This document shows positions 1 to 54,436 of a stretch of DNA of 54,436 nt, piece after piece. The notes under the pieces are model-generated. The model searched no databases, was not told the origin of the DNA, and saw only the letters and a program-made list of their open reading frames with translations. Numbering within the stretch: position 1 is the stretch's first letter; every line of letters starts with the position of its first letter. A program made the translations under genes and the position numbers. The stretch is from an uncultured Candidatus Saccharibacteria bacterium (GTDB lineage Bacteria; Patescibacteriota; WWE3; UBA101185; UBA10185). The stretch lies in assembly GCA_964434935.1 (NCBI GenBank), contig CAYSWS010000004.1, positions 1-54,436 of the forward strand, read 5' to 3'.

Positions 1-474
1 GTTATCGTTATTATTGGTATTTTAGCCGGTGTGCTAATTGCCATTATCGATCCCAATGCACAACAGAATAGAGCCAGAGATGCCGGAGTTCAGGCGTCTA
101 TCAATAAAGCGGCTTTGGCAGCAGGAGGATTCGTTTCTGCCTACGGCAGAACACCGGAAGGTGACGAATTTTATAATGCCCTATCCAATGTTTCTGAATC
201 TAGTTTAGGCGCTTGCGCTGCTGGTGGAGATACTTGTACTTATTCAGTAAATGGTAATGAGCTGGGTCTGCTGTGCGATGCAGCAGCCGATGACTGGGAC
301 GGTAGTGGTGCTTTGCAATGCTGGTATTACTATGAAGGTGCTTTAGGAGCAGGCAGTGATTACAGGATTTGTGCCAGATCATACGGTATAAATCTGGGTA
401 TGTTCTGCTTCTTAAGTTCTGACGGGTATATGTCTCAATGCGACGAAGATGGAAATAACTGTGTGAGGTTATAA
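1..474 (+). CDS. Type IV pilin / pseudopilin-like protein, 5' end cut by window edge
   Basis: Frame 1 is open from base 1 (VIVIIGILAGVLIAIIDPNAQQNRARDAG...), which is the hydrophobic N-terminal helix of a prepilin-type protein. The first ~60 aa are paralogous to the next gene. The C-terminal half contains 8 Cys. Confidence 0.75.
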   Translation, partial: VIVIIGILAGVLIAIIDPNAQQNRARDAGVQASINKAALAAGGFVSAYGRTPEGDEFYNALSNVSESSLGACAAGGDTCTYSVNGNELGLLCDAAADDWDGSGALQCWYYYEGALGAGSDYRICARSYGINLGMFCFLSSDGYMSQCDEDGNNCVRL

Positions 475-498
475 GAACGACCTTAGTCTTGTTTATTT

Positions 499-526
499 CC
501 AGCCCCGCCAATACAGGCGGGGCTGG
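499..526 (+). terminator. GC-rich hairpin after the first pilin gene
   Basis: CCAGCCCCGCC (499-509) pairs perfectly with GGCGGGGCTGG (516-526), with a 6-nt loop. Only TT follows, so the U-tract is weak. Confidence 0.45.
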
Positions 527-536
527 TTGGAAAGAC

Positions 537-564
537 TTGAAAGCTTTGATAAAATCCATATATT
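537..564 (+). promoter_or_regulatory. Candidate sigma70-type promoter of the second pilin gene
   Basis: TTGAAA (537-542), 16 nt spacer, TATATT (559-564). The hexamer ends 6 nt before GTG 571. An alternative extended -10, TGaTAAAAT, lies at 547-555. Confidence 0.35.
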
Positions 565-570
565 TTAATA

Positions 571-1140
571 GTGGGTATCTTTGTGCATAAAAATGATAGT
601 TCTGACGCCTTTACCCTTATAGAGATGCTTATCGTCATTACCCTAATTGGCATCATGGCAGCTATCCTTATTGCTGTTATTGACCCGGAACAAAAGCAGA
701 ACATGGCCAGAGATGGTGTAAGCATGTCCATTTTGAACAAGGTTGTACTTTCTACCAGCGGTTTTGTCTCTTCTTACAGTCGAGTACCTGATGAAAAAGA
801 ATTCCTGCATGCGCTAACCATTAAGGTACAAGAATTGTTTGGTTCAGAATGTTCCTTTGACTTTGAATCTGACTACGAATGTTTGTTCATTGTGGAAGGA
901 GCAAGCCTGAAAAATATGTGTAATTTAAGCTATTGGCGCGGCAATAAAGGCCAAAATCAGTTATGCAGCTTTAGGTATAAGGGGATAATACAGGGAGATG
1001 ACAATAGGTATAGACTTTACGTCAAATCAATGGGCTTGCCGGACGGTATGCTTGTCTACGACAATAAGGAGGGGGGAAAAATATACGAATGTCCCTACAC
1101 CATTTCAGATTTCGATTCCTTAATTGCTAGGTGCAGATAA
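571..1140 (+). CDS. Type IV pilin-like protein (prepilin-type N-terminal domain)
   Basis: ...SSDAFTLIEMLIVITLIGIMAAILIAVIDP... is the classic FTLIE(M/L)LIV prepilin motif with Glu at +5. It is a paralog of the upstream gene (GFVS-Y-R-P-E-EF--AL shared). The C-terminal domain has 6 Cys. The start is GTG 571 or GTG 583. Confidence 0.85.
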   Translation: MGIFVHKNDSSDAFTLIEMLIVITLIGIMAAILIAVIDPEQKQNMARDGVSMSILNKVVLSTSGFVSSYSRVPDEKEFLHALTIKVQELFGSECSFDFESDYECLFIVEGASLKNMCNLSYWRGNKGQNQLCSFRYKGIIQGDDNRYRLYVKSMGLPDGMLVYDNKEGGKIYECPYTISDFDSLIARCR

Positions 1141-1152
1141 ACCAATATCAAG

Positions 1153-1158
1153 TATAAT
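1153..1158 (+). promoter_or_regulatory. Candidate -10 hexamer (TATAAT) 6 nt upstream of GTG 1165
   Basis: Perfect TATAAT at 1153-1158, then ATTTTT, then the first in-frame start codon of the ORF. No Shine-Dalgarno sequence. Confidence 0.3.
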
Positions 1159-1164
1159 ATTTTT

Positions 1165-1866
1165 GTGGACACCTGGAATAATAATCAATCAGGAAAAAAT
1201 GAGGAGGTATTTTCTTTGGCTGACGATGTTAACACCTCTAATGAGCCCCCCAAGGAGGCTATCACTCAGCTTGGATCATCTTTTGAGATCAAGCATGTCA
1301 CCGTAGCCAAAAAAGGCAGCCGCTCTTTTCCCACTGCCCTGTTGGCCTTAGTGGTGGTCGCCCCCTTGATCTTTGTCTTTGCCATGGGAGCGCTTTCTAA
1401 CAGCAATAAGGACAAAACAGATAAATCATTCCTTTTTAACACGGTAGAAAGTGAGTATTTTACTCTGAGCGTCGATTCTGATTACGCTGTTGAATCCGTG
1501 GTTGATAAAAAAGTGCCTTTCTTGGAAAGACATATATTTTCCAACACAAAAGATGGGCAAAAAACGTTAACAATTCTAGTAAAAGACATCGGATTTGACT
1601 ATTCTCTTGAGGAAAACTTGGGCGCTAAAGCCAGAAGAGATAACCCGCAAATGTACTCTGAAATGCCCTTTGAACTTGATGGTAAACAAGGTGTCTACTT
1701 TAAAAAGACACAGGAAAGTTTTGAACACTTTGTTCTACTCATAGATAGGAACAGAAGCGTGTTATATGAGATCACCATGGGAAGTCCTACTACTTTTGCT
1801 AATGATATTGAGCTAAGCACCAAATTTAACGATATTCTTAATAACATTACCTTTTTGGAAAAGTAA
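1165..1866 (+). CDS. Hypothetical single-pass membrane protein
   Basis: 233-aa ORF with one hydrophobic helix (FPTALLALVVVAPLIFVFAMGAL) followed by a ~150-aa soluble domain. No family recognised. The start codon is uncertain (GTG). Confidence 0.6.
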   Translation: MDTWNNNQSGKNEEVFSLADDVNTSNEPPKEAITQLGSSFEIKHVTVAKKGSRSFPTALLALVVVAPLIFVFAMGALSNSNKDKTDKSFLFNTVESEYFTLSVDSDYAVESVVDKKVPFLERHIFSNTKDGQKTLTILVKDIGFDYSLEENLGAKARRDNPQMYSEMPFELDGKQGVYFKKTQESFEHFVLLIDRNRSVLYEITMGSPTTFANDIELSTKFNDILNNITFLEK

Positions 1867-1904
1867 TGTGATAGGTTGAGAGACGGTTCGTTGGAAATAA
1901 TGAC

Positions 1905-2891
1905 ATGAAAAAAGTCTTATCTATTGGAGGTGGAACCGGAAGTTATACCGTTCTCACAGGCTTAAAAAAGAAAGATCTTGATCTGACGGCCGTAGTGACT
2001 TGCGCGGATAGTGGAGGCAGTACCGGACGTTTAAGGGATGAGTTCGGGTTTTTGCCTGTGGGGGATTTCAGGATGGCCATGGTGGCTTTAGCTGATGCCA
2101 ACGGTGATAATGATGTTCTGCGCGAGCTGTTCCTGTACCGATTCGAAAAAGGTCCCGGTTTACGCGGGCATAATTTTGGCAATCTACTTCTGACCGCCCT
2201 AACCGACATTTTTGGTTCTGAGGACAAGGCTTTTGAATACGCGTCCCGAACGTTGCGAGTAAAAGGTAAGGTACTGCCCATTACTAATGAAGCTGTAACC
2301 CTGATCGCGGAATATGAGGATGGCAATATAATCATAGGCGAGACCCACATCGACGAACCACACCCCAAGCATGACAGCACTAAAAGGATCGTTAACTTAT
2401 CTATTCAACCTAAAGCCAGGATGAATAAACGTACAAAACAAGCCATTCTGGAAGCTGATATGATCGTTCTTGGACCCGGAGACTTGTATACAAGTACTAT
2501 AGCGAATCTGGTTGTGCCCGGAGTAAGCGCCAATATCAGAAGTTCCAAAGCAAAAGTTGTGTTTGTGGTGAGCCTGATCAACAAATTCGGACAGACATAC
2601 GGTTTTAAAGTAAGCGATTATGTGGATGAGATCCATAAATACTTGGGGTTTTACCCTGACTATGTTGTCGTTAATACGGATAAAATGTCAAGAAAAGCTT
2701 TAGCGCGGTATAAAGAGGAGAAAGGCTTTCCACCTGAAGACGATCTCAAGGAGACCAAAAAATACAAGATCATAAGGGAAGGTCTTCTGGCCAAGGATAT
2801 TATCAAGAGAAAAAGTGGGGATGAAGTAAAGCGAAGCCTTATTAGGCATGATTCCGACAAATTGGCTGATGTTTTATACCGATTGTTCTAG
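1905..2891 (+). CDS. YvcK/CofD-like (UPF0052, gluconeogenesis-factor family) protein
   Basis: N-terminal SIGGGTGSYTVLTGLK and ADSGGSTGRLRDEFGFLPVGDFRMAMVALA match YvcK-family signatures. Confidence 0.85.
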   Translation: MKKVLSIGGGTGSYTVLTGLKKKDLDLTAVVTCADSGGSTGRLRDEFGFLPVGDFRMAMVALADANGDNDVLRELFLYRFEKGPGLRGHNFGNLLLTALTDIFGSEDKAFEYASRTLRVKGKVLPITNEAVTLIAEYEDGNIIIGETHIDEPHPKHDSTKRIVNLSIQPKARMNKRTKQAILEADMIVLGPGDLYTSTIANLVVPGVSANIRSSKAKVVFVVSLINKFGQTYGFKVSDYVDEIHKYLGFYPDYVVVNTDKMSRKALARYKEEKGFPPEDDLKETKKYKIIREGLLAKDIIKRKSGDEVKRSLIRHDSDKLADVLYRLF

Positions 2892-2901
2892 CAACTATAA
2901 T

Positions 2902-3468
2902 TTACTCCGATCTTTCCTGATACATTTGCCTTAATTTTCTCACAGTACGGTAAATAATTGTTCCTACGTTGGTTTCACTCAGACCGGTAATCTGCGAAAT
3001 GACTTTGTTTGAATAGCCGTCAAAGAACTTTAAGTATATGATATCTTTTTCCCGTGGTGGCAACTTCTGCAGTATAGAATATAGAAGTTCTTCAGAGTAC
3101 ATGGTTTCTATCAATTCCAAAGGCTGCTTTTCCTGTGACGGGAATTCTTGCAGTAGCTCTGATGACGCGACCGGTTTGTTTCTAGAGACTTTTCTGTAGT
3201 GGTCTATTAAAGTATTTCTAGCTATCCTGTATAACCAAGCGGAAAAAGACACACCCTGCCATTGAAAGTTATCGAGACCATTCAGGGCTTTTTCAAAAAC
3301 TGCGGAGGTGAGGTCTTCTGCAGTTTCATAATCATTTAGACGGTGTTTAAAAAATTCCTTTATGTATGGCTGATAATGCTCATATAAAGGGCTGAATTTA
3401 GTCTTATCATTTCTGGATTCTTCGATCAGTTTCTTTTCTTTTGTGGGACTAAGTGAAATTACGCTCAT
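2902..3468 (-). CDS. ECF-type RNA polymerase sigma-70 family factor
   Basis: Region 2 (AEDLTSAVFEKAL...FSAWLYRIARNTLIDHYRK) and region 4 HTH (LPPREKDIIYLKFFDGYSNKVISQITGLSETNVGTIIYRTVRKLR). The ATG at 3468 lies 2 nt after the upstream gene's TGA. The alternative TTG at 3474 would overlap that stop. Confidence 0.9.
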   Translation of the reverse strand: MSVISLSPTKEKKLIEESRNDKTKFSPLYEHYQPYIKEFFKHRLNDYETAEDLTSAVFEKALNGLDNFQWQGVSFSAWLYRIARNTLIDHYRKVSRNKPVASSELLQEFPSQEKQPLELIETMYSEELLYSILQKLPPREKDIIYLKFFDGYSNKVISQITGLSETNVGTIIYRTVRKLRQMYQERSE

Positions 3469-3470
3469 GA

Positions 3471-4349
3471 TCAAATTAAGGGCATATGAGAAGCAAATAA
3501 ATGTTCGAATTCCTGCATGGTTACGGTCTTATTTCCGCGCAGAACTATGGCGTCGTTGTTTTGAGGTGTAAAATTTTTGGGATTTTTAAGCCAGTCGCTG
3601 TGCTGTTTTAGAGCATTAATGTCCTTTTTATTCTTTGTAAAAACTATTTTCCTGCCGATCTCCGTATCATCTTGAACAAGTTCAAGAGCGGAATCAAGCT
3701 TAATGGGGAAGTAGTAATGAGTGGCGTCAATTATGACCGAGTTATTTATCCCCGGAAAGAATCTGATCTTCGAAGAGGGTAGAGAAAATGAGCTTAAGGC
3801 TTGCTCTATCACATTCGGTTCAATGTTATAAAAACGTCCAATTTGCTGCACAGCCAATTCAAAAGGTTTTAAAACGTCATCCGGATGAGTTTGATTGATC
3901 TTGACCACTTTTTTGATCCCAAACTCAGAATAATCTACCGGTACCCGTCCCACAATGAGGGCGGTTTCGGGGTCCAGGACTTTTAGCCAGTGAGAAAGAA
4001 GATCAGGATCAATAAAGTTGAGCTCCAAGATGAGAAAATGCTTGTGAGGCGGGTTTTTCTTAACGAGAAAATAGGATTTAAGTAACAACCGGACCCACTC
4101 CCAGGAATGTTCTGGATAGCTGGGATAGCCAAGAACGGTTAGTGGCACGCTAAATTCTGCTTCGGGAGACTCCAGATTTCTTCTGGCGGGAAACCTTGTT
4201 TTTATCAGATGGTAAACAATTTCCCGCCCAATAGACGTTTGACCGTCGCCCATAATAGCAATGATGGTGGGCTGATGTTTTTTTAAGGTCAGTTTTGTGA
4301 GGTTGGTTAAAAGGCGTCTATATGGTTTTCGAAAGATCTTATTTAGCAT
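3471..4349 (-). CDS. Hypothetical cytoplasmic protein, possibly a degenerate Mur-ligase (MurF-like) central domain
   Basis: PTIIAIMGDGQTSIGRE sits where Mur ligases carry the GxxGKT/S P-loop, with the Lys replaced by Gln. FSVPLTVLG resembles the MurF IGVPLTLL motif. FLILELNF and SVIIDATHYYFPIKLDSALE resemble the E-x-G and DDSYNANP-S--AL positions. No TM helix. The alignment was done by eye only. Confidence 0.35.
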   Translation of the reverse strand: MLNKIFRKPYRRLLTNLTKLTLKKHQPTIIAIMGDGQTSIGREIVYHLIKTRFPARRNLESPEAEFSVPLTVLGYPSYPEHSWEWVRLLLKSYFLVKKNPPHKHFLILELNFIDPDLLSHWLKVLDPETALIVGRVPVDYSEFGIKKVVKINQTHPDDVLKPFELAVQQIGRFYNIEPNVIEQALSSFSLPSSKIRFFPGINNSVIIDATHYYFPIKLDSALELVQDDTEIGRKIVFTKNKKDINALKQHSDWLKNPKNFTPQNNDAIVLRGNKTVTMQEFEHLFASHMPLI

Positions 4350-4360
4350 AGTTTAGCTCT

Positions 4361-4369
4361 ATTTTAACA
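4361..4369 (-). promoter_or_regulatory. Extended -10 element (TGtTAAAAT on the minus strand) for the 4349 operon
   Basis: The reverse complement of 4361-4369 is TGTTAAAAT. It lies 11 nt upstream of ATG 4349, so the leader would be about 5 nt. Confidence 0.35.
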
Positions 4370-4379
4370 CTCCGAGTGT
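4367..4379. promoter_or_regulatory. Perfect palindrome ACACTC-c-GAGTGT (candidate operator)
   Basis: 6-bp arms with a 1-nt spacer in the 69-bp divergent region between the 4349(-) operon and mraY(+). It overlaps the TG of the minus-strand extended -10. Confidence 0.3.
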
Positions 4380-4411
4380 GATATATCTTAAAATAATGCG
4401 ATATACTTAAA
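4380..4411. repeat. Direct repeat GATATATCTTAAA / GATATACTTAAA upstream of mraY
   Basis: Copies at 4380-4392 and 4400-4411 differ by one inserted T. The second copy contains a TATACT -10-like hexamer 11 nt before ATG 4419. Confidence 0.4.
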
Positions 4412-4418
4412 GTAGTAT

Positions 4419-5444
4419 ATGTTGCCGGCAATTAATTTATATTTATTGGCATCCCTGGTTTTTGTGGTGACGTTCTTGCTTTTTGTACCTTTTATTGATC
4501 TTATGTACCGCCTGAAAATGGAAGATCCGCATAGGGAAGCCGGTAGAAAAGACAGATTTGGCGATCTGGTATCGGTTTTTGATAAAATAAAAGGCTATAA
4601 ATCAGGCACACCTACCGGGGGAGGGATCCTGATAGTGCTGGTTGTGCTTCTGGTTTACGGCTTTTTGTATTTTTTCCAGGTCTACGCCATAAGTTTTGAT
4701 AAATTCATGCTCTTTGTCTTAAGTTTGACAGCCTATGGTTTGATAGGGTTTTACGATGATATAAAGAAGGTTTTCACTTTTAACGGTTTGTGTTTGCGCG
4801 TTAGGTACAAGATCATTATTCAACTAGCGGCCTCTTCGATCATCTCTTACTGGGGCGTGTCCAAGGGATTATTTTTTGTAAACTGCCCTGTTCTTGGTTG
4901 TACTATAGAAAATGGCTTGTTGCTCTTTTTACTGTCTGTTTTGACACTAACTTTTATGGCCAACGCCTTTAATATCATCGATGGCATAGACGGACTTTCC
5001 TCCGGCTCTTTGCTCATCACTCTCATCCCGCTTATTATTTTTATAAAAAGCTCCACCAACGACCTCCCTGATCTTGTGTTGGCTTTCATTTTGTATGGAG
5101 CTGCTATGGCCTATCTTTATTTTAATATCAAGCCGGCCAGGTTATTTATGGGGGATACGGGAGCCTTGGCGTTGGGTTCGATCATTGGCGTGCTCACCCT
5201 GACGACCGGAACACTTTATCTCTTACCAATCTTTGGCATTGTTTATATTGTGGACGCGCTAAGTTCGATAATCCAGTGGACCTCAAAGTATTTTTTTCAG
5301 GGTAAGAAAGTGTTCAAAATTGCGCCCATTCATCATCATTTTGAGGCCATTGGTTGGGAGGACACCAAGGTTGTTTTCAGATTTTGGCTGGCGCACGCCT
5401 TTTTCTCCCTCCTAGCTCTCGGTGTTTATTTTTTGTGGGTTTAG
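4419..5444 (+). CDS. mraY: Phospho-N-acetylmuramoyl-pentapeptide transferase
   Basis: NAFNIIDGIDGLSSG, MGDTGALALG and APIHHHFE motifs in a multi-pass membrane protein of 341 aa. Confidence 0.93.
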   Translation: MLPAINLYLLASLVFVVTFLLFVPFIDLMYRLKMEDPHREAGRKDRFGDLVSVFDKIKGYKSGTPTGGGILIVLVVLLVYGFLYFFQVYAISFDKFMLFVLSLTAYGLIGFYDDIKKVFTFNGLCLRVRYKIIIQLAASSIISYWGVSKGLFFVNCPVLGCTIENGLLLFLLSVLTLTFMANAFNIIDGIDGLSSGSLLITLIPLIIFIKSSTNDLPDLVLAFILYGAAMAYLYFNIKPARLFMGDTGALALGSIIGVLTLTTGTLYLLPIFGIVYIVDALSSIIQWTSKYFFQGKKVFKIAPIHHHFEAIGWEDTKVVFRFWLAHAFFSLLALGVYFLWV

Positions 5445-6046
5445 CCTAGCCCATTTATTAGAAAATCTATGGTTGTTAATGAGTTTTTTTCTGGATTTTC
5501 TGAACCAGAAAGCTTTAAATGGGGAAACGGAAATTTAATACTCTGATAATATTTGATTGTTTTTAATAACCTATCCTTATCAGCTTTTGTATAATATTTA
5601 TTTCTTTGCTGCCAACGTCTCAATATTTTGTTATTTTCTAGTTCGATTTCAATTACAACAAGTTTAAATGGAAGTGTTTTCCAAACATTATCCACCGTTT
5701 CTTTCCAGACGCAGTCTTTTAATTCTGAGAAGTAATACCCGAAATTTCTTACAGTTAAATCAATCTCTGCCTGCCTACTCCATGGTTGCGCCCATACTAC
5801 ATTAATACTATTTTGCAGATTTATTTCAGCCTGATCAAACAAGTAACTATATATTTTGACATTATCTGAAGGGTTTTTAGTCATTCTGGGCCTGAATTTT
5901 TTATAGGTATTTTCGTTAACATTAATATTGTCCGGATCAAGTAAAACCACGTTGTTTAAATGTTGTTCAAGATTGTTGGCAAAAGTTGTTTTTCCGGCGC
6001 AAGGTTTACCTCTTATTAACAAGCAGAAATAATTTTTATCGTCCAT
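5441..6046 (-). CDS. P-loop NTPase / small-molecule-kinase-like protein
   Basis: Walker A IRGKPCAGKTTFANNL followed by VVLLDPD (Walker B-like). The gene samples at about 27-32% GC against about 53% at the mraY 3' end. Its stop overlaps the mraY stop (TTAG). Confidence 0.6.
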   Translation of the reverse strand: MDDKNYFCLLIRGKPCAGKTTFANNLEQHLNNVVLLDPDNINVNENTYKKFRPRMTKNPSDNVKIYSYLFDQAEINLQNSINVVWAQPWSRQAEIDLTVRNFGYYFSELKDCVWKETVDNVWKTLPFKLVVIEIELENNKILRRWQQRNKYYTKADKDRLLKTIKYYQSIKFPFPHLKLSGSENPEKNSLTTIDFLINGLG

Positions 6047-6059
6047 GGTTATTTATTTG

Positions 6060-7454
6060 TTATAAATACCTCTCCGGCAGACTATTTTCCAGCAACACAA
6101 CATCGCCTTCTTTTAAGTTCTTATCAACAAACCGGTAAACCTCCCTCACATCCCTCAACCTGATAATATTTTTCTTGTTAAAATTGTTATCAATTGCCCC
6201 GGCAGATATGCTGTCTGTTCGATCACTTTTTCCTATCAGCAGTATCAGATCGGCTGTTTTTGAAGTAATAAAGCCTAGAAACTTGTGCACGTCGCTGCTT
6301 TTATGGCCAATGCCTTCAATTCCGAGGGTGGCAATTACCTTTTTACCGTCGTACAGACTTAAAACGCCTAAAGCGTCTTTAAAACCGGAAACATTACTGC
6401 TCTGGGTATCATCCAACACGTCAATGTTTTTATAGCGTTTATATTCTAGCCTACCTGGAATTTGCTCCAGTTCTTCTATCTTTCTTACTAACTCATCAGG
6501 TTTTTCGCCTAGTTCCACAGCGCATATTATGCTAGCTAACAAATTACTGACATGATTTTTTCCTAGCAATGGCGAATGGAAAATGTACTCAGTGCCATTT
6601 ATTGTTAAAGTAAAATCCGATCCATGCGTACCTAGGTTAATGTCAGTTGCCAACACCACTTTTTGGCACAATTCGTTCTCTCTATTTTCCAGAGAATATC
6701 CTATCAACCTTGTAGGTAAAGCTTTTTTCAGTTTTTCATTCACCAGTTCTACATCCAGATTCACTATTCCCGTTCCCTCAGCTTCAAGGTTTTGTAAAAG
6801 TTCGAACATATGATCTACGGTTTTATCGATATTTTTGAAATGATCTAAATGGTGTTCATTAATACTGGGAAGAATTCCGAGGGATGGCTTTAGTATTTGA
6901 CAAAGCCTGGTTATCTCACCAATTTTTAGCTCACCAAATTCGCAAAGGAATATTTTGTGATCTGAGGTAAGCTTATTCTCTATCTCCTCCAGAGCGGACA
7001 TGAAAGTATCGTTTTCATTATCACTACTTATTGTATTTTGGGGTAGTAGCTGTTTTAAGATCTCTTTTATCGAAGATTTTCCCGAACTGCCTGTAATGCC
7101 TACCGTGACCAAATTAGGTAAAGAGGTCAATTTTTGGGAGACAGATTCGACTTTTTTCTTTTCCATCCTGATCTCCAACGGCCTGAAGGCCAGCTTTCCT
7201 ATCAACAAAAAGATAAATCGGAGCAGCCAAAGAAGAATTATTATTGGTGCAGCCAGATAATACGGGGTAAAAAAGATAAGTGCAGACGAGATAATTAGGA
7301 AAATAACCAGTGCCACAACTAGAACAAATCTGGCTTTGCCATCAAATTTTATTTTTCCCCGGCCTAGCTTTTTAAAATAACTTTTAAAGACTCTTTTTAC
7401 GAATCTGGTTGTTTCGTATCTTTCCAACTGGTAATAATATAAAAATCTAGTCAT
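6060..7454 (-). CDS. MurF-like Mur ligase with an N-terminal two-helix membrane anchor
   Basis: P-loop VGITGSSGKSS, EFG, NEHHLDHF, GKNHVSNLLA, PGRLE and DDTQSSNVSGF match the Mur ligase middle and C-terminal domains (MurF-like). Residues ~45-95 form two hydrophobic helices (FVLVVALVIFLIISSALIFF, APIIILLWLLRFIFLLIGKLAF) where MurF normally has its N-terminal domain. ATG 7454 is preceded by GGAGAA; a TTG at 7457 is also in frame. Confidence 0.8.
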   Translation of the reverse strand: MTRFLYYYQLERYETTRFVKRVFKSYFKKLGRGKIKFDGKARFVLVVALVIFLIISSALIFFTPYYLAAPIIILLWLLRFIFLLIGKLAFRPLEIRMEKKKVESVSQKLTSLPNLVTVGITGSSGKSSIKEILKQLLPQNTISSDNENDTFMSALEEIENKLTSDHKIFLCEFGELKIGEITRLCQILKPSLGILPSINEHHLDHFKNIDKTVDHMFELLQNLEAEGTGIVNLDVELVNEKLKKALPTRLIGYSLENRENELCQKVVLATDINLGTHGSDFTLTINGTEYIFHSPLLGKNHVSNLLASIICAVELGEKPDELVRKIEELEQIPGRLEYKRYKNIDVLDDTQSSNVSGFKDALGVLSLYDGKKVIATLGIEGIGHKSSDVHKFLGFITSKTADLILLIGKSDRTDSISAGAIDNNFNKKNIIRLRDVREVYRFVDKNLKEGDVVLLENSLPERYL

Positions 7455-7473
7455 CAAGGATTCTCCAAACGGT

Positions 7474-7479
7474 ATTATA
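7474..7479 (-). promoter_or_regulatory. Candidate -10 (TATAAT on the minus strand) for the MurF-like gene
   Basis: The reverse complement of 7474-7479 is TATAAT. It lies downstream of the minus-strand terminator, with a 19-nt leader that contains GGAGAA. Confidence 0.35.
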
Positions 7480-7490
7480 TTAAATGTCCG

Positions 7491-7537
7491 GGCAAAAAGA
7501 AAACCGAAGCGATGGTTTTGGCTACCGCCTCGGTTTT
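7491..7537 (-). terminator. Rho-independent terminator of the 82-aa ORF
   Basis: The minus-strand RNA is AAAACCGAGGCG-(14 nt loop)-CGCUUCGGUUUU followed by CUUUUU. The stem is 12 bp with one G-U pair. On the plus strand the same stem has an A-C mismatch. Confidence 0.65.
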
Positions 7538-7556
7538 TACGTTGTCATTCTCCACC

Positions 7557-7805
7557 TCATCTTATAAAGGTTTTTGGTGTGATCTCGCTGACGCTATCAG
7601 CACGCATTACAAACTGATTGGAAGGTCCAGGTAATCCCGGATGTTCGAAGTACCACATTCCGTTATCCTCAAGAAGTAATAGGTCACCTGTCCTTCCGTT
7701 TAATTTCCTCTTGATCTCGCCTCCGTTGCTCAACAAATATCTGGCAATTTCAATAAAAGGTACATCGCTCAGATCCCCGGGAAGTTCGTCTCTTTGTAAG
7801 CCCAT
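7557..7805 (-). CDS. Hypothetical small protein (82 aa)
   Basis: AAGGAGAG Shine-Dalgarno 3 nt upstream of the ATG, a terminator downstream, and ordinary amino-acid composition. No family recognised. Confidence 0.6.
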   Translation of the reverse strand: MGLQRDELPGDLSDVPFIEIARYLLSNGGEIKRKLNGRTGDLLLLEDNGMWYFEHPGLPGPSNQFVMRADSVSEITPKTFIR

Positions 7806-7830
7806 GATCTCTCCTTATTTACTCGTTGAG

Positions 7831-7839
7831 ATTTAAGCA
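7831..7839 (-). promoter_or_regulatory. Extended -10-like element (TGcTTAAAT on the minus strand)
   Basis: The reverse complement of 7831-7839 is TGCTTAAAT, upstream of the SD-bearing leader of the 82-aa ORF. Confidence 0.25.
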
Positions 7840-7900
7840 ACTAAAATTAGAATAATTGCAAAGTCCCAAAATGTAAACAATTTTTTGTTGACCGTTACTC

Positions 7901-7909
7901 TGCTACAAT
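7901..7909 (+). promoter_or_regulatory. Extended -10 element TGcTACAAT
   Basis: It lies 7 nt upstream of ATG 7917, with no usable SD spacing. This predicts a leaderless or 1-nt-leader mRNA. Confidence 0.35.
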
Positions 7910-7916
7910 TAACAGG

Positions 7917-8780
7917 ATGGAGAAAAAGGATCTCTTTATTCAGAAAATCCAGAAAATGTTCGGCCCCAAGCATGTCCGGGTTCTCCAGCACATGTACAGC
8001 AGGCCCCCGCTCACTTTTAGGGTGAATACATCCAAGGTAAATCTAAACGAAGCACTTAGGGAATTAAAAAGGCAAAGATTTTTAGTCAAACCGGGTCCGC
8101 TAAGAGATAGCTTTATCGTTCTCAAAGAACCTGAAGACCTAAGGCTTTCTCACACCAGCTTAGCCGAAGAAGGCAAGATCTACATCCAAAACTTGTCCAG
8201 CATGGTACCGGTTTTTATGCTGGATCCGCAGGAAGGAGAGAGAATTTTGGATATGTGCGCTGCCCCCGGTAGCAAAACATCCCAAATGGCCGTCATGACC
8301 AGAGGGAATGCGCAAATAGTGGCTGTAGAGAACAACAAGAATAGGGTTTTTAAGTTGGAAGATAATTTAAGAAGGCAGGGCATCAAAAATGTTGAGGTTA
8401 TTTATAACTCGGGTGTAGGTTTAGAAAAAAAGTATGCACTTTTTACTGAGTATTTTGATAAGGTTCTTCTTGATGCCCCCTGTTCGAATGAAGGGTTGAT
8501 CTGTCTGACAGAACCTAGAACTTTTGAGTACTGGAATCCCAAGCAACCTAAAAAACTGGCTAAACTACAAAAAAAGCTTATTTCTTCAGCCATCAATATG
8601 TTGGCGCCCGGAGGCAGCTTGGTTTATTCGACCTGTACATTTAGCAAGGAAGAAAATGAGGAGATCGTGGCTTGGGTCTTGCAAAGATATAAGAATATGA
8701 GCATGCAGGAAGTTAAAAAGATCCTACCGGATGGGTTGTTTACTGGTTTTTTTGCTGCAAAGTTTGTAAAGCTTGAATAG
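7917..8780 (+). CDS. RsmB/RsmF (NOL1/NOP2/Sun) family rRNA cytosine-C5 methyltransferase
   Basis: SAM motif DMCAAPGSKTS, catalytic LDAPCSNEG and YSTCT, C-terminal DGLFTGFFAAKF. It lacks the NusB-like N-terminal domain. Confidence 0.88.
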   Translation: MEKKDLFIQKIQKMFGPKHVRVLQHMYSRPPLTFRVNTSKVNLNEALRELKRQRFLVKPGPLRDSFIVLKEPEDLRLSHTSLAEEGKIYIQNLSSMVPVFMLDPQEGERILDMCAAPGSKTSQMAVMTRGNAQIVAVENNKNRVFKLEDNLRRQGIKNVEVIYNSGVGLEKKYALFTEYFDKVLLDAPCSNEGLICLTEPRTFEYWNPKQPKKLAKLQKKLISSAINMLAPGGSLVYSTCTFSKEENEEIVAWVLQRYKNMSMQEVKKILPDGLFTGFFAAKFVKLE

Positions 8781-10320
8781 ACTGGATAGCAGGTGCGTAG
8801 TTTGGCTCTATTTCCAAGGTTTTTTTGAAATATTCCATAGCTTGATCCGGGTTTCCCAGTTGATATTCGATGAGTCCAAGTTTATGCATAGATTGATAGA
8901 GACCGGGATTGATCTCAAGAGATCTGAGAAGTAGTTTTTTGGCGTCTTCATAATAACCAAGTTGCATAAGGGTGTTGCCCAGGTTATGTATGGCTTCAGA
9001 GTAGTAGGGATTCAATTCAATAGCCCTCTTGAAATGCCAGATAGATTTTTCCCAATCTCCCTCAACGCCGTATACGTCTCCTAAATTATTTTGGGCTCTG
9101 GCACTGTAGGGTCCCCTAGCCTCAGCCGAAAGCCACAGACTTTTTCTGGTTCTCCATTCCATGGCTCTGGCAATAGTTCTGCCCGAATAAGCTAGCATAA
9201 GGATCACCGTTAATATGACAGCCAGATTTTTAATATTGAATTTACGTTCCATATTCAAGATTAGCATGGCTATAAGGGTGGTAAAAATTCCCGTAGCAAA
9301 GTAAAGATACCGTTCAGCTACCATCCAGGCCACCAGCACAGGGCTGAAAACCGGCAAAATGGAAATGAACATCAAAATGATCATGCCTCCTATCAAACGG
9401 GTTTTTTTGTTGAACCATAAAGCAGCCGTAGCAGAGACAAGAGCTAGAGAGAAAATGATCATAATTCTATATTTGACCTTGGTCAGCGCCTCACCCTCGT
9501 GATAGATGGTAAGTTTTTTAGGGAAGAGCAGAAGCTCGGAATTGTTATAGATCGAATAAGGCAGCCTATTAATATACGGTGTGGAATCTGATGTATTTAG
9601 CCTGGCTACCCTTTCTGTTACCCTGGCATCTCCGCTGATGACAAAAAAGGAGATCAAGCCAATAAGAAATAGCGGTAAAATGGGAACTAGGGATTTGAAG
9701 TTATAGCCCCTCTCCAGTATAAAAAAATCAATTCCCGCCACGATAAAAGGTATGATCAGCACCCAATAATTAGGAAAAGTCATTGATATGAAGGTGAAAA
9801 ACGCAAACAAAGCTATCAGTACCTTCTTGTTCTTAGTTTTTTTATAGATGAGATACATAATAATGCTGATATTTAGATAGAAGGTGGACATAAGATAATT
9901 AAGGGCTGAGATCCAAATGACAGTTTCCGAGACTAGCGAGTGCACCAGATATATGCTACTGGAAATAGCGGCAATTTTCTTATTGAAGAGGTTATAAATT
10001 ATGAGAAAGAACAGTATTACGTTAGCAATATGGAATAGCAAAGAAAATATATGGAAAGGCAAAGGGTTTAGACCAAAGATGTTATAAATAGCTGAATAAA
10101 TTATTGATTGGTGATTAAGCGTGCCTAGTGCTTGATTAAAATCCTGGACTTGGGGATTTCTGACAATTCCTGGTATATCATCTGAAACAAACTCTCCTTT
10201 CAAGCTCCATCCAAAAACGGCAAAAGCCACCAATGCAAAAATGAAAAACAGAGGTATATTGGCTTTTAGTATGTTGATGATGTCTTTGAAGCTGCCCATC
10301 TTCAATTCTACTTGTTTCAT
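8740..10320 (-). CDS. Multi-pass membrane protein with C-terminal TPR repeats (TMTC-like GT-C glycosyltransferase candidate)
   Basis: About 10 hydrophobic helices with an early loop motif FVSDDIPGIVRNP. The C-terminus carries about 4 TPR units (AQNNLGDVYGVEGDWEKSIWHFKRAIELNPYYSEAIHNLGN...). The 3' end overlaps the rsmB-family gene by 41 bp. Confidence 0.7.
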   Translation of the reverse strand: MKQVELKMGSFKDIINILKANIPLFFIFALVAFAVFGWSLKGEFVSDDIPGIVRNPQVQDFNQALGTLNHQSIIYSAIYNIFGLNPLPFHIFSLLFHIANVILFFLIIYNLFNKKIAAISSSIYLVHSLVSETVIWISALNYLMSTFYLNISIIMYLIYKKTKNKKVLIALFAFFTFISMTFPNYWVLIIPFIVAGIDFFILERGYNFKSLVPILPLFLIGLISFFVISGDARVTERVARLNTSDSTPYINRLPYSIYNNSELLLFPKKLTIYHEGEALTKVKYRIMIIFSLALVSATAALWFNKKTRLIGGMIILMFISILPVFSPVLVAWMVAERYLYFATGIFTTLIAMLILNMERKFNIKNLAVILTVILMLAYSGRTIARAMEWRTRKSLWLSAEARGPYSARAQNNLGDVYGVEGDWEKSIWHFKRAIELNPYYSEAIHNLGNTLMQLGYYEDAKKLLLRSLEINPGLYQSMHKLGLIEYQLGNPDQAMEYFKKTLEIEPNYAPAIQSIQALQTLQQKNQ

Positions 10321-10328
10321 AAACGTAA

Positions 10329-10344
10329 TGTTATTATGATACCA
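10329..10344. promoter_or_regulatory. Overlapping divergent extended -10 elements in a 26-bp intergenic region
   Basis: Plus strand: TGtTATTAT (10329-10337), 9 nt before lepB ATG 10347. Minus strand: TGgTATCAT (reverse complement of 10336-10344), 15 nt before ATG 10320. Confidence 0.3.
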
Positions 10345-10346
10345 CT

Positions 10347-10889
10347 ATGAAGAAAAGTCTTTTCGTCGAACTTATTGAAACTGTGTTATCAAGCCTTGTG
10401 GTGATATTTATCCTTTACACGACCATTGCCATACCGGAACAAGTACAGGGAGCCAGTATGGAGCCAAGTTTTTATAGTGGAGAACGAATATTAGTGGAAA
10501 AGATCACAAAATATTTTAAAGATTATGAGACAGGAGAAATAGTGGTGCTCCACCCGCCCAATGATAACAACGTGGATTTTATCAAAAGGGTCATTGCCGT
10601 CCCGGGAGATATTGTAAAGATCTACAATTGCGGTGTGTATATTAATCGGGATGGGCACAAATACAAACTAGAGGAACCTTATTTATTTATGGACACCTGC
10701 ACAGCCTCCGGAGGCAGGTTGGGTGAAGGGAGATCTTATAAACTCAACGAAAACGAGTACTTGGTCCTGGGGGACAACCGTACCAGGTCAGCAGACTCTA
10801 GGTCATTTGGATTTGTCACCAAGGATAGAATTGTGGGCAGGGTTGTGTTTAGATTTTGGCCTGTTTCTCAGATAGGCTACATCAATTAA
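10347..10889 (+). CDS. lepB: Signal peptidase I
   Basis: GASMEPSF (catalytic Ser box), IKRVIAVPGD and LGDNRTRSADSR boxes, with an N-terminal TM helix. Confidence 0.92.
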   Translation: MKKSLFVELIETVLSSLVVIFILYTTIAIPEQVQGASMEPSFYSGERILVEKITKYFKDYETGEIVVLHPPNDNNVDFIKRVIAVPGDIVKIYNCGVYINRDGHKYKLEEPYLFMDTCTASGGRLGEGRSYKLNENEYLVLGDNRTRSADSRSFGFVTKDRIVGRVVFRFWPVSQIGYIN

Positions 10890-10907
10890 AGAAAATACTA
10901 TAAACTA

Positions 10908-10936
10908 TTGACATATAAAATTTGATATGATAACTT
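10908..10936 (+). promoter_or_regulatory. Candidate sigma70 promoter upstream of rpoB
   Basis: TTGACA (10908-10913), 17 nt spacer, TAACTT (10931-10936). A second hexamer, TATATT (10979-10984), lies 6 nt before TTG 10991. Confidence 0.3.
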
Positions 10937-10999
10937 ACGCTACGTTCGCTTGTTATTGAATTAATGGCCAAAAAGCGCTATATTTATTAATTGCAGCCC

Positions 11000-13900
11000 A
11001 TGAGACAATCATTTTCGAAACTAAAAAGAAATCTATCATTGCCTAATTTAATGGAGGTACAACTGGAGTCGTACGATTGGTTGATGAAGGATGGTATCAA
11101 GGAGATTTTGGACGAACTCGGCATAATTGAAGATTATTCAGGTAGAGGCTGGGTTGTAACCTTATCAGACCCCGAAATTGAAGTAGAAAATCTTTCCGTT
11201 GATGACGCCATCCACACAGGTAGGACTTATGATGCCCCTTGGTATTTGAAGGCCACGTTGGAAGATAAGCTGAATAAGAAGAAAAAGGAGCAGAAGATCT
11301 ATATGGGGGACATACCCCTCATGACAGATAGGGGGACTTTTATTGTTAATGGAGTTGAAAGAGTTATCATCAACCAGCTTATTAGATCAGAGGGCGTTCT
11401 CTTTACCGGAGAGATATCTCCCGTTACGGGACAAATGATGGGGGGAGCTAAAGTGTTACCAAAAAACGGTGCTTGGTTGGAAATAGAAACGTCCAGAAGT
11501 GGTGTAATTAACGTCAAGATCGACAGAAAAAGGAAAATGACCATAACTACTCTGTTAAGGATCTTTGGTTTGGCCACAGATGATGCTATCAGGGGTGCCT
11601 TCGAAACCGTGGAAACAAATCCTGAGATAAACTACACAGAGGCCACCTTGGCCAAAGACCCGGCAGATGATTTTAATGAAGCATGCCTGGAAGTTTATAG
11701 AAAGCAAAGACCCGGAGAGCCGTTGGTGCTGGAAAACGCTGTTTCTTACGTCAATGCCTTATTTTTTAATCCCAGAAGATACAGTTTAGGTGATGTGGGC
11801 AGATTTAAACTAAATCAGGAATTGGGTCATGATTTTCCTAACACTGAAGAATACAGGTTACTTCAATTGGAAGACCTTATTGCCATTATTAAAAGGATCA
11901 TAGAACTAAATAACGGTCTTGGTGAAGTTAGCGATGTTGATAATCTGGCTAATAGGCGAGTAAAAAGAGTCGGTGAGCTTTTACAATGGCAAATGAGGAT
12001 CGGCTTTTTACGTATGGAGAAAAATATTAAAGAAAGAATGACCATGCAGCCAAGGGAAGAGCTGCCTATGCCCGGAGTTCTTATAAGCCCCAGGGCAGTG
12101 GCTGCCAGCATTCACAGCTTTTTTGCCACCGGCCAGCTCTCTCAATTTCAGGATCAGCAAAATCCCCTAACTTCGCTAGCGCACTTAAGAAGATTGTCGG
12201 TTTTAGGTCCCGGAGGTCTGACCAAGGAAAGAGCCAGCATGGCTGTAAGGGATGTTCACTACTCATCTTTTGGCCGAATTTGCCCGGTGAGAACGCCTGA
12301 AGGCCCCAACATCGGTCTTATTAACTATTTGGCTATGTTTGCCAGGGTGAATAAATACGGATTTTTGGAAACACCCTACTTAAAGCTGGAAAAAGAAGAA
12401 AACGGCAAGATCCGTGTAACAGATGAAGTTGTGTTCTTAGCCGCCTACGATGAAGAGCAGGTCTATATAACAGATTCGTCGGTCAAAACTAATGATAAGA
12501 ACTATATTGTCGAAAATCAGATCCCTTTACGAAAAGCCGGCAACTTTATTTTAGGAGACCCCGCCCTGGCTGAGTACATAGAGATCTTGCCTAGCCAGAT
12601 TGTGGGTATAAGTGCCGGCCTCATTCCTTTCCTGCAAAATAATGATGTGGCTCGTGCTCTTATGGGTACCCAGCAGATGTCCCAGTCAGTGCCTTTAGTG
12701 AAGCCCGAAGCTCCTATTGTAGGCACCGGCATCGAAAGAGATATAGCTCTTAATTCCAACGCTGTTATTGTTGCTCAAGATAGCGGCGAGGTTGTTTACG
12801 CCGATGCCAACAGGGTAGAGGTCAAATATAAAAAAGAAGGCAAAGCCGTCTATAGTGCTATAAAGTTCCAGCAATCCAATACTAAAACCTGTTTTAATCA
12901 GTATGTACGGGTCAACATAGGCGATAAGATCAAGAAAGGCGATGTTTTAATAGAGGGTCCCTCGGCTGAGGATGGCGAGTTGGCTATTGGTACAAACATG
13001 AGGGCGGCTTACATGATCTGGGAAGGCTACGAATTTGAAGATGGAGTTGTTATTTCGGACAGATTGGTCAAAGAAGATACGCTAACTTCCATACATATTT
13101 CGGATCACGCCATACCCGTTCTGGAAACTAAGCTTGGGCCGGAAGAGATCACTAGAGATATTCCTAATGTTTCTGAAGAGGCCTTGAGGAATTTGGATGA
13201 AGAAGGCATAGTGGCTGTTGGTTCGAAGATCAATTCGGGCGATATCCTGGTAGGAAAAGTAGCTCCTAAAGGCGAAGCCGAGCTGTCGGCTGAAGAAAGG
13301 CTGCTCAGAGCTATATTTGGTGAAAAGGCCAAGGATGTCAGAGACAACTCACTTTACATGCCGCATGGCCAGCAAGGTGTGGTCATCGGTGTAAAGAGAG
13401 TGACCAAGGAAGAAAATGAGGATCTTCCCGCCGGTACCATCGAGGAGATCACGGTTTATGTAGCCCAGATGAAGAAGATAGAAATTGGCGACAAACTAGC
13501 AGGAAGACACGGAAATAAAGGTGTCATATCGGCCATCGTACCTGAAGTGGACATGCCCATGTTGGAAGACGGTACCTCCGTAGATATTGTTTTTTCGTCT
13601 GAGGCGGTCCTGAAAAGAATGAATGTAGGTCAGATATTGGAAACTTCGTTGGGCATGGCCGGGAAGAAGATGGGTAAAAAATATGAAGTACCCCTGTTGC
13701 AAGCCATTCCTGAAGAAGATATCCAAAAAGAACTTAAAGAAGCCGGTTTTCCCCAAAGCGGAAAGATGAAACTTATAGACGGGAGAACAGGAGAATACTT
13801 TGATAATGAGATCGTGGTGGGAAATTCTTATATTCTAAAACTAGTACACATGAGCGAAGAAAAAATGCACGCCAGATCTACCGGACCTTATTCCTTGATA

Positions 13901-14305
13901 ACCCAACAGCCTTTAGGCGGGAAGGCACAATTTGGCGGTCAGAGATTCGGGGAGATGGAAGTGTGGGCATTGGAAGCTTATGGTGCCGCCCATATTCTGA
14001 ACGAAATGTTGACCATAAAATCTGATGATCTTGTAGGTAGAACCCAAGCCTACAGCGCCATCATCCAAGGAAACGAGATCCCGGAACCTACCGTACCTGA
14101 AACTTTCAAACTGTTGGTCAGGCAGCTTAACGGTCTGGGTATGGGATTGGAGGCGTTGACTTCCGAAGAGGAAGCTGAAGGAGAAGCAGAGCCGGTGGAT
14201 ACAGGTGAGATCAATGAGGATGTGGTGGAGGCGATATTTTCCGGCAAGGACGACGGCATAGAAGAAGAACTCAAGGAAGAGATAGAGGAGAAAACTGAGG
14301 AATAA
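11000..14305 (+). CDS. rpoB: DNA-directed RNA polymerase subunit beta
   Basis: MRQSFSKLKRNLSLPNLMEVQLESYDWL N-terminus, plus GDKLAGRHGNKGV and GGQRFGEMEVWALEAYGAA motifs. The C-terminal tail is acidic. The ORF is also open from TTG 10991. Confidence 0.97.
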   Translation: MRQSFSKLKRNLSLPNLMEVQLESYDWLMKDGIKEILDELGIIEDYSGRGWVVTLSDPEIEVENLSVDDAIHTGRTYDAPWYLKATLEDKLNKKKKEQKIYMGDIPLMTDRGTFIVNGVERVIINQLIRSEGVLFTGEISPVTGQMMGGAKVLPKNGAWLEIETSRSGVINVKIDRKRKMTITTLLRIFGLATDDAIRGAFETVETNPEINYTEATLAKDPADDFNEACLEVYRKQRPGEPLVLENAVSYVNALFFNPRRYSLGDVGRFKLNQELGHDFPNTEEYRLLQLEDLIAIIKRIIELNNGLGEVSDVDNLANRRVKRVGELLQWQMRIGFLRMEKNIKERMTMQPREELPMPGVLISPRAVAASIHSFFATGQLSQFQDQQNPLTSLAHLRRLSVLGPGGLTKERASMAVRDVHYSSFGRICPVRTPEGPNIGLINYLAMFARVNKYGFLETPYLKLEKEENGKIRVTDEVVFLAAYDEEQVYITDSSVKTNDKNYIVENQIPLRKAGNFILGDPALAEYIEILPSQIVGISAGLIPFLQNNDVARALMGTQQMSQSVPLVKPEAPIVGTGIERDIALNSNAVIVAQDSGEVVYADANRVEVKYKKEGKAVYSAIKFQQSNTKTCFNQYVRVNIGDKIKKGDVLIEGPSAEDGELAIGTNMRAAYMIWEGYEFEDGVVISDRLVKEDTLTSIHISDHAIPVLETKLGPEEITRDIPNVSEEALRNLDEEGIVAVGSKINSGDILVGKVAPKGEAELSAEERLLRAIFGEKAKDVRDNSLYMPHGQQGVVIGVKRVTKEENEDLPAGTIEEITVYVAQMKKIEIGDKLAGRHGNKGVISAIVPEVDMPMLEDGTSVDIVFSSEAVLKRMNVGQILETSLGMAGKKMGKKYEVPLLQAIPEEDIQKELKEAGFPQSGKMKLIDGRTGEYFDNEIVVGNSYILKLVHMSEEKMHARSTGPYSLITQQPLGGKAQFGGQRFGEMEVWALEAYGAAHILNEMLTIKSDDLVGRTQAYSAIIQGNEIPEPTVPETFKLLVRQLNGLGMGLEALTSEEEAEGEAEPVDTGEINEDVVEAIFSGKDDGIEEELKEEIEEKTEE

Positions 14306-14307
14306 GT

Positions 14308-17300
14308 ATGAAAAATCTAAGCGACCTAAAAAAATTCGATTCCATAAGAATATACTTGGCAGACAGCAAAGAGATACTGTCATGGTCCTATGGAGAAGTT
14401 ACCAAACCTGAGACCATCAATTACAGGACATTCAAAGCCGAGCGGGAAGGTTTGTTCGATGAGAGGATCTTTGGTCCGGTAAAGAATTACGAATGTTACT
14501 GCGGTAAGTACAAGGGTATCAGATATAGAGATGTCATTTGCGACAAGTGCGGTGTGCAAGTCACCTCATCCAGGGTCAGAAGAGAACGCATGGGCCACAT
14601 CAAGCTGGCCTCTCCTGTAGCCCACGTCTGGCTGTTTAGGGGTATTCCTTCCAAAATGGCGCTCATACTTAATCTCACCCCTAGAAATGTGGAGTCCGTC
14701 ATTTACTTTTCCGCCTTCATAGTGACGGAAATAGATCCGGCCAAAAAGACCCACGCTATAGAAAAGGTCGAAAAAGACCTGGAAAAATCAAAATTGATCC
14801 TGGAAAAAGAAATGCAGGATAAGGTCAAAGAGGTAGAAAAAGAATTCAAAACACAAAAAACCAAAGGTGATGACCTCAAAGACCAGGAAAGAGAATTTAC
14901 CATCAAGCAAAAAGTGCAAACCATCAGAACAGCCTATGAGGAAAGAGTAGTTGAGCAGGAAAGCACCTTTAAGATGATCCTAAAAAAGATAGACAGCATT
15001 GACCTGCATGCCGTGCTTTCCGAAAATGAATACCTCAGTCTTTTTAATTACATAGAGCCTTTCTGCAAACTGGACATTGGTGCGCAGGCACTGCAGGGCA
15101 TTTTGGAAAAGATGGATCTAAATGAGCTCTCTACTCAATTGAGGGAAGAGCTGGAGAATTCTAAAGGTCAAAAAGCCATTAAAATAGCTAAAAGGCTAAA
15201 AGTAGTGGAGCAGTTCAGACGAGCCGGTATTCCTCCGGTAAATATGATCCTGGAAGTATTACCTGTCATACCGCCTGATCTGAGGCCTATGGTACAGCTG
15301 GAAGGTGGTAGGTTTGCCACCTCCGACCTTAATGATCTCTACAGAAGAGTTATAAACAGAAACAACAGGTTGAAGAGGTTGCTAGATCTGGGAGCACCGG
15401 AAATTATCGTGCGCAACGAAAAAAGAATGTTACAGGAATCTGTGGATGCTCTCTTTGATTCTTCCAAACAGAGACAAAGAGCCAGAGTTTCCCGAGGCAA
15501 GAAACAGCTCAGATCTTTAGCCGATATGATCAAGGGCAAACAAGGAACTTTCAGATTGAACCTGCTGGGTAAAAGAGTGGATTATTCCGGAAGGGGCGTG
15601 ATCATTAACGGACCTAAGTTGCAGCTTAACTCTTGCGGTATACCTAAAGAAATGGCCTTAGAGCTATTCAAGCCATATGTTCTAAAGGAAGTTCTGGCCA
15701 GAGGTTATGCTCCCAATGTGAAAAGTGCCAAGTTCTATCTGGAACAAAGAAGTCCGGAAGTGTGGGATATTTTGGAAGAAACAGTACAGGGCCACCCGGT
15801 GCTTCTTAACAGGGCACCTACGCTTTGGCGTCTGGGTATCCAGGCTTTTTACCCTAAACTTATTGAGGGTAATTCCATAAGGTTGCATTTGTGCGTGTGC
15901 TCGGGCTTTAATGCCGACTTTGACGGCGACCAAATGGCTGTCCATGTACCCTTATCCAAGCAGGCCATAGAAGAAGCCAAGGAATTGCTTATATCTACGG
16001 CAAATTTATTGAACCCATCCAATGGATCTCCTATGTCCATTCCTACCAAGATCATGCTTTTTGGTATTTATTACATGACAACCATCGATGATAAAACTGA
16101 ACCTTTTGAAGGTGTGTTTACTGACGAGGACGAACTCATTTTTGCCATGGAAGTGAATAAGCTGGTGGATCTCAGACAAGCGGTCAAAGTAAGATTGAAC
16201 GGAGTGATCACCCAAACAACTGCCGGTAGGGTTTTGTTCAACAAGATCATCCCCGAGAACTTCGGTTACCTGAATCAGGACATGGACAAAAAGAACATAA
16301 CCTCTTTGATCACCAGAACTTTTGATACGGAAGAGAATGCGGTTGTGGTTAAATTGATCGACGATCTAAAAGATCTGGGTTTTAAATATGGCACTATCTC
16401 GGGACAATCCATTTCCTTGTCGGATATAAATATTCCCGGGCACAAAGAGGAGATCGTACAAAAAGGTAAAGAAATGGTCCTGGATATTGACAACAACTAT
16501 AGAAGGGGCTTGATCACTATGCAGGAAGTTAAAAGGCTCACAGAAGATGCTTGGTATAAGGTGGTAGATGAGATCAGCGAGAGTGTTTGGGAAAATCTTA
16601 AAGATGACAATCCGGTAAAAGTGTTGGTCAAATCAGGTTCGACCAGGGCTTCCCGAAGTCAGGTGAACCAAGTGGCCGGCATCATAGGATTAGTGGCAGA
16701 TCCTACAGGAAAAACAGTTCTCGTACCTATTCTGGGGAATTATAAGATCGGCCTTTCCGGTTTGGAATACTTTGTGAAGGCCAGAGGGGCCAGAAAAGGA
16801 CTGGTGGATAAAGGTCTAAAGACAGCTGACGCCGGTTATTTGACCAGAAGGTTGGTCGATGTTTCACAAGAAGTAATAGTTCACGAAGAGGATTGCGGCA
16901 CTGAGAATGGCAGAAAACTTAAGGTAGGTCAGGGTACAATGCTGCAGAGTTTTGTGGCCAGGATATCCGGCAGATATTTACTGGAGGATGTAAAAGATAA
17001 AAATAAAGTAATTGCTAAGGCAGGGTCACTTATAGATCATAAGACAGCTGAAGACATAGAAAAGTCGGACGCAGAGATAATTGTTGTGCGCTCGCCTCTT
17101 GGTTGCGAGACCAGAAGAGGTATATGCCAAAAATGCTACGGTTTGGACCTCATGACCGGCAGAGATGTTGCCATCGGTACAGCCGTGGGAGTCTCCGCTG
17201 CCCAATCCATAGGCGAACCGGGCACACAATTAACCATGAGGACCTTCCACACCGGTGGGGTGGCCGGCAAAGATATCACGCAAGGTCTGCCCAGGGTCGA

Positions 17301-18027
17301 AGAACTGGTCGAGGCCAGAACACCTAAAGTACTGGCTTTGATGAGCGAACTGGACGGTACGGTGAGAATTCAGCAATCAGGTGATGAGAGGACCGTACTG
17401 GTCAGAGGTGTGGACATCGAGGGCAAGGACACCATAAATGAGTACCAGGTCGATCCTTTGGCAGAGATAGTAGTGGAAGACGAGGCTACGGTTAAAAAGG
17501 GCGATAAACTCACAGCCGGGCATATAGATCTCAGAGACCTTTTAAGTGTGGCCGGTGTGCGCGAGACGCAAAAATATATTATCGATGAGATACAAAATGT
17601 CTACGCTTCACAGGGAGTGAACATTAACGATAAGCATATTGAGGTCATAGTTAAGCAAATGTTCAAAAATGTGCGCATATTGGATAGCGGAGATACCGAG
17701 TTTCTGGTAGATGAGCAAGTCTCAAAAGATACTTTCTTGGAGGAGAATGAAAAAATTTTAGCTGAAGGTGGAGAACCAGCTGTAGCCGAGCTCTACTTGC
17801 TGGGTATCACTAAATCGTCCTTGGTCAGCGATAGTTTTCTTGCGGCCGCATCATTTATTCAGACCAGCAATGTGTTGACAGACGCGGCAGTGTCGGGTAA
17901 AGTCGATCAGTTACGAGGACTAAAAGAAAATGTTATCATTGGAAGGCTAATTCCCACTTTGCAGGAAAAAGAAGATGCTGCAGATCAGGGAGGCTCAGCC
18001 CGGGTTCCGGCTGAAGAAGAAGAATAA
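14308..18027 (+). CDS. rpoC: DNA-directed RNA polymerase subunit beta'
   Basis: Zn-finger [20 protein letters not shown], catalytic NADFDGDQM, and a GAGGA SD upstream. The start lies 2 nt after the rpoB stop. Confidence 0.97.
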
Positions 18028-18029
18028 AT

Positions 18030-18440
18030 ATGCCAACTATAAACCAAATAATTAGAAAAAGTAGAAAAAAGAAAATAAGTAAGGTTAAAACACCGGCTTT
18101 AAGTGAGACTTACAACTCTAAGAAAAGGCAGTACGTGCCTGTGGAATCGCCTTTTAAAAGAGGTGTTTGCTTGCAGGTGAGGACCCAAACTCCAAAAAAA
18201 CCAAACTCGGCTTTAAGAAAAGTAGCCAGAGTGAGACTTTCCAACAGAAGAGAGGTCACAGCTTATATTCCGGGTGAAGGTCATGGCTTGCAGGAGCACT
18301 CTGTGGTTTTGGTAAGAGGTGGCAGGGTCAAGGATCTACCGGGTATAAAATACACTATTGTGAGAGGAGTTTACGATCTGACCGGTGTCGACGGTAGAAA
18401 AAGTTCACGCTCAATATACGGAGCTAAATCTGAGAAGTAA
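18030..18440 (+). CDS. rpsL: 30S ribosomal protein S12
   Basis: [10 protein letters not shown]..., [17 protein letters not shown] and [11 protein letters not shown] motifs. Confidence 0.97.
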
Positions 18441-18443
18441 GAT

Positions 18444-18911
18444 ATGAGAGCCAAGAGAGCCAAGAAGAGATCCATAACACCCGATCCCATTTATAAATCC
18501 AAGGTTGTGAGCCGCATGATAAATGTGGTTATGCTGGATGGTAAAAAGAGCACGGCGGAAAAGATAGTTTACTCCGCTTTAGCCAAACTGTCCGAAGATA
18601 GAAAAGAAGCTTTAAAAATGTTCGAACAAGCCGTAAAGACCGTTATGCCTACGCAGGAAGTGAGATCAAGAAGGGTCGGCGGTGCTACTTATCAAGTTCC
18701 CTATCCTCTTAAACATGACAGATCCGAAGCGCTGGCGGTAAGATGGCTGGTGTGGGCAGCCAGAAAAAAGCAAGGTACTGACATGGTGGTCAGGCTTCAC
18801 AAAGAGCTCAAGGATGCTTACGAAGGTATTGGCGACGCGGTGAAAAAAAGAGATGAAACACACAAGTCAGCGGAATCAAACAGAGCGTTTGCCCACTTTG
18901 CTCGGTTTTAG
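18444..18911 (+). CDS. rpsG: 30S ribosomal protein S7
   Basis: DPIYKSKVVSRMINVVMLDGKKSTAEKIVY and RRVGGATYQVP motifs, in the str operon position. Confidence 0.97.
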   Translation: MRAKRAKKRSITPDPIYKSKVVSRMINVVMLDGKKSTAEKIVYSALAKLSEDRKEALKMFEQAVKTVMPTQEVRSRRVGGATYQVPYPLKHDRSEALAVRWLVWAARKKQGTDMVVRLHKELKDAYEGIGDAVKKRDETHKSAESNRAFAHFARF

Positions 18912-18962
18912 TATCATGAAATTCTGGACGCCAGCAGCAGTATTTTCAAGCTAAGTATAAAT

Positions 18963-21050
18963 ATGGCCGAAATAAAACAACCGACAACAGAATATCCCAT
19001 GGACAGAATAAGGAATATTGGTATTATTGCGCATATTGATGCCGGCAAGACCACCACCACCGAAAGTATCCTTTTTTACACCGGAAAAACCCACAAAATA
19101 GGCGAAGTCCATACCGGCGATACGCAGATGGACTGGATGGAACAAGAGAGAGAGCGCGGCATTACCATTACCAGCGCAGCCACGACCTGTTTTTGGCAGG
19201 ATCACAGGATCAACATCATTGATACACCCGGTCATGTTGACTTCACAGCCGAGGTTGAGAGGTCTCTGAGGGTCCTGGACGGGGCTGTAGTGGTCTTTGA
19301 CGGCAAAATGGGAGTAGAACCTCAATCTGAGACGGTATGGAGGCAGGCAAACAAATATGGCGTTCCCCGAGTTTGTTTTATAAATAAGATAAACCAAATG
19401 GGTGGAGATTTTTATAAAAGCTTGGAATCCATAAGGAAAAAACTTAGTCCCAAAGCCTATCCTATACATTTGCCCATCGGGTTCGAGAAAGAGCTTATTG
19501 GCAATGTGGACCTGGTGACTATGAAGGGTTACGTTTACAGCGATCTCAAACAGGACAAGTTCGATGAAATAGAGATACCGGAGGACATGAAGGAAAAGGC
19601 CTTGCAATATAGGCAGGAACTGATCGAAGCCGCCGTGGAATATGACGACGCTCTTATGGAAAAGTTTTTAAATGATCATGAACTAACCGAAGAAGAGATC
19701 AAGCATTGTGTCAGAAAAGCTACCCTTACAGGCGCGTTCTTCCCGGTGTTTGGCGGAGACGGCCGAGGCGCTCCGGCTATGTGGGTCTTGAATGCTGTAG
19801 TAGACTACCTGCCCTCACCTCCGGATGTGGAAAATGTGGTAGCCACGCGCCTTGATACCAAAGAATCATACGTGCTGGATGAGACTGAGGATGAGCCTTT
19901 TGCCGCCTTGGCCTTTAAGATCCAGACTGATCCTTACGTGGGCAGGCTAACCTACATCAGAGTCTATGCCGGTAAATTGGCTGCCGGTTCTTACGTTATG
20001 AATTCCACTAAGGGAAATAAGGAAAGAGTTGGCAGATTATTGCTTATGCACGCTAACCACAGGGAAGATATCAAAGAGATCAAAGCCGGGGAAATTGCCG
20101 CTGTCATAGGCTTAAGCGACACGACTACCGGTGACACTCTTTGCGATGAAAGTCATCAGGTACTGCTGGAGTCCATAACTTTTGCCGAACCGGTCATTGG
20201 TGTAGTCATCGAACCTAAGACCAAAGGCGACCGCGATAAGCTGGGCGAAGTGTTAAAGAAATTCATCGAGGAAGATCCTACCCTAAAGGTCAAATCAGAC
20301 GCGGAGACCGGTGAAACATTATTGTACGGTATGGGTGAGCTGCACTTGGAGATCATTGTTGATCGCATGAGAAGAGAATTCAACGTTGAGGTCAATACGG
20401 GCAAACCTCAAGTGGCTTACCGGGAAACTATCAAAAAGAAGGTTAGCGCTGAAAATAAATACATTAGACAATCAGGTGGTAGAGGTCAGTATGGCCACGT
20501 GCTTATTACCATGGAACCTTTGGAGAGAGGTCAGGGTCTGGAATTCGAAGATAAGATCGTAGGCGGTGCTATTCCCAAAGAATATATTCCGGGTGTGGAA
20601 AAAGGTATCAAGGAAGCAGCCGAAAGTGGCGGTATCGCCGGATATCCGGTGACGGACATCAAGGTTACTCTGTATGATGGGTCTTTCCATGAGGTCGATT
20701 CGTCAGAGTTGGCTTTTAAGATGGCGGCCATAGGGGCTTTTAGGGATGCCCAGAGAAGAGGAGATACTTATCTTCTTGAACCTATCATGAGCCTGGAAGT
20801 TATCGCTCCGGAAGAATTTATGGGAGATATTATAGGCAATATTGCTTCCAAAAGAGGGAAAGTGGAAAATACTAAGATGGAGGGCACATCCGTCATTATT
20901 GATGCTAAGGTGCCTTTGGGCGAAATGTTCGGATATGCCACGGAATTAAGAGGATTAACTCAAGGCAGAGCAGGCTTTACCATGGAGCCAAGCCACTATG
21001 AAGAAGTACCATCCCAGATCACAGAAGAGATAGTTAAAGGAAAGTCTTGA
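18963..21050 (+). CDS. fusA: Elongation factor G
   Basis: [28 protein letters not shown] and the full five-domain length (695 aa). Confidence 0.97.
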
Positions 21051-21080
21051 TTTTAATAGCTTTTTTTGGTTAACTACCTC

Positions 21081-21089
21081 TGCTAAAAT
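21081..21089 (+). promoter_or_regulatory. Extended -10 element TGcTAAAAT upstream of tuf
   Basis: It sits in the 79-bp fusA-tuf spacer, followed by a leader of about 35 nt with an AAAGGA SD. Confidence 0.35.
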
Positions 21090-21129
21090 TTGTAATTAAT
21101 TATTTATTTAGTTTCGAAAGGAAAAAAAT

Positions 21130-22308
21130 ATGGCTGAATTTAAAAGAACAAAGCCGCACGTCAATATTGGTACTATCGGCCATGTTGATCACGGTAAAAC
21201 TACTTTAACAGCGGCTATCACCAAAGTGCTTTCCGAGAAGGGCCTCTCCGACTACTGGAAATTCGAAGATATCGATAAGGCTCCAGAAGAGAGGGAAAGA
21301 GGGATCACAATTAATATTACTCACGTTGAGTATGAAACAGAAAATAGGCATTACGCCCACATTGACTGTCCGGGACATGCTGACTACATCAAGAACATGA
21401 TCACCGGAGCCGCTCAAGTGGACGGGGCTATCTTAGTTGTTTCCGCGCCTGATGGTCCTATGCCTCAGACCAGAGAGCACATTCTACTGGCCAAGCAAGT
21501 AAATGTACCGGCTATTGTTGTCTTTATGAACAAAGTCGATATGGTTCAGGACCCTGAGATCTTGGACCTGGTGGAACTTGAGGTGAGGGAACTTCTCACC
21601 AAATACGGTTTCCCGGGCGATGAGATACCCATCATCAGAGGCTCAGCTTTGAAAGCTCTGGAGGGAGATCCCGAGAGCGTAAAAGCTATTGAGGAGCTCA
21701 TGAAGGCTGTAGATGAATATATTCCTACACCAAAAAGAGACCTGGATAAACCATTTTTGATGCCGGTGGAAGATGTTTTTTCCATCAAAGGCAGAGGTAC
21801 AGTGGCTACAGGCAGGATAGAAAGAGGTGTGGTCACGCTCAATGAAGAGGTAGAGATCGTAGGTATAAAGGACACCACCAAGACAGTGGTTACCGGTGTG
21901 GAAATGTTCAAGAAGCAGCTTAAAGAAGGCCAGGCCGGAGATAACGTGGGCATATTGCTCAGAGGTATCGACAGGGAAGATATAGAAAGAGGCCAAGTTT
22001 TGGCCAAGCCGGGAACGATCACTCCTCACAGTGATTTTGAAGCCCAGGTCTATGTTCTTTCCAAAGAAGAAGGCGGAAGGCACAAACAATTCTTCAGCGG
22101 TTACAGACCCCAGTTTTATTTGAGGACTACCGACGTTACGGGTGAGATCACCTTACCTGACGGAGTGGAGATGGTCATGCCGGGTGACAACGTCAAAATG
22201 ACGGTCAAGCTCATTACCCCGGTTGCCATGGAAGAAGGTTTGAAATTTGCTATTAGAGAAGGTGGCCATACGGTTGGAGCTGGCTCTATTACCAAAGTAC
22301 TTAAGTAA
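21130..22308 (+). CDS. tuf: Elongation factor Tu
   Basis: [27 protein letters not shown], 392 aa. Confidence 0.98.
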
Positions 22309-22324
22309 CTGAGTCAACGAAGTT

Positions 22325-22351
22325 AAAGGGCGGCGCGTAGCGCCGCCCTTT
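22325..22351 (+). terminator. Perfect 12-bp GC-rich hairpin between tuf and rpsJ (attenuator or processing/stability element)
   Basis: AAAGGGCGGCGC (22325-22336), loop GTA, GCGCCGCCCTTT (22340-22351). Only three T follow. The hairpin ends 2 nt before ATG 22354. Confidence 0.45.
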
Positions 22352-22353
22352 AA

Positions 22354-22683
22354 ATGTCTATTATGGCAAAGCAGGGCAAAGAAACAAAGATCAGGATCAA
22401 GCTCAATTCTTATGATAGTCGTATCATAGACCTGAGTTGTTCCAAGATAGTAGATACGGTCATCAGAACCGGAGCTAAGGTTGTAGGACCGGTACCCTTG
22501 CCCACCAGAAAGGAAAGGTTCACTGTCATTAGAGGACCGCATATTGATAAGAGATCGAGAGAGCAATTTGAATTAAGGACACACAAAAGGGTCATCGATG
22601 TCATAGACCCGACCAGTTCAACCGTAGACAGTTTGTCCAGGTTGAACTTGCCTGCGGGAGTGGGTATTTCGATAAAAATGTGA
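22354..22683 (+). CDS. rpsJ: 30S ribosomal protein S10
   Basis: [24 protein letters not shown]...GPVPLPT...[19 protein letters not shown] second in-frame ATG lies at 22363. Confidence 0.96.
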
Positions 22684-22714
22684 TGCATTTTGGAATGCTA
22701 CTTATGGAAAATCT

Positions 22715-22723
22715 TGATATAAT
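22715..22723 (+). promoter_or_regulatory. Consensus extended -10 element TGaTATAAT inside the rpsJ-rplC spacer
   Basis: TG at 22715-22716 and TATAAT at 22718-22723. No good -35 element. Confidence 0.4.
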
Positions 22724-22780
22724 GCAAGTTGTGTCAGAAAAAAGTTAATAAAAAATAAAACTTGGATCAAGCTCAAAAGC

Positions 22781-22807
22781 AAGAGCGCTCCAAGAGCGCT
22801 TTTTTTT
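22781..22807 (+). terminator. Rho-independent terminator-like hairpin inside the S10 operon
   Basis: AAGAGCGC (22781-22788) pairs with GCGCTTTT (22796-22803) as an 8-bp stem with one G-U pair and a 7-nt loop. It runs into a stretch of 8 T (22800-22807). Confidence 0.55.
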
Positions 22808-22859
22808 ATTGAACGCAAGCGAAATAAAAAAGAGCTTTTAGAAGAAAAGACTTAGTTTG

Positions 22860-23291
22860 ATGGAGAAAACAATAAAAGGAAAAAAAGTTAAAATGACTCA
22901 GATCTTCATGGATGACGGGAAAGTTGTGCCTGTCACCATTATCAAAGCTGAGGACGAACTGGGTCAGGACCTCATGAACAAACATGTGGTAGTGGTAGGT
23001 AAGTCAAAGGGTAAGGGTTTTGCCGGAGTTATGAAGAAATGGGGATTTAAAGGGGGCAGCAGGACCAGAGGTCAAAAAGACACTCCCAGATCCGGCGGCT
23101 CGATCGGTTCACAGACACCGGGCAGGGTTTTTAAAGGAAAAAAGATGGCCGGGCGCATGGGCGGGAACAAGATAACTTTGAGGGGCCTTAAGATCGTGGG
23201 CGTTTCTGAAGCTGACCACGAGTTTATGTTGTCAGGTCCCGTTCCGGGCTCGAGGAATTCGTTATTAAAAGTTAAGATCATAGAAAAATAA
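22860..23291 (+). CDS. rplC: 50S ribosomal protein L3, unusually short (143 aa)
   Basis: The N-terminus KGKKVKMTQIFMDDGKVVPVTIIKAE and the SKGKGFAGVMKKWGF...GSIGSQTPGRVFKGKKMAGRMG core are both present, but the ~60-aa segment that normally separates them is absent. A TTG at 22857 is also in frame. Confidence 0.9.
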   Translation: MEKTIKGKKVKMTQIFMDDGKVVPVTIIKAEDELGQDLMNKHVVVVGKSKGKGFAGVMKKWGFKGGSRTRGQKDTPRSGGSIGSQTPGRVFKGKKMAGRMGGNKITLRGLKIVGVSEADHEFMLSGPVPGSRNSLLKVKIIEK

Positions 23292-23292
23292 T

Positions 23293-23913
23293 ATGAAACT
23301 GGATGTAGTAGATAACAATGGAAAAAAGATCGAAGATTTGAACTTGGAGAAGGAAGTGTTCGGTCAAAAATATAATAAAGACCTATTATCGCAATATATT
23401 AATGTTTTTAAGACTAATCAAAGACAGGGTACTTCTGCCGCCAAGACCAGGGCTGAGGTATCCGGTGGTGGTAAGAAGCCGTGGAGACAGAAGGGTACAG
23501 GTAGGGCCAGGCACGGTTCTATAAGGAGCCCAATATGGTCCAAAGGTGGCGTGGCCCACGGTCCGAAACCTTCGACGTATTCGCTCAGCCTGCCTAAAAG
23601 TATGAAGAAGAGAGCTATGCAAAGCGCTTTGTCATTTAAGGTATCCGAGGGAGAGGTCAAGGTCATTAATGAGATAAAAATGACCAAACCTAGCACTAAA
23701 AATATGAAAGAACTATTGGACAAAATAAATTTAGCGGATAAAACGTTGGTGGTGACAGAAAAACCTGATATTATCATCCAAAAAAGTATGGCTAACTTGC
23801 CCAAAGCCAAAGTTGTTTTTGCCGATATGCTGAATATTTATGACCTGCTTGATGCTGTGGATGTGCTGTTCGAAAAGAATGCCCTCATAAATTTACAAAA
23901 GAAGTATAAATGA
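23293..23913 (+). CDS. rplD: 50S ribosomal protein L4
   Basis: [34 protein letters not shown] motif, in the S10 operon position. Confidence 0.97.
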   Translation: [206 protein letters not shown]

Positions 23914-24197
23914 GATTAAATAACATCATAGAAAAACCAATAATGACGGAGAAGACCATGGCCTTAGAAGCTGACGGCAAGTATGTGTTCCGGGTCAACA
24001 CCAAAGCGTCCAAAGGTGCTGTGGCCAACGAAGTGGGGCGCCTATACGGCGTGGAAGTTTTAAATGTTTCTACCATGATAATGTCAGGCAAAAAAAGAAG
24101 GGTCATAGGTACCAGACTCTTTACCAAAACGAAAAAATGGAAAAAAGCCATAGTCAAGGTAAAACCGGGACAGAAAATTGAACTGGTTGGTAAGTAA
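23910..24197 (+). CDS. rplW: 50S ribosomal protein L23
   Basis: IIEKPIMTEKTMALEADGKYVFRVNTKASKGAVANEV...; 4-nt overlap with rplD. Confidence 0.95.
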   Translation: MRLNNIIEKPIMTEKTMALEADGKYVFRVNTKASKGAVANEVGRLYGVEVLNVSTMIMSGKKRRVIGTRLFTKTKKWKKAIVKVKPGQKIELVGK

Positions 24198-24210
24198 GGA
24201 GCTAAAAACA

Positions 24211-25035
24211 ATGATAAAAACGTACAACCCTACAAGTCCGGGCATAAGATCAAGAAAAACCCTCATTAGGGATGTTGACGATGTGAAGCCCCATAAAAAA
24301 CTCACCAAGGCTGCCAAAGGCACAGTAGGAAGAAATAACGGTAGGATCTCTGTCAGGCATAGGGAAAGAGGCGCTAAGAGAAACTACAGGATCATTGATT
24401 TCAAGAGAGATAAGCACGGCATCCCCGGCAAAGTAGCTACTATAGAGCACGATCCTAACAGAGGATGCAATATTGCTTTGATACACTATACAGATGGGGA
24501 AAAAAGGTATATTTTAGCACCTGAAGGTCTAAAAAGAGGTATGGAGGTGCAGTCCGGAGAAAATGTCTCGGTGGAGGTAGGTAATGCCTTGCCTTTGCAT
24601 AAGATCCCGTTGAGCACCAAGATCCACAATCTGGAGATGAGCCCGGGAAGAGGGGGTCAAATAGCCAGAGGCGCCGGTAATTATGCCATGATCATGGCCA
24701 TAGAGGGTAACTACGCCAATGTTAAGCTTCCCAGCGGTGAGGTGAGAAAGATCCTCAGAAATTGCTACGCCACTATAGGTGACCTGAGCAATGCTGATCT
24801 GCGACACACCAGGACCGGTAAAGCGGGAAAGAGCAGACATCTGGGTTGGCGGCCGGCTGTAAGGGGTGTGGCTATGGGAACTGAAGCCCATCCTCATGGC
24901 GGATCTTATTCGGATACCGGAATTGGCATGCCGTCGCCTAAGACTCCTTGGGGTCAAAAGACCCGGGGTAAAAAGACGAGAAAAAGGAAAAATACTGATA
25001 AATTTATTATAAAAAGAAAGACCAAAAGGAAATAA
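24211..25035 (+). CDS. rplB: 50S ribosomal protein L2
   Basis: [14 protein letters not shown] start preceded by an AAGGAG SD, plus [18 protein letters not shown] and HPHGGS motifs. The ORF-track start at 24178 is rejected. Confidence 0.97.
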
Positions 25036-25037
25036 AT

Positions 25038-25307
25038 ATGTCTAGGTCGCTAAAAAAAGGAATTTTTGTGGACGAAAAGCTGCAAGAAAAAATAAGCAAA
25101 GTCTTGGAGTCAGGAAAAAAGACCCCCATAAAAACATGGTCCAGAAGATCAACTATTACACCGGAAATGGTGGGCCTGACCTTTGAGGTCCATGACGGCA
25201 GAAAGCACGTATCTGTTTATGTGGTTGAGTCTATGGTAGGTCATAGGTTGGGGGAGTTCGCTCCTACCAGAACATTTAGAGGCCACTCTTCGAAGAAAGT
25301 TATGTAA
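25038..25307 (+). CDS. rpsS: 30S ribosomal protein S19
   Basis: [12 protein letters not shown]...[25 protein letters not shown]...[13 protein letters not shown]. Confidence 0.97.
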
Positions 25308-25312
25308 ATATT

Positions 25313-25708
25313 ATGAATAAAGCCTTGGTTTACGCAAAACATAATAAAGCCGGGATAGCTCCTAAAAAAGTGGCTATTATGATGGACCTGGTCAGAGGCG
25401 AACCCTTAATTAATGCCAAGAAGAGGCTGGCTTTTGATCCTACCAAAGCGGCTAAAATTATCTTGAAAGTTGTAAGATCGGCGGAGACCAATGCCAAGAA
25501 CAATCACAACTTGGACCCCAAGAATTTGTTCATATCGGAAATTTATGTTAACCAGGGCAAAGTGCAAAAGTGGGGGCATCCTACGGCCAGAGGCAAGTTT
25601 AGCCCACAACTCAGAAGGACAAGCCACATCATAGTCGGTCTATCACCCAAAGAGGAAGAGAAAACTGAAGAGAAAAAGCATAAAAGTTTACTAAGGAGAA
25701 AGAAATAA
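25313..25708 (+). CDS. rplV: 50S ribosomal protein L22
   Basis: GIAPKKVAIMMDLVRGEPLINAK..., a Lys/Glu-rich C-terminal tail, and operon position. Confidence 0.95.
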   Translation: MNKALVYAKHNKAGIAPKKVAIMMDLVRGEPLINAKKRLAFDPTKAAKIILKVVRSAETNAKNNHNLDPKNLFISEIYVNQGKVQKWGHPTARGKFSPQLRRTSHIIVGLSPKEEEKTEEKKHKSLLRRKK

Positions 25709-25709
25709 C

Positions 25710-26345
25710 ATGGGTCAGAAGATTCACCCTTTTGGGTTTAGATTAGGTATAACTAAAGATTGGAAATCAAGATGGACCAGCAGTAGGAAAGATTTTCCCA
25801 GACTTCTGTTCGAAGATTTCAAGATCAGGCAGTTTCTTGACGATAAGTTAGATATTGCCGGATTAAAATCGATAGATATTGAGAGATCTGTCAATGAAGT
25901 CAAGATCACAGTCAAAGTTTCCAAGCCCGGTATAGTCATAGGCAGATCAGGTGCGGGAATAGAGGCTTTGGAGAAAGAATTAAAAGGCATCACCTCTGAC
26001 AAACTTAAGATCACGGTCGAAGAAATAAAGACGCCTGAGATGGAAGCCGCCTTAGTGGCGCAGTACATTTGTCGACAACTAAAAAGAAGGATCCCTGCCA
26101 GAAGAGTGGCTAATGCGGCCATAAACACGGCTGTAGACAAAGGTGTTAAAGGCATAAAGATCCAAATAAAAGGTTTACTGAGTGGCAGTAACACTATTGC
26201 CAGGACCGAGAACTTTAAGCACGGACCAGTGCCCCTACAGACTTTGAGGGCTGACATTGATTATGCGCAGATCAGTTGCAAGTTGCTTTTTGGAACCGTG
26301 GGGATAAAAGTTTGGATCTATAAGGGTGAGGAAGAGATCAAATAA
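25710..26345 (+). CDS. rpsC: 30S ribosomal protein S3
   Basis: MGQKIHPFGFRLGITKDWKSRW and the KH-domain GIVIGRSGAGIE. Confidence 0.97.
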   Translation: MGQKIHPFGFRLGITKDWKSRWTSSRKDFPRLLFEDFKIRQFLDDKLDIAGLKSIDIERSVNEVKITVKVSKPGIVIGRSGAGIEALEKELKGITSDKLKITVEEIKTPEMEAALVAQYICRQLKRRIPARRVANAAINTAVDKGVKGIKIQIKGLLSGSNTIARTENFKHGPVPLQTLRADIDYAQISCKLLFGTVGIKVWIYKGEEEIK

Positions 26346-26357
26346 AGGAAAAAAACT

Positions 26358-26774
26358 ATGTTAATGCCAAAAAAAGTAAAATTTAGGAAACATCAAAGGG
26401 GAACCAACAAGGGTATAGCTACCCGTGGTGCTACCATTTCCTTTGGCGATTACGCCCTGAAAGCTGAAGATAGGGGCCTTGTGACCTCCAGGCAGATAGA
26501 AGCGGCCAGAAAGGCCATCTCTCACAAGACCAAAAGAGGAGGCAAGTTGTGGATAAGGATATTCCCTCATAAATCTGTTTCCAAAAAACCACAAGAAACA
26601 AGGATGGGAAGTGGTAAATCTCCTCCGGACCACTTTGCTGCTGTGGTCAAGCCGGGAAAGATCATTTTTGAGATGTCGGGTGTGACTGAGGACATTGCCA
26701 AGGCAGCCTTCAGAAGGGCGGCCGATAAGCTACCTCTAAAAACAAGATTCATTTCCAGAGAGGAGTTGTTGTAG
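26358..26774 (+). CDS. rplP: 50S ribosomal protein L16
   Basis: [15 protein letters not shown]... and [11 protein letters not shown] motif. Confidence 0.97.
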
Positions 26775-26776
26775 TC

Positions 26777-26986
26777 ATGCTAGCCAAAGATCTGAGAAAC
26801 AAAAATCGTGATGAGCTGAAAAAGATCTTGTTGGAACATCAAGGCAACCTGGAGAAGTATATGCACGATGTTTATAAGGGAAAAGAAAAAGATGTCTCAA
26901 AAACGAGCAGACAAAGGAAAGATCTAGCCAGGATAAGAACTGTCCTGGCAGAAAAGAAATTTTTAGAGGAGGAGAAAAATGACTAA
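26777..26986 (+). CDS. rpmC: 50S ribosomal protein L29
   Basis: 69 aa, [15 protein letters not shown]..., between rplP and rpsQ. Confidence 0.93.
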
Positions 26987-27224
26987 AAAAAGATTAGTAG
27001 GTCTAGTGACCTCGACGAAGATGGATAAAACTGTTGTCATCAACGTGGAGACGGCTGAGAGACACAAGATGTATAAAAAACTTGTTTACAGCAATAAAAA
27101 ATACAAAGCCAGGAGTGATATGGATATTAAAATAGGCGATAGCGTGATGATAGAAGAATGTTCGCCTCTTTCCAAGACCGTGACCTGGAAAGTTGTTGAA
27201 AAGTTGGAAGAGGGGAATAATTAA
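26979..27224 (+). CDS. rpsQ: 30S ribosomal protein S17
   Basis: LVGLVTSTKMDKTVVINVE...HKMYKK...YKA, with an AGGAGGAG SD. Confidence 0.95.
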   Translation: MTKKRLVGLVTSTKMDKTVVINVETAERHKMYKKLVYSNKKYKARSDMDIKIGDSVMIEECSPLSKTVTWKVVEKLEEGNN

Positions 27225-27229
27225 GGGCC

Positions 27230-27598
27230 ATGATCCAGATTGGTACGCAGTTAGTTGTAGCCGATAATTCGGGGGCTAAAAAGCTCAAGGTTATTGGCGT
27301 ACCCGGGGGTTCGGGCAAGAGTTTTGCTACCGTGGGAGATATTGTCACAGCTGCTGTGAGCGGAGCTTCAGGTACCGGGGCTGTCAAAGATCATAGCATT
27401 GTTCAGGTGGTAATAGTGAGATGCAGAAAAGAAGTAAGGCGAAAAGACGGCAGCTACATCAGGTTTGATGATAACGCAGGTGTGGTGATAAACAAAGAAA
27501 AGCTCATGCTGGGAACAAGGATATTCGGACCAATTGCCAGAGAAATTAGAGACGCGGGATATTTGAAGATCGCTTCTTTAGCCAAGGAGGTTTGGTAA
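27230..27598 (+). CDS. rplN: 50S ribosomal protein L14
   Basis: MIQIGTQLVVADNSGAKKLKVIGV..., 122 aa. Confidence 0.97.
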   Translation: MIQIGTQLVVADNSGAKKLKVIGVPGGSGKSFATVGDIVTAAVSGASGTGAVKDHSIVQVVIVRCRKEVRRKDGSYIRFDDNAGVVINKEKLMLGTRIFGPIAREIRDAGYLKIASLAKEVW

Positions 27599-27609
27599 AA
27601 AGGCAGCTT

Positions 27610-27924
27610 ATGAAAATAAAAAAGGGCGACAAAGTTAAAATAATAGCAGGTAAGGATTCCGGAAAAGTGGGAGTTGTCCTCAGGGTATTGGTAAAAGAGA
27701 ATAAAGTGGTGGTAGAAGGTGTGAATGTTGTCAAAAAACATGTTAAGCCGGGAACCGTTTCCAAAGAAGGCGGAATTATTAAAAAAGAAAACCCCGTTCA
27801 CGTTTCTAATGTTATGTATATGGATACGGAGCTGGGAAAAGGTGTGAGATTGGGCAGTAAAGTCATCGATGGTAAAAAGTATCGCGTAAATAAAGCAAAT
27901 AACCAAGTTTTGGACGAAAAATGA
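27610..27924 (+). CDS. rplX: 50S ribosomal protein L24
   Basis: MKIKKGDKVKIIAGKDSGKVGVV (KOW motif). The ORF-track TTG start at 27592 overlaps rplN and is less likely. Confidence 0.93.
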   Translation: MKIKKGDKVKIIAGKDSGKVGVVLRVLVKENKVVVEGVNVVKKHVKPGTVSKEGGIIKKENPVHVSNVMYMDTELGKGVRLGSKVIDGKKYRVNKANNQVLDEK

Positions 27925-28466
27925 ACCGCTTAAGAGAAAAGTATGAAAAAGAAATAGTACCCCAGGTAACCAAGGAATTTGGTCTAAAAAGTATTATGGA
28001 GGTACCCAGGATCAAAAAGATCGTGGTGAATGCGGGTATTGGCAGTTTTAGAGACAGCCGGGAGTCGGTGGAAAGCTTCGAAAATGAGCTAGCGCTCATC
28101 CTCGGCCAAAGACCATATCCCAGAAAGGCCAGGCTTTCCGAAGCCGGCTTCAAGATCAAGAAAGGTGACGTGGTGGGTTACGCAGCCACTCTGAGAGGCG
28201 ACCGAATGTGGGCTTTTTTGGATAAATTGATCAGTATAGCTATTCCCAGGATCCGTGATTTTAGGGGGTTAGATATTAGTTCTTTCGATGAATCCGGTAA
28301 TTATTCACTTGGTATCTCAGAGCATATAATCTTTCCTGAAGTGAATCCCAATACCACCAAAGGTATAAGAAATCTGCAACTGACCATAGTCAGTACCAGC
28401 GACGACAAGAAGATCAACAAAGAGATATTAAGTTACTTGGGCATGCCGTTTAAGAAGGAGGAATAG
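27921..28466 (+). CDS. rplE: 50S ribosomal protein L5
   Basis: MNRLREKYEKEIVPQV...KIVVNAGIG...RGDRMWAFLDKLI...PRIRDFRG. Confidence 0.97.
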   Translation: MNRLREKYEKEIVPQVTKEFGLKSIMEVPRIKKIVVNAGIGSFRDSRESVESFENELALILGQRPYPRKARLSEAGFKIKKGDVVGYAATLRGDRMWAFLDKLISIAIPRIRDFRGLDISSFDESGNYSLGISEHIIFPEVNPNTTKGIRNLQLTIVSTSDDKKINKEILSYLGMPFKKEE

Positions 28467-28488
28467 TTTTGTTTTTAAATTAATTTAG

Positions 28489-28497
28489 TGATATATT
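28489..28497 (+). promoter_or_regulatory. Extended -10 element TGaTATATT in the rplE-rpsN spacer
   Basis: It lies in a 47-bp spacer, 16 nt upstream of ATG 28514, with no SD in between. Confidence 0.3.
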
Positions 28498-28513
28498 AAC
28501 AAACTGTTACATT

Positions 28514-28702
28514 ATGGCTAAGAAAGCATTAGTACAAAAGCATAAAAAGGGTAAATTCAGGTTTCCCGTCAGGCAGTATAACAGGTGTCGAATTTGTGGT
28601 AATCCCAGAGGTTTTATGAGACGTTTCGAGATCTGCCGTAAATGTTTCCGCGAGATGGCGCACAAAGGCGAGATCCCAGGTGTGAGAAAGGCTAGCTGGT
28701 AA
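28514..28702 (+). CDS. rpsN: 30S ribosomal protein S14, type Z (zinc-binding)
   Basis: 62 aa with [10 protein letters not shown]...CRKCFRE (CxxC...CxxC). Confidence 0.96.
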
Positions 28703-28704
28703 CC

Positions 28705-29103
28705 ATGAGCATGGATAGAGTGTCGAACATGTTAAGTTCGCTAAAAAATGCCGCCATGGCAGGCAACTCTTTTGTGGAAACTTTTTATTCTAAGGAATGC
28801 GAGGGTGTGGCCAAGGTATTAAAGGAAAAAGGCTTTTTGGACGATGTTAAGGTCTTTAAACCTAAAGGTAAAAGTCACAAAGGTTTAAGGCTGGACCTAG
28901 CCAAGGAGGATGGACTTATTAAATTGACCGAAGTTAAGAGAATGTCCAAACCGGGTAGAAGGCTTTATGTCAGATCTACTGATATCACGCCCGTGTCAGG
29001 TGGCCACGGCTTAGTGGTGGTGTCAACTTCGCGGGGGATAATGAGCGGGCAGGAAGCCAAAACTAAAAAATTAGGCGGAGAAATTATTTGTAAGGTTAAG
29101 TAA
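28705..29103 (+). CDS. rpsH: 30S ribosomal protein S8
   Basis: DRVSNMLSSLKNA...VVSTSRGIMS, 132 aa. Confidence 0.96.
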   Translation: MSMDRVSNMLSSLKNAAMAGNSFVETFYSKECEGVAKVLKEKGFLDDVKVFKPKGKSHKGLRLDLAKEDGLIKLTEVKRMSKPGRRLYVRSTDITPVSGGHGLVVVSTSRGIMSGQEAKTKKLGGEIICKVK

Positions 29104-29104
29104 G

Positions 29105-29644
29105 ATGTCAAGAATTGGTAAAAAGACCATTAAAATACCTGAGGGGGTAAATATAGAAACTAAAAACGGTGTTATTACCGTGAGGGGAAGTCTGGGAGAG
29201 CTTTCTTATGAGCTCAGACCCGAGGTGGAGATCTCACAGGAAGGTAGTGATTTGAACGTGACCTTAAAAGAATCAGCCAAGGGAGAAAGTGCTTATTGGG
29301 GCTTGACCCGAGCCTTGATAGCCAACATGATAAAAGGCGTGACCGAAGGCTTTGAAAAAAGACTGGAGTTGGTAGGTGTGGGTTACAGGGCAAAATCAGA
29401 ACCTTCCGGTATCTCCCTGACCTTGGGTTATTCTCATCCGGTGATCTTTGATAAGCCTGAGGGTGTGCAGATCGAGGTCGAAGATAATAAGAACATCCTT
29501 ATTAAAGGTATAAATAAACAATTGGTCGGGCAGACAGCCGCTAACATAAGAGCTTTAAGGAAACCCGAACCCTACAAAGGAAAAGGTATCAGATATAAAG
29601 ATGAAGTTGTGAGGATAAAGCCCGGGAAGGCAGGTAAGATCTAA
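29105..29644 (+). CDS. rplF: 50S ribosomal protein L6
   Basis: MSRIGKKTIKIPEGVNI...GVGYRA...PEPYKGKGIRY. Confidence 0.97.
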   Translation: MSRIGKKTIKIPEGVNIETKNGVITVRGSLGELSYELRPEVEISQEGSDLNVTLKESAKGESAYWGLTRALIANMIKGVTEGFEKRLELVGVGYRAKSEPSGISLTLGYSHPVIFDKPEGVQIEVEDNKNILIKGINKQLVGQTAANIRALRKPEPYKGKGIRYKDEVVRIKPGKAGKI

Positions 29645-29645
29645 C

Positions 29646-30008
29646 ATGCCAAAAGTGAATCTTAGAAAAACAAATAGAGAAAGAAGAAAACTTAGAGTGA
29701 AGAAGAAAGTATTTGGTACGGCTTCCAAACCAAGATTGTCCGTTTTTAGATCGAACAATTATTGTTATGGCCAGTTGATCGATGATAGTCAGGGCAAGAC
29801 ACTGCTGGGAGTTTCCCTGAAAGAAGTGCAAGACGTGCATAAGACAGGTACAAAATCTGAGGCCGCCCATAAGCTTGGTAAGCTGTTGGCGGAAAAAGCC
29901 GTGGGGAAAAAAATAAAAAGCGTGGTCTTTGATAGGAACGGGTATAAATATCACGGTAGGATCAAGCAAGTGGCCGAAGGAGCCAGAGAAGGGGGTTTAA
30001 CCTTATGA
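29646..30008 (+). CDS. rplR: 50S ribosomal protein L18
   Basis: RKLRVKKKVFGTASKPRLSVFRSNNYCYGQLIDD...VFDRNGYKYHGRIK. Confidence 0.96.
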   Translation: MPKVNLRKTNRERRKLRVKKKVFGTASKPRLSVFRSNNYCYGQLIDDSQGKTLLGVSLKEVQDVHKTGTKSEAAHKLGKLLAEKAVGKKIKSVVFDRNGYKYHGRIKQVAEGAREGGLTL

Positions 30009-30481
30009 ATACCGCACCTGGCGCTTATGTGCGCGCCAAAGAATTCGAAGAGAGAGTTTATCATATAAAAAGAGTGTCGAAAAAGACCACCGGGGGTAAT
30101 GCCATTGGTTTTACAGCTTTAGCCGTGGTTGGGGATCATAACGGCAGGGTAGGTGCCGGCTTGGGTAAATCTAAAGATATATCCAAAGCTATACAAAAAG
30201 CGATCAATAAAGCCAAAGATCACGTAGTAGATATAAACATGAGAAACACGACCATACCCCATGAAGTAAGCTATAAGTATGCCGCCGCCGAGGTTCTGTT
30301 AAAACCGGCTCCGGAGGGGTCGGGAATTATTGCCGGTGGCCCGGTGAGAGTAGTTTTGGAATTAGCAGGCATCAAGGATATTTCTGCCAAAATGCTAGGC
30401 TCAAGTAACAAGCTGGCCAATGTCCGCGGCACCATCGAAGCTTTGAAAAAATTGAAAAAGGATAAAAATGAGACTGCATAA
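30005..30481 (+). CDS. rpsE: 30S ribosomal protein S5
   Basis: ERVYHIKRVSKKTTGGNAIGFTALAVVGDHNGRVGAGLGKSKD... Confidence 0.96.
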   Translation: MNTAPGAYVRAKEFEERVYHIKRVSKKTTGGNAIGFTALAVVGDHNGRVGAGLGKSKDISKAIQKAINKAKDHVVDINMRNTTIPHEVSYKYAAAEVLLKPAPEGSGIIAGGPVRVVLELAGIKDISAKMLGSSNKLANVRGTIEALKKLKKDKNETA

Positions 30482-30917
30482 TCTGGTTAAACCAAAAAGC
30501 AAAACATCCGGTAAAAAAAGAGTGGGTAGGGGTTACGGCAGCGGAAAAGGTGGACATACTTCCGGTTTAGGTCAGAAGGGCCAAAAGTCCAGAGGCAAGG
30601 GCAACATACCGGCCGGTTTTGAAGGTGGCCAGGTTCCTCTGTTCAAGAAAATGCCTAAGATCTCGAGCTTTAAGGGCGTGAAACATAAAAGAATAGTGAC
30701 AGTGCCCTTGGTCAGTTTGAATAAATATAAAGATGGTGAGAAAGTCACCCCAGAATCTCTTTTGAAAAAAGGCATCATCATCCGACTTCCCAGAGATGGT
30801 GTTAAAATATTGGGTAATGGGGCACTTCATAAAAAACTTGAGATAGAGGGCTTTTTGCTGACTAAAGGGGCGCGGGATAGAATCATTAGCTCAGAATCAA
30901 AAATAATTGAATCTTAA
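30468..30917 (+). CDS. rplO: 50S ribosomal protein L15
   Basis: MRLHNLVKPKSKTSGKKRVGRGYGSGKGGHTSGLGQKGQKSR. It overlaps rpsE by 14 nt, leaving no room for rpmD. Confidence 0.96.
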   Translation: MRLHNLVKPKSKTSGKKRVGRGYGSGKGGHTSGLGQKGQKSRGKGNIPAGFEGGQVPLFKKMPKISSFKGVKHKRIVTVPLVSLNKYKDGEKVTPESLLKKGIIIRLPRDGVKILGNGALHKKLEIEGFLLTKGARDRIISSESKIIES

Positions 30918-30919
30918 AC

Positions 30920-32176
30920 ATGTTAAAGCTACTTAAAAACGAAGAGATCAGAAAGAAGATCCTATTTTCATTATTGGCCATAGTTGTTTTTAGAACCCTA
31001 GCCCACGTTCCTGTTCCCGGAGTGGACCTACGCGCGGTAAGATCTTATTTGAGTAGCAGTGCTATTTTTGGTATGTTCGATCTCTTCAGTGGCGGCGGTT
31101 TTCAGAACTTTTCCATTGTCACCTTGGGTTTAGGGCCTTATATTAACGCTTCTATCATCTTGCAGTTGTTTGGGAAAGTAATTCCTGCATTGGACGAGCT
31201 GCAAAAAGAAGGTGAGGCCGGCAGAGAAAAACTGAATATGTATACTAAGCTTCTTACCGTGCCCTTGTCCCTGATCCAAGCATATGGCGTTTACTTTTTG
31301 TTAAGTAAACAGAGTGTTATCACCTCACTTGGTGTTATGGACCTAGTCGTGCTCCTGCTGGCGCAAGTAGGTGGTTCCATGATCTTGATCTGGTTAGGAG
31401 ATCTAGTGACTGAGTATGGAGTGGGCCAAGGAATCTCCCTGCTCATATTTGTGGGTATAATAAGCCGTTTGCCTCAAGGGGTTCTCAGTCTGGTCTCGCT
31501 CTTGGATAAATACAGCCTTGTGGCTTTGCTGGCTCTCCTGGGTGCGACAGTCTTGATAATTATGGCCATAGTTCTGGTTAATGAGGGTACTAGAAATATT
31601 CCCATAGAATATGGTAGAAGAGGGGTCCGATCTCAGAAAGTAACAAACTTCTTACCTATAAAAATAAATCAAGCCGGTGTCATTCCCATTATATTTGCTG
31701 TTTCTTTGGTTTTAGTGCCCTCACTGGTAAGCGGACCGTTACTGGCCACATCGTCCGCATTCCTCAAGACCCTGGGAAGCTTCCTGGCTAAGAATTTTTC
31801 ATCAGGCTCCGTTGTCTATAATATGTTCTATTTTATGCTGGTTTTTGGTTTTACTTTCTTTTACACCTTTATGCAGTTCGATCCGGTGAAGATCGCCGAT
31901 GACGTGAAAAAAAGAGGCGGCTTCATCCCCGGTATAAGACCGGGCAGGGCAACAGCTGATTATCTGAGAAAGATAGTTATCAGATTGACGCTAGTGGGAG
32001 CCATATTTTTGGGCACCATAGCCATTCTGCCTTATATCATTCAGTCGTTCACAGGACTTACTAGATTAGCCATAGGTGGAACGGGTATACTTATAGTAGT
32101 ATCAGTGGTTCTGGAGACCATTCGTCAAGTGGAGTCCATGATGGTGACCAGGAACTACCAAAGCTTTTTACAATAA
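30920..32176 (+). CDS. secY: Preprotein translocase subunit SecY
   Basis: 10-TM protein of 418 aa with LGLGPYINASIILQL and GFIPGIRPG motifs, in the spc operon position. Confidence 0.96.
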   Translation: MLKLLKNEEIRKKILFSLLAIVVFRTLAHVPVPGVDLRAVRSYLSSSAIFGMFDLFSGGGFQNFSIVTLGLGPYINASIILQLFGKVIPALDELQKEGEAGREKLNMYTKLLTVPLSLIQAYGVYFLLSKQSVITSLGVMDLVVLLLAQVGGSMILIWLGDLVTEYGVGQGISLLIFVGIISRLPQGVLSLVSLLDKYSLVALLALLGATVLIIMAIVLVNEGTRNIPIEYGRRGVRSQKVTNFLPIKINQAGVIPIIFAVSLVLVPSLVSGPLLATSSAFLKTLGSFLAKNFSSGSVVYNMFYFMLVFGFTFFYTFMQFDPVKIADDVKKRGGFIPGIRPGRATADYLRKIVIRLTLVGAIFLGTIAILPYIIQSFTGLTRLAIGGTGILIVVSVVLETIRQVESMMVTRNYQSFLQ

Positions 32177-32180
32177 AAAT

Positions 32181-32444
32181 ATGATAAATCCAAAAGAACT
32201 TTATCGATTAAGAAAAGAGCAGTCCAAGCTGCAAAAACAAATGGAGCAGATATTTGCCACAGTTGAGAAGCAGGATGTCAAAGTGGTGGTGAGAGGTGAT
32301 AGGAAAATAGAAGCCATTTATATTGAAGGCGAAGAGCAGAAGGATCTGAGAGATATGATCAACGACGCCATCAAAGATGTCAACAAAAAAGTGGAAAAGC
32401 AACTCAGGGGCCAATTAAGCGAACTAGGTTTTCCCGGTTTATAA
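32181..32444 (+). CDS. ybaB: YbaB/EbfC-family nucleoid-associated DNA-binding protein
   Basis: 87 aa. The layout matches YbaB proteins: a coiled N-terminus (QSKLQKQMEQ), a beta core (VKVVVRGDRKIEAIYI), a helix (LRDMINDAIKDVNKKVEK) and a C-terminal ELGFPGL. Confidence 0.7.
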   Translation: MINPKELYRLRKEQSKLQKQMEQIFATVEKQDVKVVVRGDRKIEAIYIEGEEQKDLRDMINDAIKDVNKKVEKQLRGQLSELGFPGL

Positions 32445-32448
32445 CTAT

Positions 32449-33066
32449 ATGGTCATTTTATTGATCGGACCTCCGGCCAGCGGAAAAGGCACCATAGGCA
32501 AAATGCTCAGCCAGTATCTGGGTTTGTCTCTGGTAAGTTTAGGTAAGATACTCAGAGAGATTCCTCAGGATTCCCTATGGCACGAACCTATCCAGCAGGC
32601 CATGGAGCAGGGAGAGCTAGCCTCAAACAGCATTTTGGGAGGTTTTTTAACAGAGATAGTTAAGGATTCCCGTTACGAGAGCGGTTATGTACTAGACGGT
32701 TGGTTAAGGCAAATGTCCGATCTGGAGTTTTTCGATCCCAAACCTGACCTGGTACTTTTTCTTAATGTTTCATTTGAGACTTCCCTGGAGAGAACGTTAT
32801 CCAGAAGGATCTGCGAGCAGGGTGGGCATACTTACAATCTCATTTCCAACCCACCGCAGAAGGAAGGTATATGTGATGTTGACGGCAGCCGTCTGGTGAG
32901 TCGCGATGACGACACCGAGGAAGTACTTAAACATAGATGGCAGATCTTTACACAGAGAACTGTGGAAGTCATTGAACATTACAAAGCCAAAGGCGTTGTT
33001 AAAGAGATCTCAGCCGAAGGAACTCCAGAAAGCATATTTAAACAAGTAAAAGATAAGATGCTATAA
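32449..33066 (+). CDS. adk: Adenylate kinase
   Basis: P-loop LIGPPASGKGT, DGWLRQ (DGFPR-like) and a LID segment RRICEQGGHTYN...CDVDGSRLVSRDDD. Confidence 0.93.
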   Translation: MVILLIGPPASGKGTIGKMLSQYLGLSLVSLGKILREIPQDSLWHEPIQQAMEQGELASNSILGGFLTEIVKDSRYESGYVLDGWLRQMSDLEFFDPKPDLVLFLNVSFETSLERTLSRRICEQGGHTYNLISNPPQKEGICDVDGSRLVSRDDDTEEVLKHRWQIFTQRTVEVIEHYKAKGVVKEISAEGTPESIFKQVKDKML

Positions 33067-33075
33067 TTTTTACTA

Positions 33076-34053
33076 ATGAGAGCTTATCTGCCGGATTCGA
33101 CAAGCGGTATAGAAAAATACCAATTTATCTATCATTTTATACCCCACAAAGAGCATAAAAGTAGAGCCAGGCTGTTGTCTCACGGGGCCTTGATATCATA
33201 CAGCTTTGTTCTGGTGGTATTTGCCGTGTTGATAAGATTCCTACCGGCTTTTGCTCCGGGGGTCCTGGGCTATGCCTCAGATATCAACGTCAGCGACCTC
33301 TTGAGATATACAAATGAAAGACGGGCTAAAGTGGGCTTGAGGCCCCTTTCCTTGAACAAGGAGCTGAATGATGCGGCATATAAAAAGGCCAACGATATGT
33401 TCAAAGTTGGTTACTGGGCTCATGTTTCTCCTTTGGGAACAAAGCCTTGGGATTTTGTTCTCAACGAAGGTTACGATTATATATATGCCGGTGAAAATCT
33501 GGCTAAGAATTTTTCCAATTCTGAGGATGTGGTACAAGCTTGGTACGATTCGCCCACGCATCGGGAGAACCTGCTTAGTCCCAATTATGATGATATGGGT
33601 TTTGCCATTGTGAATGGTGTACTGGATGGCTACGAAACCACCATTGTGGTGCAGATGTTCGGACGGTTAAGGGCACCAACGCAATTGGCAGCCGTGAACG
33701 AAATCAGCGAAGGCTTTCCTAGTACACAAGTACCCATAACCGAACCGGAAGAAGTGGTACCTAAAGAAGCCGTAGAAGTGAAGAGTGCACCTGAGCCGGC
33801 GTTAGCCAACCTACAGTCAGGAACTCTCCCTGCGGCTGAGAAGGAAAAAGGTTTTGTGGACGTGAGAGCCGTTACCCAATCCATCACCATAGTGTTTGGT
33901 GGGTTTGTCACAGCCTTGCTGGGGGTTGATATATGGTATTCCAAAAAACACGGTATATTTAAGTTAACAGGACATACTCTGGCGCACCTGGCTTTTCTAC
34001 TGGTGGCCATTGCCAGTGTGATGTTGTCGGTATTTCCGGGGTCAGTACTATGA
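33076..34053 (+). CDS. CAP/SCP/PR1-like (YkwD-type) domain protein anchored by N- and C-terminal TM helices
   Basis: N-terminal TM (ISYSFVLVVFAVLIRFL). CAP core YTNERRAKVGL-PL-LN-ELNDAAY-KA-DM...YAGENLA...AWYDSPTHRENLL-P-Y-DMGFA. A Pro/Glu-rich linker. Two C-terminal TM helices. Confidence 0.85.
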   Translation: MRAYLPDSTSGIEKYQFIYHFIPHKEHKSRARLLSHGALISYSFVLVVFAVLIRFLPAFAPGVLGYASDINVSDLLRYTNERRAKVGLRPLSLNKELNDAAYKKANDMFKVGYWAHVSPLGTKPWDFVLNEGYDYIYAGENLAKNFSNSEDVVQAWYDSPTHRENLLSPNYDDMGFAIVNGVLDGYETTIVVQMFGRLRAPTQLAAVNEISEGFPSTQVPITEPEEVVPKEAVEVKSAPEPALANLQSGTLPAAEKEKGFVDVRAVTQSITIVFGGFVTALLGVDIWYSKKHGIFKLTGHTLAHLAFLLVAIASVMLSVFPGSVL

Positions 34054-34307
34054 AACAAAGCAGTTATAAATTGATCGAATATACAATGCTCTTATTTGGT
34101 GTGATCATTTTTGCCCTATCTTTTTGGCAGAGTCGGCATCATGTTGGCCAGCAGATAATCATCACTGCCGGTGCCGCGGTCTTTTACGTTATATGGGGAC
34201 TCGTGCACCACTGGATGGAAAAAAGACTGACTTTAGAAATAGCCTTGGAGTACGTCCTCATGGGAGCGTTCACTTTCCTGCTTGTTTTAATTGCCCTTGG
34301 TGTTTAA
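34050..34307 (+). CDS. Small three-helix membrane protein
   Basis: 85 aa with three hydrophobic segments. Its ATG overlaps the CAP gene stop (ATGA). No family recognised. Confidence 0.55.
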   Translation: MKQSSYKLIEYTMLLFGVIIFALSFWQSRHHVGQQIIITAGAAVFYVIWGLVHHWMEKRLTLEIALEYVLMGAFTFLLVLIALGV

Positions 34308-34319
34308 TATTTACAAGCT

Positions 34320-35438
34320 ATGAAAGTCGTTGTTGTCATCCCGACCTATAATGAACGAGAAAATATAAAACTGCTCATCCCAGCCTTGTTCGAACAGTTC
34401 AAAAAACTTCCCCAACACGATATGCATATTCTGGTGGTGGACGGTAATTCCCCTGACGGTACGGCCAAGGAGGTGCTTGAATTTCAGGAAAAGAACACCA
34501 ATATACACTTACTTAAAGAGACGAATAAATCCGGGTTGGGTGCGGCCTACATTTATGGTTTTCAGTTTGCTGTAGAAAAGCTTGGAGCCGAAGTTCTGGT
34601 AGAAATGGACGCGGATTTTCAGCATGATCCCAAGGATCTGGTCAAGATGCTTAAGACTTTTGATGAGGGGTACGATTATGTCATCGGTTCCAGATACGTA
34701 AAAGGCGGCAGTATTCCCAAGCAATGGGCGCTATATAGAAAATTATTGAGTTTGGGAGGCAGCCTGTTCACAAAAATTGTGCTTGGGATATACGATATCA
34801 ATGACTTCACCACCGGATTCAAGGTATCCAGAGTGCACGGCTTTGTCGATAAGATAGATCTTAGTGAGGTCAACTCATCTGGTTTTGCCTATAAAATAGA
34901 CCTGCTGTATAAAATGCATAACCTAGGCGCCAGGATGGTTGAAGTGCCGATCAAGTTTGGTCTGCGGGATAGGGGCGATTCCAAAATGGAGAAAGACAAC
35001 ATGCTGGATTCTTTAAGGGTAGTGCTACTGCTGAGGTACCGCAAAAGCCAAAGTTTTTTCAAGTTCATTGTGGTTGGCTTTGCTGGTTTGTTCACGGACA
35101 GTGGACTTTTTACCATATTAAGGTTGACCCCCTTAGCTTCGGCTTATGCCAGTGCCACTTCCGGTTTTATCGCCATGGTCACGACGTTCGCTTTGAATAA
35201 TGTATGGAGTTTTAAAGAACGAAAACTTGAAGGTACTAAGAAAAAGGCCACCAGCTTTATGGTCTACTTTGCCTCTTCTTACATACCAATTATTTTTCGA
35301 TCTTGGCTCATAAGCCTTTCTGTTTCACACTATGGCGATAAGGCCCTTGTAGCTTACAGCGCTTTTTTTGTAGGCATAGTGGTTGGTTTGATCTGGAATT
35401 ATACTGTTTACAGCCGCGTGATTTGGAAAAAGAAATAG
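34320..35438 (+). CDS. GT2 polyprenyl-phosphate sugar (Dpm1-like mannose) synthase fused to a GtrA-like C-terminal membrane domain
   Basis: VVVIPTYNERENI, VVDGNSPDGT and EMDADFQHDP form the GT2 core. The C-terminal ~130 aa form four helices starting FFKFIVVGFAGLFTDSGLF (GtrA signature). Confidence 0.85.
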   Translation: MKVVVVIPTYNERENIKLLIPALFEQFKKLPQHDMHILVVDGNSPDGTAKEVLEFQEKNTNIHLLKETNKSGLGAAYIYGFQFAVEKLGAEVLVEMDADFQHDPKDLVKMLKTFDEGYDYVIGSRYVKGGSIPKQWALYRKLLSLGGSLFTKIVLGIYDINDFTTGFKVSRVHGFVDKIDLSEVNSSGFAYKIDLLYKMHNLGARMVEVPIKFGLRDRGDSKMEKDNMLDSLRVVLLLRYRKSQSFFKFIVVGFAGLFTDSGLFTILRLTPLASAYASATSGFIAMVTTFALNNVWSFKERKLEGTKKKATSFMVYFASSYIPIIFRSWLISLSVSHYGDKALVAYSAFFVGIVVGLIWNYTVYSRVIWKKK

Positions 35439-35469
35439 TTATTTGTAAAATATGGTGTAGTTTAAATAT

Positions 35470-36225
35470 ATGTACGAATTTTCGATCATCATACCGGCTT
35501 ACAATGAAGCGGATAAAATAATTCCTACCCTCACCCAAGTCCTCACTTTTATGAGAAATTACTCCGATTCTTTTGAAGTGATAGCTGTGGATGACGGCAG
35601 TGATGATAATACGGCGGATCTGATAGAGAACTACACACACGAAAATCCGGAAATAAAGATCATGAGAAATTCTCATAAGGGGAAGGGTCCTTCAGTTTGG
35701 TCAGGCATGATGAAAGCTGAAGGCAGATACATTTACATGGCAGATGCTGATCTTTCCACGCCCATTGATGAGTTGAAAAAGTTAATGCCCTGGATCATTG
35801 AACACGGTTTTGATATTGTTATTGCCTCCAGAGAAGGCATAGGCGCCAGCAGGGTCAATGAGCCCCATTATAGGCATTTGATGGGGAGGTTTTTTAATTA
35901 CTTAGTACAAATGGTAGCCTTGCCGGGAATAAAAGATTCGCAATGCGGGTTCAAGCTTTTTACCAAGAGGGCTGCTAAAGAGATCTTTAAGAAGTTGTCG
36001 ATATACGGTAAAGAGGCCAAGGAGCAGAAAAAGGGTTACATGGGCGCCTTTGACGTTGAGGTCCTTTATCTGGCCAGAAAAATGGGTTTCAAGATAAAAG
36101 AAGTTTCCGTGACCTGGACTTATGTGAAAACTAGTAGATTGAACCCCCTGAGCGATTCCATTAAAATGGTAAGGGATGTTCTAAAAGTTCGTGTGAACGA
36201 TATGAGAGGCTTGTACAAAGTATAA
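35470..36225 (+). CDS. GT2 glycosyltransferase (Alg5/polyprenyl-phosphate glucosyltransferase-like)
   Basis: SIIIPAYNEADKI, VDDGSDDNT, ADADLSTP and DSQCGFKLF motifs. Soluble, 251 aa. Confidence 0.85.
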   Translation: MYEFSIIIPAYNEADKIIPTLTQVLTFMRNYSDSFEVIAVDDGSDDNTADLIENYTHENPEIKIMRNSHKGKGPSVWSGMMKAEGRYIYMADADLSTPIDELKKLMPWIIEHGFDIVIASREGIGASRVNEPHYRHLMGRFFNYLVQMVALPGIKDSQCGFKLFTKRAAKEIFKKLSIYGKEAKEQKKGYMGAFDVEVLYLARKMGFKIKEVSVTWTYVKTSRLNPLSDSIKMVRDVLKVRVNDMRGLYKV

Positions 36226-36253
36226 GTTTTCTGCCCGGAAGGAGTTTCCATTA

Positions 36254-37624
36254 ATGAATGTTGCAGTTATAGGTACAGGATATATAGGTTTGGTAGGCGC
36301 AGCCGTGTTTGCCGATTGGGGTCATAAAGTTACCGGCATTGATATCGATGAAAAAAAGATAGCCAAGATCTCATCAGGGGAAATGCCTATTTACGAACCC
36401 GGTTTATCGGAATTAGTGCTGGAAAATATTGAAAACGGCAGATTGGAATTTACCACCTCATTGCCCCAAGGAATAAAAAATGCTGAAGTCGTTTTTATTT
36501 GTGTGGGTACTCCTCAAGGTGAAGACGGAGCGGCTGATCTAACTGCTGTGTGGTCAGTGGCCAAGGAGATAGGCAAGCATCTGGATGGGTATAAAGTGAT
36601 CGTGGTGAAGAGCACGGTGCCCGTTCGCACCAATGAAAGGGTTAAGCAGATCATTTCCGAAAATCTTAAAACAGAAACAGTCTTTGATGTGGTCTCCAAT
36701 CCGGAATTTTTAAGAGAAGGCAGCTCTATCGAGGATATGCAAAACACTGATAGAACTGTGGTGGGATTCGATTCCGAAAGAGCCCTCAATGTTATGAAGG
36801 AGCTCTACGCCGCCGTGGAAGCGCCTCTAGTTGAGTGTGATTACAGGTCTGCAGAAATGATCAAATACGCCTCCAATGCCTTTTTGGCCACCAAGATCTC
36901 GTTTATAAATGAAATAGGACAGCTATGCGAAAGGGCAGGAGCAGATGTGCAAGTGGTAGCTAAGGGTATGGGTTTGGATAGAAGGATCGGACCATATTTC
37001 TTACACGCTGGATTGGGTTATGGAGGAAGCTGCTTTCCTAAGGATGTGGCCGCCCTGTATAAGACCTCAACAGACCAAGCCTACGACTTTAAGCTTCTAA
37101 GAAGTGTCATGGAGGTGAACGGCATGCAGCGTAGCTATTTCATAAAAAAGATCAAATCTTATTTTGGCAACAATTTGTCTGATCGAACCATAGCCTGTTT
37201 GGGCCTATCTTTTAAAAGCAATACGGATGATATCAGAGAGTCAGTTTCCGTAGAGGTGATCAGGTTGTTAAGGGGGCTGGGGGCAAAGATCAGGGTTTAC
37301 GATCCTGAGGCCATGGTCAATTCCAAAAAGGAACTTGGTGAAAGCAACATCAAGTACTGTCTGGACGCCTATGAGGCCATGGAGCAAGCAGATGCCTTGT
37401 GCCTTCTTACGGAGTGGGACCAATTTAGAAAGTTGGATCTTACCAAAGTAAAACAGCTGTTAAAAAGCCCTGTCATCTTTGACGGCAGGAATTTGATGGA
37501 CAGAGATAAAGTGGAGAAAGCTGGTTTTACCTATTTTGCTGTAGGCAAGGTAACTAATGGCCTTATTGAACAGGACGAAAGACCAGTATATGCTATCTTA
37601 AGGAATGGACCAAAAAAGTCATAA
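36254..37624 (+). CDS. ugd: UDP-glucose 6-dehydrogenase
   Basis: Rossmann VAVIGTGYIGLV, catalytic GGSCFPKD, 456 aa, with a GGAAGGAG SD. Confidence 0.93.
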   Translation: MNVAVIGTGYIGLVGAAVFADWGHKVTGIDIDEKKIAKISSGEMPIYEPGLSELVLENIENGRLEFTTSLPQGIKNAEVVFICVGTPQGEDGAADLTAVWSVAKEIGKHLDGYKVIVVKSTVPVRTNERVKQIISENLKTETVFDVVSNPEFLREGSSIEDMQNTDRTVVGFDSERALNVMKELYAAVEAPLVECDYRSAEMIKYASNAFLATKISFINEIGQLCERAGADVQVVAKGMGLDRRIGPYFLHAGLGYGGSCFPKDVAALYKTSTDQAYDFKLLRSVMEVNGMQRSYFIKKIKSYFGNNLSDRTIACLGLSFKSNTDDIRESVSVEVIRLLRGLGAKIRVYDPEAMVNSKKELGESNIKYCLDAYEAMEQADALCLLTEWDQFRKLDLTKVKQLLKSPVIFDGRNLMDRDKVEKAGFTYFAVGKVTNGLIEQDERPVYAILRNGPKKS

Positions 37625-38822
37625 GAAAAAGATTGTTATATTGATACCGGAGTTTCCTGTTCTGACCGAAACTTTTATTCAAAGAGACATTGTTAAGCTT
37701 GTCGAACTGGGGCACTTGGACATCTCGGTGCTGTATTTGAAAAAGGGCACAGGCGAGCTGGACGAAACCCTAAAACCAATCGCGCACAAAATAGGTCTAA
37801 ATATCATCGACGCCTTTTTCTCCCTTAAGTACCTGTTAATAAAAAAAGAGGAAATTAGGAGGATAAACCACATCCTCAAAGGGGACCTCACTAGGAGCAA
37901 TCTGAAGCGTTACTATTTACTGCTTAAAGCTTTAGGTTATGCCAATATCATAAAAAACTTCAAACCGGATGAGTTGCACATTCATTTTTATTCTGACTTT
38001 TCCACCATCGGTATGTTCTCCGCCATTATTTTGGGTGTGCCCTTTAGTATCAATGCTCATGCCCGTGACGTGTTCGAATATCCGCATCTGCCTAAATCCA
38101 AGGCCAATCTAGCTAAGTTTGTCACGGTGTGTAATAAAGCTGCCTATGATAGGTGCGCGGACATTTCTCAAGCCGTTGAGGATAAGATCCATCTGGTACA
38201 TCATGGGGTAGATCCGGAAACAGTATTTCCCGCCGGGCTGGCGGTTACCAAGGCTGATGTACCGATGATATTTATGGGCGGTACCAGGATCACTGAGAAA
38301 AAAGGTATTGAATATATGCTGCAAGCGTCAAAAATATTAAGGGAAAGACGTATCAGGCATAGAGTGGATCTGGTGGGTGTGGGTGAGGGGTATGCCGGTG
38401 TGCTGGAGAGAATAAAGGAGCTGGGTTTGGAAGATGTTTTCTTTTTGCATGGAAAGGGGAAAGGCTTGCCTTTTAGCGAGTTGGCCAAGTTCTACCTGGC
38501 GGCTGATATTTTTGTCCTGCCTTTAATAAAGGCCGAGAGCGGAGATGCAGACGGCATACCAAATGTGATCATAGAGGCTGCCTTGGCCAAGTTACCTATT
38601 ATAACCACTAACGCTGGTAGTGTGAGCGAACTTATAGAAGATAACGTTACGGGTATTGTCGTGCCGCAAAGAAATGCTGAGGTCTTAGCTACCAAGATAG
38701 AAAGCCTTATTTTCGATGATGAGAAAAAGAAAAGATTAGGCGAGTCCGTGTACAACAAAGCTCTGGTTATGTTTGATAGGGATAAGAACGTGGGAGAGCT
38801 AGAAAAACTACTTTTAAGATAA
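37605..38822 (+). CDS. GT4 (Glycos_transf_1) glycosyltransferase
   Basis: EKKGIEY... and DGIPNVIIEAALAKLPIITTNAGSVSELIEDNVTG (E-x7-E). It overlaps ugd by 20 nt. Confidence 0.88.
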   Translation: MDQKSHKKKIVILIPEFPVLTETFIQRDIVKLVELGHLDISVLYLKKGTGELDETLKPIAHKIGLNIIDAFFSLKYLLIKKEEIRRINHILKGDLTRSNLKRYYLLLKALGYANIIKNFKPDELHIHFYSDFSTIGMFSAIILGVPFSINAHARDVFEYPHLPKSKANLAKFVTVCNKAAYDRCADISQAVEDKIHLVHHGVDPETVFPAGLAVTKADVPMIFMGGTRITEKKGIEYMLQASKILRERRIRHRVDLVGVGEGYAGVLERIKELGLEDVFFLHGKGKGLPFSELAKFYLAADIFVLPLIKAESGDADGIPNVIIEAALAKLPIITTNAGSVSELIEDNVTGIVVPQRNAEVLATKIESLIFDDEKKKRLGESVYNKALVMFDRDKNVGELEKLLLR

Positions 38823-38839
38823 TTAGCACTCCAATTTCT

Positions 38840-38848
38840 TGTTATAAT
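38840..38848 (+). promoter_or_regulatory. Consensus extended -10 TGtTATAAT exactly 6 nt upstream of ATG 38855
   Basis: TG at 38840-38841 and TATAAT at 38843-38848, followed by TTCCTT and then ATG. No SD. The geometry places +1 on the A of the start codon. Confidence 0.4.
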
Positions 38849-38854
38849 TTCCTT

Positions 38855-40063
38855 ATGAAAATCGCCGTGTTTACAAAAAAAACCACCTTTCACCAAGGCT
38901 ATGGCGGTTTGGAAACACAAAATAAAGTGCTCTGCGAAGGTTTGGTGCAAAAAGGCCACGATATAACAGTTTTTTCCCCAAAATGGGAACTTTCCCTGGA
39001 AAAAAGTGAAGAAAACGGAGTTAATTACATTTTTGTCGACTGCGTATACCGCATGGGGCCAATTTTTGGTTTTTTTGGTACCAAGCAGAAGAACAACTGG
39101 ATAAACCGCTCTGTTGAGGACTTCGAAGAGATCCACCACAAAGGCAGGTTCGATATTGTGCTGGCCCAAAGTTCAGCCGGATTGGGTGTTATAAAGAAGA
39201 AAGATAAGTTGGAAGTCAAGGCGGTGTCTATCTCCCACGGCTCCATAGTGGGAGAATACAAAACTTTTCTAGCTAGCATGGAGCTCCCCCAAGATCTGCT
39301 ACTGTTGGTAAAAAACACCGGTTTTACCGTCAAGAACTTTTTTCGACGCCAACGTGATTTTGTTCATGGTTCGAACAAAATAATTGCCGTTTCCAATTTT
39401 GTGAAAAGCTCTATCATGGAAGAAACTTTTGTCGATGAAAAAAAGGTTGTGGTCATTCATAACGGTGTTGACCCGCAGGATTACTTTGCCAAAGACGATA
39501 TGGTAAAACGAGGCAAAAAAGCGCTGTACGTGGGACAGATAATCAAGTCTAAGGGTATCAACGACTTAATGGAGATATTTTCCGATGATGACCTTAAAAA
39601 TACAGCCATAGATCTAGCCGGAACGGGAGAGATGCTAGAGACCTGTCAGGCCAAAGTTAAGAGTAACGAGAAGTTTGCAGGCAGAGTGAATTTTTTAGGC
39701 AAGATCAACTATCAGGAACTGAAAAGCAAGTATTACATGAATCCAGACTATGGAGTATTTGTACTACCCACAAAAAGATATGAAGGACTGCCCATGGTGT
39801 TGGTAGAGGCCATGTTCTCGGGCCTGCCCATAGTAGCTTATGATATGGGCGGAGTAGCTGACGCCGTCCATGATGGGAAGAACGGCTTCCTCATTAAGCC
39901 TGGGGATGTTTCGGACTTTAAGAACAAGATAATGGAAATTATCAATAATGATAAACTTAAAGAAGAAATGAGCCAAAATTCGCTGAAGCTGGCTTACGAC
40001 CAGTTCACTTCCCGGCAAATGATAGATAGCTATGAAAAAGTCATGCAGGAGGTCTTGAAATGA
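38855..40063 (+). CDS. GT4 glycosyltransferase
   Basis: KSKGINDL... and YEGLPMVLVEAMFSGLPIVAYDMGGVADAVHDGKNGFL. Confidence 0.88.
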   Translation: MKIAVFTKKTTFHQGYGGLETQNKVLCEGLVQKGHDITVFSPKWELSLEKSEENGVNYIFVDCVYRMGPIFGFFGTKQKNNWINRSVEDFEEIHHKGRFDIVLAQSSAGLGVIKKKDKLEVKAVSISHGSIVGEYKTFLASMELPQDLLLLVKNTGFTVKNFFRRQRDFVHGSNKIIAVSNFVKSSIMEETFVDEKKVVVIHNGVDPQDYFAKDDMVKRGKKALYVGQIIKSKGINDLMEIFSDDDLKNTAIDLAGTGEMLETCQAKVKSNEKFAGRVNFLGKINYQELKSKYYMNPDYGVFVLPTKRYEGLPMVLVEAMFSGLPIVAYDMGGVADAVHDGKNGFLIKPGDVSDFKNKIMEIINNDKLKEEMSQNSLKLAYDQFTSRQMIDSYEKVMQEVLK

Positions 40064-41256
40064 GAATTGCCCGCATGATCTATGAGTGGCCGCCTCCTTG
40101 GCTGGGTCTGGCCCCGGCGCCTTATGAACTTACCAAGTCCCAGGTCAAGCTGGGCCACACTTTTGAGGTGTTTTGCGCCCGGTGGCCTAATTCCGGACCC
40201 ATCGAAGGCTTGAACAAAGTTGATTTTAATTTGGTGCCCAGAGAACCTTTGCCGGGAACCATGCTCCTTACCTCCGCTCCGGCCATGTTCTTCAGATACT
40301 TATCCTGGCGTAGCCATAACAAAACAGACCTCATTCATGCTCATGGGCATTTTGGCATGTGGTTTTACTGGTATCGAAAACTTCTAAAAAAGCATTTTCC
40401 CTGGGTGGAAGAAATGAAAGCACCTTTAGTGGTGCATTTTCACAACACGGTAAAAGGGAGGAGGACCAAGTTGGAAGAGGCGGAGACCGAGATCAAGAAT
40501 ATGTCCAAGTACATCAACTGGCCTCTAGCGGAAGCTTCGGATAGATGGGCAGTGAGAACGGCTGACGCCTGTGTTTTTGTGTCCGAAGAATTAAAACAGG
40601 AGGCCATTAAGTACTACAAAGCGGATCCGCAAAAGTGTTTTGTGGTTGAGACCGGAGTTAACACCGAGACTTTTAAACCTGTTTCCCTTGAAGAAAAAGT
40701 TAAGACCAGACTAGAACTCAAACTTAATCCGGAGGACAAGATAGTGCTTAATGTTGGTGCCATGGTAGAAAGGAAAAACATACACTTCTTGGTCGAAGCC
40801 ATGGCACATCTGCCCGACAACTACAAACTTCTACTCATGGGCGAAGGAGATCCGGACTACGAAGACAGGCTCGACAAAACTATGATCGATAATAAGGTTA
40901 AGCATAAAGTCATCAAGGTGGGTTACACGCCCTACCCGCAGATCCCCATAGCCTATCAGTCAGCCGATGTCTTTGTCCTGCCCTCAAGTTTTGAGGGCAT
41001 ACCCAAAGTAGTCATGGAGTCGCTATCCTGCGGCGTACCTGTGCTGGCCTCAGGTTTCAAATTAAATGAAGATATCCTGGGCTTGGAGTATTTGGAGGAG
41101 ATAGGACCAAGATATATTGCCGGTCGGATCAAAGATATGATCGAAAATCATAGAAGTGTGGACAGGTACAAAGTTATGCATCTTTATTCCTGGGATACAA
41201 AAGCAGCCGAGATGGAAAGAGTATACGAATATGCTAAAAAAAATCACCTCAAATAG
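40060..41256 (+). CDS. GT4 glycosyltransferase
   Basis: ERKNIHFLVEA... and FEGIPKVVMESLSCGVPVLAS. 4-nt overlap with the previous gene. Confidence 0.85.
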   Translation: MRIARMIYEWPPPWLGLAPAPYELTKSQVKLGHTFEVFCARWPNSGPIEGLNKVDFNLVPREPLPGTMLLTSAPAMFFRYLSWRSHNKTDLIHAHGHFGMWFYWYRKLLKKHFPWVEEMKAPLVVHFHNTVKGRRTKLEEAETEIKNMSKYINWPLAEASDRWAVRTADACVFVSEELKQEAIKYYKADPQKCFVVETGVNTETFKPVSLEEKVKTRLELKLNPEDKIVLNVGAMVERKNIHFLVEAMAHLPDNYKLLLMGEGDPDYEDRLDKTMIDNKVKHKVIKVGYTPYPQIPIAYQSADVFVLPSSFEGIPKVVMESLSCGVPVLASGFKLNEDILGLEYLEEIGPRYIAGRIKDMIENHRSVDRYKVMHLYSWDTKAAEMERVYEYAKKNHLK

Positions 41257-42766
41257 CGCCATTCTAATATTCATAGTTTTTGTCCTGGTGCATTTGGCAC
41301 TTTTTAATATCAATTTTGCCGAATGGGGAGATAGCTACAGGATCCTTAGAGCCTCTGAATTTATACGTGGCGGTTCCTATCCTGATGATGAGAAGAGACA
41401 GCCGGCGTTCTCTTTGTTACTGGCGCTTAGACCATCCGGTGTGGACCAGATATTTTGGGGGCGGCTGGAAATGTTTTTGTTTAGTGTGCTGTTATTTTGG
41501 TATTTCTATAAACTCTTGAAACTGTACCCCCTGAGTGAGAGAGCGCGAGATCTGGCTTTGTGGCTCATGGTCTTCAATCCGGTGCTGTTATATTGGTCGA
41601 TACGCATCATGGCTGATGTGCCGTTCACTTTGTTGGTCGTGATCACGTTTTATTATTATAAAAAGTGGCAAGACTCCTTGACTTGGACTAAGCTCCTGCT
41701 TCTGGGCGGGTTGATAGGTGTGGCCGTGCTGACGCGGTTCGAAGGGTATATTTTAGGTTTTTCCTTGGGTTTAGGTCTTTTACTAGGCGAAGGTAAGAAC
41801 GTTAGCTTAAAGATCAAGCGCGCCCTTGTGTTGGTGACCGGATTTATCATTTTGACCCTGCCCTGGTTCTTGTTCAGAAATCCCATCAGGTCCATGTATT
41901 TTGAGGAGCCTGCCCGCCGTGTTTATGATCTTAAGATGGTCATCATCTATCTGGTGTCCTCCATGTATTTGTTTGGCTTTACTTCTGCCTGCTTCTTTTT
42001 CTACAAGTACAAAGCTAAGCTGGCTGTGCTGATCAAAGAAAATGTGGCCATGACTATTTTTGTGGTTTTGGAGCTTCTTTTGGCGCTATTATGGCCGGCG
42101 GCCATACCCAGATTGTTCACACCCATGATCTTGTTCCTAACGATCCCTTTGTCTATGTTCTTGGACGAGCACTTTAAGAGCCGTCAAGGCAGCGCCAACC
42201 ATGACATCTACTTTTTGGCCGGTCTCTTGCTGACTTTTGTCATAGCTCAGTATTTTCTGAAACTGCAATTTCTAGTTTTAATAAAATCTCTCCTATTGCT
42301 GGTCGTGTTCATACAGATCTTAAATATTTTGGCCATAAAACAAAGAAACTACACTTTCTTTCAGGCTACGCTTGTTATTTCAGCTATGGTGTGGTCCTTG
42401 TCGACCATTTGGCTGCACAAAGATATTTTTAAAGCTGTAGTAGAAGCCAATAAATACGCTCTCAAGGAATTATCAGGCACGGTTGTATATAACGATGTCA
42501 GCAGTGTGTCCGATTGGTATTTGAACCAAAGTGGGCAAAATGGGAATATCCGGGGAATCTATCTGAATATGGATAACAGAGAGGGCCGCTCCCTTAAAAA
42601 TCTGCAGGAAAAACAGGCTGATTATGTCATGATCACCAATGAGCATAACACCAGCATGGAGTTCAGTGCCGATGAGGTGGGTTATTTAGAACAAATAAAA
42701 GAATTTCGATATACTATCAGGGGCAAGCAGTTCTTCACTAAAATTATGGAATTTAGCAAAAAATGA
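41231..42766 (+). CDS. GT-C fold membrane glycosyltransferase (ArnT/PMT_2-like)
   Basis: About 12 TM helices with a first-loop acidic motif YPDDEKRQPAFSLLLAL. I chose ATG 41231 (MLKKITSNSAILIF...) over the ORF-track start at 41156, which lies deep inside the GT4 gene. Confidence 0.7.
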   Translation: MLKKITSNSAILIFIVFVLVHLALFNINFAEWGDSYRILRASEFIRGGSYPDDEKRQPAFSLLLALRPSGVDQIFWGRLEMFLFSVLLFWYFYKLLKLYPLSERARDLALWLMVFNPVLLYWSIRIMADVPFTLLVVITFYYYKKWQDSLTWTKLLLLGGLIGVAVLTRFEGYILGFSLGLGLLLGEGKNVSLKIKRALVLVTGFIILTLPWFLFRNPIRSMYFEEPARRVYDLKMVIIYLVSSMYLFGFTSACFFFYKYKAKLAVLIKENVAMTIFVVLELLLALLWPAAIPRLFTPMILFLTIPLSMFLDEHFKSRQGSANHDIYFLAGLLLTFVIAQYFLKLQFLVLIKSLLLLVVFIQILNILAIKQRNYTFFQATLVISAMVWSLSTIWLHKDIFKAVVEANKYALKELSGTVVYNDVSSVSDWYLNQSGQNGNIRGIYLNMDNREGRSLKNLQEKQADYVMITNEHNTSMEFSADEVGYLEQIKEFRYTIRGKQFFTKIMEFSKK

Positions 42767-43467
42767 GCAAAGTAACTAAACTATCTATTGTCATTCCCGT
42801 CTACAACGAAAAAAACACCTTGGAGCCTTTGGTCGAAAAAGTCAAAAAAGTAGATCTGGGTCCGGTAGAAAAGGAGATCATCCTGGTGGATGATGCCTCG
42901 ACCGACGGGTCGGTGGAGCTGCTTGAAGGCTTTCAACAGACCGATCCGTCACTAAAAATATTTTTCCAGGCGGCCAATTCCGGTAAGGGTGCCACTTTGA
43001 GAGAAGGTTTTTCTCATACTACCGGTGACTATGTCATCGTGCAGGATGCGGATCTGGAGTATGAGCCAAAAGATTATAAAAAACTGCTCAGAGCTTTGGA
43101 AGAAGAGAACGTGGACGTGGTCTACGGTTCAAGATTTTCGGGAAATTATGAAGACATGTCCAACCTTCACTATGTGGGAAATAAACTACTGACCTTGATC
43201 TCCAATATTTTATTCGGGGTCATGCTCACGGATATGGAAACTTGCTATAAACTTATGCCTGGAGAATTTATCAGGAGCCTGAAGATAAAGTCTGCCAGGT
43301 TCAACTTTGAGCCGGAGATCACGGCTAAGATCCTCAGGTCAGGCAAAAGGATCAGAGAGGTGCCCATATCTTACAAAGGCAGGTCACATTCCGAAGGCAA
43401 GAAGATCACCTGGCGCGATGGATTGTCAGCGGTAACTACTTTATTGAGGTTCAGGTTCTTCAATTAA
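42763..43467 (+). CDS. GT2 glycosyltransferase (polyprenyl-phosphate sugar synthase-like)
   Basis: LSIVIPVYNEKNTL, VDDASTDGS and QDADLEYEP. Soluble, 234 aa. Confidence 0.85.
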   Translation: MSKVTKLSIVIPVYNEKNTLEPLVEKVKKVDLGPVEKEIILVDDASTDGSVELLEGFQQTDPSLKIFFQAANSGKGATLREGFSHTTGDYVIVQDADLEYEPKDYKKLLRALEEENVDVVYGSRFSGNYEDMSNLHYVGNKLLTLISNILFGVMLTDMETCYKLMPGEFIRSLKIKSARFNFEPEITAKILRSGKRIREVPISYKGRSHSEGKKITWRDGLSAVTTLLRFRFFN

Positions 43468-43469
43468 CT

Positions 43470-45605
43470 ATGAAAAAGATGATCGATTTTTCCAAAACCC
43501 ATATCTACTTTTTAACCCTTATTTTAGCCTGTTTGATGATCCTAGCCGTCACCATCAGGATCAACACTTTCAAGTACAACAATTTCGATTACGGGAAGTT
43601 CGATCTGGGAAATATGACGCAAATGGTGTGGAATGCCAGTCATGGCAGGGGGCTATACATGACAGATTACTTTGGCACTAATCTGCCTCGTTGGGCTATG
43701 AGCCATGTCGACCCCATTTTGTACTTGTTCGTGCCTGTTTTCATACTTTTTCCCAGTCCGCTCACTCTTATTTACGCCCAACTGATGCTGGTCATATTTT
43801 CCAGCTTGTTGGTGTTTTTGATCGCCAAATTGCATTTGAAAAAAGATCTCTACGCTTTTTTGCTGGGCTTTGCCTTTCTGCTCAATCCTTCCATTGGCTA
43901 TCTTACCGCCACCACGGGATTTCACGGAGTAACGGCCGTTATCCCCTTCCTTTTAGGGGCTTTTTACTTGTTCGATAAGATGTATTTTGACGACTCTTTT
44001 ACCCCAAAAAAGTTGGCCGCCTTTTGGTTGCTTATATTTTTGACCATGATGGGTAAAGAACAGATCGCTCTCTATACCTTTTTGTATGGTATTTTCATCA
44101 TTTTTCTGCGAAATAAAGATACCGGCACATTAAAAGAGTACTTAACTTCGAAAACAGGCCGGATGGGCATGGTCATGTCTTTACTGAGCCTACTGTGGTT
44201 TTGTTTAGCCTTTTTTGTCATTATTCCCGCCAACGCCCATTATAGAATTGAAGGTTACCAAAAATTTGTTAATACCATAGAGCTAAGCAGCAGCTCCGCC
44301 AGAGATGTAGCCAAGCCCAACTACTTTTTGAATAGGTATGAAGAATTCGGAGATTCATATTTTGATATTTTGAAGAACATGGTCCTAAACCCGAGGATGT
44401 CCGTAGGGGTGTTCTTTGGCGGTGACAAGATAGAAAATTTTGTTAGGACTTTCCAGCCCTTTGCCTTTTTGCCTTTTGCTTACCCCGGGATCCTTGTGAT
44501 GGCTGTACCGGACCTTATCATTAATTTTATGACCACAGCTGATGGCATAGGTACGGCGGAGATCACAAATCACAGGATATCTATGATCTTGCCTGTACTG
44601 ATCCTGGCAACAATTTTCGGCATCAAATATTTATCCTCTTGGGCAAAAAAAGCTAAACAGCAGACATTTGTGTGCACTGTGCTCTGCTTGCTGGTAGCGG
44701 CCTCTGCTTTATATACGTCTCACTATTATAATAATCCGGTCTATTTGTGGATGAGGGACGCCATAAAAAATAAAGTTGTGGTCAACGTCTTTGCCAAATC
44801 GGATGAAGAACTGATCAACCGGGATCTAAAGGTAGGAGATGTGATCAGACTGAGCGAACTTGAATTTAAGGATGTTGATTGCGCCAGAAAGATCGTAGGC
44901 ATCATTCCGGATGAGGCTTCGATCTCAGGCCCGGACTCACTGGGGGCGCATTTAGCTAAAAGAGAGACCTATGCCATCTTTCCGGCCCTTTATAATGAGG
45001 CCGATTATGTCATTGTGGACATTTTTGCCAAAAAGATCTTTACTATTTTGGACCTGGATACTGAGATCATCACCGATGTCATCGAAAATGTCATAAAAGA
45101 TCCCAACTATGAATTGAAACTGGGTTGCGGAAACTATTTTGTTTTTGAGAATGTGGGTCCTCACGATAAGGAAGCGCTTCTGCCCATTCAAGAAAGGTTC
45201 ACATATCCGGAGGTTTTAGATCTGAAATTTTTCCAGGGTCTAAGGATCGTAGATCTTGAATTACCGAAAACTTTTCAAAAAGGTCTCAGCCAAAAAATGA
45301 AAGTGGTTTATTTTAGAGGAGATGATGACACTACAAAGGATGGCACCATCGAAGATTATAAAATGTTCACATCTTTTGTGAATAAAAAGACAGGGGAGAT
45401 CTATCAATTGGCCAACTTACCCTCATTTGCTTTAAGGGAGCCGGGAGGTTGGGTGGAGGGCAGATACTATATTGAAAATATTGAAGTGGTCATGCCTGAT
45501 TTTGTCGATAATGGACAGTACTTTGTATTTTTGGGCATGGGCAACAACATCCGTACCCGAAGCATACTTTTAGGAACCGTGGAGGTTATAATGGGAAAGT
45601 TATGA
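43470..45605 (+). CDS. DUF2079-like multi-pass membrane protein with a large C-terminal soluble domain
   Basis: The N-terminal loop FDYGKFDLGNMTQMVWNASHGRG resembles the DUF2079 signature (DLG...Q..WN). About 430 aa of membrane domain are followed by about 280 aa of non-hydrophobic sequence. Confidence 0.6.
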   Translation: MKKMIDFSKTHIYFLTLILACLMILAVTIRINTFKYNNFDYGKFDLGNMTQMVWNASHGRGLYMTDYFGTNLPRWAMSHVDPILYLFVPVFILFPSPLTLIYAQLMLVIFSSLLVFLIAKLHLKKDLYAFLLGFAFLLNPSIGYLTATTGFHGVTAVIPFLLGAFYLFDKMYFDDSFTPKKLAAFWLLIFLTMMGKEQIALYTFLYGIFIIFLRNKDTGTLKEYLTSKTGRMGMVMSLLSLLWFCLAFFVIIPANAHYRIEGYQKFVNTIELSSSSARDVAKPNYFLNRYEEFGDSYFDILKNMVLNPRMSVGVFFGGDKIENFVRTFQPFAFLPFAYPGILVMAVPDLIINFMTTADGIGTAEITNHRISMILPVLILATIFGIKYLSSWAKKAKQQTFVCTVLCLLVAASALYTSHYYNNPVYLWMRDAIKNKVVVNVFAKSDEELINRDLKVGDVIRLSELEFKDVDCARKIVGIIPDEASISGPDSLGAHLAKRETYAIFPALYNEADYVIVDIFAKKIFTILDLDTEIITDVIENVIKDPNYELKLGCGNYFVFENVGPHDKEALLPIQERFTYPEVLDLKFFQGLRIVDLELPKTFQKGLSQKMKVVYFRGDDDTTKDGTIEDYKMFTSFVNKKTGEIYQLANLPSFALREPGGWVEGRYYIENIEVVMPDFVDNGQYFVFLGMGNNIRTRSILLGTVEVIMGKL

Positions 45606-47065
45606 AATCATTGGAAAAATGGCAAATAATCAGTTTTATGTCGCGTATGATAGCCATGGGGTTTGGCATTGTGCAAAGCTTTGCCATTTTAAGGATCTTA
45701 AGTGTAAGCGAATGGGGATTGGTGCAGCTGGTGGTGTCCGTGGGCTCTGCCTTAGGAATTTATCAACATTTGGGTTTGGCCAGCGCTTCCAATAGAGAGA
45801 TCGCCGCGGCAGAGAAAAAAACAGACGTTTTCAAGATCTTCATTACTACCACGTCCATCAGATACATGGTGACCATACCCTTGTCAGTAGGTTTGTTCCT
45901 TTTGTCGCCTAAAATATCGCAAACTTACGGTTTTCCGGAAATATTGGTTCCTTTGAGGATCTTTTCCGCCATTTTGTTCATGCAAGGAGTGCAGGCCATC
46001 TTAAATGCCGTCATCTCGGGCACAAAAAGATTCAAAGAGCTTTTCATTTTCCAGGCAGCTGTGGCTTTGCTCAGCGTGCTCATCTACGTGCCCCTAGTCT
46101 ATAAGTATAAGATCATGGGGTTTTTCTACGCCAACTTCATCCACGAATCTTTAAAATCACTGCTGCTTCTTGTCATAGCCTTCAAGCCTTACCTGGGGAA
46201 ATTGAAATTACCCAGCAAACAAGAATTTATTGTTATCTTTAAGGAACTTTTCTCTTTGGGCATGTCCATTTATATTGTGAAGATCTTGGTCATTAACTGG
46301 GAAAAGGCCGGCACCAACTTGCTGGGATTCACCAAGAACGCGGAACTGGTGGGCATATTTTCTTTTGCCCTACTTTATGCCAAAAAGCTTATGCATGTTT
46401 CCGACTCTGTGACTGATGTGAACCTACCTGTGTTTTCGGATAGATTTGTGAACGATATTGATAGCTTTCGGGATCTCTTTTCACGAAACTTCAACCGAGT
46501 ATTTTCCATGATCATATTCTTTGCCATGTCGGCTGTGTTTTGGGCTTACGAGCTCATAACTATCCTTATAGGCAGCGATAAGTACAATGATGCCTTGCCT
46601 CTGCTCATTCCCATGGTGTTTGCTTTTTTGTTCTTTTCTTTGGCCGATATTGTTAAATCTAGTTTGGCCATTCCGGCCAAGCTGGTGAGGGAGATGATAT
46701 TAAGTTATGTGGTCATGTTCATTTCTACTCTGGGCATCTTTTTAGTGGGAAGAACCATGCTCGGTCCTCTTGAATCCATGGCTTACGCTATGTTTGGCGG
46801 TGCCGCGCTGGGTTTTAGCTTTTTGACGTATTTTATGCAGAGAGAGCTGAAATTATCCATTGTCAGATGGCCGCATGTCCTGGTCCTATTTCAAGCAGCC
46901 ATCATTAGCAGTGCCGGTAATATATCGAATATATATTTAAAACTTGCTACCTATTTGGCTTTTGTCATCTTATACTTCATCTCTTTACTTCTTGGTAAGT
47001 TCACCTCCGTGGAAGAAATCAAAAATGTCTTGTCTCAGGGAACAAAATTTTTGAAAAGAAAATGA
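45602..47065 (+). CDS. Wzx-type (MOP superfamily, Polysacc_synt) flippase
   Basis: 487 aa with about 12-14 TM helices and a typical N-terminus (...MGFGIVQSFAILRILSVSEWG). Confidence 0.7.
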   Translation: MKSLEKWQIISFMSRMIAMGFGIVQSFAILRILSVSEWGLVQLVVSVGSALGIYQHLGLASASNREIAAAEKKTDVFKIFITTTSIRYMVTIPLSVGLFLLSPKISQTYGFPEILVPLRIFSAILFMQGVQAILNAVISGTKRFKELFIFQAAVALLSVLIYVPLVYKYKIMGFFYANFIHESLKSLLLLVIAFKPYLGKLKLPSKQEFIVIFKELFSLGMSIYIVKILVINWEKAGTNLLGFTKNAELVGIFSFALLYAKKLMHVSDSVTDVNLPVFSDRFVNDIDSFRDLFSRNFNRVFSMIIFFAMSAVFWAYELITILIGSDKYNDALPLLIPMVFAFLFFSLADIVKSSLAIPAKLVREMILSYVVMFISTLGIFLVGRTMLGPLESMAYAMFGGAALGFSFLTYFMQRELKLSIVRWPHVLVLFQAAIISSAGNISNIYLKLATYLAFVILYFISLLLGKFTSVEEIKNVLSQGTKFLKRK

Positions 47066-47958
47066 AGAAATTCTGGCTTAAGAACTACAAACTAATATTA
47101 AAGATCGTGGTGAGTTCCGTCCTGCTGACGATCATTTTTTACAGGATCGATAAAGCCAGTTTAGTAGAAAATATCAAACTACTTGATCTAAGATATGCTC
47201 CCTTGATCATTTTGTTGCTCATACTAAATTACGTTGTGGGAGCCTTTAGATGGAAATCACTGCTCATTCATAACAATTCCCATAAGGTCAGTGTGGGTTA
47301 CCTCATAAACTTATATTTCATTGGTGCTTTTTTTAATAATTTTATGCCCACCACCATTGGTGGAGATGTTTACAAGGTGTTCAAGCTGGGTAAGAAAATA
47401 GACAACACAGTAGACTCTTTCTCCGCCACTTTTATGGAAAGATTTACAGGCGTCATCGCCTTAGTGCTCATTTCGGTAGTGAGCCTGGTCAAGCTGCTGG
47501 GATTTTGGGGCTTGCTCCTTTTATTAGGATTTTTTCTGGGTATAGTCGTAAGTTACGTAGTACTAGGTTTGTTGGCGACAAAATTTAACAAATTGAAAAA
47601 GATCTATGATTCCATCACCTTATACAAGAATCACAAAAGAGTACTGGGTTGGGCTTTTGTAACCTCATTTTCCATACAACTGTTTGCCATCTTCACCCAA
47701 TTTTTTATTTTTAAAGCTTTGGGTATGAACTTGCCTCTGACATATTCTTTGTTTGTATTTCCCGTCATTACCCTGGCCAGTTTTTTTATACCTTCTCTCA
47801 ATGGGGTGGGGGTGCAGGATGCCCTGTACATAAGGTTCTTTCTCAGTGTGGGTATAGCGGAGTCGGCCAGCTTGAGCGCTTCGCTCATATACCATTTGTT
47901 CAGGCTGAGTGTAAGTTTGATCGGAGGATTGCTCTATGCTCTGGGCAAAGATGAATAA
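47062..47958 (+). CDS. UPF0104 / LPG-synthase-TM (flippase-like) membrane protein
   Basis: 298 aa with about 8 TM helices and the motif FFNNFMPTTIGGDVYKV typical of the family. Confidence 0.65.
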   Translation: MKKFWLKNYKLILKIVVSSVLLTIIFYRIDKASLVENIKLLDLRYAPLIILLLILNYVVGAFRWKSLLIHNNSHKVSVGYLINLYFIGAFFNNFMPTTIGGDVYKVFKLGKKIDNTVDSFSATFMERFTGVIALVLISVVSLVKLLGFWGLLLLLGFFLGIVVSYVVLGLLATKFNKLKKIYDSITLYKNHKRVLGWAFVTSFSIQLFAIFTQFFIFKALGMNLPLTYSLFVFPVITLASFFIPSLNGVGVQDALYIRFFLSVGIAESASLSASLIYHLFRLSVSLIGGLLYALGKDE

Positions 47959-49513
47959 GAAAAAGGAACTGATACTAATTTTTGTTTTTATTTTTTTCTT
48001 TCTGCTCACCAGGCTGCCTGGTCTTAGCCACGACACCATAAATCCCGATGCCGTCAATTGGCACTTTAGATCAGAACAATTTGTGGTGGGACTTAAATAC
48101 TTCATTTTCGAAAAGACATACCAGCACTACCATCCCGGCGTAACTCTCATGTGGCTGACCGGCATTCCCATTGAGCTTTTCAAGCAGGTCAGCGGTATAA
48201 CCGTTTATGATCAATTCAGTTTTTATGCTTTCCATTTCTTAGCTAAATATTCACTGGTCATTACCCAGTTAGTACTCAGCGTGCTCATCCTTTTTTGGCT
48301 GACAAAGGTGTTGGAATTCAAAAAGGCCTGGCTGACGGTGTTCATTTTTAGCTTCGAACCGTTTTTTATTGGGAACTCACGGCTTTTTCATATGGACATT
48401 ATTTTTGCCTTATTTTTGTTTGCGGCCTTGCTGACCTCCCATCTTTACCTTAAAGAAGAAAAATGGTACTGGTTGGTCCTGGCAGGTATTTTCTGCGGAT
48501 TTTCGTTTCTCACTAGGAGCTTAGGCGTAGGTGTTTATTTGTTCATTCTCTTTGTGGGAGGGGCATTCTTATATTTTAAGAATAGAAACAAAAAGAAACT
48601 TATAAAATTTGCTGTGCTTTTTTCAACGTGTTTCATAGCCACAACTTTTATTCTTTTTCCGGCCTTGTGGGATAAACCGGCGCAGGTACTGACGAACATA
48701 TTCACCGAAGGCGAACGCATAGGTGTGCGCGACGGTCACAACCAAATAGTGTTTGGCAAAAGCACTACAGCTGCCGGTCCTTTATTTTATCCCTTGGTGC
48801 TGCTGATCAAAGTATCTCCTTTTATGATCATTGGCCTGCTGGCTTACCTGGCGGCACTGGTGGAGATTGTTAAGGGAGGCTTGGTAAAAAAAGAGGTCAT
48901 CGTTCTTAAAAAAGAGAAGATCGTGGGACTGCTTTCGTACATGCTTATCTTTTACGCCGGATATTTTTTGGTCATGCTTTTTCCGGCCAAAAAAATAGAT
49001 AGGTATATGCTGGTGCTATACCCCTATTTCGGTTTGGTCAGTGCTTTTGGCTATCTATATCTATATCAAAAACTAAAGACAAAGTTTCACAGGTCTTTGG
49101 GGCTTCTGGTGCTGCTTTTTGTCGCTTTTGCAGTCATACCGGATTGGCAATTCCATCCCTTTCAATTTACTTACGCCAGCCCATTGGTCGGAGGCCCGGC
49201 TTCCGCCAATAATATAGTGGGGCAAAAGTCATTTGGCGTTGGCATTTTCGAAGTTAAAGACATGTTGGAAACAAAGTACGGATCAGCCACCAAGGTTGGT
49301 TTCATCGACACCAAGCCTATAAAAGCCATCTATCCCAATTCCTTAGTGTCAGATATACGTGTGAACGGTGTCAGCGATTACGATGTCCTGGTGCTGGCCA
49401 TAAACGAGGAGCTGCCCGAAAAAGTACTGAAAAGTGAGGTAAAATTTAGTAAAGATTCGTCCATATATATAAACGGATTAGAGTATTGGCGGTTCTATGT
49501 TAAGGAAAAATAG
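47951..49513 (+). CDS. GT-C fold membrane glycosyltransferase (PMT_2/ArnT-like)
   Basis: First loop HDTINPDAVNWHFRS...YHPGVTLMW, about 11 TM helices, and a C-terminal soluble domain of about 100 aa. It is a paralog of the 50974 gene. An alternative ATG lies at 47936. Confidence 0.7.
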   Translation: MNKKKELILIFVFIFFFLLTRLPGLSHDTINPDAVNWHFRSEQFVVGLKYFIFEKTYQHYHPGVTLMWLTGIPIELFKQVSGITVYDQFSFYAFHFLAKYSLVITQLVLSVLILFWLTKVLEFKKAWLTVFIFSFEPFFIGNSRLFHMDIIFALFLFAALLTSHLYLKEEKWYWLVLAGIFCGFSFLTRSLGVGVYLFILFVGGAFLYFKNRNKKKLIKFAVLFSTCFIATTFILFPALWDKPAQVLTNIFTEGERIGVRDGHNQIVFGKSTTAAGPLFYPLVLLIKVSPFMIIGLLAYLAALVEIVKGGLVKKEVIVLKKEKIVGLLSYMLIFYAGYFLVMLFPAKKIDRYMLVLYPYFGLVSAFGYLYLYQKLKTKFHRSLGLLVLLFVAFAVIPDWQFHPFQFTYASPLVGGPASANNIVGQKSFGVGIFEVKDMLETKYGSATKVGFIDTKPIKAIYPNSLVSDIRVNGVSDYDVLVLAINEELPEKVLKSEVKFSKDSSIYINGLEYWRFYVKEK

Positions 49514-50972
49514 CAACTATCTACCATTGATCATAGCTTTGGCTCTGGCCCTGAGGTTGGTGGGCATTACTCATGGATTCCCCTTCATTTTCCACCCTGA
49601 CGAACCCACTATTGTCCGCTCGGCGCTGGCCATAAGGTTCAACCTTAATCCCGGGCATTTTGACTGGCCTCATTTGTACATCTATCTTAATTACCTTGTT
49701 TATATGTTGTTCGATAATCTGAGAAAGCTGGTCACATTTGCCGGTTACAAGGAATATACCTATTTTTCTTTACCATTGTTCTGGGATGATGAGCTGGTCT
49801 TTTATTTTATCACCAGGTCTTTTTCGGCCATCTTGGGAGCGCTGACCGTGGTACCAGTATATCTCACGGCTAAGAAGATATTTGGTAGGAGAGCCGGCTG
49901 GTTATCAGCCTTGGCCTGGGCTGTGATTCCGTTTCATGTTTGGCACTCTCACTATAGTTTGCCTGATGTACCCATGACCTTTTTCTTATCTTGGGCCTTG
50001 TATTTCATCTCCGGCCTGATATTCAGGAAAAAAATGTCCGACTATTTATGGGCAGGCTTTTTTATTGGTTTAGCAGCGTCGACTAAGTATAATGGTGCCC
50101 TCATGATCGGTGGTTTATTGTTGGCTCATTTTATAAGAGTGCTTTCGGAAAGAAATGAAAAACTTTTGGATTTTGACTCTTGGAAATGTCTATTTTTGTC
50201 GGGGTTTATGTCCATAGTTGGATTCATCTTGGGAACGCCGTACGCCGTGCTTGATCACAACACTTTTATTCGTGCAGACAATGCCAGCGGCGCTTTATGG
50301 CAATTTACAAATGTAGGTAAAGTGAGCTTGTTGGAACATCTGAAGCAGTTTTTTACGGTCATGGCAGTAGACTTACCGGAAAACATGGGTTATACCTTTG
50401 TCATAATTTTTATAGCCGCCTTTTTGTATGTCATATTCAGGGCGGTAAAACACAAAAAGTTTTTTCAAGATAAAGATCTGCTTTTTTTCACTTTACTGGG
50501 GCTTGGCTTGATATTTTATGTTGCCGGCTCAGAGAAAACACGGGCACACTACTTCTTTGTGGCTTATCCGGCAGTAATACTGGGCGGTGTGGGCTTTTTA
50601 GCTCAAAGACTGGAGAATATAAAGAGCAGGGTAAAAAACATCATATGGATCATCGTCTTTTCCTTTCCCCTATATTTTTCTATATTGTCGGCTTATTCTT
50701 TTTACCAAACTGACACCAGGGTTATCTTTTATCGATGGATGCTGGACAATAAAAGAGCCATCAATAAAGTATATGTTTTAGATAATGATCTGGCACCCAT
50801 ATTTGAGAAGTTGAACATGAAAGTGCAGTATGAGGATGCCAGTTTCAGAAATTTCGAACCCGGCGCATATGTGGTTGATACAGGAAATGAAAACAAAGTG
50901 GACATAAAGGAGATCCTGCAGATAAAAGGACCTCTGAACAGGGGGCCGGAAATAGATATCTACGCGCCATAA
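49497..50972 (+). CDS. GT-C fold membrane glycosyltransferase (PMT_2/ArnT-like)
   Basis: First-loop FHPDEPTIVRSA motif and a multi-pass membrane protein of 491 aa. It overlaps the previous gene by 17 nt. Confidence 0.7.
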   Translation: MLRKNSNYLPLIIALALALRLVGITHGFPFIFHPDEPTIVRSALAIRFNLNPGHFDWPHLYIYLNYLVYMLFDNLRKLVTFAGYKEYTYFSLPLFWDDELVFYFITRSFSAILGALTVVPVYLTAKKIFGRRAGWLSALAWAVIPFHVWHSHYSLPDVPMTFFLSWALYFISGLIFRKKMSDYLWAGFFIGLAASTKYNGALMIGGLLLAHFIRVLSERNEKLLDFDSWKCLFLSGFMSIVGFILGTPYAVLDHNTFIRADNASGALWQFTNVGKVSLLEHLKQFFTVMAVDLPENMGYTFVIIFIAAFLYVIFRAVKHKKFFQDKDLLFFTLLGLGLIFYVAGSEKTRAHYFFVAYPAVILGGVGFLAQRLENIKSRVKNIIWIIVFSFPLYFSILSAYSFYQTDTRVIFYRWMLDNKRAINKVYVLDNDLAPIFEKLNMKVQYEDASFRNFEPGAYVVDTGNENKVDIKEILQIKGPLNRGPEIDIYAP

Positions 50973-50973
50973 T

Positions 50974-52605
50974 ATGAAATTTATAAAGAGGTACAAATGG
51001 GAAATATTGATATGTCTGTTTGTGGTCCTGGTCAGGGTGCCGGACCTGGGCCACGATATGTTCAATACCGATGTTTGGAAATGGAAATCCCGCAGTTATG
51101 ACTTTAGTACGGGTGTGTTCACGCTAGATCTTGTTAAAACCATTCAGAAATACCATCCCGGGGTGACACTAATGTGGATAGGCACGGCGGGGATAAAGCT
51201 TTTTAATTTCTACCACAAGATAATTTTAGGCGCACCGGCAGCTGACAACCTTATCCAGAATGTATTTGCTCTGCATGTTGTGCAGAAATCCTTGCTAGTG
51301 ATCGTTATAGGTGTGCTGTTAAGCTTTGTTTTTTACCCTCTGAGGAAAATGTTCGGGCAGAGATATGCCTTTTTGGCTGTTTTATTGATATCATTGGAGC
51401 CTTTTTATGTGGCCCTGACGAGGGTTATGCATCTGGAAGGCTTGATGTCGACTTTTATGTTGGCGTCATTTGTTTGGTTCGTGTACTTTTTGCAAAAGGG
51501 TAAACGCCAGGAACTTGTTCTGGCGGCGTTATTTGCCGCCGGAGCTTTTCTGACCAAGACTTCTTCACTTTTTCTCATGCCCTTTTTTGCTCTTGTGCTG
51601 CTTTTGGAGAATTTTCGTAAACAAGGCGAGTTAAAGCAAAGCCTGGTAATCGGAATAAAAATATATTTAAGATGGCTTGGCTTATCTCTGCTCTTTTTTG
51701 TGGTCTTATGGCCGGCTATGTACACCCACGCCCTCATAGCCTTGCAGACTCTCTATAGAGGCATTTTTACTGTCGGGATCGAAGGAGAGCACTCGCAACT
51801 ATTTCTGGGCAGGTGGGTGGAAGATCCGGGACCGCTCTTTTACCAGGTGGTGCTGGCTTTTAGGACCTCATGGTGGGTGGTTTTGGGCTTGGTAGGGATC
51901 TTTTTTACGCATAAAGGTCTGGAAATGGATGAGAAAAAGAGAGATTTCATTACCTACGCTTTACTGTTTAGTATATTTTATGCTCTAGAGCTGTCGATCC
52001 CTACCAAAAAGCTTGATAGATATATACTGCCGTCTTTAGCGGCTCTGGTTCTGGTGGCGGCTTTCTTTTTCGAACAAGCTTTGCTTTTTATGCAGCAAAA
52101 ACTTAAATATGGCAAAGAGTTGTTTGTGATAATACTGGCAGCGCCAATCATCACGACTCTGGTCATTTTGCATCCTTATTATCTTTCTTACTATTCACCC
52201 TTTACCGGAGGTTTGGACAAAGGCATTTACGCCCTTGAGCCCAAATGGATGATAGGTCAGCAGGAGATCGTGGACTTTTTCGAACAAGAGTTGCAAAAGG
52301 GTGAGGTGGAAAAATATCTGCCCGAAGAAAGTCTGGATTCACAGCTAAATAAACCGTCCATTAAAAATAAGCTCACCGTGGCCTTTCAGGAAAAATATTA
52401 CACACAGATCTGGCCTTTCATCGAAGCCATAGGCGGCCGCGCTACCATCAAAGACATAACCATCCACGCTCAAAACTCCAATTATTTTGTTTACCCGGTT
52501 TATGATGACGATTCCTACCTGGAAAATAGGGTCAAGCTGCAATACGTGACAACTGTAAAACTAAGGGGTGTTGATATGTATCATATTTATAAGAAGGTAG
52601 AGTAA
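50974..52605 (+). CDS. GT-C fold membrane glycosyltransferase (PMT_2/ArnT-like)
   Basis: HDMFNTDVWKWKSRS...YHPGVTLMW, shared with the 47951 gene. Multi-pass, with a C-terminal soluble domain. Confidence 0.7.
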   Translation: MKFIKRYKWEILICLFVVLVRVPDLGHDMFNTDVWKWKSRSYDFSTGVFTLDLVKTIQKYHPGVTLMWIGTAGIKLFNFYHKIILGAPAADNLIQNVFALHVVQKSLLVIVIGVLLSFVFYPLRKMFGQRYAFLAVLLISLEPFYVALTRVMHLEGLMSTFMLASFVWFVYFLQKGKRQELVLAALFAAGAFLTKTSSLFLMPFFALVLLLENFRKQGELKQSLVIGIKIYLRWLGLSLLFFVVLWPAMYTHALIALQTLYRGIFTVGIEGEHSQLFLGRWVEDPGPLFYQVVLAFRTSWWVVLGLVGIFFTHKGLEMDEKKRDFITYALLFSIFYALELSIPTKKLDRYILPSLAALVLVAAFFFEQALLFMQQKLKYGKELFVIILAAPIITTLVILHPYYLSYYSPFTGGLDKGIYALEPKWMIGQQEIVDFFEQELQKGEVEKYLPEESLDSQLNKPSIKNKLTVAFQEKYYTQIWPFIEAIGGRATIKDITIHAQNSNYFVYPVYDDDSYLENRVKLQYVTTVKLRGVDMYHIYKKVE

Positions 52606-52609
52606 CAAA

Positions 52610-53884
52610 ATGAAGGAGCTCATTACCAAAACATTAAAAGACGAAAACATTGTTAATACAGCCCTGGTGACCGCAGGTCTTATGGTCAACAGCGTTTTTA
52701 GTTATCTATTGCAGCTTTTTCTGGCTAGGAATCTTACTGTGGCTGATTTCGGAACTTACAACGCAATTTTATCGCTCTTTGCTATCCTAAGCGTTACTGT
52801 GACCGTTATGTCTGTTTCTTTGGTTAAAGTAGTGGCTGAACTTTCGGGACAAAAAAACCATGGCAAACTTACCAAGCTTTTTTGGAGAGTGAGCGCCTTT
52901 TATGTAATAGTTGGGTTTTTAATAACCTGCACTTTATATCTGGCAAGAAACTACCTGGCGAGTTATATGAATATTGAGCAACCGATACTTTACCTTTACC
53001 TAGGGTTTTACATCTTTGCCGGTCTCATCAGCGTAGGTCCCCAGGCATTTATGCAAGGCTTGATGAAATTTCGCTCCTTTGCTTTTTTTGCTTCTAGCAT
53101 GGGTTTACTGCGGTTAGTTTTTCCTGTGGTTTTTGTCTTGTTAGGGTACCGCGTAGGGGGAGCATATACCGGTATGGCTTTAGGGATGTTTTCCACCTTT
53201 TGGCTGGGTTTGTGGCTTTTAAGAAAGAGCCTTTCCGGCTGGGAGAAGGGAGAGCCGCTAGCTGAATACAAAAGGATCATTATTCTCACCCTACCGGTTT
53301 TGCTACTTAATCTATGCATGATGACTCTTAATAATGTCGATGTCATTCTGGTGAAGAGATATTTTGATGCTGTTACGGCAGGGTATTATGCCGGGGTAGT
53401 TATTCTAGGAAAGATCATTTTATTTGGTGCGGGCTCAATAACCATTGTCATGTTCCCTCAGATCTCTAATTTGGTGGCTGAGGGCAAGGATCATCTGCAG
53501 AGACTCCTGTTTTTCTTTAGGATCCTGTTACTCATTCTCCTTGCTGCCATCCTCTCCTTTAGTTTACTGCCTAATGTTGTGGCCAAGGTATTTTTTGGGC
53601 AGCAGCTGCTCGCCTCTGCACGATACCTCCCATGGTACGCGGTTTTTGTGGCAATTTATGTCCTTATCAACTTTTTAATGATGTATTTTATCGCCATAAA
53701 CAAAACCAGGATCTCTCTCATCCTTGTGCCGGCAGTGATCTCCCAGTTCGTTGTCATAAACTTGTTTCACAGTAGTATATTTTCGATAATTTACACAAAC
53801 ATCTCAATTGCTTTAATAATTCTTGTAACCTTGAGCATTTACTTGTATAAAATATCTAACAACACTGCCCGCCAAAATCTATAA
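52610..53884 (+). CDS. Wzx-type oligosaccharide/polysaccharide flippase
   Basis: 424 aa with about 12 TM helices and the N-terminus ...NSVFSYLLQLFLARNLTVADFG typical of the Polysacc_synt family. Confidence 0.7.
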   Translation: MKELITKTLKDENIVNTALVTAGLMVNSVFSYLLQLFLARNLTVADFGTYNAILSLFAILSVTVTVMSVSLVKVVAELSGQKNHGKLTKLFWRVSAFYVIVGFLITCTLYLARNYLASYMNIEQPILYLYLGFYIFAGLISVGPQAFMQGLMKFRSFAFFASSMGLLRLVFPVVFVLLGYRVGGAYTGMALGMFSTFWLGLWLLRKSLSGWEKGEPLAEYKRIIILTLPVLLLNLCMMTLNNVDVILVKRYFDAVTAGYYAGVVILGKIILFGAGSITIVMFPQISNLVAEGKDHLQRLLFFFRILLLILLAAILSFSLLPNVVAKVFFGQQLLASARYLPWYAVFVAIYVLINFLMMYFIAINKTRISLILVPAVISQFVVINLFHSSIFSIIYTNISIALIILVTLSIYLYKISNNTARQNL

Positions 53885-53885
53885 C

Positions 53886-54436
53886 ATGCTGGTTTCCATC
53901 ATAATACCTGCTTACAAACAGGAAAAAACTATAAAACAAGATATATTGAATATCTACGAATCCATGGCCAAGACACGCTGGGATTTTGAGGTCATCGTCA
54001 TAGATGACGGCTCTCCGGATAAGACTTATCGAGAGGCTAAGAAGATCAAAAAAGAAAATATAAAAGTCCACCGTTACAAAAAAAACCTTGGTAAGGGATT
54101 TGCTGTGAAATACGGCATGGCCAGAGCCGTGGGAGATTTTATCGCTTTCATCGACTCAGGTATGGAGATTAATCCTAACAACATTTCCATGATCCTCGAA
54201 CACATGATCTGGTACGATTCGGATATTATTGTGGGCAGCAAGAGGCACTCAGCTTCCAAAGTGAACTATTCTTTCATGAGGCGGGTGTATAGCGAAGGCT
54301 ATTTTAGATTAGTGCAGGTGTTGTTTGGCTTGCGCGTTCGTGATACGCAGACCGGTCTGAAAGTATTTAAGCGAAAGGTGCTGGAAAAGGTCCTGCCCAG
54401 ATTGCTGGTCAAGGCATTTGCTTTTGACATTGAGCT
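53886..54436 (+). CDS. GT2 glycosyltransferase, 3' end cut by window edge
   Basis: My own translation from ATG 53886 gives MLVSIIIPAYKQEKTI...VIVIDDGSPDKT...IAFIDSGMEI...RDTQTGLKVF, open to the last base. It is absent from the ORF track because no stop is reached. Confidence 0.85.
   Translation, partial: MLVSIIIPAYKQEKTIKQDILNIYESMAKTRWDFEVIVIDDGSPDKTYREAKKIKKENIKVHRYKKNLGKGFAVKYGMARAVGDFIAFIDSGMEINPNNISMILEHMIWYDSDIIVGSKRHSASKVNYSFMRRVYSEGYFRLVQVLFGLRVRDTQTGLKVFKRKVLEKVLPRLLVKAFAFDIE

Follow-up and report, generated by a model that had tools for sequence, protein, structure and literature searches.

The window, a 54,436-nucleotide stretch from an uncultured WWE3 bacterium (contig CAYSWS010000004.1), carries at positions 34320-54436 sixteen co-directional + strand ORFs that are separated by gaps of at most 32 nt or overlap by 4-26 nt, the packed arrangement described in the original prediction. 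They belong to a larger operon of ~24.6 kb and 22 genes (Table 1) that begins upstream of the stretch first noted, at a CAP-domain gene (33076), and whose last genes, past the window edge, encode a fifth GT2, a ferredoxin and a B12 radical-SAM enzyme resembling HpnJ. The anticipated continuation of the locus is found in a metagenome contig (L087), 99.78% identical over 1802 nt, in which the remainder of g16 is followed by g17, the ferredoxin and the radical-SAM gene. Promoter-like and terminator-like sites within the operon show no excess over shuffled controls, and we count this, together with the tight packing and overlap, as support for a single operon. The 22-gene block is one real operon, conserved across WWE3 (Katanobacteria). 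All genes were assigned to families with Pfam, which agrees with each family call made earlier for the sixteen genes, and in addition with NCBIfam profiles and their curated cut-offs; all NCBIfam matches to named enzymes lie below those cut-offs.

Table 1. Genes of the operon with their predicted products and the evidence for each assignment.
Gene	Predicted product	Position	Strand	Basis
CAP	membrane-anchored CAP/YkwD-domain protein, 325 aa	33076..34053	+	Pfam CAP 78 bits; NCBIfam YkwD domain 101 bits
85-aa	85-aa membrane protein, ~3 TM helices	34050..34307	+	hydropathy; orthologs
g1	putative polyprenyl-phosphate hexose synthase, archaeal DPMS type	34320..35438	+	Pfam GT2 96 bits, GtrA_DPMS_TM 54 bits
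g2	soluble Dpm1/ArnC/GtrB-like GT2, 251 aa, putative second polyprenyl-P-sugar synthase	35470..36225	+	Pfam GT2 109 bits
g3	UDP-glucose 6-dehydrogenase (Ugd), predicted UDP-glucuronic acid supply	36254..37624	+	Pfam: all three UDPG_MGDP_dh domains
g4	predicted cytoplasmic GT4 (GT-B fold)	37605..38822	+	Pfam Glycos_transf_1 94 bits
g5	predicted cytoplasmic GT4	38855..40063	+	Pfam Glycos_transf_1 105 bits, Glyco_transf_4 73 bits
g6	predicted cytoplasmic GT4	40060..41256	+	Pfam
g7	GT-C glycosyltransferase, multi-pass, 511 aa	41231..42766	+	Pfam PMT_2, weak, 34.6 bits
g8	soluble ArnC/DPMS/AglJ-like GT2, 234 aa, putative donor synthase for g7	42763..43467	+	Pfam GT2 126 bits
g9	DUF2079 protein, 711 aa	43470..45605	+	Pfam DUF2079 123 bits
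g10	MOP-superfamily (Wzx-like) putative flippase	45602..47065	+	Pfam Polysacc_synt_3 64 bits, Polysacc_synt 53 bits
g11	UPF0104 / MprF-flippase-like membrane protein	47062..47958	+	Pfam LPG_synthase_TM 146 bits
g12	GT-C glycosyltransferase, 525 aa	47936..49513	+	Pfam PMT_2/PMT
g13	GT-C glycosyltransferase, 491 aa	49497..50972	+	Pfam PMT_2 65 bits, PMT 54 bits
g14	GT-C glycosyltransferase, 543 aa	50974..52605	+	Pfam PMT_2 41 bits
g15	second MOP-superfamily (Wzx-like) putative flippase	52610..53884	+	Pfam Polysacc_synt 48 bits, Polysacc_synt_3 36 bits
g16	GT2, cut by window edge	53886..54436	+	Pfam GT2 98 bits
g17	fifth GT2, 339 aa, membrane-tethered	beyond window edge, in L087		family assignment
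ferredoxin	ferredoxin, 85 aa	beyond window edge, in L087		family assignment
radical SAM	HpnJ-like B12 radical-SAM enzyme	operon end, beyond window edge, in L087		family assignment

The CAP gene starts 9 nt downstream of adk, and its stop overlaps the start of the next ORF. In the alignment, the CAP protein begins with a TM helix, followed by the CAP domain, which lies outside the cytoplasm, a variable linker rich in P/E/S/T and, at the C terminus, a conserved bundle of TM helices. The 85-aa protein that follows has a conserved motif, WGxVHHxxExRL...LEY, and its sole family match is a weak one to DUF5656 (E 0.0012). In two related loci, L084 and L085, the CAP gene is found directly upstream of the g1 ortholog, orthologs of the 85-aa protein (85-88 aa) occupy the same position, and the whole upstream set of CAP, 85-aa gene and g1-g3 is conserved.

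The locus as a whole contains five GT2 genes (g1, g2, g8, g16 and g17). The g1 protein joins a catalytic GT2 domain to a GtrA-like TM domain of four helices, and its match to the P. furiosus Dol-P-Man synthase (5mlz) spans the entire length (E 8.7e-44, residues 1-369 versus 23-372). The best PDB matches of g2 are DPMS (E 9.6e-16), ArnC and GtrB, and those of g8 are ArnC (E 4.9e-18), DPMS (8.5e-15) and GtrB (2.6e-12), with AglJ at 117 bits, below the cut-off, among the NCBIfam profiles; a DAD motif is found in g1 and g2. By sequence comparison, then, the nearest solved relatives of g1, g2 and g8 are enzymes that load sugar onto polyprenyl phosphate. Of the four GT2 enzymes originally assigned to this type these three stand, and g16 (267 aa when completed from L087) is placed there through weak profile matches and has D-S-G at the expected DxD position. 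GT2 enzymes of the Dpm1/ArnC/GtrB type can also use lipid-linked oligosaccharides as acceptors instead of making donors. The best NCBIfam matches of g3 are TuaD (562 bits), AglM (396 bits) and a nucleotide-sugar dehydrogenase subfamily (479 bits, above its cut-off), and TuaC and TuaG appear as weak matches of the GT4 and GT2 genes.

All three remaining predicted cytoplasmic enzymes, g4, g5 and g6, are GT4 by both Glycos_transf_1 and Glyco_transf_4. Hydropathy identified no TM helix in g4, which matches an EpsE-like NCBIfam profile over its full length (123 bits, below cut-off), and orthologs of g5 are present in 46 loci. The best NCBIfam matches of g6 are TuaC, the MSMEG_0565 and TIGR04157 families, glgA_Coryne (glycogen synthase) and MshA, followed by GlcNAc-phosphatidylglycerol synthase and the LTA anchor enzymes IagA/BgsA, all of them below cut-offs.

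The original prediction counted four GT-C proteins; those four (g7, g12, g13 and g14) stand, but the total rises to five because the DUF2079 protein, g9, is also predicted to have the GT-C fold. The AF2 models of g13 (pLDDT 88, pTM 0.88) and g9 (pLDDT 85, pTM 0.84) both adopt this fold. For g13, with ~13 TM helices and a C-terminal domain of ~70 aa, the top 41 Foldseek matches are all of the GT-C fold, 40 glycosyltransferases and the GPI-transamidase subunit PIG-U, with TM scores of 0.57/0.58 to ALG12, 0.55/0.50 to ArnT and 0.54/0.54 to Pmt4; matches to OSTs are confined to the TM core, and transporters appear only at E > 0.2 and TM ~0.1. The g9 model combines a GT-C-fold membrane domain with an extracytoplasmic C-terminal region of ~265 aa (alpha/beta, beta-sandwich). 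Its top 20 Foldseek matches are all GT-C, including STT3A, AglB, DPY19, PglB and ArnT, the partner of ArnC, and its C-terminal part matches NPC2, complement MG domains and the Wzt carbohydrate-binding domain. Among the GT-Cs of the locus, g9 is the only one whose modeled size and domain layout are OST-like or Emb-like. These searches bear out the view that the multi-pass proteins are GT-C enzymes and not transporters, and the other three are grouped with g13 through profile or BLAST links: the g7 profile aligns to that of g13 with a probability of 96.7% (hhalign, E 3.8e-10, 465 columns) and the g12 profile with 93.8% (E 1.7e-7), while g12 and g14 share 30% identity (E 2e-35) and appear from their sequences to be old paralogs. 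Active GT-C enzymes keep acidic residues near the N terminus, and invariant acidic residues are found there in each of the five: E31-W-G-D34 in the first loop of g7, D40 and D45 in g9, N36-P-D38 in g12, a PMT-like H-P-D-E motif in g13 (H33, D35 and E36 invariant, P34 in at least 90% of sequences), and D28, T32 and D33 in g14.

Among PDB entries, yeast Pmt1 (ScPmt1, E 5.8e-13) is the closest in sequence to the g13 family, which also carries a PMT-like D-E pair in the first loop and is labeled GT39 in databases, and so the operon might serve mainly for protein O-glycosylation, with PMT-like GT-Cs transferring sugars from polyprenyl-P-sugars to Ser/Thr of secreted proteins, for example pilins, an S-layer protein or the CAP protein. 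Precedents exist in the actinobacterial Ppm1/Pmt and Streptococcus mutans Pgf systems, PgfS is the best NCBIfam match of g1, g2 and g16, and the CAP protein at the operon head presents its variable Pro/Ser/Thr/Glu-rich linker outside the membrane. Nevertheless, the PgfS and PMT matches are well below the curated cut-offs, and known PMT/Pgf systems need far fewer components than five GT-Cs, three GT4s, Ugd and two MOP proteins. The beta-sandwich at the C terminus of g9 resembles carbohydrate-binding modules, which points to a glycan acceptor, and we consider a mainly protein-directed system unlikely.

Conservation was assessed across ~70 WWE3/Patescibacteria genomes, in most of which g4-g15, followed by two GT2 genes, the ferredoxin (in some) and the radical-SAM gene, recur in the same order with ortholog identities of 35-84%. 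The most conserved glycosyltransferase is g8, with a median identity of 68% that is exceeded only by the radical-SAM gene (72%). Five genes (g9, g10, g12, g13 and g14) keep a fixed order and are found in nearly every locus (g10 in 67 of 67 assessable loci), and g11, which matches the TIGR00374 flippase-like domain above its cut-off (72 bits) and HpnL weakly, is absent from 16 of 70. The genes g7 and g8 are strictly co-inherited: 50 loci have the two together, 8 have neither and none has only one. The genomes without them have a different PMT_2 gene inserted 3' of g9. This separable pair and its replacement, the five GT2s to five GT-Cs and the presence of three kinds of flippase-like protein would fit a set of independent Gtr/Gac/Arn-like modules, each with a GT2 synthase, a flippase and a GT-C, that add single side-chain sugars to a polymer produced by other loci, for example peptidoglycan or a teichoic-type polymer, in place of one assembly line. 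The near-constancy and fixed order of the five genes named above speak against this arrangement, the presence of GT4, Ugd and MOP proteins implies local synthesis of a lipid-linked oligosaccharide or glycolipid as well, and to our knowledge there are no known genes for a backbone polymer in WWE3 organisms; such a collection of modules is an improbable account of the operon.

No Bac_transf/WecA-type initiator, Wzy, Wzz, WaaL or STT3-type transferase was detected in the window, in the 2.7 kb past its edge in the near-identical strain or in the shared block of the ~70 related loci, in line with the original prediction for the locus. MraY is indeed the only PNPT-family protein of the window (4419-5444, 178 bits versus 37 for WecA), and its gene adjoins that of a MurF-like ligase. 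Except for the small 85-aa protein, all multi-pass proteins of the conserved block are assigned to GT-C, MOP or UPF0104. Still, a pair of Wzx-like genes, the GT4 and GT2 enzymes and Ugd are what an ordinary Wzx/Wzy O-antigen, capsule or exopolysaccharide locus would contain if its initiator, polymerase and ligase were encoded elsewhere in the genome, and the regions past the conserved block vary, with extra GT2/GT4 genes, methyltransferases and epimerases. In L027 and L086 (two to three genomes of a small subclade), moreover, the orthologs of g4 and g5 have a PglC-like phosphoglycosyl transferase gene between them, and the position of this gene within the GT4 group suggests that the carrier of the cytoplasmic branch may be diphosphate-linked and its initiator encoded elsewhere. 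This gene has only three close relatives, followed by Firmicutes genes at ~50% identity, and therefore looks like a sporadic acquisition. Wzy, Wzz and WaaL were also not found in the 10-kb flanks, where a few multi-pass proteins have no family assignment, and the Wzx/Wzy scheme has no role for five GT-Cs. Gene order is kept across ~70 genomes of a phylum-level lineage, unlike that of variable surface-antigen loci, which makes an O-antigen or capsule locus highly improbable. Nor need the missing initiator be an anomaly, since two starting routes without a PGT are established: polyprenyl phosphate can serve as the substrate of an AglJ/Dpm1-like GT2 (the Haloferax Agl pathway), and a membrane glycerolipid as that of a GT4 (the actinobacterial LM pathway).

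The reading that we favor, at a probability of about two in three, is that the operon encodes the two-compartment assembly of an envelope glycoconjugate; we infer substrates, order of steps, flippase cargo and acceptor from families, folds, gene order, conservation and the co-inheritance of g7 and g8. Inside the cell, Ugd would provide UDP-glucuronic acid, and the three GT4 enzymes with the membrane-tethered GT2 g17 would build a short lipid-linked primer, started either by an AglJ/Dpm1-like GT2 that places a hexose on polyprenyl phosphate or by a GT4 on a membrane glycerolipid. Polyprenyl phosphate would be charged with single sugars by as many as four GT2 enzymes of the Dpm1/ArnC/GtrB type (g1, g2, g8 and g16). 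The primer would be moved across the membrane by the two Wzx-like MOP proteins, g10 and g15, and candidates for the crossing of polyprenyl-P-sugars are g11 and the GtrA-like domain of g1. Outside, the old and mutually divergent GT-Cs g7, g9, g12, g13 and g14 would add sugars from lipid donors, with g8 and g7 as one putative donor-synthase/transferase pair and g9, given its large external domain, as the best candidate to act upon a polymer or to transfer a block.

The earlier observation is thus confirmed and its two-compartment interpretation supported: the proteins called GT-C did not prove to be anything else, no canonical PGT with Wzy/WaaL emerged in the 2.7 kb downstream and no already characterized version of the cluster was found. 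The proposed likeness to ER N-glycan assembly and LM/LAM synthesis holds for the logic but not for orthology. Chemistry of this type is already known; the locus, its product and its target are new to study. The product is probably an acidic, glucuronic-acid-containing lipoglycan or wall- or protein-linked glycan that forms part of the basic WWE3 envelope.

The locus is most likely a two-compartment glycan assembly line, the logic put forward in the original prediction, which we retain as its best reading. Its 16 ORFs (g1-g16) all lie on the plus strand at 34320-54436 and are tightly packed, neighbours overlapping by 4-26 nt or being separated by gaps of at most 32 nt. Every family name that had been given to these genes was matched by Pfam (see the table), and the expectation that the locus runs on past the window edge was confirmed by a near-identical metagenome contig, L087, which matches the final 1802 nt of the window at 99.78% identity. 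This contig continues with the remainder of g16 (267 aa), a fifth GT2 gene (g17, 339 aa), a ferredoxin gene and the first 385 aa of a radical-SAM enzyme. The entire block comprises 22 genes in ~24.6 kb, or ~2.8% of an 878-kb WWE3 genome (CP006914.1, 878,109 bp). GC content is even throughout the window and no tRNA or Rfam matches were found in it. A division of the locus by internal promoters or terminators was rejected, such sites being no commoner than in shuffled controls.

The first gene of the block, encoding a CAP/YkwD-domain protein, starts 9 nt past adk, the end of a same-strand rpoBC/ribosomal-protein/secY array that lies directly before the glycan operon. The usual genes after adk are map, infA, rpsM, rpsK and rpoA, none of which follows it in the window. 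Read-through from the ribosomal operon into the glycan operon seems possible. The CAP/YkwD protein itself has a TM-helix anchor at each end and an extramembrane, poorly conserved linker rich in Pro, Glu, Ser and Thr; it shows slight similarity to DalA, a divisome-associated lipoprotein (54 bits), and may serve as an acceptor or bind a lipid, or have no part in the pathway. Elsewhere in the window, beside mraY and a MurF-like gene, an ECF-type sigma factor gene is followed by a gene whose product is possibly the corresponding anti-sigma factor.

Families and locations of the genes of the glycan operon, its surroundings and related loci (L numbers)
Feature	Location	Strand	Assignment and details
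g1, g2, g8, g16		+	Pfam GT2; g1 additionally has a C-terminal GtrA_DPMS_TM domain
g3		+	Pfam, all three UDP-glucose dehydrogenase domains
g4, g5, g6		+	GT4
g7, g12, g13, g14		+	PMT_2/PMT
g9		+	DUF2079
g10, g15		+	Polysacc_synt(_3), above Pfam thresholds; Wzx (MOP) flippases
g11		+	LPG_synthase_TM
Ferredoxin and B12 radical-SAM genes	L087, ~1.6-2.7 kb past window edge; L002:16221-18993	reverse (L087)	
PglC-like gene	L027:874-1476	-	200 aa; PF02397, E 3e-58; between g4 and g5 orthologs, opposite strand
PglC-like gene, second MAG	L086:2698-3300		72% identical copy, among GT4 genes
CAP/YkwD-domain protein gene	window 33076-34053		
rpoB/rpoC, ribosomal-protein, secY, adk array and its junction with the glycan operon	window 10347-34320	+	
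mraY	window 4419-5444		PNPT family
ECF-type sigma factor and following gene	window 2902-4349	-	190 aa; 292 aa without family match
ELP3-like radical-SAM/GNAT gene	L065:6600-8252	-	550 aa
Large membrane protein gene	L002:18990-21047; L003:18287-20410; L018:18008-20236	-	685-742 aa
Differently ordered cluster	L079:1-21293		
Gene between ferredoxin and radical-SAM genes	L072:16455-17423		~320 aa, no Pfam match

Homologs of g13 and g9 are found almost exclusively in WWE3 (Katanobacteria) and other Patescibacteria. A scan of species-representative genomes yielded 80 loci, one of them from the complete genome CP006914.1, and across the related loci the proteins are 35-84% identical to those of the window. 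Most of the ~70 assessable loci share one recurring order, g4 through g15, two GT2 genes, (ferredoxin) and the B12 radical-SAM gene, and in g9-anchored loci g1-g3, the 85-aa membrane protein and the membrane-anchored CAP/YkwD-domain protein are conserved upstream as well. Only the region beyond the radical-SAM gene is variable, with further GT2/GT4 genes, methyltransferases and epimerases. A gene order fixed across a phylum-level lineage argues for a basic envelope component and not a variable antigen. Five genes (g9, g10, g12, g13 and g14) are nearly universal among the assessable loci, g11 is absent from 16 of 70, and g17 accompanies the radical-SAM gene in 41 of 41. The genes g7 and g8 are both present in 50 loci, both absent from eight and never found singly, as one would expect if a donor synthase and its transferase depended on each other; where the pair is lacking, g9 is often followed by another PMT_2 gene. 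A contig scan using g15 alone found no relatives, and exact-protein look-ups of g15 and the window's g9 returned no record.

Several related loci carry additional genes. In L065 and five others the ELP3-like radical-SAM/GNAT acetyltransferase gene, followed by a 240-aa methyltransferase gene, sits between the g10 and g11 orthologs, and in 11 genomes, the window's strain not among them, the ~320-aa protein is encoded between the ferredoxin and radical-SAM genes. Several relatives have a large membrane protein (~10-12 TM helices) just past the radical-SAM gene on the opposite strand; the L018 copy matches PMT_2 and may be a sixth GT-C, and the L002 and L003 copies have no family match. More distant genomes (L079 and L078, ~30% identity) have a differently ordered cluster of the same ingredients: counterparts of g1, g2 and g3, Wzx, GT4 genes, no fewer than six PMT_2 genes and one weak match to DUF2079, indicating that GT-C-rich loci reach beyond the syntenic WWE3 group.

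The original prediction had claimed four GT-C proteins; those four are indeed of this class, but the total is five when the DUF2079 protein g9 is counted. Hydropathy analysis gives 7-12 segments per protein for g7, g9, g12, g13 and g14. Single-sequence PDB searches with all five returned nothing useful, and the links to GT-C enzymes came only via profiles and predicted structures. A profile built from g13 and 37 homologs matched yeast Pmt1 in the PDB with an E of 5.8e-13, and AglB weakly. The AlphaFold model of g13 (pLDDT 88, pTM 0.88) has ~13 helices and a C-terminal domain of ~70 aa, and its best 41 Foldseek PDB matches all have the GT-C fold (40 glycosyltransferases and the GPI-transamidase subunit PIG-U; E 1e-7 to 0.24). 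The best two-way TM-scores are those to ALG12 (0.57/0.58), Pmt4 (0.54/0.54) and ArnT (0.55/0.50), all about as large as g13 and dependent on a polyprenyl-P-monosaccharide; oligosaccharyltransferase structures share only the TM core (target-normalised TM 0.29-0.43). A transporter identity was rejected for g13, MFS and GPCR structures appearing only at E > 0.2 with TM ~0.1. The g9 model (pLDDT 85) likewise has a helical membrane core whose best 20 Foldseek matches are all GT-C (STT3A, AglB, DPY19, PglB, ArnT; E 4e-6 to 7e-4), in line with a reading of the multi-pass proteins as GT-C enzymes and not transporters. An additional C-terminal region of ~265 aa in g9 is partly a beta-sandwich like NPC2, complement MG domains and the Wzt carbohydrate-binding domain. 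By sequence, the DUF2079 profile found nothing in the PDB, and between it and the g13 profile hhalign saw no relationship (8%). Ortholog profiles of g7 and g12 align to that of g13 with probabilities of 96.7% and 93.8%; g14 is a paralog of g12 (30% identity, BLAST E 2e-35). Mutual kinship is otherwise barely detectable, and the five are old, distinct families and not recent copies.

Active GT-C enzymes keep acidic residues after the first TM helix. Ortholog alignments show invariant acidic residues at D35 and E36 of g13, D40 and D45 of g9, E31 and D34 of g7, D38 of g12, and D28 and D33 of g14; as all of them follow the first TM helix, they would lie in the first extracytoplasmic loop. The five enzymes may use polyprenyl-phosphate sugar donors at the outer face of the membrane, as the presence of donor-synthase-like GT2 genes in the same locus suggests. 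A protein O-glycosylation system is a rival reading of the locus. As the original prediction had it, there is no obvious PglB-type oligosaccharyltransferase: no locus gene matches the STT3 family PF02516 at E < 0.01, and the invariant columns of g9 contain no WWD of a WWDYG-type motif, its C-terminal domain being a beta-sandwich.

The assembly-line reading also calls on donor synthases, and the GT2 enzymes resemble the polyprenyl-phosphate-sugar synthases they had been taken for. In the PDB, g1 matches the Pyrococcus furiosus Dol-P-Man synthase 5mlz from end to end, also in the TM domain (E 8.7e-44). Among solved structures, g8 is nearest to ArnC (E 4.9e-18), DPMS and GtrB, and g2 to DPMS (E 9.6e-16), ArnC and GtrB. 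The best NCBIfam matches of the GT2 enzymes, PgfS, AglJ, PpgS and ArnC, are all below curated cut-offs; g16 weakly matches PgfS, ArnC and PpgS, and g17 has a different profile (MftF, EpsD, AglG). The DxD position reads DAD in g1, g2 and g8 and DDD in g17, and is D-S-G in g16 and its orthologs, so g16 may be a variant or non-catalytic GT2. No TM helix is predicted for g2, g8 or g16; human DPM1 and the catalytic domain of Ppm1 also lack one.

An ordinary Wzx/Wzy locus with its missing parts elsewhere in the genome is an improbable rival reading, to which the two MOP flippases would conform. No locus gene has a Bac_transf or PNPT match in Pfam, bearing out the predicted absence of a WbaP/WecA-type initiator, and no related locus contains a MraY/WecA homolog. 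The mraY gene is, as had been noted, the only PNPT-family gene in the window, and scores of 178 bits for MraY vs 37 for WecA led us to dismiss it as a concealed initiator of the WecA type. Wzy, Wzz and WaaL were also correctly called absent, in that the conserved block has no Pfam match to Wzy_C, O-antigen polymerase or Wzz, although highly divergent Wzy proteins may evade profile searches; the multi-pass proteins of the block are all GT-C, MOP or UPF0104, apart from the small 85-aa protein. A scan for initiator signatures in the window and 85 loci was positive in L027 alone, which carries a PglC-like gene; with the copy in L086, this insertion marks a small WWE3 subclade. The gene has only three close relatives, followed by Firmicutes enzymes of ~50% identity, so it looks like a sporadic acquisition, and the idea of an initiator conserved throughout WWE3 was rejected. 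Its presence nonetheless hints at a GT4 branch able to use a diphosphate-linked carrier.

A start without a phosphoglycosyl transferase (PGT) has two precedents: loading of polyprenyl phosphate by AglJ-type enzymes in Haloferax, and GT4 action on a glycerolipid in the lipomannans of Micrococcus, Corynebacterium and Mycobacterium, in Corynebacterium including a glucuronic-acid lipid. In the Haloferax volcanii Agl set for N-glycosylation (AglJ, AglG/I/E, AglM, AglR, AglS, AglD, AglB), a Dpm1-like GT2 starts the glycan on polyprenyl monophosphate, a UDP-glucose dehydrogenase provides glucuronic acid, a Wzx-like flippase operates and a GT-C adds the last sugar outside from Dol-P-Man. The corresponding matches here (g8-AglJ 117 bits, g3-AglM 396 bits, g17-AglG 59 bits) are all well under equivalog cut-offs, and the WWE3 locus differs in lacking STT3/AglB, in favouring GT4 over GT2 for cytoplasmic steps and in having five GT-C enzymes instead of one. 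Actinobacterial LM/LAM and Corynebacterium LM-B synthesis (PimA/PimB/MgtA GT4, Ppm1 GT2, PimE/MptA-C/Emb/Aft GT-C) combines a GT4 that primes a membrane lipid without a PGT, a donor from a Dpm1-like GT2 and extension outside by GT-C enzymes. In LM-B, the lipid that is primed is a diacylglycerol with glucuronic acid, and the Ugd of the operon would agree with such a lipid. The enzyme classes are the same as in WWE3, and LM/LAM synthesis yields an envelope component that is conserved and defines its lineage. There is, however, no orthology: the WWE3 GT-C enzymes are PMT_2/DUF2079 and not GT87 or Emb/Aft, Pfam finds no GT87 or arabinosyltransferase in the locus genes, and AftA and EmbA/B occur only as low-ranking fold matches. 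The WWE3 GT4 genes weakly match many GT4 models, including MshA and LTA-anchor enzymes. The LM/LAM genes are, moreover, scattered, whereas those of WWE3 form a single operon with MOP flippases and possibly up to four donor synthases.

Three further systems were compared. In the eukaryotic ER, N-glycans are begun by Alg GT-B enzymes and, once flipped, extended by the Dol-P-Man/Glc-dependent ALG3/9/12/6/8/10, which is the same two-compartment logic, and the g13 model is as close to ALG12 and ALG9 (0.51/0.47) as to any bacterial GT-C. With no Alg7-type initiator, STT3 or sequence-level orthology in the WWE3 locus, the resemblance is limited to fold and logic. The teichuronic acid operon of Bacillus subtilis, tuaABCDEFGH, has no GT-C enzymes, but similarities of g3 to TuaD (562 bits), g6 to TuaC (83 bits) and the GT2 enzymes to TuaG (40-51 bits), together with a Wzx-like flippase, suggest an acidic, glucuronic-acid-containing polymer as product; counterparts of TuaA (initiator), TuaE (polymerase) and TuaF (chain-length regulator) are absent. 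Three-component side-chain systems (GtrA/B/C, ArnC/ArnE-F/ArnT, GacI/J/K/L, CsbB/GtcA/YfhO and PgfS/PgfM1/PgfM2 of S. mutans) combine a GT2 that makes a polyprenyl-P-sugar and a GT-C transferase with a flippase, which is of the GtrA type or, in Gac, of the Wzx type. The affinities of g2 and g8 and the co-inherited g7/g8 pair recall these systems; yet each of them supplies a single sugar for a polymer from other loci, whereas here several such modules are joined with a GT4/Ugd/MOP primer-building set in one conserved operon. A set of independent decoration modules is another rival reading of the locus.

Families, folds, synteny and co-inheritance are observed; substrates, step order, flippase roles and the acceptor are inferred. 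The assembly line would run as follows. Inside the cell, Ugd, the three GT4 enzymes and g17 would make a lipid-linked primer, and up to four Dpm1-like GT2 enzymes would make polyprenyl-P-sugars; MOP, UPF0104 and GtrA-like proteins would flip the intermediates across the membrane, and the five GT-C enzymes would extend the glycan outside. The B12-binding radical-SAM enzyme that terminates the block best matches HpnJ (170 bits, under the cut-off), which ring-contracts the glucosamine of hopanoid lipids, and this match and its constant partnership with g17 suggest that a lipid-linked sugar is modified in some unusual way. A bolder version, which we regard as improbable, holds that the main envelope glycan of WWE3 is wholly PGT-free, that DUF2079 is a new GT-C class and that the HpnJ-like enzyme alters a lipid-linked sugar. 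Synthesis would then start on polyprenyl monophosphate, as in haloarchaea and the ER, or on a host-scavenged glycerolipid; DUF2079 would transfer or polymerise the flipped block by means of its carbohydrate-binding-like external domain, and the radical-SAM enzyme would make an unusual, for example ring-contracted, lipid-linked sugar.

WWE3/Katanobacteria have genomes of ~0.9 Mb and, to our knowledge, no cultured member and no recognisable lipid synthesis. A WWE3 genome was previously described as rich in glycosyltransferases, with polysaccharides, glycoproteins or a glycosylated S-layer suggested, and with the operon not described and a complete peptidoglycan pathway not found (Kantor 2013, PMC3812714). 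Our full-text literature search found DUF2079 in no paper, no paper joining Patescibacteria and GT-C, and nothing relevant for Patescibacteria and mannosyltransferase. The polyprenyl-P-sugar and GT-C mechanism is already known; the system, its five orphan GT-C families and the product are new, and with the general mechanism familiar, the value of the finding lies in these particulars and not in a new principle. An organism with so small a genome keeps ~2.8% of it for this operon, right behind its ribosomal-protein/secY/adk genes. As a defined, transferable gene set, the operon could show of what the surface of ultra-small, probably host-attached bacteria is composed. Its study would give functions for DUF2079 and a number of orphan PMT_2 families. 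It is also a test of whether complex glycans can be made by bacteria without a PGT, in the style of haloarchaea and the ER.
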